A stretch of 62,142 bases of DNA, from contig JAPOYM010000071.1 of the NCBI GenBank assembly GCA_026706565.1, forward strand, positions 1-62,142, written 5' to 3'. Below, piece after piece: positions 1-62,142 of this stretch. This stretch comes from a bacterium (GTDB lineage Bacteria > Actinomycetota > Acidimicrobiia > Acidimicrobiales > CATQHL01). Under the pieces are notes generated by a model. The model was not told where the DNA came from. It ran no database searches and was given only the letters and a program-made list of their open reading frames with translations. How positions within the stretch are numbered: the stretch's first letter is position 1; each line of letters starts with the position of its first letter. A program made the position numbers and the translations under genes.

Positions 1-88
1 CGCCCTCTTCGGCGAAGCGCAGTGCCGCCGCCCTGCCCTGGCCGGAGCCCGCCCCAGTGATGATGCATACCTTGCCCTCGAGTCTCAT
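1..88 (-). CDS. short-chain dehydrogenase/reductase, N-terminal fragment (continues past window edge)
   Basis: Reverse translation from ATG at 88 gives MRLEGKVCIITGAGSGQGRAAALRFAEEG, which contains the TGxxxGxG Rossmann motif of SDRs. Confidence 0.6.
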   Translation of the reverse strand, partial: MRLEGKVCIITGAGSGQGRAAALRFAEEG

Positions 89-117
89 GGCGTCAGCACC
101 AAGGGCCGCGGGGCGAC

Positions 118-137
118 TGGATTCCGGCCTCCGCCGG
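118..137. repeat. partial copy of REP-like palindromic element (TGGATTCCGGCCTCCGCCGG...)
   Basis: Shares the ATTCCGGC-CTCC-GCCGG core with the copies at 3699 and 33586. The 3' arm is truncated. Confidence 0.5.
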
Positions 138-240
138 CACGACGACGCGGGGCGGATCGCGCGGCACGACGACGCGGGGCGGATCGCGCGGCACGACGAG
201 GCGGGGCGGATCGCGCGGCACGACGAGGTGGGGCGGGGGG
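135..240. repeat. 27-bp tandem repeat, about 3.9 copies (CGGCACGACGACGCGGGGCGGATCGCG)
   Basis: Units start at 135, 162, 189 and 216. The array is intergenic, between the stop of the 248..1408 gene and the SDR start. Confidence 0.85.
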
Positions 241-247
241 CATGGCC

Positions 248-1408
248 TCAGCGGCTCTCGGCGCGGGCGGTGGCGGTCCAGGTGGCGACGTGCTCGCCGG
301 CGTCGACGATCTCGGATCGGCCCAGCATGTGGAACGCCGAGCAGATGTGGTTGGGCAGGATCTGCACACGCTGGCCGATGGTCAGCTCGGTGGGCGGACC
401 GTCGCCCGTCCAGCGCAGCCAGCCGTGCTCCTCCGAGAGCTGGTACAGCTCCCAGCCCGGCAGGTCCACGACCAGGCCGTAGCCGCCGGGCGCGCCCGGC
501 ACATGGATGCCGAGACGGTCGTGGCTGACCGACTTGGAGCCGGCGTCCAGGATGGCCCTGTCCCGCTCGACGTGGCTGACCACCGTGGCCACCACCCGGG
601 CCGCGCAGCGGTCGAAGCCCACCACGCCGCGCAGCACCTGCCCATAATCGTTGAAGGCGTAGATGCCGGGACGGACCTGGGTGATGCCGTCCACCGCCGT
701 GGTGTGGCGGGCGGTGGCGCTGGAGCCCACCGACACCACGTCGATGTCGAGGCCCCTGGCCCGCAGTTCGTCGGCGGCGGCGACCATCAACTCCCCGGCG
801 TCGACCGAGGCGTTGTGCAGGCCGTCGGTGCCGGGCTTGGAGTAGGCGTGGCCCTCATGGGTGATGAGTCCCCGCAGCCGCAGCCCCGGCAGGGGCGCGA
901 TCGCGGCCCCGAAGTCGACGGCCTCGCCGGCGGCCACCCCGCAGCGGTGGTAGCCGGTGTCGACGATGACCAGCACATCGGCGGCCGTTCCCGCAGCCGC
1001 CATGCCGGCCCCCAACGCCTCGGCGCCGGCGAACGAGTCCACCGAGAGCAGGATGCTGGCACGCTCCATGAGGCGGCGGGCGCGGGCGATCTTGGCCTCC
1101 CCCACGATCGGGTAGGCCATGACGAAGCGGTCGAGGCCCGCGTCGGCCAGCACCTCGGCCTCGCCCAGTTTGGCGATGCAGAGCATCTCCGCCCCGGCGG
1201 CCATCTGCAGGCGGGCGATCTCGGGTGTGCGGTGGGTCTTGGCGTGTGGCGCCAGGCCGATGCCTCTGCCGGCCGCATAGGCCGCCATGTCGTCGATGTT
1301 CTGTTGCATGCGGGTGCGGTCGACCACCAGCGAGGGCGTCTCGATGCTCTCGGGGACGTCCAGGAGGCCGCCGATGGGAATCGTCTGCTCAGCCATCGTC
1401 TGCTCCAA
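248..1408 (-). CDS. PLP-dependent alanine-racemase-N-domain protein, D-threonine aldolase / D-serine dehydratase-like (DSD1 family)
   Basis: 386-aa ORF with typical family layout: PSLVVD...NI..M, HAKTH lysine region, and C-terminal HGW...ILPNH(I)C motif. Confidence 0.75.
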   Translation of the reverse strand: MEQTMAEQTIPIGGLLDVPESIETPSLVVDRTRMQQNIDDMAAYAAGRGIGLAPHAKTHRTPEIARLQMAAGAEMLCIAKLGEAEVLADAGLDRFVMAYPIVGEAKIARARRLMERASILLSVDSFAGAEALGAGMAAAGTAADVLVIVDTGYHRCGVAAGEAVDFGAAIAPLPGLRLRGLITHEGHAYSKPGTDGLHNASVDAGELMVAAADELRARGLDIDVVSVGSSATARHTTAVDGITQVRPGIYAFNDYGQVLRGVVGFDRCAARVVATVVSHVERDRAILDAGSKSVSHDRLGIHVPGAPGGYGLVVDLPGWELYQLSEEHGWLRWTGDGPPTELTIGQRVQILPNHICSAFHMLGRSEIVDAGEHVATWTATARAESR

Positions 1409-1868
1409 TCACGAACGTCGCTTCGATGACGATCGGCAGGCCGAAGGGGAGGCTCGCCACGCCCACGACCGAGCGGGCCGGCCGGGCGTCGGGACCGAAC
1501 GCGGCGTCGAGAACCTCGCTCGCCCCGTCGAGCACCTTGGCGTGGTCCTCGAACCCGGCGGCGGCGTTGACGTAGCCGGTCATCCGGAGGGTGCTGCTGA
1601 TCGCCGAGAGGCCGCCGAGCGCCCCGGCCGCCGACGCCAGCAGGCTGAGCACTGTCGCCGCCGCGGCGGCACGTCCCTCCTCCAGGGTGAGCTCCTCGCC
1701 CACGACGCCGCGGTGTGTGAACTCCCCGTCGGGGCCGAACGGGCCGTGCGCGCTGAGGTGCAGCAGGTCGCCGTGGCGGCGGGCGGGCACGTAGAGGCCC
1801 TTAGGCGTGGGCAGCGGCGGCAGTTCCCACCCTGCCTCCCGCAGGCGCTCCAACGGGGTGCTGGCCAA
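1389..1868 (-). CDS. RidA/YjgF family protein (start uncertain; TTG 1868 or GTG 1934)
   Basis: The C-terminal 157 aa of ORF 1389..2564 (STPLERLREAGWELPP...GYVNAA...RSVVGVASLPFGLPIEIEA-like) match the RidA fold pattern. The upstream part of the ORF overlaps the aminoacylase gene and the 48-bp repeats. Confidence 0.65.
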   Translation of the reverse strand: MASTPLERLREAGWELPPLPTPKGLYVPARRHGDLLHLSAHGPFGPDGEFTHRGVVGEELTLEEGRAAAAATVLSLLASAAGALGGLSAISSTLRMTGYVNAAAGFEDHAKVLDGASEVLDAAFGPDARPARSVVGVASLPFGLPIVIEATFVIGADDG

Positions 1869-1931
1869 GCCGCCGGGCTCAGCGGCCGCGGGCTCCAGGG
1901 CGCCGGTCCGCGAGCCGGCCACAGCGGTGCT

Positions 1932-2065
1932 CACGCCGCCGCCCGGCGCCGGCTGCGCCGCACCCGCCGAGGGCACGCTCACGCCGCCGCCCGGCGCCGG
2001 CTGCGCCGCATCCGCCGAGGGCACGCTCACGCCGCCGCCCGGAGCTGGCTGTGCAGCACCCGGCC
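1932..2065. repeat. 48-bp tandem repeat, about 2.7 copies, spanning the 3' end of the D-aminoacylase gene
   Basis: Units start at 1932, 1980 and 2028 (the last diverged). Each junction carries TCA, which is a reverse-strand TGA. Confidence 0.85.
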
Positions 2066-3625
2066 GGGCCGGGCGCCGGTGTGGGCGTCGTCGTCTTTCA
2101 CCAGTTCGCCGTTCACCAGAACCCAGGGCATCCCCTCGGGGTGTTGGCGGGGAGCCTCGAAGGTGGCGGTGTCGCGCACGCTGTCGGGGTCGAAGACCAC
2201 GATGTCGGCCCAGAAGCCGGGGCGCAACAGCCCACGGTCGAACTGGCGCAACCGCAGGCTCGGCAGGGCGGCCAGCTTGCGGACGATCTCCGGCCAGCCG
2301 AAGAGGCCCTCGTCGCGGGCGTAGTGGGCCAGGTAGCGGGCGAACGTGCCCCAGGCGCGCGGGTGCGGGCGGGCACCGGTCATGATTCCGTCGCTGCCGC
2401 CCATGTGGAAGGGCAACCGCATGATGGTGCGCACGTTCTCCTCGTGGCCCACGTGGGTGAGGATGTTGACGTTCAGGCGCTCGTCGAACATCAGCCGGCG
2501 GGCCGCCTCCCAGGGCGCAACGGCCATCTCGGCGGCTATCTCCGAGACGCGCATCCCGACCCAACGCCGCCGTTCCTCCGAGCCCACCGAGGAGACCTCG
2601 ATGGCCGACCAGTCCATCAGTGCCCCGTGGAAGCCGTCTGTGCCGACGTCCTCCAGTTCGTGGCGGATGCGCTCAGCCGCGGCGGGGTCGGCGAGGTGCG
2701 CCAGCACCCCGTCGGGGCCCTCGGTCCAGGCCCAGTTGGGCAGGAACGCGGCCATGTACGTGGAACCCGGCACGTAGCAGTAGCTGTCGGCGGAGATCTC
2801 CAAGTCCCGCGGGTCGACGGCGGCCAGCCGCTCGACCAGCTCGCCGGCGCGCCCCTCGTTGCCGGGGAAGCTGACCTGGCAGTGCGTGAGGTGCAGCGGC
2901 GCGCCCGAGCGCAGGCACACGTCGACCATCTCGTCGTAGGCCTCCATCACGCCGCGCCCGTAGCTGCGGGTGTGGGGCGAGAAGTATCCCCCGCCGGGGA
3001 CGATCTCGCGGCACAGCTCCACCAGTTCGTCGGTCCCGGCGTACATGGCGGGCGTGTAGGTGAGACCGGTGGAGAGCCCCAGGGCCCCCTCGGCCATACC
3101 CCGCCGCACCAGGGAGCGCATCTCGGCCAGTTCGGCGTCGGTGGCCGGACGGTCGTCGGTGCCGACGGTCATCATGCGCAGGTTTCCGTGCGGCACCAGG
3201 AACGCCACGTTCAGCGAGGGCGGGGCGACCTCCAGGCGGCCCAGGTAGTCCGCCACCGAGCGCCAGCCGTAGTCCAGTCCGGGCGGGTCGCCGACCCAGC
3301 CGGCGGTCTGGGTGCGCACCGCCGCCAGGGTGAAGTCGTCCAGCGGCGCGTACGCCAGCCCGTCCTGGCCTATGACCTCGCCGGTCACGCCCTGCATGAC
3401 CTTGGCCTCGGCGGTGGGCTCGGCCAGCAGCGCCAGATCGGAGTGCGAGTGCATGTCCACGAACCCCGGCGCCACCAGGTGGCCCGACACGTCGATGACG
3501 CGCCGGGCCGCCCCGGCGGGGCCCAGGGCGGCGATGCGGCCCTCGGTGACCGCGACGTCGGCGCGGAAGGGAACGCCGCCGGTACCGTCCACGACGTGGC
3601 CGCCCGACAGCACTAGATCATGCAT
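2027..3625 (-). CDS. D-aminoacylase (N-acyl-D-amino-acid deacylase), amidohydrolase superfamily
   Basis: 532 aa. N-terminus reads MHDLVLSGGHVVDGTG...APGFVDMHSHSD (metal-binding HxH), and length and C-terminus are typical of D-aminoacylases. Confidence 0.85.
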   Translation of the reverse strand: MHDLVLSGGHVVDGTGGVPFRADVAVTEGRIAALGPAGAARRVIDVSGHLVAPGFVDMHSHSDLALLAEPTAEAKVMQGVTGEVIGQDGLAYAPLDDFTLAAVRTQTAGWVGDPPGLDYGWRSVADYLGRLEVAPPSLNVAFLVPHGNLRMMTVGTDDRPATDAELAEMRSLVRRGMAEGALGLSTGLTYTPAMYAGTDELVELCREIVPGGGYFSPHTRSYGRGVMEAYDEMVDVCLRSGAPLHLTHCQVSFPGNEGRAGELVERLAAVDPRDLEISADSYCYVPGSTYMAAFLPNWAWTEGPDGVLAHLADPAAAERIRHELEDVGTDGFHGALMDWSAIEVSSVGSEERRRWVGMRVSEIAAEMAVAPWEAARRLMFDERLNVNILTHVGHEENVRTIMRLPFHMGGSDGIMTGARPHPRAWGTFARYLAHYARDEGLFGWPEIVRKLAALPSLRLRQFDRGLLRPGFWADIVVFDPDSVRDTATFEAPRQHPEGMPWVLVNGELVKDDDAHTGARPGRVLHSQLRAAA

Positions 3626-3698
3626 GGTTCACGCCCTCATGCGAGACCTGAGGGGCCTCTGGCCCAATCCACCGGAGGGCCGAGCGGATCGCCGGACA

Positions 3699-3725
3699 AT
3701 GGATTCCGGCCTCCGCCGGAATGAC
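3699..3725. repeat. REP-like palindromic element ATGGATTCCGGC-CTCC-GCCGGAATGAC
   Basis: Perfect 8-bp arms (ATTCCGGC/GCCGGAAT) around a 4-nt loop. Intergenic. It generates the spurious 'MDSGLRRND' ORF. Confidence 0.7.
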
Positions 3726-3793
3726 CGTGATCCGCAGCATCGCTCAGCATTGTCGTCGGGCCAGCGGGGCCTCGGTTGCGGGGCCAGGGCGGC

Positions 3794-4888
3794 TCAACTC
3801 CGGAGGTTCTGGGAGTCGGCGCCGAAGATGTGGCTTCGAGCCGGGTCGAACACCAAGCGCACGTCGGACCCCGTACTGACCCGGGTGTCGGGCGGCATCC
3901 GAACTTGCACCGCATGCCCGGCCACCATCACGCTCACGAACAGGTCCGAACCGACCGGCTCCAGGAAACGGACCACGCCGGGGAGGCCCTCGGCGTCGGG
4001 CGGGGCGAGCGTGAGATGTTCGGGGCGGACACCCAGTTGGGCTTCGCCGGAAGCCTCAGCCAGCACATAGGGCGCGATCCCCGACACTGCCGGATCCACC
4101 GCAAGTTCGTAGCCCTCCACCCGGAAATACGTCTGCCCGTTGCGGCGCTCGAGCGATCCGCCGACCAGGTTCATGGGGGGAGCACCCAGGAAGGTAGCCA
4201 CGAACGTATTGGCGGGCACGTCATACACCTCGGTGGGGTCACCCATCTGCTGGATGCGGCCGTCGCGCATCACGGCGATGCGCTGGCCCATCGTCATGGC
4301 CTCTACTTGATCGTGCGTGACGTAGATCGTGGTGATGCCGAGGCGCTCGTGCAGCCCCATCAGCTCCAGGCGGGTCTGCAGGCGCAGCTGGGCGTCGAGG
4401 TTCGAGAGCGGCTCGTCCATCAGGAACACCAGCGGCTGGCGCACGATGGCCCGGGCCAAGGCCACCCGCTGGCGCTGGCCGCCCGAGAGCTGCTCGGGCA
4501 GGCGCTTGAGCAGGGCCTCGATCTCCAGCATCTCCGCCGCCCGCTGCACGGCCTCGGCGACCTCCTCGCGGGCCATGCGGGCCGTCTCGAGGGGGAACGC
4601 CACGTTCTTGTAGACGGTCATGTGCGGGTACAGGGCGTAGTTCTGGAACACCATCGCCACGTTGCGCTTGGTGGGGTCTTTGAAGTTGATGAGCTCGCCG
4701 TCGATGAGGATCTCGCCGCGCGTGGCGTCCTCCAAGCCGGCGATGAGGCGCAGGATCGTGCTCTTGCCGCACCCCGACGGGCCCAGCAGCACCAGGAACT
4801 CCCCGTCGGGGATGCGCAGGGTCACATCCTCGACGGCTTCGACACTGCCGAAATGCTTGGTCAACTGCCGCAGGATCACCTCAGCCAT
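3794..4888 (-). CDS. ABC transporter ATP-binding protein, sugar type (MalK/UgpC family)
   Basis: Walker A GPSGCGKST, signature LSGGQRQRVALARA, Walker B FLMDEPLSNLD, and a C-terminal regulatory domain. Confidence 0.9.
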   Translation of the reverse strand: MAEVILRQLTKHFGSVEAVEDVTLRIPDGEFLVLLGPSGCGKSTILRLIAGLEDATRGEILIDGELINFKDPTKRNVAMVFQNYALYPHMTVYKNVAFPLETARMAREEVAEAVQRAAEMLEIEALLKRLPEQLSGGQRQRVALARAIVRQPLVFLMDEPLSNLDAQLRLQTRLELMGLHERLGITTIYVTHDQVEAMTMGQRIAVMRDGRIQQMGDPTEVYDVPANTFVATFLGAPPMNLVGGSLERRNGQTYFRVEGYELAVDPAVSGIAPYVLAEASGEAQLGVRPEHLTLAPPDAEGLPGVVRFLEPVGSDLFVSVMVAGHAVQVRMPPDTRVSTGSDVRLVFDPARSHIFGADSQNLRS

Positions 4889-4991
4889 GGCACCTCCGAT
4901 CTCGTCTGCGGATCACTGTCGCGTGGCCGCCGCCGGACCGGGGACCGGGGACCGCTGCCCGCCGACTGGGCGCGCCCGGCGCCGCGCGGAC

Positions 4992-5957
4992 TCATTGTTT
5001 CAGGGCGCCGGCCATCGACGCCTGCACGAACCACTTCTGGAAGAACAGGAAGACGATGGTCACCGGCACGATCGTCAGGAGCGACGCCGCCGCCAGGATG
5101 CCCCAGTCGGTCACGAATTGCCCCTTCAGGGAGGCGATGCCCACCGTCAGGACCCGGAACTCGTTGTCGGTTGCCGCCACGAGCGGCCACAGGTAGCTGG
5201 CCCATGTGAGCATGAACACGAAGATGCCCAGCACCACGAGGGCCGGTTTGATGAGCGGCAGCACGATCCTGGTGAAGATGCGCCACTCGCCGGCGCCGTC
5301 GAGGCGTGCCGCCTCGTAGAGACCGTCGGGGAGGGTCTCGATGAACTGGCGCATCATGAACACCCCCAGGGGGGACACGGCGCTCGGCAGGATCAGGCCC
5401 AGGTAGGTGTCGATGTCGATCCAGTTGCCGATGATGGGCCAATCCCCGATGGTGTTCACCGTCAGGTAGGTGGGCGCCAGCACCGCCGCCACCGGCACCA
5501 TGAGCGTCGCCAGGACCACGAAGAACAGCACGTTGCGCCCCGGGAAGCGCAGGCGGGCGAAGGCGTAGCCGGCCATGGAGTTGGTGACGAGCGTGAGGAG
5601 GGTGGTGCTGCCGGCGAAGATCAGCGTGTTGATCGCCCAGCGCACGTAGCTGGTGCTGGAGAACAGGAAGCGGTAGTTCTCGAGCGTGGGCTCGCTGGGA
5701 ATCCACTCCGGCGGGTAGGTGAACAGCGAGACGCTGTCGCGGAACGCCGGCGAGATGAGGTAGAAGGCCGGACCGATGGCGATCACCACGAAGAGCGAGA
5801 GCACCACGTAGGCCAGGATCTTCCGGGTCCGGTCACTGGCGCGCTTGGCGCGGCCCGCCTCGGCGAGTCGCTCCGCCATGGCGTCGGCGTCGCTGATCTC
5901 GTCCGTCGCAGGGACCTCCTCGAGGGCCGGGGGATCGGGGGTCACGTCGCCGGCCAC
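4992..5957 (-). CDS. carbohydrate ABC transporter permease (MalG/UgpE-like)
   Basis: 321 aa, multi-TM, with the EAA-type loop YEAARLDGAGEWRIFTRIVLP. Confidence 0.85.
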   Translation of the reverse strand: MAGDVTPDPPALEEVPATDEISDADAMAERLAEAGRAKRASDRTRKILAYVVLSLFVVIAIGPAFYLISPAFRDSVSLFTYPPEWIPSEPTLENYRFLFSSTSYVRWAINTLIFAGSTTLLTLVTNSMAGYAFARLRFPGRNVLFFVVLATLMVPVAAVLAPTYLTVNTIGDWPIIGNWIDIDTYLGLILPSAVSPLGVFMMRQFIETLPDGLYEAARLDGAGEWRIFTRIVLPLIKPALVVLGIFVFMLTWASYLWPLVAATDNEFRVLTVGIASLKGQFVTDWGILAAASLLTIVPVTIVFLFFQKWFVQASMAGALKQ

Positions 5958-5958
5958 G

Positions 5959-6930
5959 TCATGCCTCGCGCTGGCGTCGCTTGCCCAGCAGCCAGAACGA
6001 CAGCGCGGTCAGGATCAGCACCACGACCAGCAGCCCGATGCTGGAGGCGTACGCCAGGCCGGTGTCCTGGAACTTGAACAATCGCTTGTGGATGAACCAC
6101 ACCACCGTGGCGGTGCCGAGTCTCGGGCCGCCGTCGGTGAGCACCTGCACCGAGTCGAAGAGCTGGAAGTTGAAGATGACGGCGATCACCAGGGCGAACA
6201 GCAGCAGCGGGCGCAGTGTCGGCACGGTTATGCGCCGGAACCGGCGCCACTTGCCCGCACCGTCGATGCGGGCGGCGGCCTGCAGCTCCTCGGGCACGCT
6301 CTGCAGGCCCGCCAGGTAGAACAGCACCCAGAAGCCCAGGCCGCGCCACACCTCCACCGCCACGATGGTCAGCAGCGCGTTGGGATTGTCGCCCAAGAAG
6401 TTGATGCCGTCGCCCCCGAAGATCCCCCGCTCGATGAGGTTCAGAACCCCGAAGTCGAAGTGGGTCATGAAGAACCACATCATGGCCCCGAGGATCGGCG
6501 GTGCCAGCAGCGGAAAGTACAGAGCCACCTTGTAGAAGTTGCTGCCCCGCTTGTATCGATTCAGCAACGACGCCAAGAAGATGGCCAGGGCGAACACCAC
6601 CCCGATGGCGATGACGACGTAGATGCTGGTGTTCTTGACGGCAGTACGGAGTTCGGAGTCACCCCAGGCTCGGGTCCAGTTCTCGAAGCCCACGAACTTG
6701 CGGTCGTCGACGATGCCGCCCTGGTTGAAGCTCAGGAAGATGCCCCAGCCGACGGGAATGGCTAGGAAGACGCCCCAGACGATGAGGTACGGCGACAGGA
6801 AGCCCGCAGCGCGCCTAACGGTGCGGAAGCGGTAATGGCGTGCGCGCCGACGGTACTCGGCGGCACCGAGGCTGGGCATCGTCCAGTCGTCGGCCGCCAT
6901 CTCCGGCGCCGGTGCGTCAACCGCTGTCAC
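5959..6930 (-). CDS. carbohydrate ABC transporter permease (MalF/UgpA-like)
   Basis: 323 aa, multi-TM, with the EAA loop AAARIDGAGKWRRFRRITVP. Confidence 0.85.
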   Translation of the reverse strand: MTAVDAPAPEMAADDWTMPSLGAAEYRRRARHYRFRTVRRAAGFLSPYLIVWGVFLAIPVGWGIFLSFNQGGIVDDRKFVGFENWTRAWGDSELRTAVKNTSIYVVIAIGVVFALAIFLASLLNRYKRGSNFYKVALYFPLLAPPILGAMMWFFMTHFDFGVLNLIERGIFGGDGINFLGDNPNALLTIVAVEVWRGLGFWVLFYLAGLQSVPEELQAAARIDGAGKWRRFRRITVPTLRPLLLFALVIAVIFNFQLFDSVQVLTDGGPRLGTATVVWFIHKRLFKFQDTGLAYASSIGLLVVVLILTALSFWLLGKRRQREA

Positions 6931-7131
6931 AATGCCCTCGCGGTGGTGTGCCTCCCGGTAGATCGCACCTCACGAACCCCAACGTGCCTGCCGCGATGTC
7001 CTGCAACTACGTCGTGATCGTTGTGGCCGGGGGCCGGCAAGCCCTCGTCGGTACCTGCCGGCCCCCGGTCCATGAGCAGCATCATCGGCCGGCCCCGTGG
7101 TCTTCACCGTCAGCGCTGGCCGGTGCGTCGG

Positions 7132-8856
7132 CTACTCGCGCTCGAGGATCTCAGTGGCGCGTGCCTGGCCTTCAGCCAGAGCATCGTCGACCGACACCTC
7201 GCAGGAGGCGGCTGCCTCGAGTGCCTTGCCGTATTCGTCGAGGATCTGAGCGATCTTCGGGTGCGTGACGAGGCCGTCCCAGGAATCCTGGATCCACTGG
7301 AGGTTCCGTTGCAGCTTCTCGTTGCCGAGGAATGTCGTGATGTCGTCCCGTGGCGTGATCCAGCCGTAGACCTCGTTGTAACCGGTCATGAACTCGGCCG
7401 AACTCAGGAACTTGACCAGCTCCCAAGCGGCTTCGGGGTGCTCGGTCTCTGCAGCAATCGACCAGTGGCCCGTCGTGGAGAACATCGTCCTAGTGCCGTC
7501 CGGTGCCCCCACGGGCTGCGCGATGTCCCAGTCGAAGGGCAGGCCCTCCTCCTCGAAGAAGGAGACGCGCAGCGGCTCATCGTGTAGGAACGCAAGTTTG
7601 CCGGCCTTGAACAGATCGATACCACCGTCACGGTTGTACTGGCCGATCGGTGGCTGTACCTGGTCGTTGCAGATGAGATCAACGGCGAACTGCACCGCCT
7701 GGCTCACCGGCTCGGAGTCGATGGTCGCAGACGTGAAGTCGTCGGAGATGATGTCGCCACCGAAGTTGTGGACGTCGTTCAGGTTGAAGTACCAGTTGAA
7801 GTCCACGACCGTCCGCGGCACGTGGAAGCCGGTGGCGTCAGTGTTTTCCTGCACAGCGCGGGCCGCAGCGATGAGTTCCTCAGTGGTGGTCGGGATCTCG
7901 CTCACGCCAGCCTGCTCCAGCAGGTCGAGATTCACGAACATCACGGTACTTCCGACGATGATCGGGACGCCGAACAGCTCCCCTTTGTAGATGCTCGCGT
8001 CGAGGGCGCTATCGACGAAGTGGGCGCGCTCGGACGCGTACTCCGGGCTGCTCATCAGCGGCAGTACGTCCATGAAGGCGCCTCGCTCGCCGAACAGTGT
8101 GAGATGCGTGCTCACCTGGTAGGTCACGTCGTACGGGTCGTCGCCGGCGAAGCTGGCGGTGTACGCCGACTCCACCTCCCCCCACGGCACGACGGTGTGC
8201 TCGATGGTGATGCCGGTCCTCTCCTCGAAGGGGGCGAACCACACCTTGAACAGCTCTTTCTCAGTCTCGCCGTGAGGCGCCTTGCCGAACTTCAGCGTGA
8301 CGCCTTCGAACGGCCGCGCCGTCGCCGCGACCGCTGCCTCAGCCTCGGCCTGCGCAGCCGCAGCGTCAGCCTGCGCAGCCGCAGCGTCAGCCTGCGCAGC
8401 CGCTGCCTCGACCTGCGCTGCCTCAGCCTCGGCCTGCGCTGCGGCGGCATCGGCAGCAGCACTGTCGACAGCGGCCTGAGCCTCAGCGAGCGCAGCCTCG
8501 GCTGCCGCCACCGCGGCTTCGTTCCCCGCGGCGGCGGACTGCGCCGCATCGGCAGCAGCCTGAGCGTCCGCGAGCGCAGCCTCGGCTGCCGCTACCTTCG
8601 CTTCGTTCCCCGCGGCGGCGGCCTGCGCTGCATCAGCGGCGGCGGCGGCAGCAGCGGCCGCACTCGTCGCCTCCTCAGCCTGTGCCAGGGCCGCTTGGAC
8701 CTCCGCCGCGTTCGCGGCGACGGCGGCAGCAGCGGCAGCGGCGGCCTCCTCGGCGGTCGTGTCCGGCTCCTCCGCGGCGCAGGATGCCGCCAACAGCCCG
8801 AGGACCGCCAGCACCACCACCGCCACGAACAGGCGCCGTCTCTGCAATATCTTCAT
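7132..8856 (-). CDS. ABC transporter substrate-binding lipoprotein with a long Ala-rich N-terminal linker
   Basis: Signal peptide plus lipobox LLAASC, then about 155 aa of A/E/Q/D low-complexity repeats, then a family-1 sugar SBP-like domain. Confidence 0.8.
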   Translation of the reverse strand: MKILQRRRLFVAVVVLAVLGLLAASCAAEEPDTTAEEAAAAAAAAVAANAAEVQAALAQAEEATSAAAAAAAAADAAQAAAAGNEAKVAAAEAALADAQAAADAAQSAAAGNEAAVAAAEAALAEAQAAVDSAAADAAAAQAEAEAAQVEAAAAQADAAAAQADAAAAQAEAEAAVAATARPFEGVTLKFGKAPHGETEKELFKVWFAPFEERTGITIEHTVVPWGEVESAYTASFAGDDPYDVTYQVSTHLTLFGERGAFMDVLPLMSSPEYASERAHFVDSALDASIYKGELFGVPIIVGSTVMFVNLDLLEQAGVSEIPTTTEELIAAARAVQENTDATGFHVPRTVVDFNWYFNLNDVHNFGGDIISDDFTSATIDSEPVSQAVQFAVDLICNDQVQPPIGQYNRDGGIDLFKAGKLAFLHDEPLRVSFFEEEGLPFDWDIAQPVGAPDGTRTMFSTTGHWSIAAETEHPEAAWELVKFLSSAEFMTGYNEVYGWITPRDDITTFLGNEKLQRNLQWIQDSWDGLVTHPKIAQILDEYGKALEAAASCEVSVDDALAEGQARATEILERE

Positions 8857-9321
8857 CCGTCATCCCCTCTCAGAGTGATCGTCCGTTGCGCGCCCGCACT
8901 CAACCCCGCGGAATCGCCGAGCCCCAACACAGGCGAGGACATGCACCCTCAGCCCAGCCGAGGCGCTCAGCGCAACAGCATCGTCGGCAACCCTTGCGAG
9001 AAGAGCCACAGGCAAGCGCTGACTATAGATCACGACCCGCCGACTCACATGAGGCACATCCCGACACGCCCGCGACTGCGACTGGAACTACCGCAGAGTT
9101 CGCCGCGCCACGGCGCCAGCGTGTTGCTCCCAGGCGCGATGGATCGACTCGGCAGGCGTACCGCAGCTCACCGCGCGTCGACGGGCACGACGCGCCGTTG
9201 GGGACATCGATGCCGTACGGCCGACGACGCTGACCGCGGTTCGCCCTACTGGTCTCGTCTGGTCCGCAGGCGAAGCTGACCGGGCAGCCCCGATGTCCTC
9301 GGACGCAGTAGCGATCTGAGA

Positions 9322-9480
9322 GGGGCGAGACCCTGGCGCACGACGCTTGGCATTCCGAACAGGGGACCGGGTCTCACCACCTCTGAGCGCGCCGAGTTGG
9401 CACGGCTGCGCCGGGAGAACGCGCGGCTGCGCATGGAGCGTGATTCGCTCAAACGAGCGACGGCCTTTGGGGTCAAGGAG
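9322..9480 (+). pseudogene. IS3-family transposase OrfA remnant
   Basis: The frame reads ...LTTSERAELARLRRENARLRMERDSLKRATAFGVKE, the leucine-zipper end of IS3 OrfA. No OrfB or DDE domain follows. Confidence 0.6.
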
Positions 9481-9592
9481 TCTGGGGGTCCCTCACACGC
9501 ACCAAGACACCCCGACGCCTTGCGGCAGGACCAACAACTCCCGCCGCAAGACGACCTACGCGACTACCGACACCACAACAAGCACTCGCTCG

Positions 9593-11053
9593 TCAGTGCG
9601 TATGACAGTACCGACCCGGCCCAACACCATGACAATGCTGAGGCGGAGGAGGCGGCGGAGGCGGAGGCGGATGAGAATGCCCCGAGTGACAGTACCGACC
9701 CGGCCCAACACCATGACAATGCTGAGGCGGAGGAGGCGGCGGAGGCGGAGGCGGATGAGAATGCCCCGAGTGACAGTACCGACCCGGCCCAACACCATGA
9801 CAATGCTGAGGCGGAGGAGGAGGCGGGGGAGGAGGCGGATCCGGGCAGACGTGCTCGTTACCGCTGATCGCTGGCTGCTGGTCGCCGGTACACCTCGGCA
9901 ACACGTGAATGTGACAGTGCCGACTCGCACCAACCCCATGACAATGCTGACCAGCCGGCGGAGGCTGCTTCCGTATACACGTCTGCCCCAACAACGTGTA
10001 GCCCTCAGAACACTGAATTGTCCCACTTGAGGTCTTGGTGTCCAAACGCTCGCACTTAGAAGTCGCGAATTCCCCTCCTGGACCTGGACCTATTCGGGTT
10101 CCAAGAGCCACAAATCTCACGTTAACGTTGGGCTCGTTACAGTCAATCTCAAAGAGGCCATCTCTCCATCCTAAAAACCCCATCAGACCCGCTAGATTCG
10201 GATTATCGGCTAGCATTCTGGGGGTCACTGCCAAGTTCCACGCCTCAACTGCATCTCTGAGCACCTCATCAAAATCAAGACTACTTTCTTGCTGAATAGT
10301 GCTGATATTGCACACCTTTAGCTTCCCGCCCGCAGCGATAACATGACTACTAGCAACATATTCACTTTCCGAGACACTGCCACCATTTGCATTTGTAGAC
10401 GCTATTCGGTGGTCCAATCCATTCAGAGAACGCCGTTCATAGCCTGCAGCTGAGGGCTGTTTAGCAGACCCAACAAACTGATCAATCAGAGTGGTGACGA
10501 GAACGCGCCGTTGGGCGCTGCCGTTGGCGTTGGTGGCGACCACCCTTACGAAGACCTGGCCCGCCGCCACCGGGGTGATGGATACTGTCGAGCCGCTCAC
10601 CGAGACGCTCGCGACCGCCCCGTCGCGACGCGATGAGTAGTCGATTCTCACCGAATAGGAGTCCACCGGTCCCATGAACGGCTTGGACGCGTCGACCTCG
10701 ATGGCGGCGCCGCCGGCGACGAGATTCGGCGGTGTGCTGAAGTTGTCCCACCCCAGCGGCGGGTCATTCGAGTTGCGGATCACCACCACGAGAAACCTCG
10801 ATGCCGAACCCGCCGTGTTGGTGGCGACCACTGGGATGAGGGCACGGCCCGCCGCCACTCCGGTCACCGTCACCGTCGAACCGTTCGTCGTCACCGTCGC
10901 CTTCGACGTGTTCCGCGACGACGCCGTGTACGTCATCACCGTGCCCGTGAACGCCGAGGAGACATCGACCTCAAGCGTGTCGCCCACCAGCACCCAGACC
11001 GCGTCAAGAGCCGCGCCGGCCCTCGGTGCCGAGACCTGCGCGCCGATCGGCAT
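9593..11053 (-). CDS. secreted repeat protein: two Ig-like (Big_2-like) repeats, a Cys-containing middle domain, and C-terminal polyPro/His-Cys repeats. The 5' end is probably disrupted (see poly-G finding).
   Basis: 486-aa ORF. TVTVTGVAAGRALIPVVATN and VSITPVAAGQVFVRVVATN resemble bacterial Ig-like repeats. The C-terminus carries 3 copies of PPPPPPPPPPQHCHGVGPGRYCHSGHSH. The middle part is AT-richer than its surroundings. Confidence 0.7.
   Translation of the reverse strand: MPIGAQVSAPRAGAALDAVWVLVGDTLEVDVSSAFTGTVMTYTASSRNTSKATVTTNGSTVTVTGVAAGRALIPVVATNTAGSASRFLVVVIRNSNDPPLGWDNFSTPPNLVAGGAAIEVDASKPFMGPVDSYSVRIDYSSRRDGAVASVSVSGSTVSITPVAAGQVFVRVVATNANGSAQRRVLVTTLIDQFVGSAKQPSAAGYERRSLNGLDHRIASTNANGGSVSESEYVASSHVIAAGGKLKVCNISTIQQESSLDFDEVLRDAVEAWNLAVTPRMLADNPNLAGLMGFLGWRDGLFEIDCNEPNVNVRFVALGTRIGPGPGGEFATSKCERLDTKTSSGTIQCSEGYTLLGQTCIRKQPPPAGQHCHGVGASRHCHIHVLPRCTGDQQPAISGNEHVCPDPPPPPPPPPPQHCHGVGPGRYCHSGHSHPPPPPPPPPPQHCHGVGPGRYCHSGHSHPPPPPPPPPPQHCHGVGPGRYCHTH
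9607..9858. repeat. 84-bp tandem repeat x3 (coding; the 28-aa polyPro/His-Cys unit)
   Basis: Units start at 9607, 9691 and 9775. Confidence 0.85.
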
Positions 11054-11123
11054 GCCAACCGCGCCAACAAAAACACTAATAATAATTGAAAGAGATAATA
11101 ACCTAGTGAGAGTGTGACAAAGG

Positions 11124-11136
11124 CCCCCCCCCCCCC
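11124..11136. repeat. homopolymer C13 (G13 on the coding strand of the 9593.. gene)
   Basis: Counted directly in the sequence. It lies between an SD+ATG (11162) and the annotated ORF. Confidence 0.9.
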
Positions 11137-11459
11137 GGCTTAGGCTTCACTTGATCGAGCATGACTCGCCCTCCTCGAAAAATGTTCTCACCCATAGTTA
11201 GACTAGCACAGTTCTCCCGCCAAGTGCAAAAACCTCGCGGGGCTGTCGCGGGATAGTGCCAATCCGCTGGTTAGGGGCGGTTAGGACTGCCCCGGCGCCG
11301 AACGGGGATGCACTCCCGGCGAGCCGAAACCCTCGGCGCTGTAGCATCGTTCGACGATTCCGAAGGGAGGAGCCACAGGCGAATGCCGACTATAGATCAA
11401 TACCCGCGGGCGCATCCAAGCCGAGTCCGACTGCCCTCCGAGCCGAGGCTCCGCCCGTC

Positions 11460-12236
11460 GTGACCTCGCCAGCGCACCGGAAGAAAGTGCTGCTCACCGG
11501 CGCGGCAGGACACCTCGGGCGGCGGATTGCGGCCCATCTGGCGTCGAGTGGCTGCCATCTGGCTCTCAGCGACGTCGACGCGGCGGGGCTGGCCTCTCTG
11601 GCCGCCGAACTCACCGACGAAACAACAGCCGGGCACGGATCGGTCGTGTCGATTCCAGTCGACGTGACCGACGCGCAAGACGCCCGGGCCGCCGTCGGTG
11701 ATGCACAGGAGTCATTGGGCGGCCTCGACGTGCTGGTCAACGCCCACGGCATCGAAGGTCCGACCGCCCCGGTTGAGGCGCTCGATCCCGACGACGTGCG
11801 CCGGACGTTCGATGTGAACGTCATGAGCCTGTTCTGGCTCTGCGGCACCGCTGCTGAGATCTTCAAAACCGCCGGCGGCGGCCGGATCGTGAACCTGGCC
11901 TCGGGCGCCGGGCTGGCCGGCGGCGCCTTCACCGGCGTCTACCACGCCTCCAAGCACGCCGTGGTCGGTCTCACGCGCTCGCTGGCGCTGGAGTTGGGAC
12001 CGGCGGGAATCACCGTCAACGCCGTCTGCCCCGGTTTCGTGGAATCGCCGATGGTCGACCGCATCGTCTCGTCTCTCGGTGATCTGGACCTGCCCACCGA
12101 GTACGCCCACATGGTGCCGCTGGGCCGCTACGCCGACCCCGACGAAGTGGCCGAGACCGTCCGCTATCTGGCCTGCGAGGCGCCCGAATACATGACCGGA
12201 ACCTGCCTGGTGTTGGACGGCGGCCTGCGGGCCTAG
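11460..12236 (+). CDS. SDR family oxidoreductase (3-oxoacyl-ACP reductase-like)
   Basis: KKVLLTGAAGHLG Rossmann motif, YxxxK (YHASKHAV), and the C-terminal LVLDGG ending. The GTG at 11460 was chosen because the upstream part of ORF 11256.. covers a repeat element. Confidence 0.8.
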   Translation: MTSPAHRKKVLLTGAAGHLGRRIAAHLASSGCHLALSDVDAAGLASLAAELTDETTAGHGSVVSIPVDVTDAQDARAAVGDAQESLGGLDVLVNAHGIEGPTAPVEALDPDDVRRTFDVNVMSLFWLCGTAAEIFKTAGGGRIVNLASGAGLAGGAFTGVYHASKHAVVGLTRSLALELGPAGITVNAVCPGFVESPMVDRIVSSLGDLDLPTEYAHMVPLGRYADPDEVAETVRYLACEAPEYMTGTCLVLDGGLRA

Positions 12237-12349
12237 TTGTAGGTCGCCGATCTGGCTGAGACCGCTGTCCATGCCGGAACGCACCACTTGAACCGAGCCC
12301 CCACCCGCGGCATGAGACGTCCGGCGGCTGCCCCAGGACGATCGGAAGA

Positions 12350-13861
12350 TCATTCCAGCAGGCACGGCAGGTCCTGGCGGCGAATCTTGCCGGTGTCGGT
12401 GCGCGGGAACTCCTCGACGAAGACCACCTGGCGGGGTCGGCTGCGGCGGTCGAGTTGGGCGGCCACGAGGTTGGCCACGTCCTCGGGCCGGAGTTTGCTT
12501 CCGAGCGAGGTCCGGACGGCGGCGACCGGCACTTCGCCCCACTCGGGGTCGGGCACACCGAAGACCGCCACCTCGGCAACATCGGGATGGCCGGCCAACA
12601 CACGCTCGATCTGGGCGGGATGGACGTTGACACCACCGGAGATGATGACGTCCTTGGTCCGGCCCGCAAGCGTGAGGTACCCGCCTGCGTCGGCGGTGGC
12701 CAGATCGCCGGTGCGCAGCCAACCGTCGGCGAGGACCTCCGCGGTGGCCGCGGGATCGTCCCAGTACCCCGACATGAGCTTCGGTGCGCGAACCAAGATC
12801 TCGCCCACCTCTCCGGTGACGGCGTCGCCGCCATCGAGTCTGCGTAGCCGCACCTCCACGCCTGGCAGCGGCCGACCGATCGAGCCGAGACGGGGATCGT
12901 CGGGACCCGTCAGCGCCCGGTGATCCGCAGCGTTGAACCCACAGACGACCGCACAGGACTCGGTCAGCCCGTAGCCGTGGTAGAGGCCACACGGCAATTC
13001 CCGGCGCATCCGCAGGATCAGCGACCGCGCGCTCGGGCCGGCGCCGTACACCAGCAGCCGCAGTGACCTCAGCCGAGCTCGGCGGTAGCCATGGTGATCC
13101 AGGATCCGCTGGATCTGTGTCGGCACGGCGATCGTGCCGGTGATCCGTTCACTCTCCACGACACGCAGCCACCCCTCCGGCGAGAAGCGAGGCAGCACGA
13201 CGTGGGTGTGCGCGCCGTGGAGCATCGTGAAGATCCGCAGCCCTGCGGTGGCGTGGTACAGCGGCGTCGAGCTGAGGTAGACCTCGTGAGAGCCGAAGCC
13301 CTGATCTCGTTCGGCCATGGCGGCATTCCGGGTGACCGCCGCCTGGCTTAGGCAGACCCCTTTCGGGTCGCCGGTGGTGCCGCTGGTGTAGATCATCAAC
13401 GCCGTATCGCTCGGATCGGGAAGCGGGAGCGAGGCCTCGGTGGTGTCCGGCTGCCGCAGAGACACCGCTGCCCGGTAATCGGGGGAATCGGCCACCAGGG
13501 TCTCGAGTCCGGCGCGCCGCAATCCCACCGCGCCGTCGGCGTCGGCCAGCCCCAGGGCAGGTCGCGCGTCGTCGAGCAGGCGTGCGGCCTCCGCCGCGGC
13601 CATCGTGACGGGCACGGGCACGCAGGCCGCACCCAACCGTGCGGCCGCCAGATTGGCATCGAAGTGCATGACACCGGCCGCTGCCCGCACCACCACGCGG
13701 TCGCCCCGCCGAACTCCCCGGCCGGCCAGCCACGCCGCCAGATTCTCGCTACGGGCCAGCAACTCGGCGTAGCTCAACCGGAGGCCTTCGTCGATGACGA
13801 CCGCCAGTCGCCGCGGAGCTTTCGCCGCGGCGCGCCGCAGCAGGTGTGGGACCAGACTCAC
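12350..13861 (-). CDS. AMP-dependent acyl-CoA synthetase/ligase
   Basis: AMP-binding motif IYTSGTTGDPKG, then YGLTE, TGDL and GRTKD. GTG start at 13861 gives MSLVPHLLRRAAAKAP... The longer ORF (to 14536) overlaps the P450 gene. Confidence 0.85.
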   Translation of the reverse strand: MSLVPHLLRRAAAKAPRRLAVVIDEGLRLSYAELLARSENLAAWLAGRGVRRGDRVVVRAAAGVMHFDANLAAARLGAACVPVPVTMAAAEAARLLDDARPALGLADADGAVGLRRAGLETLVADSPDYRAAVSLRQPDTTEASLPLPDPSDTALMIYTSGTTGDPKGVCLSQAAVTRNAAMAERDQGFGSHEVYLSSTPLYHATAGLRIFTMLHGAHTHVVLPRFSPEGWLRVVESERITGTIAVPTQIQRILDHHGYRRARLRSLRLLVYGAGPSARSLILRMRRELPCGLYHGYGLTESCAVVCGFNAADHRALTGPDDPRLGSIGRPLPGVEVRLRRLDGGDAVTGEVGEILVRAPKLMSGYWDDPAATAEVLADGWLRTGDLATADAGGYLTLAGRTKDVIISGGVNVHPAQIERVLAGHPDVAEVAVFGVPDPEWGEVPVAAVRTSLGSKLRPEDVANLVAAQLDRRSRPRQVVFVEEFPRTDTGKIRRQDLPCLLE

Positions 13862-13887
13862 AGGCAGTCCAGCACTGCCGGCAGGTG

Positions 13888-15210
13888 CTAGTCCGCCAGC
13901 ACGACGCGAACGTGCCGGGGACCCCGCAACACGTACCCGGTGTCGCCGGGCACGTCCCCGGCGAACTCCACCCGCTCGAAGCGCTCCAGTAGATGGCGCA
14001 TCACCACCTCCATCTCCAGGCGCGCCAGTAGCGAGCCGGTGCAGTGGTGAGCCCCGGCGCCGAACGGCAGGATGTCGGCCTTCGGCGTGAACTGCCGGAA
14101 CGCATCCTCCCTGAAGCGGTCGATGATGAAGCGCTCCGGGTCCGCGAACACCGCAGGATCCCGGTTCGCCGAGCCCACGAGCGCGAAGAGCTTGGCGCCC
14201 GCAGCAAGCTCCGCGCCCCCCAGTTGCGTGTCGACGGCGGCTTGGCGCACCAGCCCGTGTGCCGGTGCGTTGTATCGGAGCGATTCCGCACAGGCCGGCA
14301 CGACCAGCTGAGACTCGACCCGCAGCCTCTCCCAGAGACCGTTCACCAGCAGTGCCTTCTGAAGGTTCGAGAGCGCCCGAGAGGTGGTCTCCACGCCGGC
14401 GGCCAGCAGCAGCGAGCAGGCCGAGGTAATCGTGTCGTCGCTGAGCGGCGCCCCCTCGAATCGAGCCGTGCACAAGTCCGACAGCAGGTCGTCGCCGGGC
14501 TCGGCCCGCTTTGCACGGATGACCGACTCCAGCCATTCCCCCAATTCGGCGCGGGCCTTGCGACCCCGGCGCTCCACCTCGGGATCGTTGCGGATGTTCG
14601 ACACGCTCGCTTTACCGATGGCGTCGTACCACTGCCGGAAGGCCGCCACTTCCGGAATGCCCATGAAGGTGGCGGTCATCTCCATGGGCATCTCGGTGTT
14701 CAGGACCTCGTGCAGATCCACGGGCTCGCCCACGGGAAGGCTCGCCACGATGCGCCCGGTGATCCGCTCCGCCAACTCCCGAAGGTCGCCCTCCATGCGG
14801 CGCCTGCTGCGAATCCAGCGACCCAGCAAACCGGCATGGAAGCTGTGCTCGCGGCCCTCCATGTGCAGGATGACACGGCCATGGATCATCGATGACCCGG
14901 GGCCGAAGGCCAGGGGTTCGAAACGCGCCCCGTCCTCGAACACCGTCCTGACGTCGGCGTGACGGGTCACGACCCAGCTTGCGGCTGCTTCGCTCCAGAA
15001 CACCGGCTCCGACGACCGCGCCTCGCGGTAGAGATCGAACGGCTCGGCGTCGTCGAACAGCACAGCGGCGAAGCGCTCGCCCAGCGAATCTCCACCCGGC
15101 GCGGGACCGGTCGGTTGCGTCGCAGCGCTGGCGGTCCGGCTTGCGGGCACGGCACCAGTGTACGAACCGCACACCCGTTCGACCAGACGCTTGCTTGGCA
15201 GCCATCGCAC
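13888..15210 (-). CDS. cytochrome P450
   Basis: Heme-binding loop FGAGAHHCTGSLLAR, I-helix LLLAAGVETTS, and ExxR. Confidence 0.85.
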   Translation of the reverse strand: MRWLPSKRLVERVCGSYTGAVPASRTASAATQPTGPAPGGDSLGERFAAVLFDDAEPFDLYREARSSEPVFWSEAAASWVVTRHADVRTVFEDGARFEPLAFGPGSSMIHGRVILHMEGREHSFHAGLLGRWIRSRRRMEGDLRELAERITGRIVASLPVGEPVDLHEVLNTEMPMEMTATFMGIPEVAAFRQWYDAIGKASVSNIRNDPEVERRGRKARAELGEWLESVIRAKRAEPGDDLLSDLCTARFEGAPLSDDTITSACSLLLAAGVETTSRALSNLQKALLVNGLWERLRVESQLVVPACAESLRYNAPAHGLVRQAAVDTQLGGAELAAGAKLFALVGSANRDPAVFADPERFIIDRFREDAFRQFTPKADILPFGAGAHHCTGSLLARLEMEVVMRHLLERFERVEFAGDVPGDTGYVLRGPRHVRVVLAD

Positions 15211-15263
15211 TCGGGACTAGTGTCCGACGCCGACCTACAGCCGCAATCCGAGGAGGAAGACCT

Positions 15264-17255
15264 GTGCGGAAGATTGGATTTCTACTGTTTACGCTCGCCC
15301 TTGTCGCCGGGGCCTGCGGAGGCGAGGACAGTTCCCCGGCCACGAGTCCGGCCCCGGCCGAGCCGGCACCGGCTCCGGCCGCACCGCCGGTGCCGGCCGA
15401 CACCGAGGCGTTGCCGGAGTTGACGTTGAGTGTCGGCCATTCGGGCGCGCCCGACGGGTTCGCCGACATCGCCTCGGTGAAGTTCAAGGAACTCGTGGAG
15501 GAACGCACCGACGGCCGATTCACCGTTGAGGTGTTCCCGAGCGGGCAGCTCGGCGGCGAGCGCGAGCTCGTGGAGGGCGCCCAGATCGGCTCGGTGGACA
15601 TCGCCGTGGTCCTGGCGGGAATCATGGAGTCCTTCGTGTCGGAGTTCGGCGTGTTGAACCTGCCGTACCTCTTCGACGACCGCGACCACGTCTTCGCCAC
15701 CCTCGACGGACCCGTCGGCGAGGACCTCCTGGCACTGCTGGACGGCGTGGACCTGAAGGGACTGGCCTTCGGCGAGTTCGGGTTCCGCTCGATGATGACC
15801 GCCCCGCGGCCCATCAACACCCCCGCTGACCTCAATGGCATCAAGATCCGCGTCCCCGAGTCGGATCTCTACATCAACACCATGGAGCTCCTAGGGGCCA
15901 CTCCGACGCCCATCCCGGGCCCGGAGATCTTCACGTCGCTGCAGAACGGCGTCGTGGACGCCACCGAGGCGCCGATCTTCGCGGCCGTCACCCAGAAGTA
16001 CTACGAGACGCCCCTTGAGCACCTCTCGCTCACCGAGCACATCTACGCCGCCCTGATGATGGTCGGCTCCCAGGACATGTGGGAGCGCTTGGGGCCCGAA
16101 GGTCAACGCCTGGTGAAGCGCGCCGCTCTGGAGGCGGTTACGCATCAGCGGCAGCGGTCCATCGCCGACGACGCCGGCTACGTCGCCGAACTCTCCAACC
16201 AGGGCTGGAGCATCACCGAGGTCGACAAGACCCCCTTCCGGGAGGCCGTCGCCCCGCTGTATGACGCCAACCCCGACCTGGCCGGCTGGGTGGAACGCAT
16301 CCGCGGCGTTGTGGGAGGCACGTCCCCGGCCACCGACGTGGAGGCGTTGCCGGAGTTGACGTTGAGTGTCGGCCATTCGGGCGCGCCCGACGGGTTCGCC
16401 GACATCGCCTCGGTGAAGTTCAAGGAACTCGTGGAGGAACGCACCGACGGCCGATTCACCGTTGAGGTGTTCCCGAGCGGGCAGCTCGGCGGCGAGCGCG
16501 AGCTCGTGGAGGGCGCCCAGATCGGCTCGGTGGACATCGCCGTGGTCCTGGCGGGAATCATGGAGTCCTTCGTGTCGGAGTTCGGCGTGTTGAACCTGCC
16601 GTACCTCTTCGACGACCGCGACCACGTCTTCGCCACCCTCGACGGACCCGTCGGCGAGGACCTCCTGGCACTGCTGGACGGCGTGGACCTGAAGGGACTG
16701 GCCTTCGGCGAGTTCGGGTTCCGCTCGATGATGACCGCCCCGCGGCCCATCAACACCCCCGCTGACCTCAATGGCATCAAGATCCGCGTCCCCGAGTCGG
16801 ATCTCTACATCAACACCATGGAGCTCCTAGGGGCCACTCCGACGCCCATCCCGGGCCCGGAGATCTTCACGTCGCTGCAGAACGGCGTCGTGGACGCCAC
16901 CGAGGCGCCGATCTTCGCGGCCGTCACCCAGAAGTACTACGAGACGCCCCTTGAGCACCTCTCGCTCACCGAGCACATCTACGCCGCCCTGATGATGGTC
17001 GGCTCCCAGGACATGTGGGAGCGCTTGGGGCCCGAAGGTCAACGCCTGGTGAAGCGCGCCGCTCTGGAGGCGGTTACGCATCAGCGGCAGCGGTCCATCG
17101 CCGACGACGCCGGCTACGTCGCCGAACTCTCCAACCAGGGCTGGAGCATCACCGAGGTCGACAAGGCTCCGTTCCGGGAGGCCGTCGCCCCGCTGTACGC
17201 CGAGAACCCCGGCCTGGCCGGCTGGGTGGAACGCATCCGCGACGTCGCCGGATAG
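15264..17255 (+). CDS. TRAP transporter substrate-binding lipoprotein (DctP family) with two tandem DctP domains
   Basis: SD GAGGAGGA precedes the GTG at 15264. Lipobox LVAGAC and a Pro/Ala linker follow, then two near-identical 312-aa DctP-like units. Confidence 0.75.
   Translation: MRKIGFLLFTLALVAGACGGEDSSPATSPAPAEPAPAPAAPPVPADTEALPELTLSVGHSGAPDGFADIASVKFKELVEERTDGRFTVEVFPSGQLGGERELVEGAQIGSVDIAVVLAGIMESFVSEFGVLNLPYLFDDRDHVFATLDGPVGEDLLALLDGVDLKGLAFGEFGFRSMMTAPRPINTPADLNGIKIRVPESDLYINTMELLGATPTPIPGPEIFTSLQNGVVDATEAPIFAAVTQKYYETPLEHLSLTEHIYAALMMVGSQDMWERLGPEGQRLVKRAALEAVTHQRQRSIADDAGYVAELSNQGWSITEVDKTPFREAVAPLYDANPDLAGWVERIRGVVGGTSPATDVEALPELTLSVGHSGAPDGFADIASVKFKELVEERTDGRFTVEVFPSGQLGGERELVEGAQIGSVDIAVVLAGIMESFVSEFGVLNLPYLFDDRDHVFATLDGPVGEDLLALLDGVDLKGLAFGEFGFRSMMTAPRPINTPADLNGIKIRVPESDLYINTMELLGATPTPIPGPEIFTSLQNGVVDATEAPIFAAVTQKYYETPLEHLSLTEHIYAALMMVGSQDMWERLGPEGQRLVKRAALEAVTHQRQRSIADDAGYVAELSNQGWSITEVDKAPFREAVAPLYAENPGLAGWVERIRDVAG
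15405..17255. repeat. in-frame 936-bp tandem duplication (2 copies)
   Basis: 15405-16229 appears identical by eye to 16341-17165. The last 90 bp or so of each copy diverge. Confidence 0.85.
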
Positions 17256-17303
17256 CACCGAGGCAGAGAGCCACAGCCAAGACCGAGGAGAGGCATCGAC
17301 GCG

Positions 17304-17855
17304 TTGAGTGGGCTTCCCAAACGGCTCGCCGAGCGGCTTCACTCCGCGAGCACGAGGCTCGAGCAGCACCTGCGGGTGCTGCTCGGCCTCGTGCTCGCCG
17401 TCCTCACGGGGATCCTGTTCCTACAGGTGGTGATGCGGTTCGTCTTCACGAACCCCATCACATGGGCCGAGGAGTTCCCGCGCATCATCCTGATCTGGCT
17501 GGTGTTCCTCGGACTGGTTCCGACGATCAAGGGCCAGCAACTGGTCATCGACGTACTGAAGGATCGCCCCTGGCTTCGGTTCCTCAGCACCGGCGTGAAA
17601 TGGGGGGTTCTGGTCTTCTTCCTGTTCAAGGGCATCGACCTGGTGGAACGAGTGGCCGACCAGAAGATGCCGGTCACCCAGATCTCACGAGCCTGGCAGT
17701 ACGTGGCGGCACCGGTGGGAGCCGGCATGGCCGCGATTGTGGGCATCGACGAGATCGTGGGCCTGATACGCAGTCGTGGCCGCGAGGTGACCGCCATGGA
17801 GAGCGTGCTGTCGGCCGCCGGGCTGGCCGACGACGCCCCATCCGGCGAGGACTAG
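17304..17855 (+). CDS. TRAP transporter small permease (DctQ family)
   Basis: 183 aa with 4 TM segments, located between the DctP and DctM genes. Confidence 0.8.
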   Translation: MSGLPKRLAERLHSASTRLEQHLRVLLGLVLAVLTGILFLQVVMRFVFTNPITWAEEFPRIILIWLVFLGLVPTIKGQQLVIDVLKDRPWLRFLSTGVKWGVLVFFLFKGIDLVERVADQKMPVTQISRAWQYVAAPVGAGMAAIVGIDEIVGLIRSRGREVTAMESVLSAAGLADDAPSGED

Positions 17856-17861
17856 GCGCCG

Positions 17862-19145
17862 GTGGAACTCTTCTTCGTGTTCCTGACCCTGTTCGGGCTG
17901 CTGATCCTCCGCGTCCCGATCTTTGCGTCCCTGGCCGGCGCCACCATCGTGGGAATCCTGTTGGAGCCGCGTCTCACGATGCTGGAGGTGGTCCGCAACT
18001 CCATCATCGGCATCGACTCGCTGGTGCTCTTCGCCGCCCCGCTGTTCGTGCTGGCCGGCAACCTCATCCTCGTGGGCGGGGTGTCGCAGCGACTCGTCGG
18101 CTGGGTGGACAACCTTTTCGGCTTCAGCCGGCTGCGTCTGGTGTATGTGAACGTGTTCGGCTCGATGTTCTTCGGCGGGATCTCCGGGTCGGCCACCGCC
18201 GACTCAGCCGCCATCGGCTCGGTGCTGGTTCCGGAGATGAAGCGGCAAGGCTATCCGACCGCCTACTCGGCGGCGGTCACCGCCGCCAGCAGCTCCATCG
18301 GCATCATCATCCCGCCCAGCGTGCCCATGATCCTGGCCGGGGCCGCAACCAGCGTGTCGGTCACGAAGCTGTTCGTGGGCGGGTACCTCCCGGGCCTGCT
18401 CATCGCGCTGTCGCTGGCCACCGTGGGATACCTCACCCGACCCAAGGGCGAGTGGCAGGCGCAGCGCAAGTCCTGGAGCTGGCAACGGATGGGCCGGCTC
18501 ACCTGGATAGCGCTGCCGGCGCTGATCTTCCCCGTGGTGATCATGGTGGGCATTCTCGGCGGGGTGTTCACCGCCACGGAAGCGGCCGCCGTGGCGGTGG
18601 TGTACGCCCTGGCGGTCTCAGCGTTCATCTACCGCGAACTCGGCTGGAAGAGCTTCATGAAGTCGTTGAGCGACTCGGCGATGTTCGCCTCGGTGGTCTT
18701 CGTGATCGTGGCCACCGCACAGGCCTTCGGCTGGTACCTCACCTACACCCGCGTCCCTCAGAAGCTCGCCGACTTCATGCTGGGCGTCTCCGACAGCCGG
18801 ACGGTCGTCATCCTCCTGATGATCCTGCTGCTGCTCATCATCGGCACGTTCCTGGAGACGGTGCCGATCGTGCTGGTCCTGTATCCGATCCTCGAGCCCA
18901 TCGCCACGCAGATCGGCATGGACCCCACCCACTACGGGGTCATGTTCATGGCGTCGATCGCGGTGGGCCTGCTGACGCCGCCCTACGGGGTGCTGCTCTT
19001 CGTAAACTCCAAGATCGCCGGGATCCCCTCGGCGCAACTCATCCGAGCCGTGCTGCCGTTCGTCGGCATCCTGATCGTGGACGCCCTCATCGTGGCGTTC
19101 GTGCCAAGCCTGGTTCTCGGACCCGTGGACCTATTCTTTGACTGA
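17862..19145 (+). CDS. TRAP transporter large permease (DctM family)
   Basis: 427 aa, polytopic, with a typical DctM N-terminus (MELFFVFLTLFGLLIL...). Confidence 0.85.
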   Translation: MELFFVFLTLFGLLILRVPIFASLAGATIVGILLEPRLTMLEVVRNSIIGIDSLVLFAAPLFVLAGNLILVGGVSQRLVGWVDNLFGFSRLRLVYVNVFGSMFFGGISGSATADSAAIGSVLVPEMKRQGYPTAYSAAVTAASSSIGIIIPPSVPMILAGAATSVSVTKLFVGGYLPGLLIALSLATVGYLTRPKGEWQAQRKSWSWQRMGRLTWIALPALIFPVVIMVGILGGVFTATEAAAVAVVYALAVSAFIYRELGWKSFMKSLSDSAMFASVVFVIVATAQAFGWYLTYTRVPQKLADFMLGVSDSRTVVILLMILLLLIIGTFLETVPIVLVLYPILEPIATQIGMDPTHYGVMFMASIAVGLLTPPYGVLLFVNSKIAGIPSAQLIRAVLPFVGILIVDALIVAFVPSLVLGPVDLFFD

Positions 19146-19214
19146 ACGCCACGACCACTGCAGCGTCGCCGCCGTCACCCGCATGCCCGCCAACATTCCC
19201 CGAATCGAGACGCC

Positions 19215-20609
19215 ATGAGCAACGAGACGTTCCGCATCCTGTCCTTCGTCAACCACATACCCGTGCATCCGCAGGTGGAGGAGTTGCTGGCCGAGGCTGA
19301 CCGCCGGGGCGTGGATGCCATCTGCTCGCAGGGCACCGGCATGGACTTCGGCCCGTACATGCTGGGAAGCGGCACCCAGTTCACCACCGAGAACTTCAAG
19401 GAGAACATCCGCCCCTACCTGCGCTTCGCCCACGAGCGGAGCATTCCCTTCGTGCTCTCGGTCGGCATCGCCGGCGGCCGCATGCAACTGGACGCCTGCC
19501 TCGAGCGGGTCGACGAGGTGGCGGTGGAGGAGGAGTTGGATCTCACCATCGGCGTCATCGACGGCGAACTGGACCGCTCCGACCTGGCTCAGCGGCTGCG
19601 CGACGGGGCCAGGGCCCGCCGGGCCGTGGACAGCCCCGCCCTTGTGGAGTGGCTGACGCCCGAGGAGGTGGAGCAGTCCACCCACGTGGTCGCACAGATG
19701 GGGCCCGAGCCGATCATGGCGGCGCTGGCTCGCGGCGTGGACGGCGTCATCACCGGCCGGGCGCTGGACGTGGGCGTGTACATGGCACCGCCTCTGGCGG
19801 CCGGCTTCCCGCGCGGCGCCACCACGCACATGGCGAAGGTCCTGGAGTGCGCCGGACTGGCGCTCACGCCGGGCGACCCCAGCGAGCCCATCTACGGGAT
19901 ACTGCGCCACGACGGCATCGAGGTCTACCCCCTCAGCGCCAACCAGCGCGCCACCCCGCGATCCATCGCCGGTCACTCCATGTACGAGCGGGACAACCCC
20001 TTCATGGAGCGCAACCCGGGCGGCTACCTGGACCTGACGCACGCCACGTACGAGGCCGTGGACGGCAACGGCGTGCTCTCGACCGGAGCCCTCTGGGTGG
20101 ACGAGCCGTACACGGTGAAACTGGAGGGCGCCCGGCGCAGGGGCTACCGAACGGTCGCATTCTTCGGGGTCCGCGAGCCGCGCTTCATCGCCGAGCTCGA
20201 CGGATTCCTCGAGAACGTACGCGCCGCCATCAAGGGCTCCGATCGGTTCGGCCACCTGGACGAGGGCAAGCACTACACGGTGACGTTCGATCAATACGGA
20301 CGCAACGGCGTGCTGGGGCCCAACGAACCCTTGATCGACGCGGTGCCCCACGAGATCGGGCTGCTGGTGGACGTGATCGCCGAGACGCAGGCGCTGGCGG
20401 AGAACCTGGCCTACTACATCTGCATGGAACTCTGGATCAAGCCGTACCCGCACCGCCAGACGACGGCCGGCAATCTGGCCACTCGCTTCGCGCCACCCAC
20501 CATCAACGTGGGGCCGGCGTTCGCGTTCAACGTTTGGCACCTGCTGGAGATCGACGATCCGCTGGAGCTGTTCCCCACCGAGATCATGTCGTTCCCGAGG
20601 AGTGCGTGA
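19215..20609 (+). CDS. AtuA-like acyclic terpene utilisation family protein (DUF1446)
   Basis: 464 aa. The pattern I recall for DUF1446 is followed by the small partner gene. Confidence 0.6.
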   Translation: MSNETFRILSFVNHIPVHPQVEELLAEADRRGVDAICSQGTGMDFGPYMLGSGTQFTTENFKENIRPYLRFAHERSIPFVLSVGIAGGRMQLDACLERVDEVAVEEELDLTIGVIDGELDRSDLAQRLRDGARARRAVDSPALVEWLTPEEVEQSTHVVAQMGPEPIMAALARGVDGVITGRALDVGVYMAPPLAAGFPRGATTHMAKVLECAGLALTPGDPSEPIYGILRHDGIEVYPLSANQRATPRSIAGHSMYERDNPFMERNPGGYLDLTHATYEAVDGNGVLSTGALWVDEPYTVKLEGARRRGYRTVAFFGVREPRFIAELDGFLENVRAAIKGSDRFGHLDEGKHYTVTFDQYGRNGVLGPNEPLIDAVPHEIGLLVDVIAETQALAENLAYYICMELWIKPYPHRQTTAGNLATRFAPPTINVGPAFAFNVWHLLEIDDPLELFPTEIMSFPRSA

Positions 20610-20935
20610 TGGCGACCCTACGAGACCTGGCGAAGACGCTGCGCAGCAAGAACTGCGACCCCTTCAACACCACGTTCGACGTCTTCTTCGACGACGCCGA
20701 GACCTACCAGCGGGTGAAGGAGTCGGGGGCCATCAACGCCACCGACATCGCGGCGCTGTACGGCTTGGAGCCCGCCGGGGTGCTCGGCATCTACTTCCTT
20801 GACGGGCCGATGGCCTTCAAGGTGACCATCGTGAAGGACATCCCCTCCTCCGACCCGGACTGCAAGGACGTGTTCGGCGCTCACCAGCACCTGCAACTAT
20901 CAAACATCACGATCCCCGAAGGGAGCAGCCAATGA
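20609..20935 (+). CDS. DUF4387-like small protein (usual partner of DUF1446)
   Basis: ATG at 20609 overlaps the upstream stop (TGATG). 108 aa: MATLRDLAKTLRSKNCDPFNTTFDVFFDD... Confidence 0.55.
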   Translation: MATLRDLAKTLRSKNCDPFNTTFDVFFDDAETYQRVKESGAINATDIAALYGLEPAGVLGIYFLDGPMAFKVTIVKDIPSSDPDCKDVFGAHQHLQLSNITIPEGSSQ

Positions 20936-21468
20936 CAACCATTCTCGATCCCCGAGCCGAGGAGTTCCGCCGCCTCGAGGAGGCCGATGAGCTCAAGCCT
21001 ATCGAGGCTGCGGAGATCAACGTCTCGATCCTCAATTCCCGGTGGGAGAGCATGACCCGCATCGCCGCCATAGTCGACGAGCAGTTGGCGCCACACCCCC
21101 GGATCGGGCAGGTGCGCCACTGGCGCATCAAGCACTCCGAGCCAACGCCCCCGGAGGTGCTCGACGAGGTCACCGACGGCAGCCACTACGCCATCCTGGG
21201 GCTCGGCAATTGAGGAGCCTGCACAGCGTGGAGTTGCCACGACGGAACAGAACTGAGACGGCGGGGCGTCGCGACGGTGGTGATCATCACCGAGGCGTTC
21301 GTGGAGCTCGCCGAGGCGACGATGCAGAGCCGGGGAATGCCTGAGTTGCCGATGATCGTGCTGCCCCACGACACCGAAGTGCTGCCGATGGAGGAGTTGC
21401 GACCCATCGTCGTCAATGCGGTGCAGCAGGAGCTGCTGCCCATGATCGAGGCTGCATGCGACGCCTGA
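20932..21468 (+). CDS. candidate selenoprotein with UxxC motif (UGSC-family-like): two ORFs joined by an in-frame TGA at 21211
   Basis: ORFs 20932..21213 and 21277..21468 are in the same frame, with no other stop between them. Read-through gives ...AILGLGN-U-GACTAWSCHDG...VVIITEAFVELAEATMQSRGMPELPMIVLPHD... Confidence 0.5.
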
Positions 21469-21475
21469 TGCCGCT

Positions 21476-22531
21476 ATGGCGATCGGATCGCTGACCTCTC
21501 GCTCCCTGGACGTTCCGGCGGCCGCGGGGCCCGACGAACTCCAGGAGTACTTCCACGAGCAGGATCTCAGCGACGGGCTGCCGGTGGTCCTGCCCACGCC
21601 GGCGCGCGTGGCCGCGATGGTGGCCGGCTCGGGAATGCGGGCCGATCACGAGGTCGGCGTCATGGACCCCGAGCGTGGCGTGGCGACCGTTGAGAAGTTG
21701 GCCGTCAACGCGGTCATGGCGGGGTGCCGTCCGGAATACATGCCGGTGATCGTGGCCGCCGTCTCGGCCATGTGCGAGCAACTGTTCAACCTGCACGCCG
21801 TCCAGGCCACCACCAACCCGGCCACGCCGCTCCTGATCGTGAACGGGCCGATACGGCGGGCCATCGGCATGAACACTGACCGCAACCTCCTGGGCCCGGG
21901 CAACCGCGCCAACGCCACCATCGGGCGAGCGATCCGCCTGGCCATGCGCAACGTCGGCGGGGCCTACGTGGGCATCGATCAGGCCACTCACGGCAGCCCC
22001 GCCAAGTACTCACTCTGCATCGCCGAGGACGAGGAGTCCAGCCCCTGGGAAGCACTGCACGTCACCAAGGGCTACGACGCGTCGGCCTCCACCGTCACGG
22101 TGGCGGGCATCGAGTCGGTCATCAACAGCACCGCCGTATGGTGGACGGCCCCGTCGCTTCTGAAGATGCTCGCCAAGACCATGCGCAGCACGGCCACCAG
22201 CCAGTTCTTCTCACGCGGCACGCCCAACCTGATGATGAGCCCGGCGCATGCCGGGGTCTTCGTGCGCGCCGGCTACACCAAGCGGCAACTGCGCGCCGAA
22301 CTCTGGGAAGCCGCCAAGGTGCCCCTCAGCGACTACCCGCCGGAGGGCAACATCCCCCAGGGGGACTGGACGACCGACGGCGATCGAGTGCTCATCTGCG
22401 AGTCGCCCGAGGATCTGAACCTTCTCGTGGCCGGCGGCACCGAAGGCAACGCCTCGCACTCGGTGTTCTTCTCGGGCTTCTGCCTGTCCAAGGGCGTGAC
22501 CCGCCGGATCGACTGGGACCGCGCGGCGTGA
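21476..22531 (+). CDS. conserved hypothetical protein
   Basis: 351-aa ORF with clean coding signal, in an operon with its neighbours. No motif was recognised. Confidence 0.6.
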   Translation: MAIGSLTSRSLDVPAAAGPDELQEYFHEQDLSDGLPVVLPTPARVAAMVAGSGMRADHEVGVMDPERGVATVEKLAVNAVMAGCRPEYMPVIVAAVSAMCEQLFNLHAVQATTNPATPLLIVNGPIRRAIGMNTDRNLLGPGNRANATIGRAIRLAMRNVGGAYVGIDQATHGSPAKYSLCIAEDEESSPWEALHVTKGYDASASTVTVAGIESVINSTAVWWTAPSLLKMLAKTMRSTATSQFFSRGTPNLMMSPAHAGVFVRAGYTKRQLRAELWEAAKVPLSDYPPEGNIPQGDWTTDGDRVLICESPEDLNLLVAGGTEGNASHSVFFSGFCLSKGVTRRIDWDRAA

Positions 22532-23649
22532 AGCCACCGGCCGAGGTGAGGGCTCTCTGCGCCGCGGCGCGCGCTGCGGTGGCTCCGAACGTGGCCGGCT
22601 GGGAGCGCCACGGCATCCCGGCAGGCACGTTCGAGGACCTGGCTCGCGACCTCGGGCTGAGCGCGCTGCGCACCCCGGAGGGGCGCGGCGGCGAACCCCG
22701 ACCGTGGACCGAGGTGGTCCATGTGGCCCGAGCCCTCGGACGCGTGTACCGAGCATTCGGGGCCGTGCTGGTGAACAACGTCGTCGCCGGTTACCTCGGC
22801 GCCCACGCCGATGACGCGCAGTGGGAGCGCTGGGGGGCTCCCATCCACGACGGCCGCTGCCTGTCGATGCTGGCGATCAACGAGGCGGGATCGGGCAACG
22901 ACCTGTCACGCCTGGCCAGCACGGTGACCCCCGTGGGCGCCGACCTGCGGCTGGACGGCACGAAGGCCTTCCTGCCCAACGCCAACCGGCTGCCCTACCT
23001 GTTGGTGCTGGCACGTCACGGCGACGGCACCTCAATGCTGGTGGTGCCGACCGACGCGCCCGGCGTGAAGATCGAATCGATGGGCCCCACACTGGCACTG
23101 CGCGGTCTCGACCTTTGCGAGGCGACGTTCGGCGACTGCCTCCTGGGGGCCGAGCACCTCATCGGCACGCCCGGCAAGGGCATGGCGGAGCTGCGGCCGC
23201 ATCTCCTGGGCAGCAGGCTGAACACCGCTGGGCTGGCGCTCGGCGGCGCCGAGGAGGCGCTGGATCTGGCTGTGGACTACACGGACCGCACCGAGCGGTT
23301 CGGTCGGCCGCTCAACCGGCTCGGGGCGGTGCAGCAGCGATTGGGCGACCTGGCCGTGCGGGTTCGTGCCACGGCCGCCTACCTCCAGACCGCTGCAGGC
23401 GAACTGGACACCGCCGCTGACGACGCCGGAGCGTCCGCCGAGCCGGCCGTCTCGGCGGCCAAGGTGCTCGCCTCGGAGACCTCCCGATACGTCACGCAGG
23501 AATCCATGCAGCTGCTGGGGGGCTGGGGATTTCTCGAGAGCGGCACGGTGGAGCGCCTGGCGCGTGAAGCCGCCGTGAACCAGATCGTGGACGGAGCCAA
23601 CGACATCCACCGAGCGATCGTGGCCCGAAGTCTGGGAGGCGACTCATGA
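22528..23649 (+). CDS. acyl-CoA dehydrogenase family protein
   Basis: GTG at 22528 overlaps the upstream stop. ACAD-like middle and C-terminal domains (LGGAEEALDLAVDYTDRTERFGRPL..., QLLGGWGF). Confidence 0.75.
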   Translation: MKPPAEVRALCAAARAAVAPNVAGWERHGIPAGTFEDLARDLGLSALRTPEGRGGEPRPWTEVVHVARALGRVYRAFGAVLVNNVVAGYLGAHADDAQWERWGAPIHDGRCLSMLAINEAGSGNDLSRLASTVTPVGADLRLDGTKAFLPNANRLPYLLVLARHGDGTSMLVVPTDAPGVKIESMGPTLALRGLDLCEATFGDCLLGAEHLIGTPGKGMAELRPHLLGSRLNTAGLALGGAEEALDLAVDYTDRTERFGRPLNRLGAVQQRLGDLAVRVRATAAYLQTAAGELDTAADDAGASAEPAVSAAKVLASETSRYVTQESMQLLGGWGFLESGTVERLAREAAVNQIVDGANDIHRAIVARSLGGDS

Positions 23650-24392
23650 GCGTGGCGGTCATCACCGGCGGGACCAGCGGCATCGGCCTGCAAGTCGCCC
23701 AGAGCCTGCTGGAGCGCCGGCCGGGTGTCTCCTGCGCCCTGGTCGACCGCGATGAGGGCCAAGCCGAGGAACTCCGGCGGCTCCACGGCGCCCGGGTGCG
23801 CCTCGTGCTGTCGGATGTGACCGACCCGGACGCTGTGAACCGCGCCGCCGAGGAGATCCTGGCCTGGCGCTCGCCCATCGGCCATCTGGTGACCTGCGCG
23901 GGCATTCAGATCGCCGGCGACAGCTTCACGATGGCCGCCGCGGATTGGCGGAGCGTCATCGACGTGAACCTGTCGGGCACCTTCTACTGGTGCCAGGCGG
24001 CCGGACGATCGATGCGCCACGCCGGCGGCGGCTCGATCGTGACGGTCGGCTCGATCGCGATGTGGTTCGGCTTTCCCGGTCGTTCGCCCTACACGGCGTC
24101 GAAGGCGGGCGTCGGCGGGCTCACGCAGGTCCTGGCCGTGGAGTGGGCCGAGCACGACATTCGCGTCAACTGCGTGGCGCCGGGCATGGTCGCCACGCCG
24201 CTGCTGGAGCGGGCGGTGGCGTCGGGACTCGTGGACGGCGACGCCGCCCGGGCCACGCACGCCGTGGACCGATTCGCCACGCCGCAGGAGATCGCCGAGG
24301 TCGTACTGTTCCTTCTCTCGGATGCGGCGTCATTCGTCACTGGCGACATCGTGCAAGTGGACGGAGGCTTCCGCCCGTACAAACTGGACTGA
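23646..24392 (+). CDS. SDR family oxidoreductase
   Basis: VITGGTSGIGL Rossmann motif, YTASKAGV catalytic YxxxK, and NCVAPG. Confidence 0.85.
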   Translation: MSVAVITGGTSGIGLQVAQSLLERRPGVSCALVDRDEGQAEELRRLHGARVRLVLSDVTDPDAVNRAAEEILAWRSPIGHLVTCAGIQIAGDSFTMAAADWRSVIDVNLSGTFYWCQAAGRSMRHAGGGSIVTVGSIAMWFGFPGRSPYTASKAGVGGLTQVLAVEWAEHDIRVNCVAPGMVATPLLERAVASGLVDGDAARATHAVDRFATPQEIAEVVLFLLSDAASFVTGDIVQVDGGFRPYKLD

Positions 24393-24472
24393 CCGTCGGC
24401 GGGACCGGCATTCGCCCGTCGTGGCACCCGCCGGCAGGACCCTCGCGAGCACTGGAATCGAAAGGAGCTCTC

Positions 24473-25480
24473 GTGCAGCACGACCGCATCAACTGGGACC
24501 GGGTGCGGCAGTACCTCGGCCGAAGCAACACCCGGGCCGTCCTGAAGCCGTACGGCCTCCCCGACATCACGAACCCGTTCACCTCGCGCTACGCGGACGT
24601 GGACGTGGCGCCCCGCTGGCCGATTCCCGACGAGGTGGCAATCTCGGTGGCCGTCACGGGCGGCTTCTTCATGAGCCGGGACAACCCGGCGCAGCCGATC
24701 AGCACCGACGAGATCCTGCAGGCCTCCCGCGAGTGCATGGATGCCGGCGCAACCTCGCTGCACATCCACGTGCGCAACGAGCTGGAGTTCTCGATCCTCG
24801 ACCTGGAGCGCTTCGTGACGGTGCTGGAGCCGCTCCACGCCGACTACGACGACCTCTACATCTCGGCCGGCGAGGTGGCGATCGGCCCCGACGACTGGAA
24901 GGACATGCAGCGCCTCAGCGAGTCGGGACTGGTCACCGGATCGCCCGTGAACACGACGGCTACGTTCGTCGGCGACACGCTGTTCGCCAAGCCGCCGGCG
25001 GTCATGATCGAGAAGGCGCGCATCCTGCAGGACGCGGGCGTGAAGCCCGAGATCGCCGTGTACACCGACGCCGACGTGGACAATGCCGACCGCTACCTGG
25101 TCAAGTCGGGGCTGGTCCGGGGACCGCTGTACTGGGTCGTGCTTCCCGCCCTGCCCGGCTGCAGCCCGATGCACAATCCACGCCAGATGATCCAGGGTCT
25201 CATGCGCATCGTGGACTCGATCCACGACATCGACCCGGAGTCGGTGATCTCGGTCTGCGCCGCGGGGCGAGCGTCGGTGTATCTCGTAACGCTGGCGATG
25301 CTCATGGGTCTGCACGTGAGGATCGGGATGGAGGACACCGTGTGGCAGTACCCGCACCGGGACGACCTCGTGAACTCCAACCTGGAGACGCTGCAAACCG
25401 TCTCGGGCATCGCCGGTCTGCTGGGCCGGCGACCCATGACGACCCCCCGCTACAGGGAACTGCTCGGGATCGGTTCGTGA
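24473..25480 (+). CDS. 3-keto-5-aminohexanoate cleavage enzyme family (BKACE/DUF849)
   Basis: SD GAAAGGAG precedes the GTG at 24473. Contains ATSLHIHVR and RIGMED-type motifs of BKACE TIM barrels. Confidence 0.65.
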   Translation: MQHDRINWDRVRQYLGRSNTRAVLKPYGLPDITNPFTSRYADVDVAPRWPIPDEVAISVAVTGGFFMSRDNPAQPISTDEILQASRECMDAGATSLHIHVRNELEFSILDLERFVTVLEPLHADYDDLYISAGEVAIGPDDWKDMQRLSESGLVTGSPVNTTATFVGDTLFAKPPAVMIEKARILQDAGVKPEIAVYTDADVDNADRYLVKSGLVRGPLYWVVLPALPGCSPMHNPRQMIQGLMRIVDSIHDIDPESVISVCAAGRASVYLVTLAMLMGLHVRIGMEDTVWQYPHRDDLVNSNLETLQTVSGIAGLLGRRPMTTPRYRELLGIGS

Positions 25481-25728
25481 CCAGCGAGCACCGCATCCGC
25501 CAACTGCTGCGCCCACTCACCGGCGCGCTGGAGGCCGACGGTTACGCACTCGAGGTCTCCCTGCGACCCGGCGTGATTGCCCTGCAGGTGGTCGCTGGCT
25601 CCGACGCCTGCGATGACTGCCTCGTACCGCGGGAGATGATGGAGCAGATGTTCCGGGCCCGGCTGCCCACGCACGAGACCGGGCTGAACCACGACAACGT
25701 CTCACTCCGCTATCCCGAGCACCATTAG
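25477..25728 (+). CDS. NifU C-terminal (Nfu)-like domain protein
   Basis: 83 aa. IRQLLRPLTGALEADGYALEV...GSDACDDC resembles the NifU_C pattern (VRP.L..DGG...GaC.gC). Confidence 0.45.
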   Translation: MTSEHRIRQLLRPLTGALEADGYALEVSLRPGVIALQVVAGSDACDDCLVPREMMEQMFRARLPTHETGLNHDNVSLRYPEHH

Positions 25729-25763
25729 CGGCCACACTCCATGCCACACCTCGCCGGCCGGAT

Positions 25764-26672
25764 TCAGAGAGCGGGCAACTCCCAGGGCAGTTCGGCGCGG
25801 TCTACGGTGCAGCGGGCCGTCGGCAGGGAGTTGGCGACCTGGCAGATGCCGACGTCGGCGATCATGCCCAGAACCAGCGCGGTGTCGGCACGCGACAACC
25901 CCGAGGTGGACTCGCACCACGCCAGCATCTCGGCGAACGCCAGCTTGGATCCGTCGTCGATGCTTCGGGCCGACACCACCGTGACCAGTTGGGTGGCACT
26001 CAGGATGCGCGGCCAGCCCATCCCCGGCGGCCGTGGCCCCACCGCCACCGACACCTCCAGCCGGGTCCCCACCTCCGGCGACTGGACCACCTCGCCGTCG
26101 CCCATCCGGGCTTTGCTGTCGCCGAAGTAGAGGTAGGCGCCGTCCACCTCGACGGGCAGCACGACGGTCGCACCCTCGCGCACCTCGTTGCAGTCCATGT
26201 TCCCGCCGTAGCGGCCCTGCATCTTGGAGAAGACGGTCTCACGATCGGGCGCCGTGGCGATGCAGCCCACCAGCGGGCGGGCCGCGATGCGCAGCTCGCC
26301 GACATGCACGTGGCCGTCACGCACCTCGAGGCCGTCGCAGGCGTACCACTCGCCCCACCAGTCCACCGGCGAAGCGGCCTCGCAGCGGCTCCAGGCGACG
26401 CTGCCGGGCGTCGTGACCTCCACCTTGTGCAGCGTCACCGCCACGGCGTCGCCGCGCCGCGCGCCCGCCACGGCGATGGGGCCGGTCACCCCGTCGAGGT
26501 TCTCCAGCACCCAGGTGAGGTTCTCCGGCGTGAACCCGTCGGGCCGGCGGAAGCGGCCCGTGAAGCAGTCCTCGGTCTCGACGACGAACGTCTCACCCGG
26601 ATCGACGGCGCCGATGGGGGTGTGCTCACCGCTGTAGGTGAACTTCAGGTCGTCGGGTTCGAAGATCTGCAC
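25764..26672 (-). CDS. acetamidase/formamidase family protein
   Basis: 302 aa. The N-terminus (PGETFVVETEDCFTG...VTGPIAVAGA..GD) is typical of FmdA/AmdA. Confidence 0.75.
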   Translation of the reverse strand: MQIFEPDDLKFTYSGEHTPIGAVDPGETFVVETEDCFTGRFRRPDGFTPENLTWVLENLDGVTGPIAVAGARRGDAVAVTLHKVEVTTPGSVAWSRCEAASPVDWWGEWYACDGLEVRDGHVHVGELRIAARPLVGCIATAPDRETVFSKMQGRYGGNMDCNEVREGATVVLPVEVDGAYLYFGDSKARMGDGEVVQSPEVGTRLEVSVAVGPRPPGMGWPRILSATQLVTVVSARSIDDGSKLAFAEMLAWCESTSGLSRADTALVLGMIADVGICQVANSLPTARCTVDRAELPWELPAL

Positions 26673-26687
26673 CCGTCGACTCCGCGG

Positions 26688-26957
26688 CTAGTCCCGGCGC
26701 AGGGCCTTGCAGTTCTGGCGCACCAGCCGGAGTTGCTCGGTGATGCCCAGGTCCGCGTCGGGGCGGCGGGTGGTGGGATCGCTGCGCAGGCGGGTGCGCT
26801 GGTGGATGTCGGCCACCTCGGGGGTGCAGAACGGCACGTCGTCGCCGTCGATGTCCTCCAGCCAGACGTGGCGGGGCACGTTCTTGCCGCAGTAAGCGCA
26901 GTTGTACACGTCGAAGGACAGGTACATGGGCTCCCGCTCGATCCAGCGGCCGCTCAT
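26688..26957 (-). CDS. small Cys-containing hypothetical protein
   Basis: 89-aa ORF between the hydantoinase B and acetamidase genes. It has a CxxC...C pattern. Confidence 0.45.
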   Translation of the reverse strand: MSGRWIEREPMYLSFDVYNCAYCGKNVPRHVWLEDIDGDDVPFCTPEVADIHQRTRLRSDPTTRRPDADLGITEQLRLVRQNCKALRRD

Positions 26958-27003
26958 GGCGTCGCCGCCCTCGCCGCGGCGGGCGCAGCGTCGCCGCGCC
27001 GGC

Positions 27004-28806
27004 TCACGAGTCGCCGCCCCTCGCCGCTGTCGGGGTGGCGTCCCAGGCGCCGTTGCGTCGCTCGACGGTCAGTCCGTAGTCGCGCTGCGCCGCCTCGGGG
27101 GTGACGAGCCCTTCCGCCACGTCGGCCACCACCCTGTCGGCGGAGCGCTCCAGCGGATCGCCCCAGCCGCCGCCGCCCGGCGCCACGATCCTCACCTGGT
27201 CGCCGCGGCGCAGGCGGATGTTGGAGAACTTGGACGGCGACATCGTGCCGAACTTCTCGCTGAACGTGCTCCAGGACTCCTCGCCGGCGAGCCGCACGAA
27301 GATGCCGCTGTTGGCGCCCGGCTTGCCGCCGTGGATCCCGAAGGGGTCGACGCGCATCCGGTTGAAGATGGCGCTGACGGTCACCTCGTCGGCCGCCATG
27401 GTGAGGACGCGCTCGATGCCCAGGCCGCCCCGGTTCAGTCCCGGCCCGCCGGAGTCCTCCAGCAGCCGGTAAGAGTCCACGCGCAGCGGGTAGCGCGACT
27501 CGAAGACCTCCACCGGCGTGTTGCGGCAGTTGCCGTTGATCACGATGACCTGGCTGTTGCCGTCGGCAGCCGGCCGGCCGCCCCAGCCGATCCCCTCGAA
27601 ATGGAAGTGCGAGTAGAGATCATCGTTGTCGGGGTGCTGGCCGCCGAACAGGAAGCAGCACGAGGTGCCGCCGAGGGAGGCGGGGATGCGCTCGGGCAGC
27701 GGATCGGCTAGGGCGCCGAAGATGATGTCGGTGATGCGGGGCGAGACCTCGGTGTTGCCCCCCACCAGCGGCGCCGGGAACTCGCAGTTCACGATGGTGC
27801 CCGGCGGGGCGATGATGTTGATGGGCCGGTAGCAGCCCTCGTTGCGCGGGATGGTGGGGTCGGTGATGTGCATGAAGGCGTTGTAGACCGCCGAGGCCGT
27901 CACGGCGTAGGTGGCGTTCATGGGTCCGGCCGCCTGGCCGTCGGAGCCGGTGAAGTCGCACGCCACGTTGCCGCCGTCCACCACGACGGTGCAGTCGATG
28001 ACGTAGGACCCCTCGGCCACCCCGTCGTCCTCGATGATGTCGCTGAAGCGGTACTCGCCGTCGGGGATGCGGCGGATCTCCTCGGACATGCGCCGCTCGG
28101 CGATGTTGATCAGATCCTCGGTGGCGGTGGTGACGGTGTCGTAGCCGTAGGTGTCGATGAGGCCGGTGAGGCGGCGCTCGGCCACGTTCAGCGAGCCGAC
28201 CATGGCCATGAGGTCCCCGTAGGTGACCTTCGGCGTGCGATGGTTGGCGAAGATGATCTTCCAGACGTCCTCCTGCGGTACGCCCTCGCGCTGCAGCCAC
28301 AGCGGCGGGATGCGCAGGCCCTCCTGGAAGATGTCGGTGGCGTCGCCCGCCAGCCCGCCGGGAGCCTTGGCACCCGGCTCGGCCAGGTGGGCGCAGTTGG
28401 CCACGAAACCCACGATCTCGTCACCGTGGAAGACCGCCTTCAACAAGGTGTGCTCGGGAATGTGGCCGCTGCCCCGGTAGGGGTCGTTCATGATGATCAC
28501 GTCGCCCGGGCGGTAGATGTCGGGGCCGAGCTCGTCGATCATCCACTCAACGGTGAACTTGATCGTGCCGATCTGGGAGGGGCAGAACTCGGCCTGGGCG
28601 CTCAGGCGGCCCTTGGCGTCGAACAGGACGCAGGAGAAGTCCAGCGACTCGTTGAACATCGGCGAGTAGGCGGTGCGCATCATGGCGATGCCCATCTCGC
28701 GGCAGGTGGTGGCCAGGTAGTTGTCGATCACCGTGAGCGTGACCTGATCGATGGCGAGGTCGGCGGCCGGCGGCCGGCCCTCCGGGGGCGTACTCAGCGC
28801 CGTCAT
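27004..28806 (-). CDS. hydantoinase B/oxoprolinase family protein
   Basis: 600 aa. Typical HyuB N-terminus (DQVTLTVIDNYL...MMRTAYSP) with NDPY..GSGH. Confidence 0.9.
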   Translation of the reverse strand: MTALSTPPEGRPPAADLAIDQVTLTVIDNYLATTCREMGIAMMRTAYSPMFNESLDFSCVLFDAKGRLSAQAEFCPSQIGTIKFTVEWMIDELGPDIYRPGDVIIMNDPYRGSGHIPEHTLLKAVFHGDEIVGFVANCAHLAEPGAKAPGGLAGDATDIFQEGLRIPPLWLQREGVPQEDVWKIIFANHRTPKVTYGDLMAMVGSLNVAERRLTGLIDTYGYDTVTTATEDLINIAERRMSEEIRRIPDGEYRFSDIIEDDGVAEGSYVIDCTVVVDGGNVACDFTGSDGQAAGPMNATYAVTASAVYNAFMHITDPTIPRNEGCYRPINIIAPPGTIVNCEFPAPLVGGNTEVSPRITDIIFGALADPLPERIPASLGGTSCCFLFGGQHPDNDDLYSHFHFEGIGWGGRPAADGNSQVIVINGNCRNTPVEVFESRYPLRVDSYRLLEDSGGPGLNRGGLGIERVLTMAADEVTVSAIFNRMRVDPFGIHGGKPGANSGIFVRLAGEESWSTFSEKFGTMSPSKFSNIRLRRGDQVRIVAPGGGGWGDPLERSADRVVADVAEGLVTPEAAQRDYGLTVERRNGAWDATPTAARGGDS

Positions 28807-30854
28807 GTGCCGACCTCCACGATCAGAACGTCCTCGGGTGTGCGGCGGACGCGCATCCCCGGTTCCACGAGCGTCGTAGAACCCTCCTCAGAGACGATCA
28901 GCGGACCCTCGAGCGCCTCGTCGAGCGGCAGGGCGCGGCGGTGGGTCACACGGCAGTCCACCAGCCCGTCGCCGCGGAAATACACCTGCCGGGCAGCCTC
29001 GGCATGGCCGCTCTCGGGCTGGACGCGGGCGAGGCGCGGATGGGCGATGGCGCCGATGGCCGAGACCCGGAAGCTGACCATCTCAATGACGGCGTCGGCG
29101 ATCACGTACTCGTACATGGCCCGATGGCGGTCGTGGAACGCCTGATAGGCCAGCTCCAGCTGCGCGGCGGCGCCGTCGGCATCGAGCGCGTCGATCGGCG
29201 GCACCTCCACCTCGGTCTCGTAGTTCTGCCCCAGGTAGCGCATGTTGATGGCGTAGCGCAGCTCGCAGTCGCCTTCGAAGCCCTGGGCACGCAATTCCTC
29301 GGTGGCCGCGGTGGCGATGGTGGCGAAGCGCTCGGCCACCTCCGCGGGGCCGACGCGGTCCGAGCGGAACGACTGGGTCCAGAGCTTGTCGACGCGCAGG
29401 TCGCCCAGCAGCAGCCCCAGCGCCGAGAAGCTGCCCGGGAAAGGCGGCACCACGAGGGTGGGGATGTGCAGCTTGCGCGCCACCGCGGCGCCGTGCAGCG
29501 GGCCGGCCCCGCCGAAGGCCAGCAGGGCGAAGTGGCGCGGGTCGTGGCCCCGGTCGATGCTGACCATGCGGATGGCGTTGGCCATGTTCTCATCCGCGAT
29601 CTCCACGACGGCGTGCGCGAACTCCAGCGGGGACATGTCCAGCCTCGCCGCCATCTCGGCGGTCGCCCGGCGGGCGAGGTCCTCGTCGAGGCGCATGGCG
29701 CCACCGCAGAAATAGTCGGGGTCGAGGCGGCCCAGCACCAGGTTGGCGTCGGTGAGCGTGACCTGCTGCCCGCCGGCGCCGTAGCAGACGGGCCCCGGGA
29801 CGGCGCCAGCGCTCTGGGGGCCCACCTGCAGGAAACCGCCCGCGTTGAGGTAGGCGATCGACCCGCCCCCGGCCCCCACGGTGTGGATGTCCATGAGCGG
29901 GATCGCCGCGGGGATGCCCCACTCCACCTCGTAGGAGGTGGTGTAACCCACGTCGCCGCCCAGGACGAGCGCCACATCCGCGCTCGTGCCGCCCACGTCG
30001 ATGGTGACCACGTTCTCGAGCCCCAGCAGGCCGGCCACATGGCGGCTGGCCACGGCGCCCCCCGCCGGCCCCGACATGGCCAGGTGGATGGGATGGTCGG
30101 CGGCGGCCTCGGCCTTCATCAGGCCGCCGTTGGACTTCATCATCGCCCAGTTCACGTCGATGTCGGCTTCCGCCAGGCCGTCGGCGAGGCTGGCCACGTA
30201 GCCCTGTATGAGCGGTTTGATGTAGGCGTCGGCGATGGTCGTGCTGGAGCGCTCGTACTCCCGCCAGATGGGGGCGACCTCGTGGCTCACCGACAGCGGC
30301 AGGTCACCGAACCGCTCCCGGAGAGCGGCGGCCAGCGCCGCCTCGTGGTCAGTCCTGAGGTACGAGAACAGCAAGCACACAGCGAGCGCCTCGAGTTCGC
30401 CGTTGGCGGCGAGCCGCTCGCAGAGGTCGTCGATCGCTTCGGCGGTCAGAGGCGTCAGGACCTCTCCGTCGGCGGTGATGCGTTCGGCGACGCCGAAGCA
30501 GTCGCGCCGGCTCGCCAGCAGCGGCCGTGGCTTGTTCCAGGTGAGGTCGTAGAGGTACTGCCGGTTGACGCGCTGGATGTAGGGGATGTCCTCGTGGCCG
30601 GCGGTGCAGATGAAGCCCACCCGGGCGCCGGCCCGCTGGATCATGGCGTTGGTGGCGACGGTGGTGCCGTGTACCAGGAAGGAGATGTCGCCGGCAGCGA
30701 CGCCGGACGCCTCGATGGCGCCGAGGAAGGCCCGCAGCGGCGCCGCCGGCGTCGACGCCACCTTGCGCGAGCTGACGGTTCCGTCGGAGGCGTCGAAGGC
30801 GATCAGGTCGGTGAAGGTGCCGCCGGTGTCGATGCCGATGCGCACCGAGGTCAT
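28803..30854 (-). CDS. hydantoinase A/oxoprolinase family protein
   Basis: 683 aa. IGIDTGGTFTDL ATPase motif, and a 4-nt overlap with the HyuB gene. Confidence 0.9.
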   Translation of the reverse strand: MTSVRIGIDTGGTFTDLIAFDASDGTVSSRKVASTPAAPLRAFLGAIEASGVAAGDISFLVHGTTVATNAMIQRAGARVGFICTAGHEDIPYIQRVNRQYLYDLTWNKPRPLLASRRDCFGVAERITADGEVLTPLTAEAIDDLCERLAANGELEALAVCLLFSYLRTDHEAALAAALRERFGDLPLSVSHEVAPIWREYERSSTTIADAYIKPLIQGYVASLADGLAEADIDVNWAMMKSNGGLMKAEAAADHPIHLAMSGPAGGAVASRHVAGLLGLENVVTIDVGGTSADVALVLGGDVGYTTSYEVEWGIPAAIPLMDIHTVGAGGGSIAYLNAGGFLQVGPQSAGAVPGPVCYGAGGQQVTLTDANLVLGRLDPDYFCGGAMRLDEDLARRATAEMAARLDMSPLEFAHAVVEIADENMANAIRMVSIDRGHDPRHFALLAFGGAGPLHGAAVARKLHIPTLVVPPFPGSFSALGLLLGDLRVDKLWTQSFRSDRVGPAEVAERFATIATAATEELRAQGFEGDCELRYAINMRYLGQNYETEVEVPPIDALDADGAAAQLELAYQAFHDRHRAMYEYVIADAVIEMVSFRVSAIGAIAHPRLARVQPESGHAEAARQVYFRGDGLVDCRVTHRRALPLDEALEGPLIVSEEGSTTLVEPGMRVRRTPEDVLIVEVGT

Positions 30855-30962
30855 GGCGCCCCGCCGGGTCCGCCGCTCGTCCTACGGTTCATGCCCCGCT
30901 CCTTGATCGGCCCGGCGGTTCGGTGCCCGTAATCATGGCAGCCAACGGGTGCTCTCGGGCAA

Positions 30963-31034
30963 AACGTCCTGCACTCCGTCTCAGGGAACGTCCTGCGCTC
31001 CGTTTCAGGGAACGTCGTGCGCTCCGTGTCAGGG
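30963..31034. repeat. 24-bp tandem repeat x3 covering the stop of the downstream ATPase gene
   Basis: Units AACGTCCTGCACTCCGTCTCAGGG at 30963, 30987 and 31011. Confidence 0.85.
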
Positions 31035-32306
31035 GCCGAGAGCCGTAATGGGCACCACCGCCACGCCGTCGGGATACTCGAAGCCGTAACCGCCGGCGGT
31101 GACAACGACGAGCTTCCGCGGCTCGCCCATGCGATCGGCGTCAACCCGCTGGCGCAGCCTCCGCAGCGCTGCGACGCCTCGGTTCACTAAAGCCTCACCG
31201 CCCAGTTTCACCTCTACGGCGGCCCAGCGCTGGTAGTCGAGGCTTGTGAGGATCAAGTCCACCTCAAGGCCCGTGCTGTCGCGGTAGTGGGACAGCTCCC
31301 AGCCGTTGGCCTGCGCGTAGACGCTCAGGTCGCGCCAAACCAGCGACTCGAACACCAGCCCGAAATAGCTCAGATCGGCCATTAGCTGATCGGCGTTGGA
31401 GCGAAGAGAGGCCACCGCCAGCGATGGGTCAGCGAAGAAGCGTTTCGGCGTTGAGCGAAGGGCGGCGCGAGATCGCAGATGGGGCCTCCAGGCGGGGAGC
31501 TCCTCCGCCACAAAAAGGCGCGACAAGGCGCTGAGGTAACTCTTGACAGTCGTTGCGTGCAAGGTCCCCTCGCCGCCGGCGAGGTCCGCGCCCAGGGTCT
31601 TCAGCGTCACCTCGGTGGCGACGTTGCGTCCCAGCGATGCCAGCAGGCGACTCACCCCCGCCGGGTCGCGGCCAGTGCCGTCGACCCGCGAGACGTCTGT
31701 CCGAGAGGTCTCGTCCAGGTAGGCGCGGAGTTGGCGCTGCGCATCCTCAGGCAGATCGTTCAGCAAGCCCGGCCAACCGCCGCGGCAGGCGATGGCTACT
31801 AGGTCGCGCAGGTCGATGGGCGACTCCGGCGCCGAAGCTCGCCCGCCCTCTAGGAGGTCCCCGAGCGATACCCGGCCGTTCGCCTCGCCGCTCTCGTAGA
31901 GGCTCATGGGCCGCATCCGGACTCGTACGATCCGGCCCGTTCCGGTGTGGCGGGTGGTGGCGTCCGGCGGATCGGCGGAGCCGGTGAGTATGAACTGGCC
32001 CTTGCGGCCGCGGTCGTCGCAGGCCCGCCTCATGGCGTTCCACACGTCGGGAGCGAGTTGCCACTCGTCCAGCAGACGGGGCACCGGCCCCTCCAATACC
32101 TCCATCGGAGCAACCTGCGCTGCCAGGCGATGAGCGAACACCGAATCGAACGGAACTTCGCTCCGTGCGTGCCGCCGCCCGGTCCACGTCTTGCCGCAGG
32201 CGCGAGGCCCCTCGACCACAACCGCCGGAGAGGCGCGCAAAGCCCGCTCCACCTCGCGGTCTGCGACCCGAGGCATGTATCCGGACGGCGTCAGAAGGTC
32301 GTCCAC
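31029..32306 (-). CDS. ATP-binding protein, AAA_14/DUF4143 type
   Basis: Walker A GPRACGKT, DEWQ, and a DUF4143-like C-terminal half. Paralogue of 55291..56553. Confidence 0.75.
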   Translation of the reverse strand: MDDLLTPSGYMPRVADREVERALRASPAVVVEGPRACGKTWTGRRHARSEVPFDSVFAHRLAAQVAPMEVLEGPVPRLLDEWQLAPDVWNAMRRACDDRGRKGQFILTGSADPPDATTRHTGTGRIVRVRMRPMSLYESGEANGRVSLGDLLEGGRASAPESPIDLRDLVAIACRGGWPGLLNDLPEDAQRQLRAYLDETSRTDVSRVDGTGRDPAGVSRLLASLGRNVATEVTLKTLGADLAGGEGTLHATTVKSYLSALSRLFVAEELPAWRPHLRSRAALRSTPKRFFADPSLAVASLRSNADQLMADLSYFGLVFESLVWRDLSVYAQANGWELSHYRDSTGLEVDLILTSLDYQRWAAVEVKLGGEALVNRGVAALRRLRQRVDADRMGEPRKLVVVTAGGYGFEYPDGVAVVPITALGP

Positions 32307-32472
32307 GGCGCTCCCTGGGGCCCAGCATATGTGCGCAAACGAGGCAACCGCGCTTTTATGGCTATTTCAACCGCGATTTTATGGCGTTCCCAGTCGCGTA
32401 ATCGTTGATGACTTGTTCGCGATTTTGTGGGTCAGCCTGGTGTCGGGAGAGGAGAGCGTCCGACCGAGCGGT

Positions 32473-33444
32473 TCATGCCCCGCCGCGCGGTCGGTCCGGC
32501 GGTTCACGGAGGGGTTCCGCCTCGGCGATCATGGCGGCGAACGGGTGCGTACCGGCAGCCGCCGACGGGCAGAAGTTGAGCGTCTGACCCGGCGCACGCC
32601 AGTCCACGGCGACCATCTCGCCGGTGTCGTCGACGGTGACGAACAGCGTGGCGTGGTCCGCTCCGCCGAAGCACACGTTGGTGGGGTTGGCGCCGCCGCA
32701 GCCGATCCGGTCGACTTCGACGCCCTCGGGGTCGTAGACGAACACGAACCCCGAGCCGTAGTGGGTCACCAGCAGGTTGCCCTCTGCGTCGAAGGCCATG
32801 CCGTCGGGCCCGCACACCGGGGCGTCGGGGACCGCCGGCTGGCGGCAGAACAACCGCCGCCCCTCGGCCCGGCCGGGCCCTCTCACGTCGTAGACCCAGA
32901 CGCAGCTGCGCAGCGTCTCGGCCACGTACAGTCGCTCGTCGCGCAGGACGATGCCGTTGGGGAAGACCATGGCGGAATCGATCCGGTGCAGTTCGCCGTC
33001 GGGAGCGCGGCCGTAGACGGCGCCGACCGGGTTCTGCAGCGAGCTGCCCCACGGGTCGGTGAAGTAGAGGCTGCCGTCGGCGTCGAAGACCAGGTCGTTG
33101 GGGCCGTTCAGAGGCTCGCCATCGAAGGAGTCCACCCAGCGGCTGCGCGCACCCTCGGGGGCGACCCGCAAGACGGCCCGGTGTCCCTCGTCGGTGATGT
33201 ACAGGGCGCCGTCGGGGCCGAACGCCAGCGCCGCGGGGATTCCCGAGGTGCCGCCTGCGCTCGTGTTGAAGAGCCGCCGGGTGCTGCCGGGCTTGCTGGG
33301 ATGGGTGGCACAGATGTCGCCGCCCCGGGTCGGCCAGCCCTCGTCCCGCGTGAACGAGCAGACGTTGAGAATCCAGCCGTCGGGACCGACCGTCGGCCCC
33401 TCCGGCGCACCCAGCTGTGAGGCGAACACTCCCGGTCCGGTCAT
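32473..33444 (-). CDS. SMP-30/gluconolactonase/LRE family protein
   Basis: 323 aa from the ATG at 33444. Beta-propeller motifs present: GPNDLVFDADGSLYFTD, PNGIVL, PDGMAFDAEGNLLV. Confidence 0.8.
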   Translation of the reverse strand: MTGPGVFASQLGAPEGPTVGPDGWILNVCSFTRDEGWPTRGGDICATHPSKPGSTRRLFNTSAGGTSGIPAALAFGPDGALYITDEGHRAVLRVAPEGARSRWVDSFDGEPLNGPNDLVFDADGSLYFTDPWGSSLQNPVGAVYGRAPDGELHRIDSAMVFPNGIVLRDERLYVAETLRSCVWVYDVRGPGRAEGRRLFCRQPAVPDAPVCGPDGMAFDAEGNLLVTHYGSGFVFVYDPEGVEVDRIGCGGANPTNVCFGGADHATLFVTVDDTGEMVAVDWRAPGQTLNFCPSAAAGTHPFAAMIAEAEPLREPPDRPRGGA

Positions 33445-33585
33445 CGCGGCAACCAGCCTGCACCGGAGCATGACACTCGATGGGACACGAGAACTGAGGC
33501 CGGGGGTGCCGGGGGCCAGCGCAGGCGCGCCATTCTCAGAGGCCGCCGGAGCGCCACCGGCACCCCCGGCAGGACCGCCGCAAAC

Positions 33586-33612
33586 ATGGATTCCGGCCTG
33601 CGCCGGAATGAC
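33586..33612. repeat. REP-like palindromic element ATGGATTCCGGC-CTGC-GCCGGAATGAC
   Basis: Same 8-bp arms as the copy at 3699. Intergenic. Confidence 0.7.
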
Positions 33613-33650
33613 GAAGTGGAAGCAGTCGCAGCGTGCCCCGCATCGGGCGG

Positions 33651-34562
33651 CTAGCCGTCGACCGCCTCGCGCAGGCGCCCGACGAGACGGTCCACCTCCG
33701 CCAGCGTCTCGGGGTCGGGGTCGTAGCCCACCGGCCCCCGCCGGCGGGCGCTGGAGAAGATCCCCTGCGCCACCAGCAGGTGCTTCTCGATGGCCACGAA
33801 GGCGTCGAGGCTGTCCATCAGCGAGACCAGGCGGGCCAGCGGGTCGGCAATGGCCTCGATACGCGCCTCGTCGCCGGCCTCCAAGGCTCGCCAGAGAGCG
33901 ACCAGCGCCCAGGGGGTGTCGGCCGCCGGCATGGTGCCGACGATGCCGCGCCGGTAGCTGTCCACCAAGGCGATGCCCCCCGAGCCCTCGAAGACCCGCG
34001 CCCGGCCGTCGGTGGCCTCGCGCAGGGCGGTGAGGCGCGGACCGATGGGCACCGCCTCGGGCTTGAACAGCACCCGCTCGCCGTAGGTCTCCAGGAGGTC
34101 GGCCTGCATCGCAATCGACATCGGCCGGCCCACGTAGCCGCTGGCGTCCTGCACCACCACGGGAATATCGATGGCCGCCAAGAGAGCCTCGTAGTAGGCC
34201 GAGAGTTCGCTGTCCGGCACCCCCACCGAGATAGGCGGGATGGCCATGACCGCCGTGGCGCCGACGCTCTGGGCGTGGCGGGCGAGGTCCACCGCCACCT
34301 TGGTGCTCTCGGCCCCCACCGAGACGATCACCGGCCCGTGCGGCAGGCCGAGACCGCAGCAGAGCTCGGCCAGCTCGCGGCGCTCTTCGGTGCTGAGGCG
34401 CAACACCTCCGAGACCATCGCCAGCACGATCCCGTCGACCTCGCAGCGATACACCCACTCGATCTCGGCGGCCAGGGCGGCGGCGTCAATGCCATCGCCG
34501 TCGTCGAAGGGCGTCTGGAAGACCGGGAACACGCCGGCCAGCGACTCGGGCGGGTACTGCAC
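33651..34562 (-). CDS. dihydrodipicolinate synthase/N-acetylneuraminate lyase family protein
   Basis: GTG at 34562 gives MQYPPESLAGVFPVFQTPF... Also GIVLAMVSE and a FKPEA Schiff-base Lys region. Confidence 0.75.
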   Translation of the reverse strand: MQYPPESLAGVFPVFQTPFDDGDGIDAAALAAEIEWVYRCEVDGIVLAMVSEVLRLSTEERRELAELCCGLGLPHGPVIVSVGAESTKVAVDLARHAQSVGATAVMAIPPISVGVPDSELSAYYEALLAAIDIPVVVQDASGYVGRPMSIAMQADLLETYGERVLFKPEAVPIGPRLTALREATDGRARVFEGSGGIALVDSYRRGIVGTMPAADTPWALVALWRALEAGDEARIEAIADPLARLVSLMDSLDAFVAIEKHLLVAQGIFSSARRRGPVGYDPDPETLAEVDRLVGRLREAVDG

Positions 34563-34831
34563 GCCGGCGATGCTAACCGCCCCGGTGAGCGCCCGGTACC
34601 GAGCTGTTGGACGCGATCTGCTGCACGACCTTTGATCCACCCCAGGCGCGACTCGGTCTGGGCGGCGAAAGGTTTGTGTCTGTCCTTGCCCTCTCCGGCC
34701 CCCTGGACCGAGTCGCGCCTCCTGAAGGTCGAGACCCACATACCAGATTGGGAGGTTCCGCCCATGAACCGAGACTCCGCCGACCAGCCGGTCCTGGCCA
34801 ACTCGGTCGGGGCCGTGATCCGTCCAGGGTT

Positions 34832-34847
34832 TGGACTGACTTTGCTG
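34832..34847 (+). promoter_or_regulatory. -24/-12-like motif copy 1: TGGACTGACTTTGCTG
   Basis: TGGAC-N5-TTGCTG, 83 nt upstream of the small ORF at 34930. Confidence 0.35.
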
Positions 34848-34929
34848 TAGGGAGGGTCGACGTTCGATTCACCGTCGACCGCGGCAACTCCGCGGCTGGC
34901 TCGAGCGACCTACCGAAAGGAACGACTCC

Positions 34930-35112
34930 ATGTCAGTTTTCTCCTCCCTCTTCCGCTTCGGCTTCCGGTGCGGGCTGATTCTTGCGCTCCTGCTGTACCT
35001 GGCCATCGGCCGGGGCGGGTGCGCTGGCGGCAATTTCGCCCTCCATGACGCCTCGCCCGACACTCCGACCGCGGTCACCGCTGATCCTCCGACAGCCCCG
35101 CACCTCCCCTGA
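34930..35112 (+). CDS. small hydrophobic/secreted peptide (60 aa), hypothetical
   Basis: SD GAAAGGA lies 8 nt before the ATG. The N-terminus is signal/TM-like: MSVFSSLFRFGFRCGLILALLLYLAIGRGGCAG. Confidence 0.4.
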   Translation: MSVFSSLFRFGFRCGLILALLLYLAIGRGGCAGGNFALHDASPDTPTAVTADPPTAPHLP

Positions 35113-35122
35113 GGGGACGCCC

Positions 35123-35138
35123 TGGACGCGCCTTGCTG
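35123..35138 (+). promoter_or_regulatory. -24/-12-like motif copy 2: TGGACGCGCCTTGCTG
   Basis: Same motif, also sharing TTGCTGTAGG with copy 1. A 10-bp perfect hairpin follows. Confidence 0.35.
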
Positions 35139-35185
35139 TAGGCATCTCAGCGCCGCCATCGGTGTGGACAACCCACGGCTGATGC

Positions 35186-35211
35186 GAGCTGCGGCAGGGC
35201 GGCCGCAGCTC
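35186..35211 (+). terminator. perfect 10-bp stem / 6-nt loop hairpin (GAGCTGCGGC-AGGGCG-GCCGCAGCTC)
   Basis: Complementarity checked base by base. No U-tract is present. It lies 48 nt after motif copy 2. Confidence 0.3.
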
Positions 35212-35257
35212 ACCTGATCTCGAGCGACGCACTCCGTTCGCCGCGCCGCCCAACCCT

Positions 35258-35273
35258 TGGACGCTGCTTGCTG
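35258..35273 (+). promoter_or_regulatory. -24/-12-like motif copy 3: TGGACGCTGCTTGCTG
   Basis: Same motif, 102 nt upstream of the small ORF at 35375 and 278 nt upstream of the gene at 35551. Confidence 0.35.
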
Positions 35274-35374
35274 CAACGAATACGACGTACCCGACGGGGC
35301 GACGTGTCCTATGCACCGACCCTGTCGGGCTCGCCCATTGACACAGGTAACGCCAACAGAAAGGAGGGCCGCCT

Positions 35375-35446
35375 ATGGCCGCCGAAGACGAGAAGCCCAG
35401 CGCGCCGGTCGACGTGGACACCATCCCCGCCGGCACGTTCCACTAG
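35375..35446 (+). CDS. 23-aa small ORF (MAAEDEKPSAPVDVDTIPAGTFH), hypothetical
   Basis: Strong SD AGAAAGGAGGG lies 6 nt before the ATG. There is no homology evidence. Confidence 0.35.
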   Translation: MAAEDEKPSAPVDVDTIPAGTFH

Positions 35447-35550
35447 CCCCCGCGGCGCCGGACGCACACGCGCCCGGCGCCGCCCCCCAACGTCCGCTCC
35501 GTCCATCGGAGAGAACCGTCACTCCAACTCCCCAGAGAAAGGAAAACCGA

Positions 35551-36810
35551 ATGGAACCGACCCTCGAAACGTTCGGGCTCAGCCAGCCCGCCGAGCTGTT
35601 GCAGATGCCGTGGCTCGCGGCCTTGGCCGCCGCTGTGGTGATTTCCGGTTTGCTGCTGGCGCGGCACCGCTCCGGCAAGCGACTGGTGCGAGGCTCCAGC
35701 GCTTGGAGCGCTCGCCGCCGGCGCCCGAACAACAACCAACGCAAGATCCAACCCGAGGACTATGTGAAGGCCGGCGTCATCGGCATCGGCCACGACCTAG
35801 CCCATGCGGTCACCAAGGACCGGTCGGAAATCGCCGCCGGAGAGGCAAAGATCGCCGCCCTTCAGGAGCAAGAGGCCCGACACCTCCAGGAAATAGACCG
35901 CCTGACCGAACAGCGCGCATCCGACGATACGCGCTTCGACGCGGAGATCGAAGCGGTGAGGGAGAACTTCGCCGCCGAGGACAACGCCCCGGCAGCGATG
36001 ACCAAGAAGTGGAGCACACTCTGGGGCGGATTCTTCCTCCTAGGTGACGTCTTCGTCGTCTCACAGGCGATCATGGTGCAAGAAGGCACGGTCACGCCGG
36101 TGATTGCGTACGGCACAGCGATCGCCATTTCCCTCATGATGTGGTTTGCGGGCAAATGGCTGGGCTGCGAGTTGCGCCGCTTCCGGATGGCCCAGAAGGC
36201 CGCAAGAGTCATCGTCCCGGTGGTTCTCGTTCTGTTGGTCGTGTCGGGCGCGCTGTACGTGATGCGAACCGGTGACACCAGAGCTTGGATCGCGCTCGCA
36301 CTGGCGCCTCCACTGGGAACCGCCGCCACGAAGGTCCTCGGTCCGACAGCCAGCCAAGCCAAAGTCGCAACGCTGAGCCGCGCTAAGGAATCCGAACGAG
36401 CATCGACGCAGGGAAAGATCGACGCTCAGCGGTCGAAGATCGAGCAGAGCCTCAACGCCCGCGGCGAAGCCGCAGTCAACTGTGCCCAACGGCGGGAACA
36501 CATCCTGAGCCGGACCGACGCCGAGAAGCTGCGAGCCAAGGCCGTGTTCCACCAGGGCGGCTTCAACCCGCACAACCCGGACTACTGGATCACGCTCAAC
36601 CAGGCGGGATTCTCCGTCGAGGCCCCCGTGGACACATGCCCCCACGACCCCGACTACTGGGACATCCCCGCCAGCGCCGGTCTCCATGCGCGCCCGCGGG
36701 CAGTCGCCGCGCAGGGCCCGGGGGGCCCGCCGAACGGCATCCACCCCGCGGACGCGCCGCCGACGGTCGCGGCAACGAACGGCGCCCAGCCCGCAGGCAC
36801 CCCGGCCTGA
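35551..36810 (+). CDS. membrane protein with coiled-coil segments (about 5 TM), hypothetical
   Basis: SD GAAAGGA lies 7 nt before the ATG at 35551. It has an N-terminal TM, a coiled coil (AKIAALQEQEARHLQEIDRLTEQ), four clustered TM helices, a second coiled coil and a Pro-rich tail. Confidence 0.7.
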   Translation: MEPTLETFGLSQPAELLQMPWLAALAAAVVISGLLLARHRSGKRLVRGSSAWSARRRRPNNNQRKIQPEDYVKAGVIGIGHDLAHAVTKDRSEIAAGEAKIAALQEQEARHLQEIDRLTEQRASDDTRFDAEIEAVRENFAAEDNAPAAMTKKWSTLWGGFFLLGDVFVVSQAIMVQEGTVTPVIAYGTAIAISLMMWFAGKWLGCELRRFRMAQKAARVIVPVVLVLLVVSGALYVMRTGDTRAWIALALAPPLGTAATKVLGPTASQAKVATLSRAKESERASTQGKIDAQRSKIEQSLNARGEAAVNCAQRREHILSRTDAEKLRAKAVFHQGGFNPHNPDYWITLNQAGFSVEAPVDTCPHDPDYWDIPASAGLHARPRAVAAQGPGGPPNGIHPADAPPTVAATNGAQPAGTPA

Positions 36811-36858
36811 ACCGTCCGAACCCTGAACTGCCCGACCACAAACGAAAGGACAGTCCCC

Positions 36859-37665
36859 ATGAACAGGAGCCGACCAGAGCGCGCTCCCCTCGCTCCGAGA
36901 ATGGCCGCGGCGACGCTGGCGGCGCTCCTCGGCCTTGTGTCGCTCGCCTGCGACGCGGGCGGCTTGGCAAGCGCCGCCAAAGACACGGTCAAGGAGAACA
37001 CCGTAGGCGTCAACGACCCCGGAGTGCGCCGAACGATCATCATCGATCCGGGGCACCGCCCGGTTGACCAGATCCTCGACCAGGTTCACGCCGTGGCCGT
37101 CGACAGCGCCTCCCGCGGGCAACGCATCACGGTCCGGCTCGTCGGCGGAGGCAACGCCGACGCTTGGCGGGCCGTGGACCTGTCATCGGCGCACGGCGGA
37201 GACCTCCGGCGCGAGGCCCAGAACCCCACCCACCTTCGCAAGGAAGCCAACGCCAACGCCGAGGCCGTGACGGCCGCCGTCGCCGCGGCGCTCCGCGGAT
37301 TCGCCTACGACGGCAGCGGCGCGGACCTCTTCGGCGCCATCCGACGAGCCGCGACAGACCCGGTCCTGCCCCGAGAGGTCGTAATGGTCACCGGCGGGGG
37401 CGTTCACCAGACCGCCGCGCTCGACACCGTGAGCGGCTACGGGAACCTGCCGCGACTGCTCGACGCCATCCCAGCGATCGAAGCCCCCGAGACCGACGTC
37501 GTAATCATCGGCGCGGGCGACTTCACCGGGGCTGCGACCACCCCATCGGGAGAGTTCAGCGCCGCGGTCGCCGAACTCTGGGATCACGCCTGCGCCCGCT
37601 GGCGACTCCGCACGTGCGCGCTCGCAGACAATCCCGACTATCTCGCCACGCTCGAGAGCCGATAG
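36859..37665 (+). CDS. lipoprotein, hypothetical (possibly degenerate vWA-like alpha/beta fold)
   Basis: SD GAAAGGA; lipobox LVSLAC; alternating beta-strand-like segments (TIIIDPG, VVMVTGGG, VVIIGAGD). Confidence 0.65.
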   Translation: MNRSRPERAPLAPRMAAATLAALLGLVSLACDAGGLASAAKDTVKENTVGVNDPGVRRTIIIDPGHRPVDQILDQVHAVAVDSASRGQRITVRLVGGGNADAWRAVDLSSAHGGDLRREAQNPTHLRKEANANAEAVTAAVAAALRGFAYDGSGADLFGAIRRAATDPVLPREVVMVTGGGVHQTAALDTVSGYGNLPRLLDAIPAIEAPETDVVIIGAGDFTGAATTPSGEFSAAVAELWDHACARWRLRTCALADNPDYLATLESR

Positions 37666-37670
37666 CCCCG

Positions 37671-39284
37671 ATGGCCGCAACAAGACGCTGGAGCCGCGTC
37701 CGAGAACTCGCCCGCCGGGCCGACCGGCAGCACGAGTCCCCAGCACTCGGTCCCAGCGTCCGCCCCACCGACACGCACCTCGCCGGGGGCCACCCACGCG
37801 TCCGCGTCGTCGGTCCCAGCGACGGCCGACGGGACGCGGTGCGGATCGCCGAGCCGGCGTACACCGAAGCCATCGCGTCGCTCGGCGGTCTGCCCGCCGA
37901 AGCGGGCGGGCCCCTCGGCGGCGACCACCGCACGGGCATCGTCTCAGAGTTCTACCTCGACGAGTCCGCGCGGCGCGACGAGCACAGTTACTCCCCCGAC
38001 GTAGAGACCCTGAACCGGCTCTTCCGCACACAGTGGAACCCCCGGGGCCTATCTCTGCTCGGCTTCGCGCACTCGCACCCCCCGGGCGTGCCGGTGCCTT
38101 CGACCGGCGACCGGCGATACGCCCGAAGACTCCTCGCCGCCCTTCCCTCCCTGGACCGACTCCAGCTGCCCATCGTCGAACAGTCCCGCGTCGGCAACCA
38201 CATAGCCCGGGGTTTCGCCGTCGTCGACGACGGTTCATCGCTGCCGGCGGCGCAGCGAGTCTCCCTCGACACGGTCCCCGACTGCCCGACGCGCCGCGAG
38301 CCCGACCCCGCGACGTTCCTCCGAGCCTCGACCAGCTACGAGTTGGCGATCATGGCCAACACCCGCGTCGTGCTCGTCGGAGTCGGAGGGGCCGCCCAGC
38401 ACGCCGAGCACTTGGCGCGGTGCGGCATCGGCGAACTCGTCCTCGTCGATCCGGACCGGGTGGAGCCCCCGAACGTTGCAACCCAACAGGCCTATCTGCG
38501 GGACGCGGGGCGATCGAAGGTCGGCGCCCTCGCCGAACGCCTCACCGACATCAGCCCAATCCTGCGCGTCGCCGCGGTGCCCCACAGCGTCCAACAGCTA
38601 GATCTCCCGACACTGCGAATGCTGCTGCATCGGCCGTTGTTCCCCGGCGAGCCGATCGCTCCCAGACTCACGGTCACATGCGGATTCACCGACGACTTCT
38701 GGACGCAGGCCGAGGTCGCTCGCATCGCGTTGCAGGAAGGCACACCCCTGCTCGCGGGCCAAGTCTACGAGCAAGGATGCGGGGCGGAGATCGTCTTCGT
38801 GGCGCCGGGCCACACCGCCGCCTGTCACCGATGCGTCCTCGGCTCTCGCTACTACTCCTATCTGGCCGGGTTCCGCAACGACGTCACCAGCGCCGGCGCA
38901 CCTCTGTTCGCCACCGAGAGGCTCAACGCAACCAAAGCGATCGTGATGATGGCGATGGTCCACGGACTGCACCCCGACGCGGACCGCGGCCACCCCGCCA
39001 CCGCGAGATTCTCGACGCTGTTCGAGACCATCCGCGAGCGGAACCTCATCCAGATCCGCCTCACCCCTGACTTCGAGTCGATCCTCGGCGTCAGCGTCTT
39101 CGAGCGCACACTCACCGGCGCCGACAGCACACGCGTCGTCTGCGACGAGACCCTCTGGCACCCCCAGACACCGACTGCCCATCCCCCCTGCCCCGATTGC
39201 GGCGGCACCGGCGACCTCGCACAACTCGCCGGCACCAACATCGCCCCCCTGACGCGACCTGAGAACACGGAGAGGACACCATGA
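37671..39284 (+). CDS. JAB/JAMM metallopeptidase fused to an E1-like (ThiF/MoeB-family) adenylation domain
   Basis: The JAMM motif is intact: E(AGGPLGG)...HSHPPGVPVPSTGD, which fits HxHx7Sx2D (38070-38111). E1 Rossmann VVLVGVGGAAQH...LVLVDPDRVEPPNV. Cys pairs CHRC and CPDC. Confidence 0.8.
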   Translation: MAATRRWSRVRELARRADRQHESPALGPSVRPTDTHLAGGHPRVRVVGPSDGRRDAVRIAEPAYTEAIASLGGLPAEAGGPLGGDHRTGIVSEFYLDESARRDEHSYSPDVETLNRLFRTQWNPRGLSLLGFAHSHPPGVPVPSTGDRRYARRLLAALPSLDRLQLPIVEQSRVGNHIARGFAVVDDGSSLPAAQRVSLDTVPDCPTRREPDPATFLRASTSYELAIMANTRVVLVGVGGAAQHAEHLARCGIGELVLVDPDRVEPPNVATQQAYLRDAGRSKVGALAERLTDISPILRVAAVPHSVQQLDLPTLRMLLHRPLFPGEPIAPRLTVTCGFTDDFWTQAEVARIALQEGTPLLAGQVYEQGCGAEIVFVAPGHTAACHRCVLGSRYYSYLAGFRNDVTSAGAPLFATERLNATKAIVMMAMVHGLHPDADRGHPATARFSTLFETIRERNLIQIRLTPDFESILGVSVFERTLTGADSTRVVCDETLWHPQTPTAHPPCPDCGGTGDLAQLAGTNIAPLTRPENTERTP

Positions 39285-39619
39285 CCACCGTATTGGAGAA
39301 CATCAAGTACCGAGCCTCGAACGGTGAGGACTTCATGTTCGACTTCGAACTGCGCGACGACGGTTGGCGCGTGCACATAACCAGCCAACCCCGCTACCGC
39401 CACCGGAGCGCGAGCGCGCACGACACTCACCGCCTCGGCCGGGCTGAACGTCCCTACATCTGCTGGACCAACCCGATAAACGGACTCGACGACGCCTTCG
39501 GCGTCGCCGCCCTGTGGGCGGAAGCGACCCTCGTGTACATCGCGACCGGTCGCTTCAACGCGCCGCGCCGCTTACCGCGACTCCACGATCTCACCGGACT
39601 CACCCGGCTCAGCCGCTAG
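39281..39619 (+). CDS. small conserved-looking protein, possible E2(UBC)-like with HDTH...PYICW
   Basis: ATGA overlap with the JAB-E1 gene. 112 aa. The H-x-x-H...x-I-C-W spacing recalls HPN...C of UBC folds. The call is weak. Confidence 0.3.
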   Translation: MTTVLENIKYRASNGEDFMFDFELRDDGWRVHITSQPRYRHRSASAHDTHRLGRAERPYICWTNPINGLDDAFGVAALWAEATLVYIATGRFNAPRRLPRLHDLTGLTRLSR

Positions 39620-39652
39620 CCCCCGATCAATCCACCCCGAAAGGACGATCCC

Positions 39653-40381
39653 ATGGCCCGTCAACGCCCCACCCTGTTCCTCGAGACCAACGACTGGGAC
39701 ACTCACACCGCGCCGCGCCGATGGTTGGCCGTGATCCCCGTCATCGCGCTGGTCGTCGCCGCCGCCGCCATGTGGCAGCTCAACCGCCCCGAGCCGATCG
39801 GGGCGGCCTCGACCCTGCCGGTCTGCGACTCTGACCACCCGCACCTAACCGTTGTTGTCCTCGATGTCTCGCCGTCGGTGATCAGCGCGGACGGCGCCGA
39901 CCCCGACGGTCGCAGCTTCGACGAAGCCCGAGAGCTCGCGCGGCTGCTTGCCGCCGACCCCTGCACCCCCGACGACCGGTTCGCCGCCATCGTGTTCGGC
40001 GCAGAAGCGATTCTGCAAATGCCGCCGACACTGCTGTCGCAGAGCAGCGACATCGCCGCCGGCCTCCGCAACCAGGGCTACGCCAACCTCGGGGACTCCA
40101 CCGACATCTCAGCCTCAATCCGCACGGTGGACTCCATCGCATCCGATCATCCGCACCACGAACTCTCAGCCATCTGGCTCTCAGACATGATGGGAGACCC
40201 GTTCACCGAACAACACCTCCGAACCCTCGCCGCCGAGCACGCCTACCTCGTCGCGCTCGGTGACTACGACCCGTACTTCAACCAGTACTTCGACGCAGTC
40301 CACGAGATCGTCACGGTCAAACCCGGTGCCGTCGCACACGCACTCACCGAGAGCATCTCCCGCACCCGCGGCGCGCCCTGA
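39653..40381 (+). CDS. membrane-anchored von Willebrand factor type A (vWA) domain protein
   Basis: N-terminal TM (WLAVIPVIALVVAAAAMW). MIDAS-like VVVLDVSPSV (DxSxS at 39863-39877). Further vWA strands: AAIVFG and AIWLSD. Confidence 0.65.
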   Translation: MARQRPTLFLETNDWDTHTAPRRWLAVIPVIALVVAAAAMWQLNRPEPIGAASTLPVCDSDHPHLTVVVLDVSPSVISADGADPDGRSFDEARELARLLAADPCTPDDRFAAIVFGAEAILQMPPTLLSQSSDIAAGLRNQGYANLGDSTDISASIRTVDSIASDHPHHELSAIWLSDMMGDPFTEQHLRTLAAEHAYLVALGDYDPYFNQYFDAVHEIVTVKPGAVAHALTESISRTRGAP

Positions 40382-40434
40382 CCACCAACCACCGAACATC
40401 CAGCCACCAGACGCGAAAGGAAACCTCCACCGAC

Positions 40435-41781
40435 ATGAATTGCGCCAACATCCCGCGCCTCATCCGCAGCACCGCGATCGCGTCCGCAGTCGCCGTCATC
40501 GCGCTCGCCTGCGACCCCGATCACGCCACAACCCACGACACCAGCCCGGCCGAACGGGTCGCCGAACAGGCAGGCGAACAGGCAGCCGGCACCGTCGCGG
40601 CCGGCAGGACCGCTCTTCCCGAAGCGGTCGTGCTCCCCACCGGAATTCCCGGCATCAGCGAACTCACTCCACCAACACCGGACACCGTCGTCCCGCCACC
40701 CCCCGACCCCGCACCGGCGGCGCCCACAAGCGACCCCCCCGTCGTCCCGCCACCCCCCGACCCCGCACCGGCGGCGCCCACAAGCGACCCCCCCGTCGAC
40801 CGCCCACCGCCGACGTCCGCAACCGAACCGGATGCACCCCCGGTCGCCCCCGACCTTCCGCCATCCACGGCCGGACCGCCCGAGCCCGCGCCCCCGCCAC
40901 CGCCCGCAGACCCCGAACCCCATACCTGCGTCGCCTACCGCATAGACGACGTGCTCTTCAACAGCGCCGCCGCGGAACTCGCCCCCGGCGCCGAGGACAG
41001 CCTCGCCGCCGTCGCCGCGCTAATCGCCGACGACGCCCGAGTCTCCGTCATCGGCCACACCGACTCGCTGCCGTCAGCGATCGGCAACCAGCGACTGTCC
41101 GAACTCCGCGCCCAGACTGTCGCCGAGGCCCTGATCGGCGCGGGCCTGAACCCCGAATCGGTGACCGAGATCGCCGGCAGAGGCGAAACCGAACCCATCG
41201 CCGACAACGGCACCGACGAAGGCCGGCGCCTCAACCGGCGCGTCGAGGTATACATCAACTGCGCCGCCCGACAACACCGAAGCGCCGCGTCCGAAGCAGG
41301 CCGAGGCAGCGCCGCTGCGAACCCGACCACCCCCGCAGACCCGACGACCGACGACCCCGAGGCCGTGCCAGCGGGCCCCAGAAGCGAACCCGAGGCCGAT
41401 ATGCTAGGCATGGTCGGCGAGTTCCGAGCGGACCTCGAACTGCAGCCACTTCTGCACCATCAACAGCTAGCATCCGTCGCCCGTGCCTGGTCAGCCACAA
41501 TGGACACAACCGGACGGCTAGAGCACAATCCTGACTACACAAACCAGTATCCCACGGGTTGGCTGTCAGCTGCCGAGAACATCGCGTTCGTAACAGTACC
41601 CACAACCTCACCAGAATCGCTCGCAGAGGCAACCATGATCGCCTTCCAAGGACTTGTCAACAGCCCACCGCACTACAAGAACCTCACCAACCCGACGTTC
41701 ACCCACATAGGAATCGGCATACACCTAAGCACCGATACCCTGTGGGTAACCCAGAACTTCGCGCACTATCCACCCGAATAG
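40435..41781 (+). CDS. lipoprotein with Pro-rich linker, OmpA-family peptidoglycan-binding domain and C-terminal CAP/SCP (PR-1-like) domain
   Basis: Lipobox IALAC. OmpA_C motifs: VIGHTDSLPS..GNQRLSELRA..V and NRRVEVYI. CAP motifs: HNPDY, NIAF, SPPHYKNL, THIGIG. Confidence 0.75.
   Translation: MNCANIPRLIRSTAIASAVAVIALACDPDHATTHDTSPAERVAEQAGEQAAGTVAAGRTALPEAVVLPTGIPGISELTPPTPDTVVPPPPDPAPAAPTSDPPVVPPPPDPAPAAPTSDPPVDRPPPTSATEPDAPPVAPDLPPSTAGPPEPAPPPPPADPEPHTCVAYRIDDVLFNSAAAELAPGAEDSLAAVAALIADDARVSVIGHTDSLPSAIGNQRLSELRAQTVAEALIGAGLNPESVTEIAGRGETEPIADNGTDEGRRLNRRVEVYINCAARQHRSAASEAGRGSAAANPTTPADPTTDDPEAVPAGPRSEPEADMLGMVGEFRADLELQPLLHHQQLASVARAWSATMDTTGRLEHNPDYTNQYPTGWLSAAENIAFVTVPTTSPESLAEATMIAFQGLVNSPPHYKNLTNPTFTHIGIGIHLSTDTLWVTQNFAHYPPE
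40687..40794. repeat. perfect 54-bp tandem duplication (18-aa VVPPPPDPAPAAPTSDPP x2) inside the linker
   Basis: 40687-40740 is the same as 40741-40794 by eye. Confidence 0.85.
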
Positions 41782-41786
41782 CCACC

Positions 41787-44700
41787 ATGTCACCCAGCGC
41801 CTCGTCGCGGCTCGACCAGCACCACCTCGCATCGCTGCACAAACTCACCGACGAGCACCTAATCAAGCTCCTCAATGAGATCCTTCCGCTGAAATGCGCT
41901 CACGGCTCCGTCGAAGCGGAACGCCTGGAATGGCATGACCCATGCTGGGAGACACGCCCCGCCTTGAAGCGCGTGCGACGATTGTCCCTAGAACTCTCCG
42001 TCAACAACCCCAACGGGCGTAGCCGTAGCAGGGTCACCCTGCCGTTTCTCTGGCCATTGGGCGAGGAGGCTTGCGCCGAACCGTACCCGCTAGAATATGT
42101 GCGCCTCGGCGGCCCTGCGACGTTCATCGACGCGCTACCGAAGGTGGCGGTAAGCCAAAGAACGTACCGTCCCGGGTTGCACTTGTTTCGTCACGATTTC
42201 CGCTACTCGGGTCGTCAATATTCGGGCCGACGACTAGTTCTTATGCCGGACATCGGCCCGAGCATACGAATCTACAAAACAAGCATCGGACGAGATCAGA
42301 CAAGCAGTGAATTCGACCCAGCTCCAGACGACCACGCGCCTCCACTCGCCAAGTCGCCCCCAAGGTCGTCGTTCCGAGTGTCGATCTATGGGCTAGGAAG
42401 CGGGACAGCTGTCTTTGAGAATGCCGAACTCATTGGTTGCGCCGATTCCGGCCAGACTCGCGCGCCTCACGGGACGCCCCATACCGCTAACCTAGGGGCC
42501 CTCTGTGATCGTCTCCTAGGACAGAATCGACCCCCCTTGGCATTTTTCTCGGACGCGACAAGGGAGCGGATCTCCGAAGCGGGAATACGACTCGACGATT
42601 CCAGCTTACAGGACCTATGCGGCCTCTTGTTCAGCTTGGATAAGGATGGAGCTGAACCTCCGGAGTATGGACATGAACTCTCCGAAGCGACTCTCCGGAC
42701 GCAGCACCACGGCGACATACTGGAGTCGATTCTTGTGGAATCGCTGCTAGCGGCTGTGGAGCGATTCCATCTCGGCAAGCCCGATCAGGCCGCGGCGCTC
42801 GGCTCTCTACTGAAGTCCATGTTCCAGCAGATTTACAACCGGATGCATCGCGGCGGAGACCGCCAGCCTGCACTGCTGGTGACCGACGACGACCGTAACA
42901 CGCTCGCCAACCTCGAGGCCCGGCGAAAGACGACTCGATACAGTCCCGAGATTCCCCGAGAGATTCGGTACTGGCTCTGGACCCGTGACATCGACCCAAG
43001 CGACCGTCGCCGTCTCTGCCCGCTCCAAACTCCCGAGTCAGCCGACCTTGGATACGTGCGATTCTTGGCCCTCGGAGATGGATATGCCGACGAGCACTCA
43101 GGGATCGCCGATCTTGACGCGCCCGACTTGGACCTTGACTCGAGCGACTTGAGCGCCGCCGCCTCGCTCATTCCGTTCATCAATCACAACGACCCGACGC
43201 GCTCGGCCATCGGCTCAAAGAACCTGAAGCAGGCGCTGCCACTCGCAGGGGCGAGCGCGCCGCGAATCCGGTCGGGCACCGAAGCGGCCCTCGCCGAAGC
43301 ACACGGCACGGCCCGTCTGCCCGCAGGGCCCGACGCGACTGTTCTAGAGGTATTCGAGGACCGGATCATCGTGCAGCGCCAGGAAGGCGCCCCGCGTGGG
43401 GCGGAAGTCCTACCGTTCGGCTACCCGCACCCCACCGGCCACACCGCCGACGGGCGCTGGAAACTGCTCACGACACCCGGCGACACCCTCAGCGCAGGAA
43501 CCGTGTTCGCGCACGCCCCCGACGTCGTCATCGACTGCGGCGAACCCACTCTCGCTCTCGGCACCGACGTGCTCGTGGCGTTCACGCCCTGGTTGGGGAT
43601 GAACTACGAGGACGCCATCGTCGCCAGTGAGGCTGTCGTCGACCGGATGGCTTCGTTGCATTCTCTTCGCATCACCGAGCCGCTCGGCGCCTATGAGACT
43701 CTGCGGCCGTCGGTCGAGGCGGGTGCCGAGGTCGTCGCCGGCGACGAACTGCTGAAGATCCTCGGCCCCGACTCGAAGACGCGTCGCTCCGTCGTCGCCC
43801 CCGAGTCCGGAGTCCTTGAGGAGGGCCCGCGCGTCGAACCGGTCATCGGCCCTCGTGAGAGCGGTGACAGTGACGACGCGGTCTCGGGCGAGATCGTCAT
43901 CCGGCTCAGGACCAGCAGGCGTCTCGCGGTCGGGGACAAGCTAACCAACCGCCATGGCGGCAAGGGGGTGGTTTCTGCGATCCTGCCCCCATCGAGCATG
44001 CCGAAACTCCCCGACGGACGCCACGTTGAGATGATTCTCAACCCGCTCGGAGTGATCCGGCGTTTGAACATCGGCCAACTGTTTGAGACCCATGAGAGCC
44101 TGCTCGCCGACCTCGAGGAGGGCGGACCCCGCATCGTCGGCCGCCGGATGAGCCCGCAGCGTCGGGGCGAACTCGCCTCCGCCCTGGCCGAGCGTGGCGC
44201 CCCGGGCGGGCGGCTGGTGCTGGAATGCGCCGACGGCACCGTGCTGGACCGCCACGGCGGCGTTGTCGCGGGTTGGCAGTACATGCTGAAACTGGACCAC
44301 CTGGTGGCGGACAAGCGCAACGAGCGTCTCGCGGCGTTCGCCGGGCCGCGCGACCGGCAGCCCGTCCGCGGCTCGACGTTCGCCGGCGGCGTCCGGCGGG
44401 GAGGCGCCAAACGTTGCGGCGAAATGGAGATCTGGGCCCTTCGGGCCAAGGGCGCATCAGAGTTCTTGGATGAGACCCTCACTGCACGCAGCGGTTTCGC
44501 CCCCGGCACGAATCCCACCCTCGCCAGCGTCGACGCCCACCTGAGAACTGCCCAACTCGCTGTTGACCACACCACCGGGGCGGTCAAGCTACTGGACGCA
44601 CGAGACACCAAGGCCCTGGCGCCCGTCATCTGCGAGGAGATCACCGAACCTACGACGAACACTCCCCAGTACGCCTCCGCCGCCAGCCACGGCCTCTACC

Positions 44701-47222
44701 GCCCCGATTGCCACGGTGACTTCGAGAAGGCCGGAGCATCTTGTGCCTGCGGTTCCGTGTGGCAATCCGGCGCCAGATGCGCGTCCTGCCACACGACGCC
44801 CCGACCCGACCCACACCCGGAGCGCTTGGCGGTGCGATACCACATCAAGTTGCCGGCACCGGTGAAGCATCCGTGGTTCCGGCCGTCGCCGAGTCAAGGC
44901 GCAAGCTCTTGCGTAGCCTCGCGCATTCATCGCGAACACCGCCGGGCTGCCGAGCTCGAGCACCTGTGCTGTGCGAATCATGATCCGGACGTCGTTCGGC
45001 ACCGTGACGAGAACGGTCGATCCTCCGCGCTCGAACGCGTTCGGGAATCGCTCGCCGAAGAGGGTCACCAACCGATTGCGATGACCCACGACTGTCGTCG
45101 CGCGCGATTGTACGTGTTCACCGACCGTGGCCGACTCGCGGAGTTCGACCTTGCCGAAGGCGCGGCGGGGGACTTCGTGCGGGATTGGTTCATCGAGCAC
45201 CGACGCGCCGGGAATCCCGAATTGCCCCCGGATGATGTCCAGTTCCTTGCGCTCGAACCCAACGGATTCCCGGTCATCAACTACGGCAAGGACGACCAGA
45301 GCAGGGATATTCTCCGGACCGCCACTCCGGCGTTGCACGTCGTTCCGATACTGCCCCCGGCCTATCGCAGGTTCGGGTACGAACCCCTTGACACCCTCTA
45401 CGAGCGACTCATCCGTCTAGTCGCTCTGGTGGAAGAGAACCGAGAGGCGGCAGTGATGGGGGTGGAACGGCAACTTGTTCGGGCCATCCTCGGCGGACCG
45501 ACCGACAAGCCGGATCACGGCACCATTTCCGGTCGGCTGAACGGCAAGCACGGCCTGATTCGCCGTGGACTGAGAGGACGGCACAACAACTCTGTCGCCC
45601 GAAACGTCATCACGCCCCAGACAACGCTCGGCCTCGAGGAGGTCGGGCTGCCGTCTGGCACCATGGCGGAGCTCCAACTCCGCGACGGGGACGTCGTTGT
45701 CGTCAATCGCCAGCCCACCCTACGCCCATCGAACGTCGTGGCGCTACGCGCCAGGGCCCACGACGGTGACCACGTCGCACTTCACCCAATGATGTCGAAG
45801 CAGTTGGCCGGCGACTTCGACGGCGACGAAGTCACGTTGCACTGCCCCAGCGACGGACAGGTGGCGGTCGACACCTGGAGGCGTCTCAGACCTACGAGCG
45901 AACTCCTCAACGACACCGATGGTCAGCCCACCATGGCGCCCGACCTCGACGTCGCCCTCGGAGTCCACCTTCTCTCGATGTCGGATGCCGGTCGCGTCGA
46001 ACTCTCGAAGCTCCTGGACGGTGGCGAGCAGCCGGCCGGCAACGGGTCAGCCGGAGTCGAGTCCGCTGTCGGCGCGGACCAAGCCGTCGAACTGGTCCGG
46101 GCCGCCTACAGTGCCCTCGCAATCGATCCAGAACGCGACCCTTGCGCGGTCATCGAGGCGCTCTTCGAGGCGACGACCCGCGCCTGCCTGGGTTGGTCCG
46201 CTTCGCTGCTCGACGACGCGTTCCTGGAAGACGGCGCGCGGCTGAGGATGCTGGAACGTACCGGCAACGACGAACTGGACGGTCCTCGGTCCGACTGGCT
46301 CGACGAGGCGATCGCAGCAGGCGTCGCGGGAGGGGCAGGCGGTCTGCGCCAACTATTCGTCGAACGCGGCAGCCTCCCGACCTTCACACCCGGCAAGTCG
46401 ACGCCGCGAGTCGGGTCGTGCTTCCTCGACGGCCTCTCGTCCGGCGACGTCTTCGCGACAGCTCCCGGGGCGCTGGCCGCGCTGGTCCAGAAGAAGCTCG
46501 TGACGCCTCAGGCAGGACACGTCACAAAACGGCTGGCAGACGCGCTGTACGACTTTGTCGTGGCAGCGGAGGATTGCGGCGTCGGGCCCGATGCCACAGG
46601 ACACCGCGACGCTCTTCATTGCGCCCTCGACGGATCTTGCTGCGCGGCGTGCGTCGGCCCGCTCCCCTCGGGCAGGAGCGCAGATGTCGGGGATTTCATC
46701 GGGCTGCGAGCCGCGATGCTGATCGGCGAACGCTGCACCCAGAAAGCCATGAAGACCTTCCACGGAGGCGGCACCAGCGACGACGTCCGCGGCATTGTGC
46801 CCGAACTCGAGGCAGCGTTCGGCTTTCGCGCCAACCACCCGCAGGAGTCAGGGCTCTCGTTCAGGGACGCATTGAAGGCCGACGATCCTCCAGCGACGCT
46901 ACGCCGTCTCGCCGGACAGACCGCCGCGGCCCTCGATGGCGGCGTGCATGAATCCTTGATCTGCATAGCTCTGAGGCGGGTACACGACCTCGCCCGACAA
47001 GCCGAAGCGGAGGCCGCTGTCGGTCCGCTCCCTCGGGTGCCCGCAGGACCGAACAACCAAGCCGCCAGAGCGAATCCACTCCTGCACGCATCCACCATTG
47101 GGCACCTTCGACCCATCCTGGATTCCGTCGAATGGCCGGTACGCCACGGCCCTTCCGGCCAGCAGTTGCGCGATGCCTACTGGCCCGTCGCCCGTCCTGC
47201 CCGACCCGAAGCCAGGCGGTGA
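41787..47222 (+). CDS. single-chain RNA polymerase: fused, shortened beta (RpoB-like) + beta-prime (RpoC-like) homologue, 1811 aa
   Basis: Beta motifs occur in canonical order: KVAVSQRTYRPGL (cf ERVIVSQLHRSPGV), CPLQTPESADLGYV (cf CPIETPEG.NIGLI), SLIPFINHNDPTRSAIGSKNLKQALPL, NYEDAIV, GDKLTNRHGGKGVV (43932-43973), LNPLGVIRRLNIGQLFETH, YMLKLDHLVADK and CGEMEIWAL. Beta-prime motifs follow: Zn ribbon CHG..CACG..CASC, HIKLPAPVKHPWF, VPILPPAYRRF, NGKHGLIRRGLRGRHNNSVARNVI, NRQPTLRPS, AGDFDGDEV (DFDGD at 45813-45827), a bridge-helix-like GHVTKRLADALYDFVVAAEDCG, and a trigger-loop-like LIGERCTQKAMKTFHGGG. Confidence 0.85.
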   Translation: MSPSASSRLDQHHLASLHKLTDEHLIKLLNEILPLKCAHGSVEAERLEWHDPCWETRPALKRVRRLSLELSVNNPNGRSRSRVTLPFLWPLGEEACAEPYPLEYVRLGGPATFIDALPKVAVSQRTYRPGLHLFRHDFRYSGRQYSGRRLVLMPDIGPSIRIYKTSIGRDQTSSEFDPAPDDHAPPLAKSPPRSSFRVSIYGLGSGTAVFENAELIGCADSGQTRAPHGTPHTANLGALCDRLLGQNRPPLAFFSDATRERISEAGIRLDDSSLQDLCGLLFSLDKDGAEPPEYGHELSEATLRTQHHGDILESILVESLLAAVERFHLGKPDQAAALGSLLKSMFQQIYNRMHRGGDRQPALLVTDDDRNTLANLEARRKTTRYSPEIPREIRYWLWTRDIDPSDRRRLCPLQTPESADLGYVRFLALGDGYADEHSGIADLDAPDLDLDSSDLSAAASLIPFINHNDPTRSAIGSKNLKQALPLAGASAPRIRSGTEAALAEAHGTARLPAGPDATVLEVFEDRIIVQRQEGAPRGAEVLPFGYPHPTGHTADGRWKLLTTPGDTLSAGTVFAHAPDVVIDCGEPTLALGTDVLVAFTPWLGMNYEDAIVASEAVVDRMASLHSLRITEPLGAYETLRPSVEAGAEVVAGDELLKILGPDSKTRRSVVAPESGVLEEGPRVEPVIGPRESGDSDDAVSGEIVIRLRTSRRLAVGDKLTNRHGGKGVVSAILPPSSMPKLPDGRHVEMILNPLGVIRRLNIGQLFETHESLLADLEEGGPRIVGRRMSPQRRGELASALAERGAPGGRLVLECADGTVLDRHGGVVAGWQYMLKLDHLVADKRNERLAAFAGPRDRQPVRGSTFAGGVRRGGAKRCGEMEIWALRAKGASEFLDETLTARSGFAPGTNPTLASVDAHLRTAQLAVDHTTGAVKLLDARDTKALAPVICEEITEPTTNTPQYASAASHGLYRPDCHGDFEKAGASCACGSVWQSGARCASCHTTPRPDPHPERLAVRYHIKLPAPVKHPWFRPSPSQGASSCVASRIHREHRRAAELEHLCCANHDPDVVRHRDENGRSSALERVRESLAEEGHQPIAMTHDCRRARLYVFTDRGRLAEFDLAEGAAGDFVRDWFIEHRRAGNPELPPDDVQFLALEPNGFPVINYGKDDQSRDILRTATPALHVVPILPPAYRRFGYEPLDTLYERLIRLVALVEENREAAVMGVERQLVRAILGGPTDKPDHGTISGRLNGKHGLIRRGLRGRHNNSVARNVITPQTTLGLEEVGLPSGTMAELQLRDGDVVVVNRQPTLRPSNVVALRARAHDGDHVALHPMMSKQLAGDFDGDEVTLHCPSDGQVAVDTWRRLRPTSELLNDTDGQPTMAPDLDVALGVHLLSMSDAGRVELSKLLDGGEQPAGNGSAGVESAVGADQAVELVRAAYSALAIDPERDPCAVIEALFEATTRACLGWSASLLDDAFLEDGARLRMLERTGNDELDGPRSDWLDEAIAAGVAGGAGGLRQLFVERGSLPTFTPGKSTPRVGSCFLDGLSSGDVFATAPGALAALVQKKLVTPQAGHVTKRLADALYDFVVAAEDCGVGPDATGHRDALHCALDGSCCAACVGPLPSGRSADVGDFIGLRAAMLIGERCTQKAMKTFHGGGTSDDVRGIVPELEAAFGFRANHPQESGLSFRDALKADDPPATLRRLAGQTAAALDGGVHESLICIALRRVHDLARQAEAEAAVGPLPRVPAGPNNQAARANPLLHASTIGHLRPILDSVEWPVRHGPSGQQLRDAYWPVARPARPEARR

Positions 47223-48268
47223 CTGAATTGATCACCTCCGGAGTGCGAGCGGGGCGCGACCGGCGACGCAGCGCAAAGCCAGACACCGATGCTCTCACAC
47301 AACCGAACGCTCGCCGCCTAGCTCGAGTCCTGGTATCCACTATTGCTTCACCGACTGCACACGAGATCCAGCACCTCGATAGCGACGAACCGCTTGATGA
47401 CGATCCCTTGGATATGGTGCCCGACGGCTGGGAGGACGAAGAGCCGGATGCTCCGACGGCCTTCGACGAGGCGTCGCCGACGGCCTCGGGCCGCACTGCC
47501 CCACCCACAGCGGTTCTTGAGTTCTTCGTCCGCCCGGGGCCGCTGTCGGATGTCGCCGTCGAGGTGAACGCTCCGCTGCCCCAAGAGCATCACCTCGGAG
47601 TGGCTGGGCTTCCGCTGGTTCAAGCCGAATGGTTGGAACGACGTCGACACCTTGAGGCCGTCGGCGTCTGCATCCTGAACCGTCAACTACCCGCCATTCA
47701 GTCGACCGACCCGCGTCATGCCTACAGATCCTTGCGCCCGATGACCAACGCTGATTTGAACGAATCCGCTGGCACACGCGGCTCGGGCTGGGCTTCCCGC
47801 AATCGGACGGCTCCGGTCGCCTGCCCCTGGGGCCTCGTTCGACTGGAGTTCTTCACTTGGGGGATCGGTCCCGGACGCGTCGCCGTGTACGAAGCGCTGC
47901 TCAACGCTGTGTTGATTGACGGCGCTGCCGGTGGAGACACCGCCATCGCCCGCGACGCGCGCGACCAAGCCATAGCGGCTCTCGAAACATCGTCCGACTC
48001 TGCTCTGAGGCAGTCGACGCTCTCAGAGCAGGCACGCACGCAGCTCCCAGCTCTCGACAGCGTCCGTAAGTTGGTTTCCGTCGCTCGTTCGCTGGGAGCA
48101 CCTCAGACCTCCGCCTACATCGCGACCCTTCGACGCGACTCATTGTTCTGGAGCGACGACCTAATCGGAGCTAACGCCATGCTCGCCTCATCGCTTAGCG
48201 ACAGAGGCCTCCAGTTGGCAAGGTTCGCCGTGGCTGGATGGGAGGGGGGCAAGCAGTGGATGCCTTGA
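47219..48268 (+). CDS. sigma-54 (RpoN)-like protein, divergent and shortened (349 aa)
   Basis: GTG at 47219 overlaps the polymerase stop (GTGA). There is an acidic N-terminal segment. LERRRHLEAVGVCILNRQ, LRPMTNADLNE and SRNRTAPVACPWGLVRLEFF align by eye with E. coli RpoN LEARNDTLLRVSRCIVEQQ, MKPMVLADIAQ and [22 protein letters not shown]. Confidence 0.7.
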   Translation: MTELITSGVRAGRDRRRSAKPDTDALTQPNARRLARVLVSTIASPTAHEIQHLDSDEPLDDDPLDMVPDGWEDEEPDAPTAFDEASPTASGRTAPPTAVLEFFVRPGPLSDVAVEVNAPLPQEHHLGVAGLPLVQAEWLERRRHLEAVGVCILNRQLPAIQSTDPRHAYRSLRPMTNADLNESAGTRGSGWASRNRTAPVACPWGLVRLEFFTWGIGPGRVAVYEALLNAVLIDGAAGGDTAIARDARDQAIAALETSSDSALRQSTLSEQARTQLPALDSVRKLVSVARSLGAPQTSAYIATLRRDSLFWSDDLIGANAMLASSLSDRGLQLARFAVAGWEGGKQWMP

Positions 48269-49833
48269 CGATCGACGCGCCAGGCAAGGACTTGAGCGTC
48301 GCGATAGATCAAATCAACAATGGCGACCCACTTGAGGTCCGTCTTCGTTGGAACGACGAGCACGCCGAGCAGTTCAGCGAACTGTTGAAGGTCGCCGATG
48401 AGAACCGGGTCTCCGTCACCGTAGAGTTCGACACACTCCGGCCGAGCCATCTCTCCGATGTGATCTTCCGCTACCGGTACCCTCGGCCCGCGGTCACCGC
48501 CAAGAGGAACGTCACCGACGAGCGCAATCTCGCCATCGGCAGCACCCTACCGATGCCGGCTGACCCTCTCGACTACGAGAACGCGCGCGGAATGTCGCTG
48601 GTGTCTGAGGCCATGCAGGAGTTCATCCAGGAGCTGCGTGATGCGTTGTGGGTTATGCGAGCACATAAGCAGGCCCCGAGGATGCCGTGGGATCCGTTGG
48701 ATGGACAGAGGTCGGATATTCGTTACGCAAAGGACAACTCCCCCACCCTTCAGGATTGGGGCTTCCCCAATCTCTCCGCGGTCTTCGAATGTTACAACGA
48801 GAGGAATCGGGGCCACCTCCGGAGGCTCTTCGGCCATGCCAACGACGGTGTCCGACCCAATTCGGCCCGCGAGCCGGGGTGGGACTGGAACATCAAGCTG
48901 CTCGTGACAGGCGACAGCGGCACCGGCAAGTCGCTCGTTGCTCGCCTTGCACACCGCGTGCTGTACCCCGACGACCATCACAAACGCTATTTCGCTCACC
49001 TGAACTGCAGCACCCTCGACGCGCAGAACGCCGAGTTCGAGATCTTCGGCGCCGCCCCCGGCACCTACACCGGCGTCGACCATCGGGTCGGGGCCTTGGC
49101 GAGAGCCGCCTACGGCACAGCGTTCCTAGACGAGTTCGGTGACCTGCCCCCAGGGACTGGGCCGATTCTCCTCACCTTCTTGGACGATCTTCTGGTCCGG
49201 CCACGAGGGATGATGCAGTTCTTCTCCTACAGCTACGTGGTCGCCGCCACGAATCGCGACCTGAGCGCCCGGATACGAGCCGGCGAGTTCCGAAACGACC
49301 TAGTCCAACGCTTCAGCCGCCGCATCGAGGTGCCCCCACTGCGCCGCCGCGGCCGAGCCGAGATCCTGGCCCTAGTGGACATGGCCTGCCAGAACCCCAT
49401 CGAGAACCCGATCGAGACCTTCCGAGGAAAAGAAGGCCGAGCAATAACCGAGGTCGCCCCGCCTGCCCTCTCCATGCTCGCCAGCCACGATTATGCCGAC
49501 GGCAACGTCCGAGAGCTAGAAGCGATCACACACCAGGCTATCCAACGAGCAAAGCGCCGAAACTCCTCGCTCATCGAGCCGATTGATCTCGACATTCCCA
49601 AGCATCCGAATTACCGCCCCGACGCCGACCAGAACGTCATCCGCGTAGGCGCACTCCCCGACCTGGATCAGCAAGTCGAGGTCGAGAGTCTCCAAGACAT
49701 CGCCCATCTAGCCCAACTAACACGCCAACCGCTCCTACAAGCACCCGACAACACGTACGCCGTCATCCATGGCAGCACCGGATACTACTACCGTCCGCCT
49801 CGGCCCCGTCCCCTGCCATTTCGACACGAGTGA
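48256..49833 (+). CDS. bacterial enhancer-binding-protein-like AAA+ ATPase (sigma54-interaction domain) with an unknown N-terminal domain
   Basis: SD GGAGGGGGG lies 6 nt before the GTG at 48256 (alternative ATG at 48238). Walker A GDSGTGKS (48910-48933), GTYTGV in the GAFTGA position (49060-49077), Walker B AFLDEF, AATNRDL, FRNDLVQRF...VPPLRRR, and GNVRELE sensor II. Confidence 0.8.
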   Translation: MDALTIDAPGKDLSVAIDQINNGDPLEVRLRWNDEHAEQFSELLKVADENRVSVTVEFDTLRPSHLSDVIFRYRYPRPAVTAKRNVTDERNLAIGSTLPMPADPLDYENARGMSLVSEAMQEFIQELRDALWVMRAHKQAPRMPWDPLDGQRSDIRYAKDNSPTLQDWGFPNLSAVFECYNERNRGHLRRLFGHANDGVRPNSAREPGWDWNIKLLVTGDSGTGKSLVARLAHRVLYPDDHHKRYFAHLNCSTLDAQNAEFEIFGAAPGTYTGVDHRVGALARAAYGTAFLDEFGDLPPGTGPILLTFLDDLLVRPRGMMQFFSYSYVVAATNRDLSARIRAGEFRNDLVQRFSRRIEVPPLRRRGRAEILALVDMACQNPIENPIETFRGKEGRAITEVAPPALSMLASHDYADGNVRELEAITHQAIQRAKRRNSSLIEPIDLDIPKHPNYRPDADQNVIRVGALPDLDQQVEVESLQDIAHLAQLTRQPLLQAPDNTYAVIHGSTGYYYRPPRPRPLPFRHE

Positions 49834-50511
49834 ACTATCCTTTACCTCCCGCGTTACCCTCGTCCGATCACATTGCAATTCCCCACTCACGCCCATTTCG
49901 GAGCTTCGAATGAACTCCACGGCTACCTCTGGCCTAGGCATGCCATTACAGACATGTCTAATGTACGCTTCCAGGGGCGCATCCGGACAAGTACGCCACC
50001 GCGATAAATCGCGGCACCCAAGGTTCTCACGATATCCAGATATCACTTCACCAGCTATTTTACTAGTAATCCTGTCATTAGAGATATTCGCAATCATGAC
50101 AATCGCCGCTTTCCTCCAACAGCGTAGGTCAATGTCGTAACGCTCGCTATCCAAGTCAGATTCCCACATCTTCTGCCGCAACCGCTGGAGTTCGGAGTCA
50201 AAGTGACTGCGCGATTCCTCAAAGTCCGGCCGACACATTATGTTGTCACGTACAGTCCATGGCCAGCTAACCTCATCTTCTCCGACACAAATTCCAAACT
50301 TAAGCCCCCTCAAGTAATCGGACATTGACTGCTTCGGCTCGCACTCCCAAGGTGCGAGGTAGTCTGTGGAGGCATGGAAATTGTGCCCGGCCATTCGCCT
50401 AGCCACCCACTCTTGGAAAGTAGGTCTTTGATTCTTGTCTCCGCGCCACTGCTCGAACTCGTCAAGCCAACATGCTATCCAGTGACTTGCTGGCACTTCA
50501 GCCCACCACAC
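49735..50511 (-). CDS. hypothetical protein, stand-alone paralogue of the C-terminal module of the adjacent HD-domain protein
   Basis: 258 aa. WWAEVPASHWIACWLDEFEQ and APWECEPKQSMSDYLRGLKFG parallel WLGIPRGDWILYWLAMEFQ and PPWDKPGSGKALHKYLSGLDVG in 50523..53099. It lies in AT-richer DNA, and its last 99 nt overlap the convergent bEBP-like gene. Confidence 0.55.
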   Translation of the reverse strand: MWWAEVPASHWIACWLDEFEQWRGDKNQRPTFQEWVARRMAGHNFHASTDYLAPWECEPKQSMSDYLRGLKFGICVGEDEVSWPWTVRDNIMCRPDFEESRSHFDSELQRLRQKMWESDLDSERYDIDLRCWRKAAIVMIANISNDRITSKIAGEVISGYRENLGCRDLSRWRTCPDAPLEAYIRHVCNGMPRPEVAVEFIRSSEMGVSGELQCDRTRVTREVKDSSLVSKWQGTGPRRTVVVSGAAMDDGVRVVGCL

Positions 50512-50522
50512 GTTAGACGAGT

Positions 50523-53099
50523 TTATAGGGTTGGCTCAGCCATCTCCGCAGTACCACCGTGAGGGGCACTACCACGTTCCAGGTTCAAAACCCAAGCACC
50601 GACATCAGCGCGCGGCTGCGCTATTTCATCTCGCTGGTCATGCCATTGATGCATGTCCCCACTAGCAGACCCATGAGAGCCACTATCAGGCAACCCATCT
50701 GTTTCTTCCGCTGTCGCGTCTTCGGGAAGCCATCGTCCATAGTCGGACTTACTCCACTCTATCAAATAATTCAAGGGGTGTGGGGGATTCGGGCGTGGGA
50801 TCTCACTAATCTCAGCGTCCAGGCTCTCCAAGTAATTGCCCACACGCACTCCCTTAGGTTCCCATGGACGCGCGCCCCAGACCATATCGAAACCAAGACC
50901 GCTAACGCCAAGACCCTCAAGTCCCGCGTCGAGTCCCGCCTTTATCAAGCCGCCAAGCGTCGTGCTTGGAATCCAATTCCCGTCAACTTCGTTAAATGCC
51001 GCCGCCACCCACTCAAGGACATGCCCCTTAGCCTCCTCGCTGTTCCACCAGTCTCTCGCCGCAATCTCGCCGAATCGTGCCCTGTGCGCTTCAAGCCAAG
51101 ACGAAGCGCCTTCCCATCGAATTCGACCCTGCGGAGGTTCAACTTCATGGCGACTCTTCTTGACTCCAACATCTAGTCCACTCAGGTATTTGTGAAGAGC
51201 CTTGCCGCTCCCCGGCTTATCCCATGGCGGTTCGAATGGCGCCGAGCCAGAGCGACTACGATTAAGCGACTCTAATTTATGACGCAGGCTCTTGCCGAGC
51301 TCTCCGGGAGCAACCCCTTCGCTGGCATCTCTGCCTTGGAATTCCATGGCAAGCCAATATAGTATCCAGTCGCCACGCGGTATCCCAAGCCATTGTTCTT
51401 CACCTGGCTCGTCAGATCCCTCGTACATTAGATCCGCTGAAGCGGTCGAGTTCTCGCCGCCCTCCTTCGTTTTGGCGGTTACGGAATGCGATAGCGACTG
51501 ATCTGATACTGATTCCATTCTCGAGTATTCCGACGTTGCTTCGCGTGGATATAGTTTGCCCTCTTCGGATGTCGTAATCCCAGACAGTTCGGAAGGCCTA
51601 TTCGACCTCAGTGCCTCCTTATCAGCAGTCCCGGCAATATCAGACTTGTCTTTGGAGGCGTCGTGCTCCGGCTGTGCTCCACTTTCGCCACTCGTAACGC
51701 GAATCACTACCTCGGAGGCGTCGCGCGGCAGGTAGCCTCTCAATGGCTCCTCGCTCATAGGAAACTTATTCAACTCACGCTCAAGGAATTCCTTCATGTC
51801 GTTTTCGATGTCGGTCCTAACGTGTTTGTGCTTTTCATGACCGGTAAGGTCATCGGCCGGCGTTATCTGGATCGTGAGCTGATTGCCCTTATCCATCCCC
51901 GTCCCCTCCACAAATTTGACGCCGTATGCCTTGACTCGCTTATGCTTCTCCATGTGAGACTGCTGGTCTTTGATGTACTCGAAGTAGCCGCTAACATCGT
52001 CAGGGATCTTGCCAACAAATTCGTCGAACCACCTAACGTAGATATCGATCATTGAGTTAAGGTCGTTATGTTTTCCCAACATTTCGAGGATCATCTTGCT
52101 GTGGGCAGTAGCTTGATCTAGTTCAGCTGGATTATCAGCCGGACGCGTAAGTAGTTCCCGGACCATGCAGACGCGGAACTGAGCGCGACGCGTGTCCAGG
52201 TCGTCGCGGGTTCGGTGTTCACCCAGATCTACGGCGTCGGCGAGTCGAAGAATCGCCAGTAGTGTCTGAAAGGGCTTATAGTCGGCACCGCCGTGCTGAT
52301 TTTGAACACTTGCAACGTGCGTTTTCCAATCGTCGTGGAGTGAGTTTACTGTGAGCTTATATTGTACGACCAAGTTATGCGGTTTGACGTTTACATTCGA
52401 CCACCAACCCGCTGTGCTGCTAGGGCTCTTGTGTACTGCGTGAGGCGACAGCTTATCGTCTTCGTAGGTGATGTAATGCTCGCTACTACAGGAAGTCCAT
52501 CCTTGATGATGGGCACATAAAATGCCTGCGGGTACAGTTATCTCGTCTGCGTCTATTGGTATCGGACTTCCAGAAGAGCGTATCTCGAAGTTGTCAATGC
52601 CGTGAAGACTCTTCCAGTTAGGATTGAGCCAACTTTGCGATAGAAGTCCATGAAGTCGACGCACTTGGATCGAATGTGAAATCCAGCGTAGTTGCTTATC
52701 CTCTCCCTTTAGCACGCCGCCGCAATGGCCCCAGTCATGCAGCCACGAGGCCACTGACAGCCATACTAACTCAATGGGTTTGAAGTGGAGCTTTTTCCCT
52801 GGCTGCCAGTGCGGCTCAACAATCTCTGCCGCTAGGCGTTCTACGGACTTTGCGTGCTCCTCGTCGTGCGCAACTAACTCTGGGGCTAAGTTAACTGACC
52901 AGAGATTATTGTCGTGCCAAGTTTGGAGCCATTGGTCAAGCATCTCTGCGTAGGTTCGCAGTTCCGCGACGGTTGTGGCGGAGTCTTTGTCGCCGTCATC
53001 ACGGAGTCGGTCCGCGTTCTTGCTAAACAAGCGGGCAAACGCTGATCTGGGAGCGTCAACACGTTTGGATAAGTGTTGTTCCTTGGAGTGCTCAGACAT
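50523..53099 (-). CDS. HD-domain protein (N-terminal HD phosphohydrolase-like domain, long unknown middle, repeated C-terminal module)
   Basis: HDEEHAKSV, WLHDWGH, CAHHQGW and LRLADAVDLGEHR give an HD-superfamily pattern. 858 aa in an AT-richer segment. Confidence 0.7.
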   Translation of the reverse strand: MSEHSKEQHLSKRVDAPRSAFARLFSKNADRLRDDGDKDSATTVAELRTYAEMLDQWLQTWHDNNLWSVNLAPELVAHDEEHAKSVERLAAEIVEPHWQPGKKLHFKPIELVWLSVASWLHDWGHCGGVLKGEDKQLRWISHSIQVRRLHGLLSQSWLNPNWKSLHGIDNFEIRSSGSPIPIDADEITVPAGILCAHHQGWTSCSSEHYITYEDDKLSPHAVHKSPSSTAGWWSNVNVKPHNLVVQYKLTVNSLHDDWKTHVASVQNQHGGADYKPFQTLLAILRLADAVDLGEHRTRDDLDTRRAQFRVCMVRELLTRPADNPAELDQATAHSKMILEMLGKHNDLNSMIDIYVRWFDEFVGKIPDDVSGYFEYIKDQQSHMEKHKRVKAYGVKFVEGTGMDKGNQLTIQITPADDLTGHEKHKHVRTDIENDMKEFLERELNKFPMSEEPLRGYLPRDASEVVIRVTSGESGAQPEHDASKDKSDIAGTADKEALRSNRPSELSGITTSEEGKLYPREATSEYSRMESVSDQSLSHSVTAKTKEGGENSTASADLMYEGSDEPGEEQWLGIPRGDWILYWLAMEFQGRDASEGVAPGELGKSLRHKLESLNRSRSGSAPFEPPWDKPGSGKALHKYLSGLDVGVKKSRHEVEPPQGRIRWEGASSWLEAHRARFGEIAARDWWNSEEAKGHVLEWVAAAFNEVDGNWIPSTTLGGLIKAGLDAGLEGLGVSGLGFDMVWGARPWEPKGVRVGNYLESLDAEISEIPRPNPPHPLNYLIEWSKSDYGRWLPEDATAEETDGLPDSGSHGSASGDMHQWHDQRDEIAQPRADVGAWVLNLERGSAPHGGTAEMAEPTL

Positions 53100-53145
53100 G
53101 ACCGTTCGGCTTGGGGTCGCGGCGAATTTCGGCGTCCGTAACTAA

Positions 53146-53161
53146 CACAACTTCAGTTGTG
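53146..53161. promoter_or_regulatory. 7-2-7 perfect palindrome CACAACT-TC-AGTTGTG upstream of the HD gene
   Basis: It lies inside a possible reverse-strand promoter (TTGACG-17 nt-TTAGTT), between the HD gene start and the Xis-like gene end. Confidence 0.25.
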
Positions 53162-53186
53162 CCGTCAACCTGGAGGCGCGACCCGA

Positions 53187-53387
53187 TCAGTCGGTGGGGC
53201 GTTGGTTGCGGGAGGCGCGGTAGTCGTCGACCCAGATGCGGGAGCTGCGCCATTGGCCGTCGGCGCCGCGGTGGGCTTGGAGGCGGCCGCGTTGCGCGGC
53301 GGCCTGCAGGGCGGCGACTGAGAGGTCTGCTGCGGCGAGGGCACTCAGGGGCACGAGTCTTGCGGGTCCGGCGACGGCGGGCAGCAC
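53187..53387 (-). CDS. excisionase/MerR-type helix-turn-helix DNA-binding protein (Xis-like)
   Basis: 66 aa. LVPLSALAAADLSVAALQAAAQRGRLQAHRGADGQWRSSRIWVDDY resembles the excisionase-family HTH pattern (...G.L.a.r.Gg.Wri....ld.w). Confidence 0.45.
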   Translation of the reverse strand: MLPAVAGPARLVPLSALAAADLSVAALQAAAQRGRLQAHRGADGQWRSSRIWVDDYRASRNQRPTD

Positions 53388-53589
53388 GAACCGGTAGAGG
53401 CTGCCGAGGACGGCTCGGGCGATCAGTTCGCCGAGCGGTCCCGGCTCGCCGGCGTCGGCGGACCGCTCACAGTGGCCAGTCCGCCTCGTCGGCGGCGTCG
53501 AACAGTCGCAGCTCCAGAGGCTCAGAACTCAGGCCGAACCCGAGGACCGAACTGCGGCCCGCCTCGGGCGGGGTGCGATACTTGGGGCC

Positions 53590-55188
53590 GTGCGGTTCTT
53601 CAACACGGCGGGCCCCATCAAGCCGGACTGGCACTACTGCATCCCGCCGCTTGAACGCCTCGACGCCGACAACGTCCTCGGGCTGATCGGCCAGGGCAAG
53701 TACTTCGTGCTGCACGCGCCCCGCCAGACGGGCAAAACCTCCATCCTGCTGGCGCTGCGAGACCAGCTGAACGCCGACGGTGCCTACCGCTGCGTCTACG
53801 TGAACGTCGAGGTCGGCCAGGCCGCCCGGGAGGACGCAGCGTCGGCGATGCGGGCGATTCTGAGTCAGCTTGCCCGCGAGGCGGAAGTCGGTCTGGGCGA
53901 TTCGGCGGTCCAGGAGACGTGGACGGAGGCGCTGGACCGCTCCGGGCCGCACGATGCCCTGCAAGCAGTGCTGGCGCGCTGGACGTCGTCGGATCCTCGA
54001 CCGTCGGTGCTGCTGATCGACGAGATCGACGCTCTCGTGGGTGACACCCTGATCTCCGTGCTGCGGCAGTTGCGCTCCGGCTACGCCAACCGCCCGCGGC
54101 ATTTCCCACAGAGCGTGATCCTGTGCGGCGTGCGGGACGTGCGCGACTACCGCATCAGAGCGAGTTCCGAGCGGGAGATGATCACCGGCGGCAGCGCCTT
54201 CAACATCAAGGCGGAGTCTCTGCGCCTCGGCGACTTCTCCGCCGCGCAAACCGAGAGTCTGCTCGCCCAGCACACCGACGAGACGGGCCAGCGATGGACC
54301 TCAGGCGCCCGCGCCGAAGTGTGGAGGCTGACCGCCGGCCAGCCCTGGCTCGTGAACGCGCTGGCCTACCGGGCCGCCGAGGCGATCTCGGACCACGACC
54401 GGCCGATCGGCGCCGAGGCGATCAGCGAGGCGCGCGAGCGGCTGATAGCCGGCCGCGAGACCCATCTGGACCAACTCGCCGACAAGCTCGCCGAGCCGCG
54501 GGTCCGGCGGGTCGTGGAGCCGTTGCTGAGCGGTCGCCTCGAGACCGAATCCGAGCGGATTCCCGTCGACGACCTGCAGTACGTGGCGGATCTGGGATTG
54601 GTGCGCACAGACGGCGGGGTGCGCATCGCCAACCCGATCTACGCCGAGGTGATCCCCCGAGAGCTCACCTGGACCACCCAGGTGATGCTCCCGTTCGAGG
54701 GGGCGTGGTACCTCCAGGACGGCGACCTTCGGGTGGACCGGCTGCTGGAGGCGTTCCAAGACTTCTTCCGGGAGCATTCCGAGCACTGGGTGCAGCGCTT
54801 CGAGTACCGGGAGGCCGGTCCGCAATTGCTGTTGCAGGCGTTCCTTCAGCGTGTGGTCAACGCGGGCGGGCGCATCGAGCGGGAGTACGGACTGGGACGG
54901 ATGCGCACCGACCTGCTGGTGCTCTGGCCGGCGGGCGAGGCGGGGGAGGCCGCCGCCGGTCGCCGGTCGCTCAGCCGCACCGTCGTGGAGTGCAAGCTGC
55001 TGTACGGGGGCCTTGAGCGGACCACACGGGAAGGTTTGGCGCAGACACGGGCCTACATGGACCGTTGCGGCGCCACCGAGGGCCACCTCGTGATCTTCGA
55101 CCGGTCCGAGGACCGAACCTGGGACGAGAAGATCTATCGGCGCACCGTCACGGCCGACGGCCCGCCCGTGACCGTCTGGGGCATGTGA
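53590..55188 (+). CDS. AAA-ATPase-like protein with C-terminal PD-(D/E)xK nuclease-like domain
   Basis: MRFFNTAGPIKPDWHYCIPP N-terminus, Walker A APRQTGKTS, Walker B LLIDEID, and a C-terminal D...ECK motif (RTDLLVLW...VVECKLL). Confidence 0.7.
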   Translation: MRFFNTAGPIKPDWHYCIPPLERLDADNVLGLIGQGKYFVLHAPRQTGKTSILLALRDQLNADGAYRCVYVNVEVGQAAREDAASAMRAILSQLAREAEVGLGDSAVQETWTEALDRSGPHDALQAVLARWTSSDPRPSVLLIDEIDALVGDTLISVLRQLRSGYANRPRHFPQSVILCGVRDVRDYRIRASSEREMITGGSAFNIKAESLRLGDFSAAQTESLLAQHTDETGQRWTSGARAEVWRLTAGQPWLVNALAYRAAEAISDHDRPIGAEAISEARERLIAGRETHLDQLADKLAEPRVRRVVEPLLSGRLETESERIPVDDLQYVADLGLVRTDGGVRIANPIYAEVIPRELTWTTQVMLPFEGAWYLQDGDLRVDRLLEAFQDFFREHSEHWVQRFEYREAGPQLLLQAFLQRVVNAGGRIEREYGLGRMRTDLLVLWPAGEAGEAAAGRRSLSRTVVECKLLYGGLERTTREGLAQTRAYMDRCGATEGHLVIFDRSEDRTWDEKIYRRTVTADGPPVTVWGM

Positions 55189-55290
55189 CAGCCGACCCGC
55201 CCGGGCCAGCCGGCGGACGTGCGGGTCCGCCCGCGGGGCCGCAACGCCGAGCCTCCTCGGATCGAGGCCGGGAGCGAGAGGCAGCGCGGG

Positions 55291-56553
55291 TCAAGGGCCG
55301 AGCAGGGCCGCAGGAATCACGGCGATGCCGTCGCTTCGTCTGTAAGCCTCCGAGCCGGTGGAGATGACCGCGGCGCCGAGCAACTGCGGCCCGATCTCTC
55401 CGGCGAGCCAGCGGAGGTGCTCAACGTCGTCGCTCCTGATCGCAGAAGCCAGTTTCACCTCCAGCGCGACGATCGCCCCGTCGGCGCGTTCGACGATCAG
55501 GTCGACCTCGCGACGACCTCCATGGGTTCGCAGATGAGAGACGCGGGCACCGCAGGCCTGGGCGTAGACGCGCACCGACAGCGTTATGAGCGACTCGAAA
55601 AGGGCGCCGAGCAACAGCCCGTTCCCTACGTGAGTTCTGCGGCCAGCCAGAAGTCCGTCGACGCTGACACCGAGCAGTCGGGCCGCGATAGCTGGATCGG
55701 CCAACTGATGAACCGGCGAGGACGCTAGCGATCTCAGCCGGCTCCGTGTCGGCGTCCAGGCAGGCACCTCCTCGATCATCCAGAGACCCTCGAGCGCGGC
55801 CCTATAGGGGACGGTCGTCGTGCGGGCAGGCTTGTCGGCCTCACCCGCCGACGCCGCGTCCCGGATTTTCTCATACGAGGCGGTCGTGGATGTGGCTGCG
55901 GCGTACGCGGTCAACCATCTCCGCAGACCGCCGCGATCTCGGAACGTCCGCCCGAGACCGTGGATCTCGTGCTCCACGAGGCGATCAACGTAACCGTCGA
56001 GAAGTCCGAGTCTCACCTTGTCCGGCTGGAGGCGAAGCCCCGGGAACCCGGAACGGCAAATCTCCTCGGCGTAGCTCTCTAGGCCGAGTCGCGTGGCGCC
56101 CGCGAGGCGCGGCCGGGCGCCGCTGAGGAGATCTCCGAGACTCACCGTCGGCTCCTCGAGGCCCCGCTCGGCCAGGGCCATAGGGCGCATCCGCACAGTG
56201 ATGATCCGGCCCGCCCCGGTGTGCGTGGGAGCGTCGGCAGGCGCCGCCGACCCGGTCAGCAGGAATCGCGACGTCGTTGGGTGGGCGTCGACGGCTCGGC
56301 GGACCAAGTCCCATGTGTCGGGCAGACGCTGCCATTCGTCGATCAGTACCGGTGGCTCGCCCGCGGTGGCCCGGCGAGGCGCTGCTCGCAGCACCGCCCG
56401 CTGATCGGGATCGTCGAGACGGTGGACCGTGCGTGCCCTGCGCAGCGCGGTCTCTGTCTTGCCGACCCCTCGAGGCCCCTCGATGGCAAGCGCCGGCGCC
56501 TCGGCCAGTTCATCGAGTTCGGAGTCGACGATCCGGGGAAGATACGTCACCAC
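55291..56553 (-). CDS. ATP-binding protein, AAA_14/DUF4143 type (paralogue of 31029..32306)
   Basis: Walker A GPRGVGKT, DEWQ, RMRPM, and a C-terminal EVDLIVE...EVK nuclease-like end. Confidence 0.75.
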   Translation of the reverse strand: MVTYLPRIVDSELDELAEAPALAIEGPRGVGKTETALRRARTVHRLDDPDQRAVLRAAPRRATAGEPPVLIDEWQRLPDTWDLVRRAVDAHPTTSRFLLTGSAAPADAPTHTGAGRIITVRMRPMALAERGLEEPTVSLGDLLSGARPRLAGATRLGLESYAEEICRSGFPGLRLQPDKVRLGLLDGYVDRLVEHEIHGLGRTFRDRGGLRRWLTAYAAATSTTASYEKIRDAASAGEADKPARTTTVPYRAALEGLWMIEEVPAWTPTRSRLRSLASSPVHQLADPAIAARLLGVSVDGLLAGRRTHVGNGLLLGALFESLITLSVRVYAQACGARVSHLRTHGGRREVDLIVERADGAIVALEVKLASAIRSDDVEHLRWLAGEIGPQLLGAAVISTGSEAYRRSDGIAVIPAALLGP

Positions 56554-56617
56554 TCAGCGAATGCTACAGTTTCAACCGAACTAATGCTGCAATGTCATCA
56601 TCCTCAGGACTACAGAA

Positions 56618-56925
56618 TCGCTGTTGTCAACCCCGGCGACCGTGGCGATCGCGGCGCAGAAACCACCGGCCCGCTCCTCGACGCGCCGACGGCATCGCTG
56701 TTGTCAACCCCGGCGACCGTGGCGATCGCGGCGCAGAAACCACCGGCCCGCTCCTCGACGCGCCGACGGCATCGCTGTTGTCAACCCCGGCGACCGTGGC
56801 GATCGCGGCGCAGAAACCACCGGCCCGCTCCTCGACGCGCCGACGGCATCGCTGTTGTCAACCCCGGCGACCGTGGCGATCGCGGCGCAGAAACCACCGG
56901 CCCGCTCCTCGACGCGCCGACGGCG
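56618..56925. repeat. 77-bp tandem repeat x4
   Basis: Units start at 56618, 56695, 56772 and 56849 and are near-identical. Each contains GGCGATCGCGGC and, on the reverse strand, TTGACA. Confidence 0.9.
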
Positions 56926-56942
56926 GGGGTTCGGGAGTGCCG

Positions 56943-57443
56943 TTACAGCGGCTCTCCGGCCAGCCAGCGGGCGAGGGCCTTGGTTGAGTCGGCGATCTCG
57001 TCGGTCGAGGTGTACCAGTAGTCCTCCCAGCCGTGCTCCGGGAGGCCTGTGAACAGCATGAGGTTGAGGGGGTACGTGTCGCTGTCGGCGCAGCGGCGGA
57101 AATCGTCGCGGAACAGGAACGTGGGCTTGCCCCAAGCGATGGCCATGCCCAACTCCACCATGACGCCCTCGTCGGGCGGGCAGCCGTTCACCACCGCGAA
57201 GATGCCGTCGGAGTCGCGCACCAGCTGGGTGTCCTTCCGTCCGATCTTGTAGGCCCAGCCGGGCTCACGCGCCCAGCCCTCCTGATCGCCGAGGGCGAAC
57301 GGCTCCCACGGCTCGGCGCCGACGGCTTCCAGGGCCCCGACCAACTCTTGGAGGGGCCCGGCCCGCTGCGGCGGCGAGAACCCATAAGGGTTCGCCAAGT
57401 AAAGAGTCTTGCGCCTGCTCACCGCTTCTGCCGGTCCGCTCAT
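56943..57443 (-). CDS. nucleoside 2-deoxyribosyltransferase family protein
   Basis: LYLANPYGF and DEGVMVELGMAIAWGKP motifs. The ATG at 57443 is preferred over 57494. Confidence 0.7.
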   Translation of the reverse strand: MSGPAEAVSRRKTLYLANPYGFSPPQRAGPLQELVGALEAVGAEPWEPFALGDQEGWAREPGWAYKIGRKDTQLVRDSDGIFAVVNGCPPDEGVMVELGMAIAWGKPTFLFRDDFRRCADSDTYPLNLMLFTGLPEHGWEDYWYTSTDEIADSTKALARWLAGEPL

Positions 57444-57520
57444 CGGGCGATCGTACCGCGGCGCAGCCCGGCGCACGACCGGATACCACGCCACCTTCGA
57501 GGGAGGGCGACCGATGACCG

Positions 57521-57590
57521 GGCGTCAGCCCGGGCGCTGGGGGCTCGGCGGGGCGTCAGCCCGGGCGCTGGGGGCTCGGCGGGGCGTGGT
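57521..57590. repeat. 31-bp tandem duplication (about 2.2 copies) covering the lysC stop codon
   Basis: Units GGCGTCAGCCCGGGCGCTGGGGGCTCGGCGG at 57521 and 57552. Confidence 0.8.
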
Positions 57591-58059
57591 CAAGGCCGAA
57601 GGCGTCGTGGAGGACAGACACCGCCCGCATCACGTCGGCCTCCCCGACGACGCAGGAGATCCGGATGGCGGAGGTGGAGATCATCTCGATGTTGATCCCC
57701 GCGGCGCCGAGGGTCTCGAACATCGTGGCGGCCACTCCGGGATTCGTCTTCATCCCCGCCCCGACGAGGCTGACGCGGGCGACGGCGACGTCCGAGGTGA
57801 CCGCCCCCGCCCCGATCTCGCCCGCCAGCGACTGGGCCACCGAGGTGCTGTCGCCGAGTTGGCCGCGGGGCACCGTGAAGGAGATGTCGGTGACGCCGTC
57901 CGCCGAGACGTTCTGCACGATCATGTCGACGTTCACGTCGAGCTCGGCGAGGCGGCGGAACAGCGCGCCGGCGATACCCGGGCGGTCGGGCACACCGGGC
58001 ACGGTGATCTTCGCCTCCGAGATGTCGTGGGTGACGGCCGAGACGATGGCCTGCTCCAT
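57556..58059 (-). CDS. lysC: aspartate kinase beta subunit (nested in-frame ORF)
   Basis: An internal ATG at 58059 is preceded by GAGGAGGA 7 nt upstream. Its product starts MEQAIVSAVTHDISEAKITV, as with the nested beta subunit known in Corynebacterium and Mycobacterium. Confidence 0.55.
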   Translation of the reverse strand: MEQAIVSAVTHDISEAKITVPGVPDRPGIAGALFRRLAELDVNVDMIVQNVSADGVTDISFTVPRGQLGDSTSVAQSLAGEIGAGAVTSDVAVARVSLVGAGMKTNPGVAATMFETLGAAGINIEMISTSAIRISCVVGEADVMRAVSVLHDAFGLDHAPPSPQRPG

Positions 58060-58812
58060 AGTGGGATCCTCCTCGTCGATCCAGGTGCCCGGCTCCCAGG
58101 TGAACGCTGAGCGCACATGCAGCCGCACGCGCCGGGCGCGGGCCACCTCCACCGAGCGCATCGCCGGCTTGGGGCAGCCCGTGGCGGTCATCTCCAGCAT
58201 CTCGTCGTAGGACAAGCGCCCGATCCTGCGGGCTGTCGGCACCACCCGGGGGTCGGCGGTGAACACGCCCGACACGTCGGTGTAGAGCTCGCAGGCCGCC
58301 GCGCCGAGCACATGCGCCAGCGCCACGGCCGTGGTGTCGGAACCGCCGCGGCCCAAGAACGTGACGTCGCCCTGGGCCGAGACACCCTGCGAGCCGGCCA
58401 CCACCGGCACTCGCCCCTCGGACAGAGCCGTCCGCACCCGCTCCGGTCTGATCTCGGTGATTCGTGCGTTCTGATGGGTGGCGTCGGTGATGAAGCCCGC
58501 CTGGCTGCCGGTCAGCGAATCGGCCGGAACGCCGCGGTCGGCCAGCGCCATGCACATCAGCGCAGTGGCCTTGCGCTCGCCGGCGGTGATGAGCATGTCC
58601 ATCTCGCGGCCGGGCCGGCGGTCGGCCACCGCAGCCGCGAGCCGCAACAGCTCGTCGGTCTCGCTGCCCATGGCGCTGACCACCAAGACGACGTCGTCGC
58701 CCTGCAGACGACGGACGCGCACCTGCTCGGCCACCTCCCGCATGCGCTCGGGGGTGGCTACTGAGGTTCCGCCGAACTTCTGGACGCACAGCGCCGCCCG
58801 CTGGAGGCTCAT
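57556..58812 (-). CDS. lysC: aspartate kinase (alpha subunit)
   Basis: VQKFGGTSV, VVVSAMG.TD, and two C-terminal ACT domains. 418 aa from the ATG at 58812. Confidence 0.9.
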   Translation of the reverse strand: MSLQRAALCVQKFGGTSVATPERMREVAEQVRVRRLQGDDVVLVVSAMGSETDELLRLAAAVADRRPGREMDMLITAGERKATALMCMALADRGVPADSLTGSQAGFITDATHQNARITEIRPERVRTALSEGRVPVVAGSQGVSAQGDVTFLGRGGSDTTAVALAHVLGAAACELYTDVSGVFTADPRVVPTARRIGRLSYDEMLEMTATGCPKPAMRSVEVARARRVRLHVRSAFTWEPGTWIDEEDPTMEQAIVSAVTHDISEAKITVPGVPDRPGIAGALFRRLAELDVNVDMIVQNVSADGVTDISFTVPRGQLGDSTSVAQSLAGEIGAGAVTSDVAVARVSLVGAGMKTNPGVAATMFETLGAAGINIEMISTSAIRISCVVGEADVMRAVSVLHDAFGLDHAPPSPQRPG

Positions 58813-58873
58813 CGCCGCCAACCTAACGCCGCCGAGCGTCAGGTTGCGCCCCCGGGGGCGGTAGCTTCTAGTG

Positions 58874-60022
58874 ATGGGCACCGAGAAGCGAGCGCGCCAG
58901 AAGGCCGGACGGCAGGCCCGCCTGGCGGCGCAGAAGGCGGAGCAGGCCCGAACCCGGAGGCGTCGCACGATCCTGCGCGTCGGCCTCGTGGCGCTGGCTG
59001 TCGCCGGGGTGTTCCTGGGCCTCACGTTGAGCGGGCGCGACGACGAGGCGGAGTTGGACCCGGACGAGGTCGCGGCCACCGAGGACACCGTGGGCCCCAT
59101 CGTCGGCGACGCTGCGGCCGAGGCGATCGACGAGGTGACCGGCGACAGCCCGACAGCCGCCGACGGCCCGACAGCCGGCGAGGCGACCGGCGACGACGGC
59201 CCGACAGCCGGCGAGGTGACCGCCGACGACATGATCGGCGACGAGCCGATCGGTGCTACGACGGTGCCTGCCACCGAGCCCGACGCGGCGCCCGAGGCCG
59301 ACGGGCGCGACGACGTGACCCGGAACTCCGACGAGGCTGGCGAGGATGCCGCCGCGGGTGCCGGCGAGGCCGGCGGCGGCGGGTTCCCCGAAGGCGTGGC
59401 GGGCGCCGACTACACGCCCTACGGCTCTGAGGAGTACGGCGAGGGGGAGTGCGCTCCCGCGGGCGGCGCCGACGAGCCGGTGCTGGACTTCGCCGGGGCG
59501 CCGGCTCTGTGCATCGACACCTCGGCGCCGCACACCGCGGTGTTCGACACCAGCCGAGGCACGGTGCGGGTGGCCTTGGACGTGACCAACACGCCCGGCA
59601 CGGTGAACAGCTTCGTGAACCTGGCGCGCTTCGGCTACTACGACGGGACGCTGGTACACCGCAGCGACCAGAGCATCGGCATCCTGCAGGGCGGCTCGCC
59701 GCACACCAACGACGCCGCCGACCCGGGCCCCGGCTACACCCTGTGGGACGAGGGCACCGGCTTCACTTACCGGCCGGGGCAGTTCGTCATGGCGCGCACC
59801 GGCGCACCCAACAGCGCCGGCGCTCAGTACTTCTTCACTGTCACCGAGGCGGCCGGCCTGCTCGACGGCCAGGGCATCTACGTGGTCTTCGGCGAGGTGG
59901 TCGAAGGGCTGGACCTGCTCACCGGAATGCTCGACAGCCATGTGGACGATCCGGCGAACCCCCTGGGCGGCGCACCGGACCCGCCTGTGGTCGTCAACAG
60001 CGTCACGATCGAAGTGGGCTGA
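58874..60022 (+). CDS. membrane-anchored cyclophilin-type peptidyl-prolyl cis-trans isomerase
   Basis: Basic N-terminus plus TM, an acidic repeat linker, then a cyclophilin core (VNSFVNLARFGYYDG, FVMARTG.PNSAGAQYFF). Confidence 0.85.
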   Translation: MGTEKRARQKAGRQARLAAQKAEQARTRRRRTILRVGLVALAVAGVFLGLTLSGRDDEAELDPDEVAATEDTVGPIVGDAAAEAIDEVTGDSPTAADGPTAGEATGDDGPTAGEVTADDMIGDEPIGATTVPATEPDAAPEADGRDDVTRNSDEAGEDAAAGAGEAGGGGFPEGVAGADYTPYGSEEYGEGECAPAGGADEPVLDFAGAPALCIDTSAPHTAVFDTSRGTVRVALDVTNTPGTVNSFVNLARFGYYDGTLVHRSDQSIGILQGGSPHTNDAADPGPGYTLWDEGTGFTYRPGQFVMARTGAPNSAGAQYFFTVTEAAGLLDGQGIYVVFGEVVEGLDLLTGMLDSHVDDPANPLGGAPDPPVVVNSVTIEVG

Positions 60023-60088
60023 GCGGGCCGCCTCGGCGGCGCAAGCCGGGGGCGGATCAGCCGGGGGGCGGATCAGCCGGGGGACGGA

Positions 60089-60748
60089 TCATTCAGGCAG
60101 GCCTTCGGGCCCGATCCGCGCCCCGTCCCGGTACAGGACGACATCGCCGGAGACCTCCCAGCGGTCGCAGCGGCGGATCAGCGCGCTGCGCTCGTCCACC
60201 GCAGCCACGAGCAGCCCCGGCGGCGCCAGCCGGACAGTGCGGGAGATGCGCTCGGCGGACAGGGTGTCGGCGCGGGAGATCATCGCAAGTTCGTCGGTCA
60301 GCCCGAGGCCGAGCGTGAAGGCGCCGCCCCGCACGTCGACCATGAAGTCGCACAGCACGTTGCCGCCCGCCCCGGCGCCGACGACCGTGGCGCCGGCGGC
60401 GGACGCCGCCGCGAGAGCCTCCCAGACGGCGGTCCGCAGCAAGGTCGAGCGGGCGTGCAGGGGCGACCCCCCGGTGAGGTAGACCATGCGCGCCTCCCGC
60501 ACCGCCGCGGCGGCTCCGGCGTCGGCCGCGTCGGCCCGCCGGTAGACGTCGAGCCAGCGGCAGCCGGCGCCTAGCGCCTCGAACCATCCCTCGGCCCGCC
60601 CCCGCAGCTTCGCGGGATTCTCATACGCCGTGGCCGTCGGCAGCACCACGACCTCGGCAGCTCCGCACTCCCCCAGCAGGGCGGCGTCGAAGTCGCAGCC
60701 CGGCGAGAACTCGCCGCCCCCGACGAACGCCAGAGTTCCCCGGCTCAC
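60089..60748 (-). CDS. peptidase S51 / cyanophycinase-like (class I glutamine-amidotransferase-like fold) protein
   Basis: 219 aa. LAFVGGGEF and VYLTGGSP patterns. Confidence 0.5.
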   Translation of the reverse strand: MSRGTLAFVGGGEFSPGCDFDAALLGECGAAEVVVLPTATAYENPAKLRGRAEGWFEALGAGCRWLDVYRRADAADAGAAAAVREARMVYLTGGSPLHARSTLLRTAVWEALAAASAAGATVVGAGAGGNVLCDFMVDVRGGAFTLGLGLTDELAMISRADTLSAERISRTVRLAPPGLLVAAVDERSALIRRCDRWEVSGDVVLYRDGARIGPEGLPE

Positions 60749-61353
60749 GGCGCCGTCCCCCGCGCGCGGAGATCAGCCGTCTCGCCGAGCCGGTGCGGGT
60801 CGGGCCGGGCGACGCCGACGACTACCCGCAGCAGGCCGGGGGGACCGTGCCGCAGCGGGCGGCGGTCCACCGAGGTCACCTCGAACCCGCCGGCCCACAG
60901 CGCTCCGGTTATGTCGCGGGACATCGACATGCCCCACAGGCGCCGTGCCGGGCGATCCAGCCGGCGGCACCAGCGGCGGCCGTCGCCGTCGAGTTCCACG
61001 AACAGCACACGGCCGTCGGATGCCACGAGCGGCCGGAGCGCCGCGACGAGCGAGTCCAGGCGCGGCGCCGCCGCGAGGGCCCCGAACGAGCAGACGGTGT
61101 CGAACGGGTTGCCGGCCCGGTCATCCAGCGAGGCCGGAGGCGCCACGACCAGCTCCTGTACCGACTCGTAGTCGAATCCGCCGGCCAAGGGGCCGCGGAT
61201 GTCCAGCACCCGGCCGCCGGCGCTGCGTTGCATGGCCGCTGCGTCGGGGCGGAGCAGCCGCCGGAGGGCCGTTCCGCCGCCGGCCCACCGCATATCCGAC
61301 CCGGGATCCGACACGGCCCAGTCGCGTCGCCCTGGCGCAACATCCGCGGACAT
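60745..61353 (-). CDS. hypothetical protein, possibly SAM-dependent methyltransferase-like
   Basis: 202-aa ORF with a 4-nt overlap with the downstream gene. The resemblance is weak (VLDI..G...DTVCSFGAL...DGRVLFVE). Confidence 0.35.
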   Translation of the reverse strand: MSADVAPGRRDWAVSDPGSDMRWAGGGTALRRLLRPDAAAMQRSAGGRVLDIRGPLAGGFDYESVQELVVAPPASLDDRAGNPFDTVCSFGALAAAPRLDSLVAALRPLVASDGRVLFVELDGDGRRWCRRLDRPARRLWGMSMSRDITGALWAGGFEVTSVDRRPLRHGPPGLLRVVVGVARPDPHRLGETADLRARGTAP

Positions 61354-61508
61354 GGCGACGGTCCTCCCGAAGCCCGCTCAGAAACCACTCGGCGGCAAAG
61401 GCCCCGAGACCGCCGGACCCTGGATTCCCGCCCCGGATCGGCTCCGGGGCAGGCCCTTCGCCGGAACGACATCGGGCAGGACACGGCAGGGCATCACCCG
61501 GCAGTCGT

Positions 61509-61682
61509 TCAGCGCCACCAGCGGCCTGCGAACCGCCACCCGGACCGCTGCGGCGCCGCCCGGGGGGGCTCGGGCCTCCGCAGCAGCAGCCCGACGGCGG
61601 CCGCGATGGCCGCGACCTCGCCGTCGTCGGTCGGCGGCGGCGTCACCGCGACGATCCCGGAAGCGTCGCCCGGACCGCTCAC
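61509..61682 (-). CDS. acyl-CoA carboxylase epsilon subunit
   Basis: GTG at 61682 overlaps the carboxyltransferase stop (GTGA). The 57-aa product (...TDDGEVAAIAAAVGLLL....SGW...) fits the AccE pattern (E.AAL.AVL...W). Confidence 0.55.
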   Translation of the reverse strand: MSGPGDASGIVAVTPPPTDDGEVAAIAAAVGLLLRRPEPPRAAPQRSGWRFAGRWWR

Positions 61683-62142
61683 AGCGGGATGACGCCGTGC
61701 TTGCGGCGGGGACGCTCGGCACGCTTGGTGCGCAGCGCGTCGAACCCGGCGATCACCTTGCGCCTGGTGTCGGCCGGATCGATGACGTCGTCTATGTAGC
61801 CCCGCTCGGCGGCGACGTACGGGTTGGCGTAGCGCTCGATGTAGTCCTCCACCAGTTCGTCGCGTCGGGTCTCGGGGTCGTCGCTGTCGGCCAGCTCGCG
61901 CCGGTGAAGGATCTCCACGGCGCCCTGCGGGCCCATGACCGCCAACTCGGCCGACGGCCAGGCGAAGCACAGGTCCGAGCCCACCGACTTGGAGTCCATG
62001 ACGACGTAGGCGCCCCCGTAGGCCTTGCGCACGACCACCGAGATGCGCGGCACGGTCGCCTCGCAGTAGGCGTACAGCAGCTTCGCCCCGTGGCGGATGA
62101 TGCCGCCGTACTCCTGATCGACGCCCGGCAGGAACCCCGGCA
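61679..62142 (-). CDS. acyl-CoA carboxylase carboxyltransferase beta subunit (PccB/AccD-like), C-terminal part; continues past window end
   Basis: PRISVVVRKAYGGAYVVM...GYIDDVIDPADTR...KHGVIPL is a typical PccB C-terminus. Confidence 0.85.
   Translation of the reverse strand, partial: PGFLPGVDQEYGGIIRHGAKLLYAYCEATVPRISVVVRKAYGGAYVVMDSKSVGSDLCFAWPSAELAVMGPQGAVEILHRRELADSDDPETRRDELVEDYIERYANPYVAAERGYIDDVIDPADTRRKVIAGFDALRTKRAERPRRKHGVIPL

Follow-up and report, generated by a model that had tools for sequence, protein, structure and literature searches.

A predicted sigma54-type transcription module with its own single-chain RNA polymerase in a putative bacterial genomic island

Why should a bacterial operon encode a shortened, single-chain RNA polymerase next to a sigma54-like protein, an AAA+ activator, a set of envelope proteins and a JAB-E1 fusion? 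We addressed this question in a stretch of 62,142 nucleotides, here called the window, which has a GC content of 68%. We favour, with a probability of about 0.6, a reading in which the locus is a self-sufficient transcription module of the enhancer-dependent (sigma54) type that serves a horizontally acquired island. The best tblastn matches of an aspartokinase encoded in the window are from actinomycetes (50-54% identity); an actinobacterial origin is plausible.

The operon spans positions 34930-49833 on the plus strand and contains eleven packed ORFs, all in the same direction, as described in the initial annotation.

34930..35112, plus strand: ORF1, small hydrophobic (signal-peptide or membrane-like) protein, 60 aa
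35375..35446, plus strand: ORF2, 23-aa micro-peptide MAAEDEKPSAPVDVDTIPAGTFH
35551..36810, plus strand: coiled-coil multi-pass membrane protein, 419 aa, no Pfam family, orthologues in 6 loci
36859..37665, plus strand: lipoprotein-like protein, 268 aa, no Pfam family, orthologues in 6 loci
37671..39284, plus strand: JAB (JAMM) peptidase fused to an E1-like ThiF adenylating domain (JAB-E1), from Pfam
39281..39619, plus strand: 112-aa protein, always after JAB-E1
39653..40381, plus strand: TM-vWA, N-terminal TM helix and vWA domain, 242 aa, orthologues in 6 loci
40435..41781, plus strand: OmpA-CAP, lipoprotein-like protein with OmpA (peptidoglycan-binding) and CAP/SCP domains and a Pro-rich linker, 448 aa
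41787..47222, plus strand: single-chain beta/beta' RNA polymerase, 1811 aa, from Pfam and PDB matches
47219..48268, plus strand: protein X, putative divergent sigma54-like factor, 349 aa, from profile-profile comparison and predicted fold
48253..49833, plus strand: bEBP-like AAA+ activator, from Sigma54_activat

The two small ORFs are present and preceded by ribosome-binding sites, as had been claimed; the sequence GAAAGGA lies in front of ORF1, ORF2 and the coiled-coil membrane protein gene. Spacings recomputed from the coordinates are 48 nt between the coiled-coil and lipoprotein genes, 5 nt from there to JAB-E1, -4 to the 112-aa protein, 33 to TM-vWA, 53 to OmpA-CAP, 5 to the polymerase and -4 to X, all in agreement with the earlier list. 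The last value in that list, a 13-nt overlap before the activator gene, does not hold, as position 48256 is a GAT codon. The likely start is GTG at 48253 (16-nt overlap), which has GGGAGGGGGG in front and aligns with the N-termini of homologues; ATG at 48238 (31-nt overlap) is another possible start.

Profile searches directly support the proposed polymerase. Pfam detects RNA_pol_Rpb2_6 (3e-39), Rpb2_7, Rpb1_2 (9e-15) and Rpb1_5 in the 1811-aa chain, and PDB matches align residues ~368-915 with beta (E. coli 516-1308) and residues ~960-1665 with beta' (E. coli 34-943). The initial ~367 residues are family-specific; nothing in the chain corresponds to beta residues 1-515 or to several segments of beta', and the beta flap and the clamp helices of beta' have aligning stretches. 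The catalytic Asp triad, the beta Lys/Arg/His motif, the bridge-helix/trigger-loop region and the N-terminal beta' Zn ribbon and HPWF motif are all kept. Among 22 family members the catalytic residues are invariant, including GDKLTNRHGGKG and DFDGD. The fused polymerase might still require host alpha or omega subunits, or use host sigma factors.

The Pfam search gave no match for the X protein of the window, so profile and fold evidence was needed. X consists of an N-terminal helix, an acidic linker and a part matching sigma54 from the ELH-HTH through the RpoN box. Comparison of a 34-sequence X family with a sigma54 alignment in hhalign gave an E-value of 6.9e-5 over residues 327-461 of E. coli sigma54, the DNA-binding domain; with seven sequences the E-value was 6.3e-4, and with 34 the alignment widened from the ELH-HTH to the RpoN-box region. 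In a Foldseek search of the PDB with an AF2 model of X (pLDDT 79.5), the best 16 matches are all sigma54 chains, with probabilities from 0.47 to 1.00 (at least 0.92 in 13 of the 16), E-values of just 0.03-0.5 and TM-scores of ~0.3; unrelated structures begin at E>1.5. Two X family members match Pfam Sigma54_DBD (best E 0.004), and the equivalent ORF adjoining a distant fused polymerase has a weak Sigma54_AID match (E 0.018). The RpoN box (ARRTVAKYR) is not conserved in X, and the sigma54 core-binding domain, AID and Region I are not detectable in X by sequence-level search. Taken together, the alignment and the modelled fold indicate that X is a divergent sigma54 relative, in line with the initial assignment.

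The assignment of the activator is likewise borne out by Pfam, with a Sigma54_activat match of 8.6e-28 (97.6 bits against a cut-off of 20.2 bits), and all 35 of its 35 PDB matches are sigma54 activators. It has the Walker A motif GDSGTGKS, the Walker B motif FLDEFGD and the R-finger FRNDLVQRF. The L1 loop reads PGTYTGV where GAFTGA is expected, with the aromatic-Thr core conserved. Family-specific domains make up the N-terminal ~200 aa and the C-terminal ~90 aa, and neither HTH_8 nor any other recognisable DNA-binding domain was detected in the protein.

The order polymerase-X-activator is kept in all ten related loci examined, usually with overlapping stop and start codons, at polymerase identities of 29-52%; the predicted co-occurrence of the three genes across genomes was thus found. 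The family is rare, with ~24 fused polymerases among 5.8 billion proteins. The searchable literature and the PADLOC and NCBIfam libraries yielded no description of the architecture, and we could not find a private polymerase with a sigma54-like factor and an activator described for any bacterial chromosome. The proposal of a private sigma54-type transcription unit therefore came through the profile, co-occurrence and prior-description tests without being refuted.

The -24/-12-like motif noted earlier, TGGAC-N5-TTGCTG, occurs in three exact copies, at 34832, 35123 and 35258, all on the plus strand and upstream of operon genes; shuffled sequences give an expected count of 0.04, and none of 100 shuffles contained three copies. 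The elements of this region are as follows.

34608..34623, plus strand: weak extra motif copy, TGGACGCGATCTGCTG, one mismatch, PWM score 19.5
34644..34720, no strand: 23-nt inverted repeat, ~110-190 bp 5' of P1
34832..34847, plus strand: predicted promoter P1, sigma54-like -24/-12 element TGGACTGACTTTGCTG, 85 nt 5' of ORF1
35123..35138, plus strand: predicted promoter P2, TGGACGCGCCTTGCTG, from motif and PWM
35186..35211, plus strand: perfect 10-bp GC-rich hairpin, between P2 and P3
35258..35273, plus strand: predicted promoter P3, TGGACGCTGCTTGCTG, top PWM score of the entire window

The five top PWM scores of the 62-kb window all fall within the island, and the weak copy lies within the 5' end of the divergent DHDPS gene. 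No SD-preceded ORF is found between P2 and P3; the hairpin there may act as an attenuator, terminate ORF1 or represent a short RNA. GACTCGGTC of the inverted repeat has a third copy at 34801, and the repeat is a candidate activator-binding (enhancer) site. Five related loci carry yTGGACGC-N3-TTGCT upstream of island genes in the same orientation. The more than 20 motif matches of related loci each lie between genes and point towards the gene that follows, mostly 41-122 nt upstream of its start codon. Family loci are 14-fold enriched in the strict motif, which does not occur in 620 kb of high-GC loci unrelated to the family. L177, the one of the five motif-bearing loci that did not contribute to the PWM, has two strong matches, before the polymerase gene and before a small ORF, and a 17-mer identical to that of P2 recurs there at 17484. 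The more distant loci L086, L176, L178 and L179 have no copy. The GG-to-GC spacing is one base shorter than in canonical sigma54 promoters, a departure from every known promoter of that class, and the motif equals the sigma54 -24/-12 consensus minus one base.

The remaining operon genes suggest what such a module might express. Pfam confirmed the domains initially proposed for JAB-E1 (Prok-JAB 1.3e-7, ThiF 5.7e-19), TM-vWA (VWA_2 6.8e-7) and OmpA-CAP (OmpA 8e-17, CAP 1.3e-13). JAB-E1 has an invariant HSHPxGxxxPSxGD motif and four equally invariant zinc cysteines, and JAB/E1 modules occur in six of the ten related loci. The 112-aa protein has an invariant Cys within RPYICW, and the guess that it is E2-like found no support. 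The signal peptide of the 268-aa lipoprotein-like protein ends in ...SLAC. The core of the micro-peptide, DEIPAGTFH, is conserved in six of ten loci in 1-4 tandem copies, and 2.6 Mb of unrelated DNA, translated in all six frames, gave no match to the strict peptide motif; this conserved gene belongs to the system.

GC3 is lower in the island than in its flanks, and the island sits between DHDPS and Nuc_deoxyrib_tr genes, which are adjacent to each other in L084; both features suggest that it is indeed an island. Three genes lie downstream.

49735..50511, minus strand: ORF of unknown function, 258 aa, low GC (0.53)
50523..53099, minus strand: HD-CE domain protein, 858 aa, GC 0.54
53398..55188, plus strand: STAND-like P-loop ATPase (AAA_22, AAA_16, NPHP3_N), within an inserted segment

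The 258-aa ORF is convergent with the activator gene and overlaps its non-conserved tail. HD-CE is a repeated neighbour of the system (L001, L084, L085 and L176) and its product is a candidate effector; no promoter motif precedes its gene in the window. The tie between the STAND-like ATPase and the system is uncertain.

What the sequences show directly are the identities of the domains, a conserved three-gene core and a promoter motif that is conserved as well; from these we infer binding partners, ATP dependence, signal and biological role. The single-chain polymerase would bind X, and together they would recognise the island promoters yTGGACGC-N3-TTGCT (-24 GG / -12 GC, one base short). In sigma54 systems the complex stays closed until an AAA+ activator hydrolyses ATP, and the same is expected here of the cognate activator, which would contact X through its G-x-[YW]-T-G-V loop after the family-specific N-terminal domain has sensed a signal. 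The open complex would give a burst of island-gene transcription, yielding the DEIPAGTFH peptide, four envelope proteins (the coiled-coil membrane protein, the lipoprotein, TM-vWA and OmpA-CAP), and JAB-E1 together with the 112-aa protein; JAB and E1 would process the peptide and activate its C-terminus. As polymerase, X and activator share one operon in the window, positive feedback would result. The most likely role is a conflict programme (defence or antagonism) expressed independently of the host polymerase. Conflict-type partners among the loci include E2-CBASS/JAB/ThiF, HD-CE, nSTAND1, LRR, ATP-grasp and GmrSD/REase neighbours; PADLOC defence models match nothing beyond single domains.

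It is possible but doubtful that the island exists mainly to produce a small peptide, be it a signal, a toxin or a covalent tag, which it would process and either export or display. JAB would then cut the DEIPAGTFH peptide, E1 would adenylate its C-terminus, and the role of the polymerase would simply be gated expression at a very high level. Precedents exist in MccB with microcin C, PaaA with pantocin and the processing of polyubiquitin. The conservation of the peptide core and its absence from the translated unrelated DNA fit this proposal, as do promoters directly 5' of the peptide gene in the window and L084, a peptide gene adjoining a 162-aa partner and JAB-E1 in L176, ATP-grasp genes in L176 and L086, and H-G-G joins between tandem units in L085. 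However, the loci have no conserved ABC or MFS exporter or immunity gene, no known RiPP family is matched, and the peptides end variously in H, HM, HG or a longer tail, not consistently in Asn or Gly-Gly. With the patterns used, no such peptide was seen in L001, L082, L086 and L178, and the action of E1 on the peptide is purely conjectural.

An unlikely reading is that the island is a mobile genetic element or its remnant (integrative, conjugative or satellite-like), with its own polymerase for host-independent expression, as in the SPbeta prophage, whose late genes are transcribed by YonO, and with envelope proteins and HerA/TrwB-like ATPases serving DNA transfer. HerA/TrwB/TraG-D_C-like ATPases do occur in four loci, one right behind a promoter motif; a tyrosine-recombinase gene lies directly upstream of the distant fused polymerase of L179, L086 has an rve transposase at its edge, and besides the lowered GC3 the insertion sites differ among related neighbourhoods. 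Yet no gene for an integrase, a relaxase, replication, a capsid or a terminase is present in the window or in nine loci taken with flanks of up to 10 kb per side, the window has no tRNA gene, and searches of PLSDB plasmids, INPHARED phages and IMG/VR contigs found no family member. That the polymerase-like protein is an inactive scaffold or an enzyme that synthesises short RNAs or works on invading nucleic acid, with the motif an operator of a conventional regulator, could account for the lost beta lobes and beta' domains and the motif-free distant loci, but is highly improbable given the conserved catalytic elements, the strict linkage to X and a sigma54-type activator, and the -24/-12 layout of the motif at promoter-like distances from start codons.

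A transcription module of the sigma54 type can be set against several known systems. Microcin C (MccA/MccB) and pantocin (PaaP/PaaA) provide a purely conceptual analogy, as there too a very short peptide gene stands beside a ThiF/E1-like enzyme; the peptide sequence and C-terminus differ, and the island lacks exporter and immunity genes. Type II CBASS Cap2/Cap3, Bil and 6A-MBL likewise have operons that pair a JAB peptidase with an E1 adenylating domain, and the distant locus L178 carries an E2-CBASS gene. Unlike these modules, the window has no CD-NTase, recognisable Ubl or E2, and its JAB is fused N-terminally to E1; matches to E1/E2/JAB conflict-system models cover the E1 core only, far under family cut-offs. 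The non-virion polymerases of the jumbo phages phiKZ and AR9 share the two-barrel class, host independence and own promoters, but are phage-encoded, split into 4-5 subunits and without a sigma54-like factor or AAA+ activator.

In Helicobacter, Wolinella and Wolbachia, beta and beta' are also fused in one chain in the same order. Such housekeeping fusions are full-length (~2850-2890 aa) and essential (NCBIfam PRK09603, PRK14844), whereas the island polymerase is an accessory copy of 1811 aa that scores 215 bits against a cut-off of 5372 bits and lacks the beta and beta' parts noted above. YonO and NCgl1702-like single-chain two-barrel polymerases also hold both double-psi beta-barrels in one polypeptide, are encoded by accessory elements and are thought to transcribe the genes of their own element (PMC5467207, PMC7824862). 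YonO, from the SPbeta prophage of Bacillus subtilis, has a mass of ~100 kDa, shows only very distant kinship to beta and beta', and is not known to use a sigma factor (PMC5467207, PMC7824862). In contrast, the island polymerase (~200 kDa) is clearly of the bacterial type (beta E 1e-52, beta' E 7e-28) and has a sigma-like factor and an activator alongside.

From sigma54 (RpoN)/bEBP initiation, which uses the host core, the island differs in its dedicated, fused and shortened polymerase, in an X that is ~130 aa shorter with AID and CBD undetectable by sequence, in the shorter GG-GC spacing, and in an activator with novel sensor domains and no C-terminal HTH. Common to both are GG...GC promoter elements, a sigma factor whose DNA-binding region is of the ELH-HTH/RpoN type, and a Sigma54_activat AAA+ activator that has a GAFTGA-type loop and whose gene is linked to its targets.

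The initial annotation proposed that genes for a fused RNA polymerase, a sigma54-like protein and a sigma54-type activator belong together, and comparison with other genomes bears this out. The fused beta/beta' RNAP gene, the gene for the sigma54-like protein (hereafter X) and the gene for the AAA+ activator (bEBP) stand in the same order in the window and in nine retrieved loci from other genomes (10/10), and in the retrieved loci their stop and start codons usually overlap. The middle gene of this triad encodes 250-430 aa without a Pfam match and the third an AAA+ protein with a Sigma54_activat domain. In all-against-all BLAST, the RNAPs and the AAA+ proteins group in 10/10 loci, and the X proteins group in seven loci, with HMM ties in the rest. 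In the window the triad is part of an operon whose listed ORFs, at 34930-49833 and all on the + strand, are present as claimed, with the following promoter motifs and genes.

34608: copy of the promoter motif with one mismatch
34832, 35123 and 35258, +: candidate promoters P1, P2 and P3, exact copies of TGGAC-N5-TTGCTG
35375-35446: ORF2, encoding the micro-peptide MAAEDEKPSAPVDVDTIPAGTFH, with a core kept in related loci
37671-39284, +: JAB-E1, with Pfam Prok-JAB and ThiF domains
39281-39619, +: 112-aa protein
39653-40381, +: TM-vWA, with Pfam VWA_2 after a TM helix
40435-41781, +: OmpA-CAP, with Pfam OmpA and CAP domains
41787-47222, +: RNAP, with Pfam Rpb2_6, Rpb2_7, Rpb1_2 and Rpb1_5 within one 1811-aa chain
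47219-48268, +: X, 349 aa
48238-49833, +: ORF of the bEBP, with a Pfam Sigma54_activat domain

The domain contents named earlier for JAB-E1, TM-vWA, OmpA-CAP, the RNAP and the bEBP were thus all recovered. No Pfam family was found for the coiled-coil membrane protein, the lipoprotein-like protein, the 112-aa protein or X. Seven of the eight gaps quoted between the genes are exact (48, 5, -4, 33, 53, 5 and -4 nt), and the last, -13, is wrong: the bEBP start is most likely GTG 48253, giving a 16-nt overlap with X, and is preferred because of the GGGAGGGGGG ribosome-binding site before the codon and the alignment with homologue N-termini. The window contains no Rfam families or tRNAs, and scans for sigma70-type promoters and terminators gave counts no higher than the shuffled expectation.

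In the public annotation of the contig, which is 62,142 bp long and comes from a MAG, the RNAP gene encodes a 1459-aa hypothetical protein (MCY3785956.1). We prefer the 1811-aa reading, since the N-terminal residues missing from the shorter one are conserved in the family; this ORF begins 5 nt past the OmpA-CAP stop codon, and both the family alignment and further members of the cluster back it. Searched against PDB sequences, the RNAP resembles bacterial beta in its N-terminal half (best E 1.3e-52) and beta' in its C-terminal half (7e-28), with the following correspondence.

RNAP residues 368-429: E. coli beta 516-577
RNAP residues 455-677: E. coli beta 661-902
RNAP residues 703-774: E. coli beta 1050-1121
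RNAP residues 826-915: E. coli beta 1225-1308
RNAP family profile beyond the beta part: E. coli beta' 34-817 and 879-943

In 22 members of the RNAP family, GDKLTNRHGGKG and AGDFDGD do not vary, nor do the beta' zinc-ribbon cysteines, HPWF and the LPPxYR lid motif. The two double-psi beta-barrels of a bacterial catalytic core, with their NADFDGD and beta GDK...NRHGNKG motifs, are present, as are bridge helix and trigger loop, with matches to Rpb2_6, Rpb1_2 and Rpb1_5. The full housekeeping domain set (beta lobes 1/2, complete beta' funnel, jaw and C-terminus, in separate subunits assembled on an alpha dimer) is not: the enzyme is a single chain of 1811 aa, compared to ~2750 aa for E. coli beta and beta' together. 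Residues 1-367 resemble neither beta 1-515 nor, detectably, any other protein, no rpoA- or rpoZ-like gene occurs in any locus examined, and every score against the NCBIfam RNAP models is far under the cut-off. The RNAP is a trimmed bacterial-type core in one chain, apparently competent to judge by its motifs. A search of 5.8 billion protein clusters returned ~24 fused relatives of 1477-2077 aa. Scanning contigs of genomes with the single RNAP protein gave no match, and an alignment-based genome scan with the generic patterns AGDFDGD/GEMEIWAL found only housekeeping rpoB-rpoC loci at ~30% identity.

The AAA+ domain of the bEBP belongs, on its sequence, unambiguously to the sigma54-activator class. 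It scores 97.6 bits against PF00158 (cut-off 20.2 bits), all 35 of its PDB matches are sigma54 activators, and it carries the Walker A motif GDSGTGKS, the Walker B motif FLDEFGD and the arginine finger FRNDLVQRF. The GAFTGA loop, which contacts sigma54 in known activators, is replaced by PGTYTGV in the window, a PG[TNQ]YTGV form, and across seven loci the loop follows the pattern G-x-[YW]-T-[GDS]-V with invariant Thr and Val. The N-terminal (~200 aa) and C-terminal (~90 aa) domains are kept within the family and have no known match (for the C-terminal domain, in Pfam and PDB); Pfam detects no C-terminal Fis-type HTH (HTH_8). PspF-like activators work without bound enhancers too. The basis for predicting that X depends strictly on ATP hydrolysis by the bEBP is genomic linkage, the bEBP gene lying directly 3' of X in 10/10 loci.

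The probable assignment of X to the sigma54 family draws on the DNA-binding region, to which profile and fold comparisons point; the core-binding domain and Region I (the activator-interacting domain) escape detection by sequence. Sequence searches with X alone (Pfam, single-sequence homologue search, profile against PDB sequences) gave no sigma54 match. The single-sequence homologue search returned the query alone, a 7-sequence profile returned the query and three others (X of the related locus L086 and two close relatives of it), and when 1.84 billion representatives were searched exhaustively with a profile, 29 X-family clusters of 249-434 aa came up, none of them (0/29) canonical RpoN. Aligned with hhalign against eight sigma54 sequences (E. 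coli rpoN and plasmid-borne rpoN genes), the 7-sequence X alignment gave one match (E 6.3e-4) spanning the helix ahead of the HTH, the HTH and a PxGxxxLxxFF segment. With 34 X sequences the match improved to E 6.9e-5 (probability 63%, E. coli residues 327-461) and reached beyond the first through the position of the RpoN box, whose sequence ARRTVAKYR is not conserved in the X family; SVRKLV aligns there. Pfam Sigma54_DBD matches 2/34 family members weakly (best E 0.004), X of the window not among them, and Sigma54_CBD matches 0/34 at E<=10. X is also ~130 aa shorter than RpoN.

The predicted fold of X points to the same family. AF2 reached a pLDDT of 31 from a 4-sequence alignment, and a 31-sequence alignment gave a usable model (pLDDT 79.5, pTM 0.76). 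The top 16 Foldseek matches of this model in PDB are all sigma54/sigmaN chains (probability 0.47-1.00, 13/16 at >= 0.92; E 0.03-0.5), unrelated folds start at E 1.5, and viral structures gave no match. The overlap with sigma54 reaches 230-300 columns at poor quality (rmsd 9-23). In the model, residues 28-48 form an N-terminal helix that leads into a disordered, acidic linker, an arrangement that would fit the RI-RII layout, and the X-equivalent ORF of the distant locus L179 has a weak Sigma54_AID match (E 0.018, below cut-off). Since several mutually independent results agree on the family, none of them decisive singly, we class X, on profile and model evidence, as a relative of sigma54 that is divergent and shortened. 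Divergent 'rpoN' genes have been noted, and dismissed by the authors, in three Actinomycetota (Alloactinosynnema sp. L-07, Citricoccus sp. SGAir0253 and Modestobacter marinus; PMC12316311); their Pfam matches (CBD 1e-13 to 1e-18, DBD 1e-27 to 1e-32; PMC12316311 supplementary tables) place them nearer RpoN than X is.

The promoter motif TGGAC-N5-TTGCTG named in the initial annotation occurs in exactly three copies, all on the + strand and confined to 430 bp at the operon head; shuffles predict 0.04. A shorter form, TGGAC-N5-TTGC, lies at the heads of operons or sub-operons in L001, L083, L084 and L085, and TGGACGC-N3-TTGCT is kept upstream of island genes in six loci. From 11 sites we built a weight matrix to which L177 contributed none. 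Further sites found with it are all intergenic and co-oriented with the next gene, most of them 41-122 nt before the start codon; copies in L083 precede two minus-strand genes, for a HerA/TrwB-like ATPase and an SLH-subtilase. On both strands of the 62-kb window the best five scores all fall in the island, after which the score drops from 17 to 11. L177, although outside the matrix, scores strongly at two sites, of which the first is 41 nt ahead of its RNAP gene (9947) and the second precedes a small ORF. The strict motif is 14-fold enriched in family loci, with 0 occurrences in 620 kb of unrelated high-GC loci. No copy occurs in the more distant L086, L176, L178 and L179, as expected if the sigma-like factors there drifted in specificity.

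Several further elements accompany these promoters. Within the coding region of the RNAP, at 46627-46642, there is a fairly strong match to the motif, CTCGACGGATCTTGCTG (score 18), which may have arisen by chance or may serve X and the bEBP as an internal promoter. P2 is followed by a perfect 10-bp GC hairpin at 35186-35211, and between P2 and P3 (35123-35257) there is no ORF preceded by a Shine-Dalgarno sequence; this stretch, which has no Rfam match, may act as an attenuator or give rise to a short non-coding RNA. A 23-nt inverted repeat (34644-34720) and a third GACTCGGTC copy (34801-34818) lie 30-190 bp upstream of P1, and L001 has a different common element, CTGAACGAGCGGCGTCYGC, ~70-90 nt upstream of both its promoters; these are candidate enhancer sites predicted for the activator. 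A second conserved block (GGACTTGACC, GAGATTGACC, GAACTTGGCC or GGAATTGAAC) stands ~10 nt downstream of TTGCT in several promoters of related loci and is not obvious in the window's own:

L001: 1792-1810
L084: 2723-2745 and 5265-5285
L083: 22450-22470, -
L085: 4216-4235
L082: 6155-6175

The second small ORF, ORF2, is real. The core of its product, (G)(D/E)E[IVL]P[ATP]G[TS]FH(G), occurs in 1-4 tandem copies, and its strict form has 0 matches when 2.6 Mb of unrelated loci are translated in six frames. Micro-peptides of the related loci are as follows.

L084, 2768-2875: ...DEIPAGTFHAYHS...
L083, ~8370-8440: ...GGDEIPAGSFHM
L085, 8318-8485: four tandem GDEIPAGSFHG units
L176, 7057-7167, -: LVPAGTFPG-GEEVPTGTFHG-GEEVPTGTFH
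L177, from ~17860: ...GGDELPPGT, ending at the contig end

In both the window and L084 the peptide gene comes directly after a copy of the promoter motif, and in L176 it abuts the genes for the partner protein and JAB-E1. Together, promoter position and this adjacency suggest that the micro-peptide may be the substrate of the JAB-E1 enzyme. By analogy with polyubiquitin processing, JAB would cut the tandem units, and the E1 domain would adenylate the peptide C-terminus in the manner of MccB or PaaA. Alternatively, the vWA protein could bind the micro-peptide as its ligand. The E2-like identity suggested for the 112-aa protein is unsupported (E 0.17 against E2-CBASS by hhalign; no Pfam or PDB match). 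JAB-E1 residues 432-461 (window 39100-39190) show a weak match, E 0.012 and below cut-off, to GAAD, the GTPase-associated adaptor domain described from NTP-dependent conflict systems. The locus as a whole may be a peptide-centred system, a reading that is compatible with a mobile-element function.

The accompanying genes vary among the loci. In the closer clade (RNAP identity 44-52%, all loci 63-70% GC), genes for the coiled-coil membrane, lipoprotein-like, TM-vWA and OmpA proteins are common to six loci and those for JAB-E1 and a ~115-aa protein to five; in the distant L178, E1 and JAB are separate genes adjoining an E2-CBASS gene. Other recurrent neighbours are HD-CE, HerA/TrwB-like ATPases, AAA_2 ATPases, ATP-grasp, nSTAND1 and LRR proteins. 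In L177 (266-9176) the company of the triad is of the defence type (GmrSD_N, REase-ARP/PDDEXK, SMC_N ATPase and YgjP/SprT genes).

In the window, GC3 of the operon genes is 0.69-0.85 compared to 0.88-0.93 in the flanks, which encode ordinary metabolism (TRAP transporter, hydantoinase, P450, SDR, aspartokinase). Two convergent genes downstream (49735-53099, -) have a GC content of 0.53-0.54, much lower than that of the operon (0.62-0.71) and the flanks. One of the pair encodes an 858-aa HD-CE protein, whose relatives adjoin the system in L001, L084, L085 and L176 and whose gene in the window lacks the promoter motif; the other, a 258-aa ORF, shares 99 nt with the tail of the bEBP gene. The DHDPS and Nuc_deoxyrib_tr genes are adjacent in L084 (689-2581), with the system just past them, whereas in the window they are 22 kb apart (33651-34739 and 56943-57524) with the island between. 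This split suggests that the island was inserted, perhaps at a variable hot spot. Of two ATPase genes nearby, one (AAA_14/DUF4143; 31029-32306, -) is found 2.5 kb before the island, on its upstream side, and the other (STAND-like, AAA_22/AAA_16/NPHP3_N; 53398-55188, +) falls within the inserted segment. The locus may serve a mobile element, which would be compatible with a peptide-centred system. In L179 (256-7004), on a contig of 42% GC, the gene directly before that of a distant fused RNAP (27% identity) encodes a Phage_integrase (tyrosine recombinase). The window itself contains no integrase, phage or plasmid gene; the searches run found no family members in PLSDB, INPHARED or IMG/VR, and IMG/VR searched with the bEBP alignment gave generic AAA+ activators only. 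The aspartokinase of the window is closest to actinomycete sequences, and the host may belong to the Actinomycetota, a phylum from which sigma54 is reported to be effectively absent (PMC3162934, PMC12316311).

On the reading with the best support, an acquired island is served here by a transcription module that is complete in itself and enhancer-dependent. The polymerase with X would hold closed complexes at private promoters, and the sensor ATPase would open them to give a burst of island gene expression, which in the window would include the polymerase genes themselves. For the output genes, association with conflict-type domains makes defence or antagonism seem most likely. A bolder version, to which we give roughly one chance in four, is a portable "orthogonal expression cassette" carried by bacteria beyond the known sigma54 lineages. 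It would combine a minimal single-chain RNAP of cellular type, a sigma54-descended factor and a sensor ATPase, and its output would be a tandem-repeat micro-peptide that JAB-E1 cuts and C-terminally activates, a mini ubiquitin- or microcin-like conjugation deployed with the envelope complex in biological conflict. Such a cassette would insulate transcription from host shut-off and offer a natural minimal model of enhancer-dependent initiation. Should the module work in the proposed way, it would be the first accessory chromosome-borne multisubunit-type bacterial RNAP with a private sigma factor and a private activator, and its natural reduction (1811 vs ~2750 aa) would indicate which core parts are dispensable for sigma54-type initiation. 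Sigma54-type regulation would be placed in high-GC organisms, and synthetic biology would gain a compact orthogonal system of polymerase, sigma factor, ATP-gated switch and 15-nt promoter. Host-RNAP-independent transcription tied to E1/JAB chemistry, a conserved micro-peptide and envelope proteins would point to an unexplored class of conflict or signalling islands.

Each component's superfamily is known, as is sigma54-type logic; literature searches gave no earlier description of a fused accessory polymerase that brings a sigma54-like factor and an activator of its own, beyond a possible brief mention in a review of bacterial transcription. Type II CBASS (Cap2/Cap3) and Bil systems combine E1, E2 and JAB with a CD-NTase and a Ubl, respectively; E1 and JAB are present here, whereas no CD-NTase or Ubl was found and PADLOC matches of JAB-E1 are confined to the E1 core, which does not fit either system. 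A housekeeping beta-beta' fusion of the Helicobacter type is ruled out by a score of 215 bits against a cut-off of 5372 bits, and a YonO-type enzyme by the strong similarity of the RNAP to cellular beta and beta'. YonO and NCgl1702-like RNAPs (~100 kDa) have only remote beta/beta' similarity and a beta barrel without the flap insert (PMC7824862). In contrast, the RNAP described here aligns through E. coli beta 661-902 and 1050-1121, flanking and including the flap region. The sigma54 consensus has GG at -24 and GC at -12 (TGGCAC-N5-TTGC; TGGCACG-N4-TTGCW). Compared with these promoters, yTGGACGC-N3-TTGCT is TGGCACG-N4-TTGCW minus one base, with 9 nt rather than 10 between GG and GC.

Follow-up and report, generated by a model that had tools for sequence, protein, structure and literature searches.

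Four copies of a sigma-54-type promoter-like motif with shortened spacing in the leader of an island operon encoding a fused RNA-polymerase-like protein

The canonical sigma-54 (RpoN) promoter has the consensus TGGCAC-N5-TTGCW, in which the GG and GC doublets are 10 nt apart. Members of Actinomycetota have been reported to lack sigma-54 (PMC3162934, PMC12316311), and the partial 'RpoN' proteins of Alloactinosynnema, Modestobacter, and Citricoccus were dismissed as not bona fide (PMC12316311). Transcription by self-contained systems of mobile elements has been described for the T7-like single-subunit polymerases, the non-virion multisubunit polymerases of phiKZ and AR9, and YonO of SPbeta (PMC5467207, PMC7598289, PMC9209446). 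The fused rpoBC of Helicobacter and Wolbachia, on the other hand, are full-length housekeeping proteins of ~2,850 aa, and the fused polymerase considered below is a protein of ~1,811 aa encoded in an accessory island. No description of a system composed of such a polymerase, a sigma-like protein, and an ATPase was found in the literature, of which subscription papers were covered incompletely.

In the window (the whole stretch of 62,142 nt analyzed here), the original prediction recognized three copies of TGGAC-N5-TTGCTG in the leader of an operon and no other. Searching both strands of the 62 kb, we found exactly three exact matches, all on the + strand, against an expected count of 0.04, and none of 100 dinucleotide-preserving shuffles reached three; the copy sequences quoted earlier agreed with the window. 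Nevertheless, the number of copies in the leader has to be raised to four, as a copy with one mismatch at 34608 had been overlooked. This copy 0 (TTGGACGCGATCTGCTGCA, 34607..34625; match at 34608-34623, matched letters TGGACGCGATCTGCTG) has CTGC in place of TTGC as its -12 element. The exact matches are copy 1 (TTGGACTGACTTTGCTGTAGG, 34831..34851; match at 34832-34847), copy 2 (CTGGACGCGCCTTGCTGTAGG, 35122..35142; match at 35123-35138), and copy 3 (TTGGACGCTGCTTGCTGCAAC, 35257..35277; match at 35258-35273). All four lie on the + strand within the ~990-nt intergenic leader that extends from a DHDPS-family gene on the - strand (33651-34560), the left border of the leader, to the first long gene of the + strand operon (35551). 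GG and GC lie 9 nt apart in 4/4 copies, one nucleotide less than the canonical 10 nt, just as had been claimed. The window and five related loci (L001-L005) contain no TGGCAC-N5-TTGC and no TGGYAY-N5-TTGC.

With a scoring matrix built from 23 sites, all outside the window, copies 0 to 3 scored 18.6, 19.3, 24.9 (the best in the window), and 22.1, respectively, and occupied the top four ranks on both strands of the 62 kb, the next-best position scoring 9.0. The sole further match with one mismatch in the window, at 46627, is located within the polymerase gene. A repeat search separately recovered the copies as the repeat families D1 (copy 0), D8, and D9. Copy 1 is similar to a subtype, GGACTGA-N2-TTTGCTG, that occurs in L005, L008, and L009, and the positional counterpart of copy 0 is found at 1893 of L010, upstream of a gene for a 240-aa protein.

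We then compared the window with 12 loci bearing homologues of its fused beta-beta' polymerase (33-52% identical to the window's), which represent ~10 lineages at <70% identity to one another. GGAC-N5-TTGCT occurs 20 times in the 12 loci, 19 times in intergenic DNA, which accounts for 9.8% of the sequence, and once within a gene. The other spacings, N2-4 and N6-9, were not enriched in the 12 loci (0-1 intergenic matches), and the GG-to-GC distance is 9 nt at all 19 intergenic sites outside the window. In 11/12 homologous islands, no intergenic signal recurs more than the motif with the N5 spacing; this spacing scan of the 12 loci detected no clear motif in L013 and a GTGC variant alone in L011. 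An unbiased search of every 4-mer/gap/4-mer dyad in intergenic sequence from 11 other loci ranked pieces of the motif first, ahead of the ribosome-binding-site/ATG signal, with GGAC-N6-TGCT found 20 times in intergenic DNA versus 2 times in genes (70-fold). The cross-locus consensus is cTGGACGC-N3-TTGCTg, with 1.5-2.6 bits of information at the GGAC and TTGCT positions, compared with ~0-0.3 bits on either side. Since the motif is conserved and its flanks are not, its recurrence does not stem from common descent of the noncoding DNA. We also rejected the idea that the motif is a relic of local duplication, as it persists across polymerases that are at most 52% identical, with the flanks unconserved.

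Wherever a downstream gene was called, the motif faces that gene from ~40-265 nt upstream. The interval between motif and start codon is as short as 37-56 nt in many loci, too little to accommodate another promoter after the motif. Most of the other loci have the motif ahead of accessory or cargo genes, and L012 alone has it immediately before the polymerase gene, at a distance of ~40 nt. Tandem copies are also present in L007 (4101/4201/4305). Altogether, the recurrence of the same motif with the same spacing in 11/12 homologous islands supports the original proposal of cognate promoters one nucleotide shorter than the canonical ones, and we consider it probable that the copies are -24/-12-type promoters for the sigma-like factor, the polymerase, and the ATPase of the island. 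From the sequence, transcription is predicted to start ~12 nt downstream of the GC doublet, namely near 34633, 34857, 35148, and 35283 for copies 0 to 3.

It is very unlikely, in our judgment, that the motif represents promoters of a host sigma factor of the sigma-70 family or the ECF type with TTGGAC as a -35-like hexamer. TTGGAC certainly resembles TTGACA, and GGAC is reminiscent of GGAAC, the -35 element of ECF promoters, but no -35/-10 arrangement is seen: the positions 16-18 nt downstream of GGAC are not conserved (~0-0.5 bits), and the conserved partner TTGCT, always separated from it by 5 nt, is far too near to be a -10 element. Besides, a scan for the sigma-70 consensus gave no match within the leader, and the motif appears to be limited to the islands that carry the trio of polymerase, sigma-like protein, and ATPase. 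The GG and GC doublets are instead placed within TGG...TTGC[A/T], as in -24/-12 promoters, but with a separation other than 10 nt.

The features that the original prediction had placed downstream of the exact copies (the ORF at 34930-35112, a perfect hairpin at 35186-35211, and the ORF at 35375-35446) do exist. Upstream of them, a 28-codon ORF on the + strand (34764..34850, MNRDSADQPVLANSV...), of which the 3' end overlaps copy 1, looks like a truncated remnant of the 240-aa gene of L010 (1981-2703, MNQRSADHPTLTNSV...), a likeness that comes from direct reading of the two sequences, the ORF being too short for tblastn support at E<0.01. Copy 1 lies 81 nt upstream of a 60-aa ORF (34930-35112, +) with a hydrophobic N-terminus, for which tblastn found no homologue in the other loci. 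The ribosome-binding-site repeat CCnACnGAAAGGA (D4) is common to the ORFs at 34930, 35375, and 35551. Downstream of copy 2 stands the perfect 10-bp hairpin alone (35186-35211, +; I15 in the repeat search), with no convincing ORF and no T-tract after it; the fold of the segment spanning it (35150-35256) has a z of -2.0. At 100 nt downstream of copy 3 begins a small-peptide gene (35375..35446, +; MAAEDEKPSAPVDVDTIPAGTFH), of which homologues were found in L001 (2768-2875; E of 0.009 in tblastn) and L010 (3045-3152), each ~43 nt downstream of a motif, and the region 8318-8485 of L007 encodes four tandem GDEIPAGSFHG repeats. The peptide gene is followed by a GC-rich stable hairpin (35452..35483, +; I7; -29.6 kcal/mol, z -4.56), and L001 and L010 have comparable hairpins behind their peptide genes. 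No match to the terminator consensus was obtained within the leader, and sites resembling terminators occurred about as often as expected by chance.

Such structured elements nearby, and the constant position of the motif on the sense strand upstream of genes, would fit a motif that acts in RNA, as a site of 5'-UTR processing or protein binding. However, no conserved promoter lies upstream to transcribe the motif (the information in the flanks being ~0), an Rfam search of the leader gave no credible match, and two conserved blocks with a variable spacer between them do not make a conserved stem. Thus, we give an RNA element or a local duplication relic very little credence.

Under the favored reading of the copies as promoters for the machinery of the island, each of them would head a short unit: copy 0 the gene remnant, copy 1 the 60-aa ORF, copy 2 a hairpin RNA or read-through, and copy 3 the conserved IPAGTFH peptide. 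Copy 3, the final motif ahead of the 14-kb operon, would additionally feed this operon, which ends with the genes for the polymerase, the sigma-like protein, and the ATPase. The accessory genes (35551..41781, +), annotated with Pfam, PADLOC, NCBIfam, and homologues elsewhere, are separated by gaps of 0-53 nt and encode a 419-aa membrane protein, a conserved 268-aa protein, a JAB+ThiF (E1-like) protein, a 112-aa protein, a vWA protein, and an OmpA+CAP protein. If the island operates its own transcription, the cargo to be switched on would be the conserved IPAGTFH peptide, the E1/JAB module, and the proteins with vWA, OmpA, and CAP domains. The genes of the polymerase, the sigma-like protein, and the ATPase follow in one tightly packed string with no further motif; the matrix scan found none above background within the operon or upstream of the HD-CE gene on the - strand (50523-53099).

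The protein of ~1811 aa encoded at 41787..47222 (+) deserves the label RNA-polymerase-like that it was given earlier, as it matched the beta and beta' domains Rpb2_6, Rpb2_7, Rpb1_2, and Rpb1_5 of Pfam and bears the catalytic motif AGDFDGD, with DFDGD kept, at residue ~1346. It therefore shows both hallmarks of the multisubunit RNA polymerases with two double-psi beta-barrels, namely beta plus beta' catalytic domains and a metal-binding motif of the NADFDGD type. Having beta and beta' in one polypeptide, it resembles the fused rpoBC of Helicobacter and Wolbachia, and NCBIfam fusion models were matched. Its scores fall well short of the equivalog cutoffs set for rpoB and rpoC in NCBIfam, and thus we do not regard it as a housekeeping orthologue. 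The family is rare, and the NCBI name of the protein is 'hypothetical protein'; a single-sequence query retrieved no relative from genome contigs. Neither the polymerase nor the sigma-like protein belongs to a defense system catalogued in PADLOC.

The gene at 47219..48268 (+) encodes a 349-aa protein (P0069), for which homology to the DNA-binding domain of sigma-54 emerged at the family level. The protein of the window alone had no Pfam match. Among the 57 family members, 15 matched Sigma54_DBD of Pfam (best E of 5e-16), and no match was seen in 10 distant members, an arbitrary and uninformative choice. The profile of the 57 members matched RpoN of A. aeolicus (E of 3.5e-4) and 14 other sigma-54 chains in PDB, matches that appeared only with this alignment and not with a profile of 9 homologues. 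The family was aligned to residues 332-433 of E. coli sigma-54 by hhalign (E of 4e-4), and a bridging member aligned with sigma-54 residues 324-457. The best four Foldseek matches were sigma-54 chains with E of 0.06-0.09, values that are not significant alone and come from a model with a pLDDT of 53; the poor quality of this AlphaFold model is due to the shallow alignment given by word-based searches, which retrieved the protein itself only and then four proteins. These lines of evidence bear out the label sigma-54-like at the family level, and we place the protein in a rare family that shares homology with the DNA-binding domain of sigma-54, on evidence that is transitive.

Region I of sigma-54 (PF00309) and the core-binding domain were found in neither the 9 nor the 57 members, even at E<=1 to 10, and an exhaustive hmmsearch yielded only proteins of 131-434 aa, none being a full-length sigma-54. 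On visual inspection, the C-terminus (RGLQLARFAVAGWE) is similar to the RpoN box: G-x-x-L-A-R-F-A-[VI]-A-G-W is kept in the close clade and can be likened to G-I-M-V-A-R-R-T-V-A-K-Y, a segment before which the profile alignments to sigma-54 end. No clear pattern of co-variation was found between the variants of this RpoN-box-like segment and those of the -24 element across clades. Searches with the alignment of the sigma-like proteins detected a single locus, identical to L005, in genome contigs, and no relative in metagenome contigs or viral contigs (IMG/VR).

The third member of the trio, encoded at 48238..49833 (+), was called bEBP-like in the original prediction, in line with its match to Sigma54_activat (PF00158; E of 8.6e-28, above the cutoff). 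It has the marks of an AAA+ ATPase, including Walker A (GDSGTGKS), FLDEFGD as Walker B, and FRNDLVQRF with the arginine finger. The L1 loop (EIFGAAPGTYTGV; GTYTGV, GAFTGA-like) aligns with that of PspF (ELFGHEAGAFTGA). The loop follows the pattern E[FL]FGA.PG.YTGV, G-[TNQK]-Y-T-G-V in the close clade, and diverges in L012 and L013. Neither Pfam nor NCBIfam revealed a DNA-binding domain or a C-terminal helix-turn-helix in the ATPase.

Would the motif rather be an operator or enhancer for this ATPase or another regulator of the island, with the promoter elsewhere? The recurrence of the motif upstream of genes and the tandem copies in the window and L007 are compatible with this idea, as enhancer sites are often multiple, and some known bEBPs also lack a DNA-binding helix-turn-helix. 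We nonetheless deem it improbable. The motif is asymmetric, strictly gene-facing, and bipartite at about one helical turn, its letters match the sigma-54 consensus at TGG, AC, N5, and TTGC[T], no second conserved element is present in the 37-56 nt before the start codon in many loci, and the ATPase has no detectable domain with which to bind DNA.

Another possibility is that the sigma-54-like protein reads the motif together with the host core, leaving the fused beta-beta' protein as, say, an effector polymerase or a primer- or RNA-synthesizing enzyme. The homology of the sigma-like protein is confined to the DNA-binding part of sigma-54, its contact with the fused polymerase is a prediction, and the fused enzyme, at only ~1811 aa, is devoid of many accessory domains. 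In contrast, the trio is present in 13/13 loci (the window plus the 12), and the sigma-like and polymerase genes are adjacent in all 13, often with overlapping stop and start codons. Furthermore, no core-binding domain is recognizable with which the sigma-like protein could dock on the host core. Two of the related loci, one in Candidatus Aldehydirespirator (Acidimicrobiia) and the other named Propionibacteriaceae, belong to Actinomycetota, the phylum of the likely hosts, which is reported to be free of sigma-54 (PMC12316311). Judging from the phylum of these two loci, a host sigma-54 is unlikely. All in all, we consider the use of the host core unlikely.

We therefore return to promoters served by the machinery of the island itself and propose the following scheme. 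The consensus tTGGACGC-N3-TTGCTg, with GG and GC 9 nt apart, would act as a -24/-12 (sigma-54) type promoter. The 349-aa sigma-54-like protein would recognize it and most likely load the single-chain beta-beta' RNA polymerase of the island, and the adjacent bEBP-like AAA+ ATPase would drive promoter opening with ATP via its GAFTGA-like loop. The binding of the motif, the choice of the core, and the dependence on the ATPase are all read from sequence, and we infer them on that basis. A host-type promoter would make the machinery first, and the machinery could then reinforce its own expression, since copy 3 feeds the operon that carries the polymerase, sigma-like, and ATPase genes; the autoregulation put forward in the original prediction is, by the same token, only inferred.

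The island shares with sigma-54 systems the bipartite promoter with GG and GC about one helical turn apart and the letters at TGG, AC, N5, and TTGC[T], a factor from a family homologous to the sigma-54 DNA-binding domain, and a neighboring ATPase of the Sigma54_activat family, to which a GAFTGA-like loop may be ascribed, as in the bEBPs NtrC, PspF, and RtcR. It differs in the distance of 9 nt instead of 10, in a factor of ~300-440 aa in which neither Region I nor a core-binding domain was detected, in the counterpart of the RpoN box (ARFA[IV]AGW versus ARRTVAKYR), in the company of its own fused polymerase, and in that at least two related islands are in a phylum reported to have no sigma-54. 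Canonical sigma-54 is generally taken to be intolerant of changes in spacing, and the resemblance of the motif could mislead. The partial 'RpoN' proteins of the three actinomycetotal genera, compared by description only, are like the island factor in being related to sigma-54 and not significant across all three domains. As in the mobile-element systems, a polymerase related to beta/beta' is encoded by the element, and a private promoter motif is repeated before its own genes. Those systems, in contrast, have no sigma-54-type factor or AAA+ activator, their promoters bear no relation to this motif, being AT-rich or, in AR9, uracil-containing, and the present element looks like a chromosomal island. 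The parts of an independent machine would here be a single-chain polymerase, a miniature relative of sigma-54, a bEBP-type ATPase, and TGGACGC-N3-TTGCT promoters (9 nt).

On balance, we lean slightly toward the view that these islands, at least some of them in Actinomycetota, carry a complete sigma-54-type transcription machine of their own, which would serve as an ATP-gated switch for the cargo, probably in conflict or defense. The motif makes the system directly testable, with four predicted starts and clear point mutations. If our reading is correct, the copies would form the cis-acting half of an orthogonal transcription system that had not been described before, and a set of promoter, factor, activator, and polymerase would be ready-made for synthetic biology. 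Promoter recognition of the sigma-54 type would be workable at a different GG-to-GC spacing, and the islands would offer a natural experiment on the co-variation of the RpoN box and the -24 element. A mechanism of the sigma-54 type would then be present in at least two actinomycetotal hosts, and the motif would define the regulon of the island and give a pointer to the function of its cargo genes.

An exact search of the 62,142-base window for TGGAC-N5-TTGCTG, a motif of the sigma-54 -24/-12 type, returned three + strand matches (34832, 35123, and 35258) against a mean chance expectation of 0.04; none of 100 dinucleotide-preserving shuffles of the window reached three. The original prediction of these three copies and no others was thus correct, as were the copy sequences it quoted, and a repeat finder independently picked up the motif copies (D1, D8, and D9). 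Their confinement to the leader of the operon holds for all exact matches, while a one-mismatch search added a further leader copy at 34608 (TGGACGCGATCTGCTG, +; copy 0, the exact ones being copies 1–3) and a sole other match at 46627, within a gene. The four leader copies share the ~990-nt gap between a minus-strand DHDPS-family gene (33651-34560) and the first long operon gene at 35551. Each of them separates the GG doublet from the GC doublet by 9 nt, in contrast to 10 nt in the canonical sigma-54 promoter, in agreement with the predicted shortening by 1 nt.

The operon encodes a fused beta-beta' RNA-polymerase-like protein of a rare family (~28 proteins of similar size among 5.8 billion searched), and we took the surrounding DNA for 12 of these relatives. 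Their polymerases are 36-52% identical to that of the window and represent about ten lineages at <70% mutual identity. All 12 loci possess a trio in the order of fused polymerase, ~250-440-aa protein, and bEBP-like ATPase; the upstream genes differ among loci and come from a common pool (268-aa protein, JAB-E1 with a ~115-aa protein, OmpA, vWA, and CAP). The left neighbours SGL and DHDPS (the latter 66-71% identical) are common to the window and two of the loci, L001 and L010. One related locus is of Candidatus Aldehydirespirator (Acidimicrobiia, Actinomycetota), and another protein carries the name Propionibacteriaceae. The distant-clade trio of L012 (3283-8515) adjoins GmrSD-like, SMC-like, and REase-ARP genes, a defence-island-like neighbourhood. 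Large leucine-rich-repeat proteins or ~670-aa TrwB-like (coupling-protein-like; a faint match) genes recur beside the trio in L005, L008, L009, L007, and L011, a hint that the element may be mobile or take part in conflict.

A pattern taken from the window alone, GGAC-N5-TTGCT, was applied to the 12 other loci (280 kb) and matched 20 times; 19 of the 20 matches were intergenic, while only 9.8% of the DNA is. Gaps of 2-4 or 6-9 nt instead of 5 gave 0-1 intergenic and 0-4 genic matches. A matrix built from 23 non-window sites scored the four window copies at 24.9, 22.1, 19.3, and 18.6, the next-highest score on both strands of the window being 9.0. When all dyads of two 4-mers and a gap were enumerated in the intergenic DNA of 11 other loci, pieces of the motif ranked first (GGAC-N6-TGCT, 20 intergenic versus 2 genic, 70-fold), ahead of the ribosome-binding-site/ATG signal. 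This recurrence across loci excludes chance or a relic of duplication as the origin of the copies. Furthermore, as the information is concentrated at GGAC and TTGCT (1.5-2.6 bits) and the flanks are near zero, the conservation is a footprint and not common noncoding ancestry. The 5-nt gap, together with the lack of a conserved element 16-18 nt downstream, excludes a sigma-70 or ECF promoter.

Wherever a downstream gene was called, the match faces a gene on the same strand, the start codon of which lies 37-265 nt on (mode ~40-60 nt). An operator or enhancer is disfavoured, since the motif is asymmetric, strictly oriented, and close to start codons. Likewise, an element acting at the RNA level is disfavoured by the absence of both a conserved upstream promoter that would transcribe the motif and an Rfam match. 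The motif varies among loci: in L001, L002, and L010, TCGCT replaces TTGCT ahead of the gene for the 400-aa membrane protein, the -24 element reads CTGAC or CGGAC in the L005/L008/L009 clade, and L011 has GTGC at the -12 element. L012, the most distant motif-bearing clade, has one site ~40 nt 5' of the polymerase gene itself, and no convincing site was found in L013. Three tandem copies ~100 nt apart (4101, 4201, and 4305, +) precede the homologue of the 268-aa gene in L007, mirroring the window leader. In L009, a divergent intergenic region contains two identical 22-nt copies (TGCGGACTGGTTTTGCTGTAAC; 2918-2939, -, and 3280-3301, +) that point away from each other, with a start codon ~56 nt from either copy.

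The arrangement predicted for copies 1–3 in the leader was recovered throughout. Copy 1 precedes a 60-aa ORF (34930-35112), for which no homologue was found in the other loci and whose ribosome-binding-site context is common to the next two ORFs (repeat D4). The sole feature after copy 2 is a hairpin with a perfect 10-bp stem (inverted repeat I15, also seen by folding). Copy 3 precedes a 23-aa ORF (35375-35446, MAAEDEKPSAPVDVDTIPAGTFH), then a stable hairpin (z -4.56) and the operon; no motif was found by the matrix and motif scans between copy 3 and the polymerase genes. The 23-aa peptide is kept in L001 (2768-2875) and L010 (3045-3152), with the motif ~43 nt 5', and in L007 (8318-8485) the ORF comprises four tandem GDEIPAGSFHG repeats. 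The core common to these four, (D/E)(E/T)IPAG(T/S)FH, could mark a peptide that serves the E1/JAB module as substrate, signal, or precursor. The counterpart of copy 0 (L010:1893) is located 5' of a 240-aa gene (L010 1981-2703), of which the window retains the promoter (copy 0), the ribosome-binding site, and the first ~15 codons. As judged by reading the sequences, the window ORF (34764-34850) ends after 28 codons, and it therefore looks like a deletion remnant of that gene. The predicted leader 3' of copy 0 contains a 23-nt inverted repeat (34644-34720; 87% complementary, 31-nt loop), and the fold of 34634-34763 has a z of -2.5.

The operon (+ strand; intergenic gaps of 0-53 nt), delimited by third-position G+C and Pfam, encodes a 419-aa membrane protein (35551-36810), the 268-aa protein (36859-37665), a JAB+ThiF (E1-like) fusion protein (Pfam; ending at 39284), a 112-aa protein (39281-39619), a vWA protein (Pfam; 39653-40381), an OmpA+CAP protein (Pfam; 40435-41781), and the trio. 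The JAB+ThiF and ~112-118-aa proteins (37662-39619 in the window) are invariably paired in that order in the window, L001, L003, L006, L007, and L010; the E1 part matches the PADLOC 'E1-E2' (CBASS Cap2-like) models, and the smaller protein, 55-61% identical between loci, is possibly its partner, resembling either ubiquitin or E2. Convergent to the operon is an 858-aa HD-CE-domain gene (50523-53099, -) with a G+C content of 52-55% versus ~68% around it and in the window as a whole; homologues are found at the corresponding position of L010, L001, and L002, and no motif was found 5' of the window gene.

The predicted RNA polymerase is borne out by the fused protein (~41787-47222), which matches Rpb2_6, Rpb2_7, Rpb1_2, and Rpb1_5 and retains the catalytic AGDFDGD motif, at a score far under the rpoB and rpoC equivalog cutoffs. 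It and the 349-aa protein are both named 'hypothetical protein' in NCBI. The public annotation, at 1459 aa, probably misses the N-terminal part of the polymerase-like protein, since within its cluster alternative gene calls run to 1811 aa. The bEBP-like ATPase (48238-49833) likewise matches expectation (Sigma54_activat, E 8.6e-28), with Walker A (GDSGTGKS), Walker B (FLDEFGD), and an arginine-finger region, and its loop E[FL]FGA.PG.YTGV aligns at the place of ELFGHEAGAFTGA in PspF. The ATPase showed no DNA-binding domain, and its N-terminal 217 residues, which matched no known domain, may be a sensor.

The sigma-54-like factor of the original prediction stands at the level of the family but not of the single protein: the 349-aa protein (47219-48268) by itself has no Pfam match, and neither Region I nor the core-binding domain of sigma-54 was detected in its family. 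Searched exhaustively with HMMER, 1.84 billion representatives yielded no more than 59 relatives (131-434 aa), with no full-length sigma-54 among them; 15 of 57 aligned members individually matched Sigma54_DBD (best E 5e-16). From PDB, the family profile retrieved A. aeolicus RpoN (E 3.5e-4) along with another 14 chains of sigma-54, and hhalign placed family positions 129-229 on residues 332-433 of E. coli sigma-54 (E 4e-4; the E. coli sequence used is identical to 9mse_M at 476 of 477 positions). One member aligned directly to sigma-54 residues 324-457. The AlphaFold model of the 349-aa protein is poor (pLDDT 53), and its four top PDB matches are all sigma-54 chains, the fifth being well behind. 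On visual comparison, the sequence G-x-x-L-A-R-F-A-[VI]-A-G-W, conserved at the C-terminus, looks similar to G-I-M-V-A-R-R-T-V-A-K-Y of the RpoN box, the segment that recognises the -24 element. The better conserved portion of the protein is the part reading the -12 element, and TTGC is unchanged in the motif; on the -24 side, both reader and element differ from the canonical form, and the element has also moved. We infer that the changes in reader and element correspond.

We propose that the motif is a sigma-54-type promoter with shortened spacing belonging to a private polymerase system. The sigma-54-like factor of the island would recognise the motifs as promoters of the -24/-12 type, most likely in partnership with the fused polymerase, and the ATPase would open them; the motifs would split the island into several units of transcription. 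A less likely alternative is that the host core enzyme, and not the fused polymerase, serves the factor. For at least some of the hosts, participation of a host sigma-54 is improbable; its absence from Actinomycetota has been reported (PMC3162934, PMC12316311), and partial 'RpoN' matches in three Actinomycetota were set aside in the latter paper. In the proposed system, a host promoter would first prime the machinery. A sigma-70-like consensus match (TGGACA-17-CACAAT; 41501-41529, +), located toward the 3' end of the OmpA/CAP gene and shortly 5' of the polymerase gene, could provide basal, host-driven expression of the trio, as a candidate by pattern match only. Once primed, positive feedback on the trio is plausible, as its genes lie downstream of copy 3 with no motif between.

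Neither the polymerase nor the sigma-like protein is modelled in PADLOC 2.0, a model of the latter is also absent from NCBIfam, and no description of the system was found in the searchable literature, though works outside that library may contain one. If the proposed reading is true, what is new in the motif is the shortened GG-GC spacing and its ownership by a private polymerase system.

What the first reader, a model, noticed from the sequence alone, without database searches (positions are those of the whole stretch)
37671..39619. JAB(JAMM)-E1 fusion with a translationally coupled small Cys protein and no recognisable ubiquitin-like partner
The N-terminal domain has a complete JAMM signature: E...H-S-H-x7-S-x2-D, as HSHPPGVPVPSTGD. 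The C-terminal domain has the E1/ThiF nucleotide-binding loop (GVGGAAQ...VDPDRVEPPNV) and two CxxC pairs. The next gene overlaps it by ATGA. Its HDTHRLGRAERPYICW segment is reminiscent of the HPN...C active-site region of E2/UBC folds. Prokaryotic E1/E2/JAB sets are known from comparative genomics and from CBASS and Bil-type defence. Association with a private RNAP/sigma54 module and vWA/OmpA proteins is not something I recognise.
Basis: partly seen in the sequence, partly recalled or inferred. Interest (0 to 1): 0.7.

Follow-up and report, generated by a model that had tools for sequence, protein, structure and literature searches.

The report
Peptide-activating JAB–E1 cassette without ubiquitin
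The JAB–E1 fusion is real and intact. Its small partner is not an E2-fold protein but a new His/Cys protein, and the "missing" ubiquitin-like partner may be a tiny conserved gene for a peptide ending in …IPAGTFH, which together form an apparently undescribed four-gene cassette found across bacterial phyla.

Summary
Gene 37671-39284 encodes an N-terminal JAB/JAMM peptidase fused to a ThiF/E1 adenylation domain. It overlaps a 112-aa gene (39281-39619) by ATGA.

A high-confidence model of the small protein (pLDDT 92.5) matches no UBC, ubiquitin or any other solved fold. HMM and profile comparisons with E2 families are also negative.

The small protein belongs to a large unnamed family (720 representatives). 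In that family His50 and Cys61 are essentially invariant. Its gene sits beside a JAB–E1 gene in 46 of 63 loci from at least six phyla.

Comparing those loci exposed two further partners. One is a ClpB/ClpV-like AAA+ ATPase. The other is a micro-ORF encoding 1-10 tandem copies of G-G-D-E-I-P-x-G-T-F-H, which often stops right after the His. The window carries a single-copy version (35375-35446, MAAEDEKPSAPVDVDTIPAGTFH) at the head of the operon.

The E1 domain has no conserved catalytic cysteine, as in BubCD.

My best reading, which is inferred and not shown: JAB trims the peptide, E1 adenylates its C-terminal His, and the small protein's Cys61 or an E1 hydroxyl carries it. I call this a new variant of bacterial ubiquitin-like machinery. 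All evidence is computational.

The parts
35375..35446 (+). Micro-ORF for the precursor peptide MAAEDEKPSAPVDVDTIPAGTFH, with the stop codon directly after His. This is a single-copy version of the repeat unit G-G-D-E-I-P-x-G-T-F-H.
   Evidence: - The Shine-Dalgarno sequence AAAGGAGG lies 6 nt upstream of the ATG.
- The back-translated core occurs once in the window and in 0 of 100 shuffles.
- The same motif is found in short same-strand ORFs next to the cassette in 41 of 53 loci, with no hits anywhere else in 1.41 million six-frame codons.
- All synonymous codons are used.
35551..36810 (+). Membrane protein of 419 aa, an accessory gene of the RNAP-type islands.
   Evidence: ATG preceded by GAAAGGA. 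No Pfam family. Homologues are present in L001, L006 and L019.
36859..37665 (+). 268-aa protein of unknown family, an accessory gene.
   Evidence: No Pfam, NCBIfam, PADLOC or PHROGs hit. Homologues in L001, L006 and L019, E 1e-69 to 2e-72.
37671..39284 (+). JAB/JAMM peptidase fused to an E1 (ThiF-type) adenylation domain, 537 aa.
   Evidence: Pfam Prok-JAB plus ThiF. Invariant catalytic residues. PDB profile hits to UBA5, MoeB, TcdA, ThiF and MccB; BubCD aligns across the JAB-E1 junction.
37890..38135 (+). JAB/JAMM domain (residues 74-155) with E77, H134, H136, S144 and D147.
38313..39284 (+). E1 adenylation domain and its C-terminal part.
- Nucleotide-site residues: R218, G237-x-G239-G240, D260, D262, N268, T271 (where the canonical Arg would be), Q272, K283, D341.
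- Zn site: C385, C388, C507, C510.
- Crossover segment: invariant R393, Y394 and T415 and near-invariant S407 (S/T), with no conserved Cys.
39281..39619 (+). Small His/Cys protein of 112 aa. It has a new alpha/beta fold: three-stranded meander, short helix, beta-hairpin, long helix. H50 and C61 lie at the base of the hairpin.
   Evidence: - ATGA overlap with the JAB-E1 gene.
- Family of 720 representatives.
- Model with pLDDT 92.5.
- No structural or HMM relative.
- H50 in 70/70 and C61 in 69/70 cassette-linked copies.
39653..40381 (+). vWA-domain protein of 242 aa, an accessory gene.
   Evidence: Pfam VWA_2, E 6.8e-7. Homologues in L001, L006 and L019.
40435..41781 (+). OmpA-like peptidoglycan-binding domain plus CAP/SCP domain, 448 aa, an accessory gene.
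   Evidence: Pfam OmpA 8e-17 and CAP 1.3e-13.
41787..47222 (+). Fused RNA polymerase beta-beta' protein of 1811 aa that keeps the DFDGD motif. It accompanies the cassette in about a quarter of loci.
   Evidence: - Pfam Rpb2_6, Rpb2_7, Rpb1_2 and Rpb1_5.
- Start codon read.
- The DFDGD motif is visible in the translation.
- Homologues in 11 distinct fetched loci besides the window: L001, L006, L007, L008 (L027 is a near-identical copy), L009, L011, L014, L019, L021, L025, L031 and L037.
47132..48268 (+). 378-aa protein of unknown family. The start is uncertain: ATG 47132 or TTG 47228.
   Evidence: No family hit. Homologue in L006. Sequence read.
48238..49833 (+). AAA+ ATPase of the sigma54-activator (bEBP/RtcR-like) type, 531 aa. 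In this island type it occupies the place of the ClpB-like AAA+.
   Evidence: Pfam Sigma54_activat 8.6e-28. NCBIfam RtcR and NorR-like hits. Homologues in L006, L007, L021 and L025.
50523..53099 (-). HD-CE domain protein of 858 aa in a low-GC stretch. It is a recurrent neighbour of the cassette and may not be part of it.
   Evidence: Pfam HD-CE 9e-9. Related large proteins lie next to the cassette in L011, L019, L030 and L040. GC is 0.54 here.

Best explanation
The JAB-E1 gene and the small gene are two parts of a conserved four-part cassette:
1. a ribosomal micropeptide with one or more copies of G-G-D-E-I-P-x-G-T-F-H;
2. a small His50/Cys61 protein with a new fold;
3. the JAB-E1 fusion;
4. 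an AAA+ ATPase. In most loci this is ClpB/ClpV-NBD2-like. In this window a sigma54-activator-like AAA+ next to a private fused RNA polymerase takes its place.

**Proposed mechanism**
- The JAB domain cuts multi-copy or C-terminally extended precursors so that each peptide ends in His. This resembles a deubiquitinase cutting polyubiquitin. The window's peptide already ends in His.
- The E1 domain adenylates that C-terminal carboxylate.
- The E1 has no conserved catalytic Cys. The activated peptide is therefore passed either to Cys61 of the small protein (with His50 as its neighbour) or via an E1 crossover-loop hydroxyl (Y394, S407 or T415), as in Bub systems.
- From there it goes to an amine on a target.
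- The AAA+ then acts on the tagged protein or on the machinery.

The small protein would then do an E2-like job without being an E2.

**Shown:** gene content, gene linkage, conservation of active-site residues, absence of a UBC fold, and selection on the peptide at the protein level.

**Inferred:** that the peptide is the JAB/E1 substrate, the cleavage site, thioester formation on Cys61, the nature of the targets, and a role in conflict between hosts and mobile elements.
For: **Gene linkage**
- Of 63 non-duplicate loci with the small gene, 46 have a JAB-E1 gene within 3 kb. Most are within about 120 nt or overlapping. In 41 the order is small gene then JAB-E1.
- In 13 loci the contig was too short on one side of the small gene to score. 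Only 4 lack JAB-E1 with room on both sides.
- The loci come from Actinobacteria, Victivallales, Rickettsiales, Acidobacteria, Myxococcales and Planctomycetes.
- A ClpB-like AAA+ lies directly downstream of JAB-E1 in most loci. It has intact Walker motifs, and its best family hits are ClpV and ClpB.

**The peptide gene**
- All 133 motif hits in 1.41 million codons lie in 53 short ORFs on the cassette strand.
- It is present in 41 of 53 loci with enough sequence. Copy number is 1-10, and 20 of 47 ORFs stop right after His.
- Between loci there are 2303 synonymous versus 1053 non-synonymous codon differences.
- In the window it has a strong Shine-Dalgarno sequence and the motif is unique.
- Peptide and small genes are duplicated together as pairs in L012 and L036.

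**Active sites**
- The JAMM and adenylation residues are invariant in 24 homologues and invariant or nearly so in 35 more.
- Only the four Zn-binding Cys are conserved in the E1. Y394, R393 and T415 are invariant and S407 nearly so (S/T).
- The only near-invariant non-Zn Cys in the cassette is C61 of the small protein. It sits across a predicted hairpin from the invariant H50.

**Precedent**
- Citrobacter BubCD is a JAB-E1 fusion without a catalytic Cys. It cleaves its substrate precursor and works through a crossover-loop Tyr (PMC11601596).
- BubCD is the only PDB protein that aligns across the JAB-E1 junction of this family.
Against: - There is no experimental data of any kind.
- All known Ubl-activating E1s take a C-terminal Gly. 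A C-terminal His substrate is unprecedented for them.
- One canonical ATP-contacting Arg is Thr in the whole family. Adenylation activity is therefore assumed, not certain.
- The small protein could be an adaptor or an acceptor rather than a carrier. A few family members outside the cassette sample lack Cys or His.
- In the window the peptide gene lies 2.2 kb upstream of JAB-E1, not next to it, and the ClpB-like AAA+ is absent.
- 12 of 53 loci show no peptide ORF within the DNA fetched.
Confidence: 0.45

Rival explanations
1. RiPP or peptide-derived metabolite pathway. The micropeptide is a multi-core precursor. The E1-like domain works as MccB or PaaA does, activating the peptide for cyclisation, nucleotide attachment or another modification. 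JAB acts as leader or spacer peptidase. The small His/Cys protein is a tailoring enzyme or a peptide-recognition element. The end product is a small bioactive molecule, not a protein tag.
For: - Tandem core repeats behind a short leader are typical of multi-core RiPP precursors.
- MccB and PaaA are among the PDB relatives of the E1 domain, with E 9e-14 and 9e-12.
- The strictly conserved C-terminal residue recalls the obligatory C-terminal Asn of MccA (own knowledge).
- No protein-sized modifier is present.
Against: - No transporter, immunity gene or further tailoring enzyme is conserved with the cassette.
- A Clp-type unfoldase is an odd partner for a metabolite pathway.
- The E1 is no closer to MccB or PaaA than to UBA5, MoeB or ThiF.
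- The leaders are very short and lack secretion signals.
- The N-terminal domain is a JAB, not the peptide clamp of MccB.
Confidence: 0.2
2. The small protein is not a carrier. It is either the peptide-presenting adaptor for the E1 (a clamp supplied in trans) or the acceptor/regulated target of peptide ligation. The conserved His/Cys pair would then serve binding or regulation, not thioester chemistry.
For: - Peptide and small genes lie next to each other and are duplicated together.
- The family includes tandem-repeat and membrane-anchored forms, and some repeats have lost H/C.
- The E1 has its own invariant Tyr, Ser and Thr residues that could carry the intermediate, as in BubCD.
Against: H50 (70/70) and C61 (69/70) are as conserved as the structural core residues. 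That fits catalysis better than simple binding. No other invariant non-Zn Cys exists in the cassette.
Confidence: 0.15
3. Sulfur-carrier-type chemistry. The E1 adenylates the peptide C-terminus and a persulfide on Cys61 of the small protein turns it into a thiocarboxylate. JAB trims the C-terminal extension, as the JAMM protease QbsD does for the carrier QbsE (own knowledge).
For: - The sequence neighbours of the E1 include ThiF, MoeB, MoeZ and Uba4.
- JAB plus E1 plus a small carrier is the layout of the CysO/Mec+ and PDTC-type operons (PMC1779556).
- Short C-terminal extensions follow the conserved end of the peptide.
Against: - No rhodanese domain, cysteine desulfurase, cysteine synthase or cofactor-biosynthesis gene is linked.
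- The neighbourhood consists of mobile-element and defence-type genes.
- The carrier is not a beta-grasp protein and does not end in Gly-Gly.
Confidence: 0.07
4. One reading: a classical E1/E2/JAB ubiquitin-like system. The 112-aa protein would be a minimal UBC-fold E2, and the beta-grasp modifier would be encoded elsewhere in the genome.
For: - The His-to-Cys spacing (11 residues) is close to that of HPN...C.
- The Cys sits on the link between the last strand and a helix packed on the sheet, which is where it sits in UBC topology.
- JAB-E1 fusions are known from type 6e/Bub operons.
Against: - The high-confidence model has no UBC, RWD, BubB or Cap2 match; the best TM-score is 0.30.
- No E2 HMM hit in 50 family members.
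- hhalign probability 0.46%.
- No beta-grasp gene is conserved in 60 or so loci, whereas a micropeptide gene is.
Confidence: 0.05

Closest known systems
Type I Bub operons (formerly '6E.1' or type 6e): BubCD (JAB-E1 fusion), BubAB (Ubl-E2 fusion) and BubE (DUF6527 protease). Sources: PMC11601596; Iyer et al. 2006, PMC1779556.
   Same: - An N-terminal JAB/JAMM peptidase is fused to a UBA5/MoeB-like E1.
- The crossover loop has no catalytic Cys but an invariant Tyr.
- In Bub the JAB processes the substrate precursor.
- BubCD is the only solved protein that aligns across the JAB-E1 junction of this family (E 1.3e-7).
   Different: - There is no beta-grasp Ubl, no UBC-fold E2 and no DUF6527 protein.
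- The partners here are an 11-residue repeat peptide ending in His, a new-fold His/Cys protein and an AAA+ ATPase.
- By sequence the E1 is nearer to UBA5 and MoeB than to BubCD.
- Whether Y394 matches BubCD Y370 could not be checked.
Type II CBASS Cap2 (E2-E1 fusion) and Cap3 (JAB), with the related 6A-MBL system.
   Same: An E1 adenylates the C-terminus of something that is not a Ubl, and a JAB peptidase counteracts or processes it. These systems occur in defence or mobile contexts. PADLOC and NCBIfam models for these systems match the nucleotide-binding part of the E1 at 1e-12 to 1e-14.
   Different: Here there is no fused E2 domain, no CD-NTase or MBL effector, and the JAB is fused N-terminally. 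The matches cover only about 90 residues of the Rossmann fold and fall far below the family cut-offs.
Microcin C7 MccA/MccB and pantocin PaaP/PaaA: E1-like enzymes that act on short ribosomal peptides.
   Same: An E1-superfamily enzyme is paired with a very short ribosomal peptide that has a strictly conserved C-terminal residue. MccB and PaaA are detectable relatives.
   Different: - The C-terminal residue is His, not Asn.
- The core is tandemly repeated.
- A JAB domain replaces the peptide clamp.
- No export or immunity genes are present.
- A Clp-like AAA+ and the His/Cys protein are present.
Pupylation (Pup, PafA, Dop, Mpa/ARC). This is a functional analogy only, from my own knowledge.
   Same: A short disordered ribosomal tag, an enzyme that prepares its C-terminus, an ATP-dependent ligation step, and a dedicated AAA+ unfoldase.
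   Different: The enzymes are unrelated: Pup uses glutamine-synthetase-like PafA and Dop, not E1 and JAB. No proteasome genes are linked. Nothing here has been shown experimentally.
Polyubiquitin precursor genes. This is an analogy, from my own knowledge.
   Same: Head-to-tail repeats of the unit to be activated, with a short variable cap after the last unit that a peptidase must remove. Here the caps are G, GG, M, S, C, SQA, GGIL or a Zn-ribbon-like tail.
   Different: The unit is 10-11 residues with no fold, and it ends in His rather than Gly-Gly.

Membership tests
JAB/JAMM metallopeptidase | The E...HxH...S...D zinc and catalytic motif. | tested here: met
   E77, H134, H136, S144 and D147 are invariant in 24 homologues; in 35 more only S144 varies, to Thr in one sequence. 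Pfam Prok-JAB E 1.3e-7, above its cut-off.
E1 / ThiF-MoeB adenylation domain | Gly-rich nucleotide loop, ribose-binding Asp, phosphate-binding Lys and Mg-binding Asp. | tested here: met
   G239, G240, K283 and D341 are invariant; G237 is Ala and D260 is Glu in 3 of 35 locus sequences. Pfam ThiF E 5.7e-19. Residue correspondence read from the UBA5 alignment.
E1 / ThiF-MoeB adenylation domain | The Arg of the N-x-x-R-Q motif that contacts ATP. | tested here: not met
   The position is Thr271 in 24/24 and 35/35 sequences. It aligns with the Arg of UBA5's N-M-N-R segment. The effect on activity is unknown.
E1 / ThiF-MoeB adenylation domain | Structural Zn site formed by two CxxC pairs. | tested here: met
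   C388, C507 and C510 are invariant in both sets; C385 is invariant in the 24 and present in 34 of the 35 (one gap).
Canonical Ubl-activating E1 (thioester-forming) | Conserved catalytic Cys in the crossover loop or a Cys domain. | tested here: not met
   Outside the Zn site, no Cys column reaches 90%. The exception is C337 at 83%, which lies in a core strand.
UBC/E2 fold (including Prok-E2, RWD, BubB and the Cap2 E2 domain) | Sequence-profile membership. | tested here: not met
   - No UQ_con or Prok-E2 hit in 50 family members at E<=0.01.
- None in NCBIfam, PADLOC or PHROGs.
- hhalign against three canonical E2s gives probability 0.46%.
UBC/E2 fold (including Prok-E2, RWD, BubB and the Cap2 E2 domain) | The three-dimensional fold: N-terminal helix, four-strand meander, Cys loop, then helices 2 to 4. 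| tested here: not met
   The model (pLDDT 92.5) has no N-terminal helix, five strands and one long helix. Foldseek against the PDB finds nothing at E<=0.001; the best TM-score is 0.30.
UBC/E2 fold (including Prok-E2, RWD, BubB and the Cap2 E2 domain) | Catalytic Cys with the HPN motif upstream. | tested here: inconclusive
   A near-invariant Cys61 lies 11 residues after the invariant His50. The motif is T-H-R-L, not H-P-N. This is compatible with an analogous role but does not show homology.
Ubiquitin-like beta-grasp modifier | A 70-100-aa beta-grasp protein with a C-terminal Gly(-Gly), encoded in the operon. | tested here: not met
   - The window operon has no gap large enough for such a gene.
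- No conserved extra small gene other than the micropeptide appears in about 50 loci.
- No ThiS, ubiquitin or Multiubiquitin family appears among the 25 most frequent of the 73 Pfam families hit by 102 neighbouring proteins. Only those 25 are listed.
- The small His/Cys protein does not match ubiquitin folds.
Type I Bub system | BubCD-type JAB-E1 fusion. | tested here: met
   Same domain order, and a collinear alignment to 9ea4 across the junction, E 1.3e-7.
Type I Bub system | BubAB Ubl-E2 fusion and BubE (DUF6527/PF20137) protease. | tested here: not met
   Neither is detected among the window's operon proteins or the cassette neighbours.
Type II CBASS | CD-NTase plus an effector, with a Cap2 E1-E2 fusion and Cap3. 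| tested here: not met
   PADLOC gives only partial E1 and JAB domain matches. There is no CD-NTase or effector model hit.
Microcin C-like (MccA/MccB) | Short peptide ending in Asn; MccB with an N-terminal peptide clamp. | tested here: not met
   The peptide ends in His, and the N-terminal domain is a JAB. Only the adenylation domain is shared.
Peptide substrate of this E1 (the functional claim) | Adenylation of the peptide's C-terminus by the E1, and cleavage by the JAB. | not testable with these tools
   This needs biochemistry or complex modelling.

The most novel reading that the evidence does not exclude
This would be a third kind of bacterial protein-tagging pathway, alongside pupylation and the ubiquitin-like Bil/Bub/CBASS systems. 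The tag would be an 11-residue ribosomal peptide (GGDEIPxGTFH), encoded as a polyubiquitin-like tandem array. A JAB domain would cut it out and an E1 domain would activate it at a C-terminal histidine. A non-UBC His/Cys protein would carry it as a thioester, and a dedicated Clp-like AAA+ unfoldase would read the tagged proteins. Mobile elements or defence islands would deploy the system, sometimes together with their own RNA polymerase.
Probability: 0.25. Interest if true: 0.92.

Novelty: new variant of a known kind. Interest (0 to 1): 0.8.

Why it matters
Every bacterial E1/JAB conjugation system characterised so far (CBASS Cap2/Cap3, Bil, Bub) activates either a folded beta-grasp protein or the tail of a folded enzyme.

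If this cassette really activates an 11-residue repeat peptide ending in His, three things follow:
- E1 chemistry would extend to a new class of substrate.
- A new protein fold would be doing the E2's job.
- The result would be a compact, genetically encoded peptide-ligation module that might be engineered.

The findings also give a concrete, testable function to a family of at least 720 sequence clusters that has no name in Pfam, NCBIfam, PADLOC or PHROGs. In addition, they connect this chemistry to an unusual class of islands that carry their own fused beta-beta' RNA polymerase.

Tried and rejected
**E2 hypothesis — rejected**
- Sequence search of the PDB.
- Pfam, NCBIfam, PADLOC and PHROGs.
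- Two structure models with Foldseek against the PDB and the viral library.
- hhalign against canonical E2s.
- All were negative.

**Search for a beta-grasp Ubl**
- I looked for ORFs with good coding signal that end in G or GG around the operon. Nothing credible turned up, and the operon has no free space.

**Search of other collections for the cassette**
- No tblastn match for JAB-E1 in PLSDB plasmids or GenBank phages at E<=1e-10.
- No small-protein relative and no peptide-repeat match in IMG/VR viral contigs.

**Literature**
- Searches for JAB/E1/RNAP/AAA+ combinations, for 'PGTFH', for RiPP plus ThiF plus JAB, and for fused RNA polymerases found no description of this cassette.
- The 'HD-CE' search returned only unrelated papers.
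- The library does not hold most subscription-journal papers, so a prior description cannot be excluded.

**Alternative readings of the micro-ORF — considered and rejected**
- A DNA repeat or regulatory element. The amino-acid sequence is held constant while all synonymous codons are used.
- A PPG stalling leader. Position -4 is Ala as often as Pro.

**C-terminus of the small protein as the E1 substrate**
- I considered its C-terminal ...TGxxF, or the tails ending ...RLLERIG.
- No single terminal feature is shared across the family.
- F92 looks like a core residue.

**Technical failure**
I used a tighter 24-sequence alignment instead.


Full report
**1. The observation**

The window is a high-GC contig (GC 0.62-0.75 outside one low-GC stretch). 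NCBI labels the metagenome-assembled genome (MAG) it comes from only as 'bacterium'.

The gene starts at ATG 37671, six bases after the stop of the preceding gene. It ends with TGA at 39282-39284, which overlaps the ATG at 39281 of a 112-codon gene. That gene is preceded by GAGAGGA.

Pfam finds Prok-JAB at residues 74-155 (E 1.3e-7) and ThiF at residues 229-391 (E 5.7e-19). Both scores are above the curated cut-offs.

- The JAMM residues are E77, H134-S-H136, S144 and D147. They are invariant in 24 homologues, and in 35 further sequences recovered from related loci, apart from one S144T.
- The Gly-rich loop (G237/G239/G240), D260, D262, N268, Q272, K283, D341 and the four Cys of the two CxxC pairs (C385, C388, C507, C510) are invariant or nearly so in the same two sets.

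**2. The E1 domain**

- Its nearest solved relatives are UBA5 (E 3e-18 with a family profile), MoeB, TcdA, ThiF, MccB and PaaA.
- Citrobacter BubCD (9ea4) scores less well (E 1.3e-7). It is nevertheless the only solved protein that aligns across the JAB-E1 junction, so it has the same architecture.
- The Arg of the canonical N-x-x-R-Q motif is Thr271 in every family member.
- Apart from the Zn ligands, no Cys is conserved. The E1 therefore has no catalytic cysteine.
- The segment after the first CxxC pair holds invariant R393, Y394 and T415 and near-invariant S407 (S/T).
- The Bub paper reports that BubCD also lacks a crossover-loop Cys and uses an invariant Tyr to form an oxyester. It also reports that the BubCD JAB domain cleaves the BubAB precursor (PMC11601596).
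- I could not check whether Y394 corresponds to BubCD Y370.

**3. The 112-aa protein is not an E2**

It has no hit in Pfam, NCBIfam, PADLOC, PHROGs or PDB sequences.

A word-indexed search found only 9 relatives. An exhaustive profile search found 720 cluster representatives at E<=1e-3, of which 365 are at E<=1e-10. The family is therefore large and unnamed.

The family motif is YRT.DG.DY.F.F...WR.YI..QP.YG.R....THRL.D..R.YVCW..P...A..VAALWAD.TQ.YI.TG..F. Some members have N- or C-terminal membrane segments or tandem copies of the domain.

- With a 10-sequence alignment the model was mediocre (pLDDT 71).
- With 103 sequences it reached pLDDT 92.5 and pTM 0.87. The fold is strands 3-11, 17-25 and 28-35, a short helix at 46-49, a hairpin at 51-54/57-60, and a helix at 69-89.
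- Foldseek found nothing at E<=0.001 in the PDB, with a best TM-score of 0.30. No UBC, RWD, Cap2, BubB or ubiquitin structure appeared. The viral structure library also gave nothing.
- None of 50 family members hits an E2 family in Pfam.

What remains is a functional resemblance. In 70 cassette-linked copies, His50 is present in 70 and Cys61 in 69. The two residues flank a tight predicted hairpin, so their side chains should lie next to each other. That proximity is my inference from the secondary structure.

**4. Gene linkage**

I fetched loci using the small protein alone. The search returned 12 loci from GTDB genomes (Propionibacteriaceae, Acidimicrobiaceae, Bifidobacteriaceae, Micropruina, Victivallales, Rickettsiales, Acidobacteria, Myxococcales, Planctomycetaceae) and 47 from metagenomes.

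- Together with the loci fetched through JAB-E1 homologues, 63 non-duplicate loci carry the small gene.
- 46 of them have a JAB-E1 gene within 3 kb, usually within about 120 nt or overlapping.
- 13 could not be scored because the contig is too short on one side of the small gene.
- Only 4 lack JAB-E1 with room on both sides.
- The usual order is small gene then JAB-E1 (41 loci). The window's order, JAB-E1 then small gene, occurs in 4 fetched loci (L001, L002, L006, L019).
- Directly downstream of JAB-E1 in most loci lies an AAA+ protein of about 435 aa. Its best family hits are ClpV, ClpB and ClpA second nucleotide-binding domains (Pfam AAA_2). Its Walker motifs are intact.
- In the window, L006, L021 and L025, a sigma54-activator-like AAA+ is found next to the polymerase instead.

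**5. The missing partner**

I clustered all unassigned ORFs around JAB-E1 across the loci. The largest cluster (24 loci) consisted of short ORFs just upstream of the small gene.

- They encode a short leader followed by tandem copies of G-G-D-E-I-P-[A/P]-G-T-F-H.
- The pattern P.G[TSM]F[HC] occurs 133 times in the 1.41 million six-frame codons of the window and all loci. Every occurrence lies in one of 53 short ORFs on the cassette strand.
- After removing duplicates, 41 of 53 loci with enough sequence have such an ORF.
- Of 47 ORFs, 17 hold one copy and 30 hold 2-10 copies.
- 20 ORFs stop immediately after the His. The rest carry short caps (G, GG, M, S, C, QG, SQA, GGIL and others) or, in Actinobacteria, a 22-28-residue tail with a CPxC...H.C pattern.
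- All four Pro codons, all four Gly codons and both Phe and His codons are used. Between loci there are 2303 synonymous and 1053 non-synonymous codon differences. Selection therefore acts on the peptide, not on the DNA.

The window has a single-copy version at 35375-35446: MAAEDEKPSAPVDVDTIPAGTFH followed by a stop.

- AAAGGAGG lies six bases before its ATG.
- It sits in the gap ahead of the first long gene of the operon.
- Its back-translated core is unique in the window and absent from 100 shuffles.
- The syntenic relative L006 has MSLVTDEKPNDEIPAGTFHAY... at the same place. That assembly's own gene caller annotated a 35-codon gene there.

**6. How it most likely works**

*Shown:* four components travel together, namely the peptide, the His/Cys protein, JAB-E1 and an AAA+. 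Both enzymatic sites of JAB-E1 look competent. The E1 has no catalytic Cys. The only near-invariant non-Zn Cys in the set is C61 of the small protein. The peptide's conserved end is His, often the literal C-terminus.

*Inferred:*
- JAB releases His-terminated units from arrays or capped precursors, much as deubiquitinases cut polyubiquitin.
- E1 adenylates the His carboxylate. Thr271 in place of Arg may reflect the bulkier terminal residue.
- The acyl group moves to Cys61, or to an E1 hydroxyl as in Bub, and then to an amine.
- The Clp-like AAA+ acts on the product.

Rivals are a RiPP-type metabolite pathway, an adaptor or acceptor role for the small protein, sulfur-carrier chemistry, and the original E2 reading. 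They are listed with their evidence in the report sections. I put the core claim (the peptide is the JAB/E1 substrate and the small protein is its non-UBC partner) at about 0.45.

**7. Context**

In the window the cassette is embedded in a co-directional operon of about 14.5 kb (35375-49833). The other genes are:
- a membrane protein;
- a 268-aa unknown protein;
- a vWA protein;
- an OmpA+CAP protein;
- a fused beta-beta' RNA polymerase (1811 aa, DFDGD motif retained);
- a 378-aa unknown protein;
- a bEBP-like AAA+.

L001, L006 and L019 share these genes in shuffled order. L006 lies at the same chromosomal site, with the same left-flank genes: hydantoinase, AAA_14/DUF4143, SGL and DHDPS.

The fused polymerase accompanies the cassette in 11 distinct fetched loci besides the window, including a Victivallales genome.

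Elsewhere the cassette sits among relaxase, resolvase, ArdC, FtsK, ParA and TrwB/HerA-like genes and defence-type domains (TIR, CHAT, HEPN, HD-CE).

It was not found in PLSDB plasmids, GenBank phages or IMG/VR.

**8. Comparison with what is known, and novelty**

- The enzymatic core is of a known kind: bacterial JAB/E1 systems, closest in architecture to BubCD of Type I Bub, which corresponds to type 6e of Iyer et al. 2006.
- The defining partners of Bub (a Ubl-E2 fusion and DUF6527), of CBASS (CD-NTase and an E1-E2 fusion) and of microcin C (C-terminal Asn and a peptide clamp) were each tested and are absent.
- I found no description of the peptide, of the small-protein family or of the cassette in the four protein-family libraries or in the searchable literature. 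That library is incomplete.

I therefore rate it a new variant of a known kind, with high interest. Every functional statement beyond gene content and residue conservation still needs experiment.

Noticed in passing
window 41787-47222 (+); also L001, L006, L007, L008, L009, L011, L019, L021, L025, L031, L037: A single polypeptide fuses RNA polymerase beta and beta' modules (Rpb2_6, Rpb2_7, Rpb1_2, Rpb1_5) and keeps the DFDGD motif. It is flanked by an AAA+ ATPase and recurs with the cassette in Actinobacteria and a Victivallales MAG. In effect it is a private polymerase of unknown promoter specificity. I found no paper describing this type.
   Followed up: partly
window 50523-53099 (-), GC about 0.54; also L011, L019, L030, L040 and the 969-aa gene at the end of L006: A large HD-CE-domain protein recurs next to the cassette or island. 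In the window it lies in a markedly lower-GC stretch (50-52 kb) than the rest of the contig. It may be an effector or a separately acquired gene.
   Followed up: partly
window 31029-32306 (-) and 55291-56553 (-): Two AAA_14/DUF4143 ATPase genes bracket the region that holds the island, and an AAA_35/STAND-like gene lies at 53590-55188. This may mark a variable defence or mobile hotspot.
   Followed up: no
L004 13638-15914, L010 5058-7484, L011, L025, L030, L040, L052, L063, L064: A 500-870-aa protein with TrwB_AAD_bind / DUF8128 / HerA-like features recurs next to the cassette in 9 loci. It may be a fifth, optional component, or a sign of carriage on conjugative elements.
   Followed up: partly
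Peptide ORFs in L010, L011, L014, L030, L032, L037, L038, L040: Actinobacterial precursors carry a C-terminal tail after the last ...GTFH unit, with a pattern such as G-M-V-Q-C-P-K-C-K-H-W-F-...-H-x-C or K-H-C-T-N-C-G-G-...-C-P-M-C. It looks like a small zinc-ribbon 'cap'.
   Followed up: no
First repeat unit of many peptide ORFs (for example L009, L013, L030, L032, L038, L045, L050): The first, more degenerate repeat often ends in ...GTFC or ...GSFC instead of ...GTFH (10 of 115 units). The reason is unknown.
   Followed up: no
N-terminal domain of the ClpB-like AAA+ (for example L004 11458-12780, residues about 25-40): The AAA+ N-domain carries a conserved [M/L]-P-P-G-x-x-P segment that loosely resembles the peptide core I-P-x-G-T-F. 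This may be chance or a pseudo-substrate.
   Followed up: no
L020 1124-3708 (-): The same contig also carries a classical E1-N/ThiF gene with a Y4jH-like metal-binding protein and two small genes, an Iyer type 6c/6e-like (Bub-type) ubiquitin-like operon. It lies about 7 kb from the peptide cassette, so the two systems can coexist.
   Followed up: no
L014 681-6347 (-): The fused RNA polymerase next to the Micropruina cassette is split over many frames. It is either a pseudogene or an assembly with indel errors.
   Followed up: no
window 40435-41781 (+), N-terminal third: The OmpA/CAP protein has a Pro/Thr/Ala-rich linker containing a near-perfect duplicated segment (...VVPPPPDPAPAAPTSDPPV... 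twice). This contributes to the strong negative GC skew at 38-42 kb.
   Followed up: no
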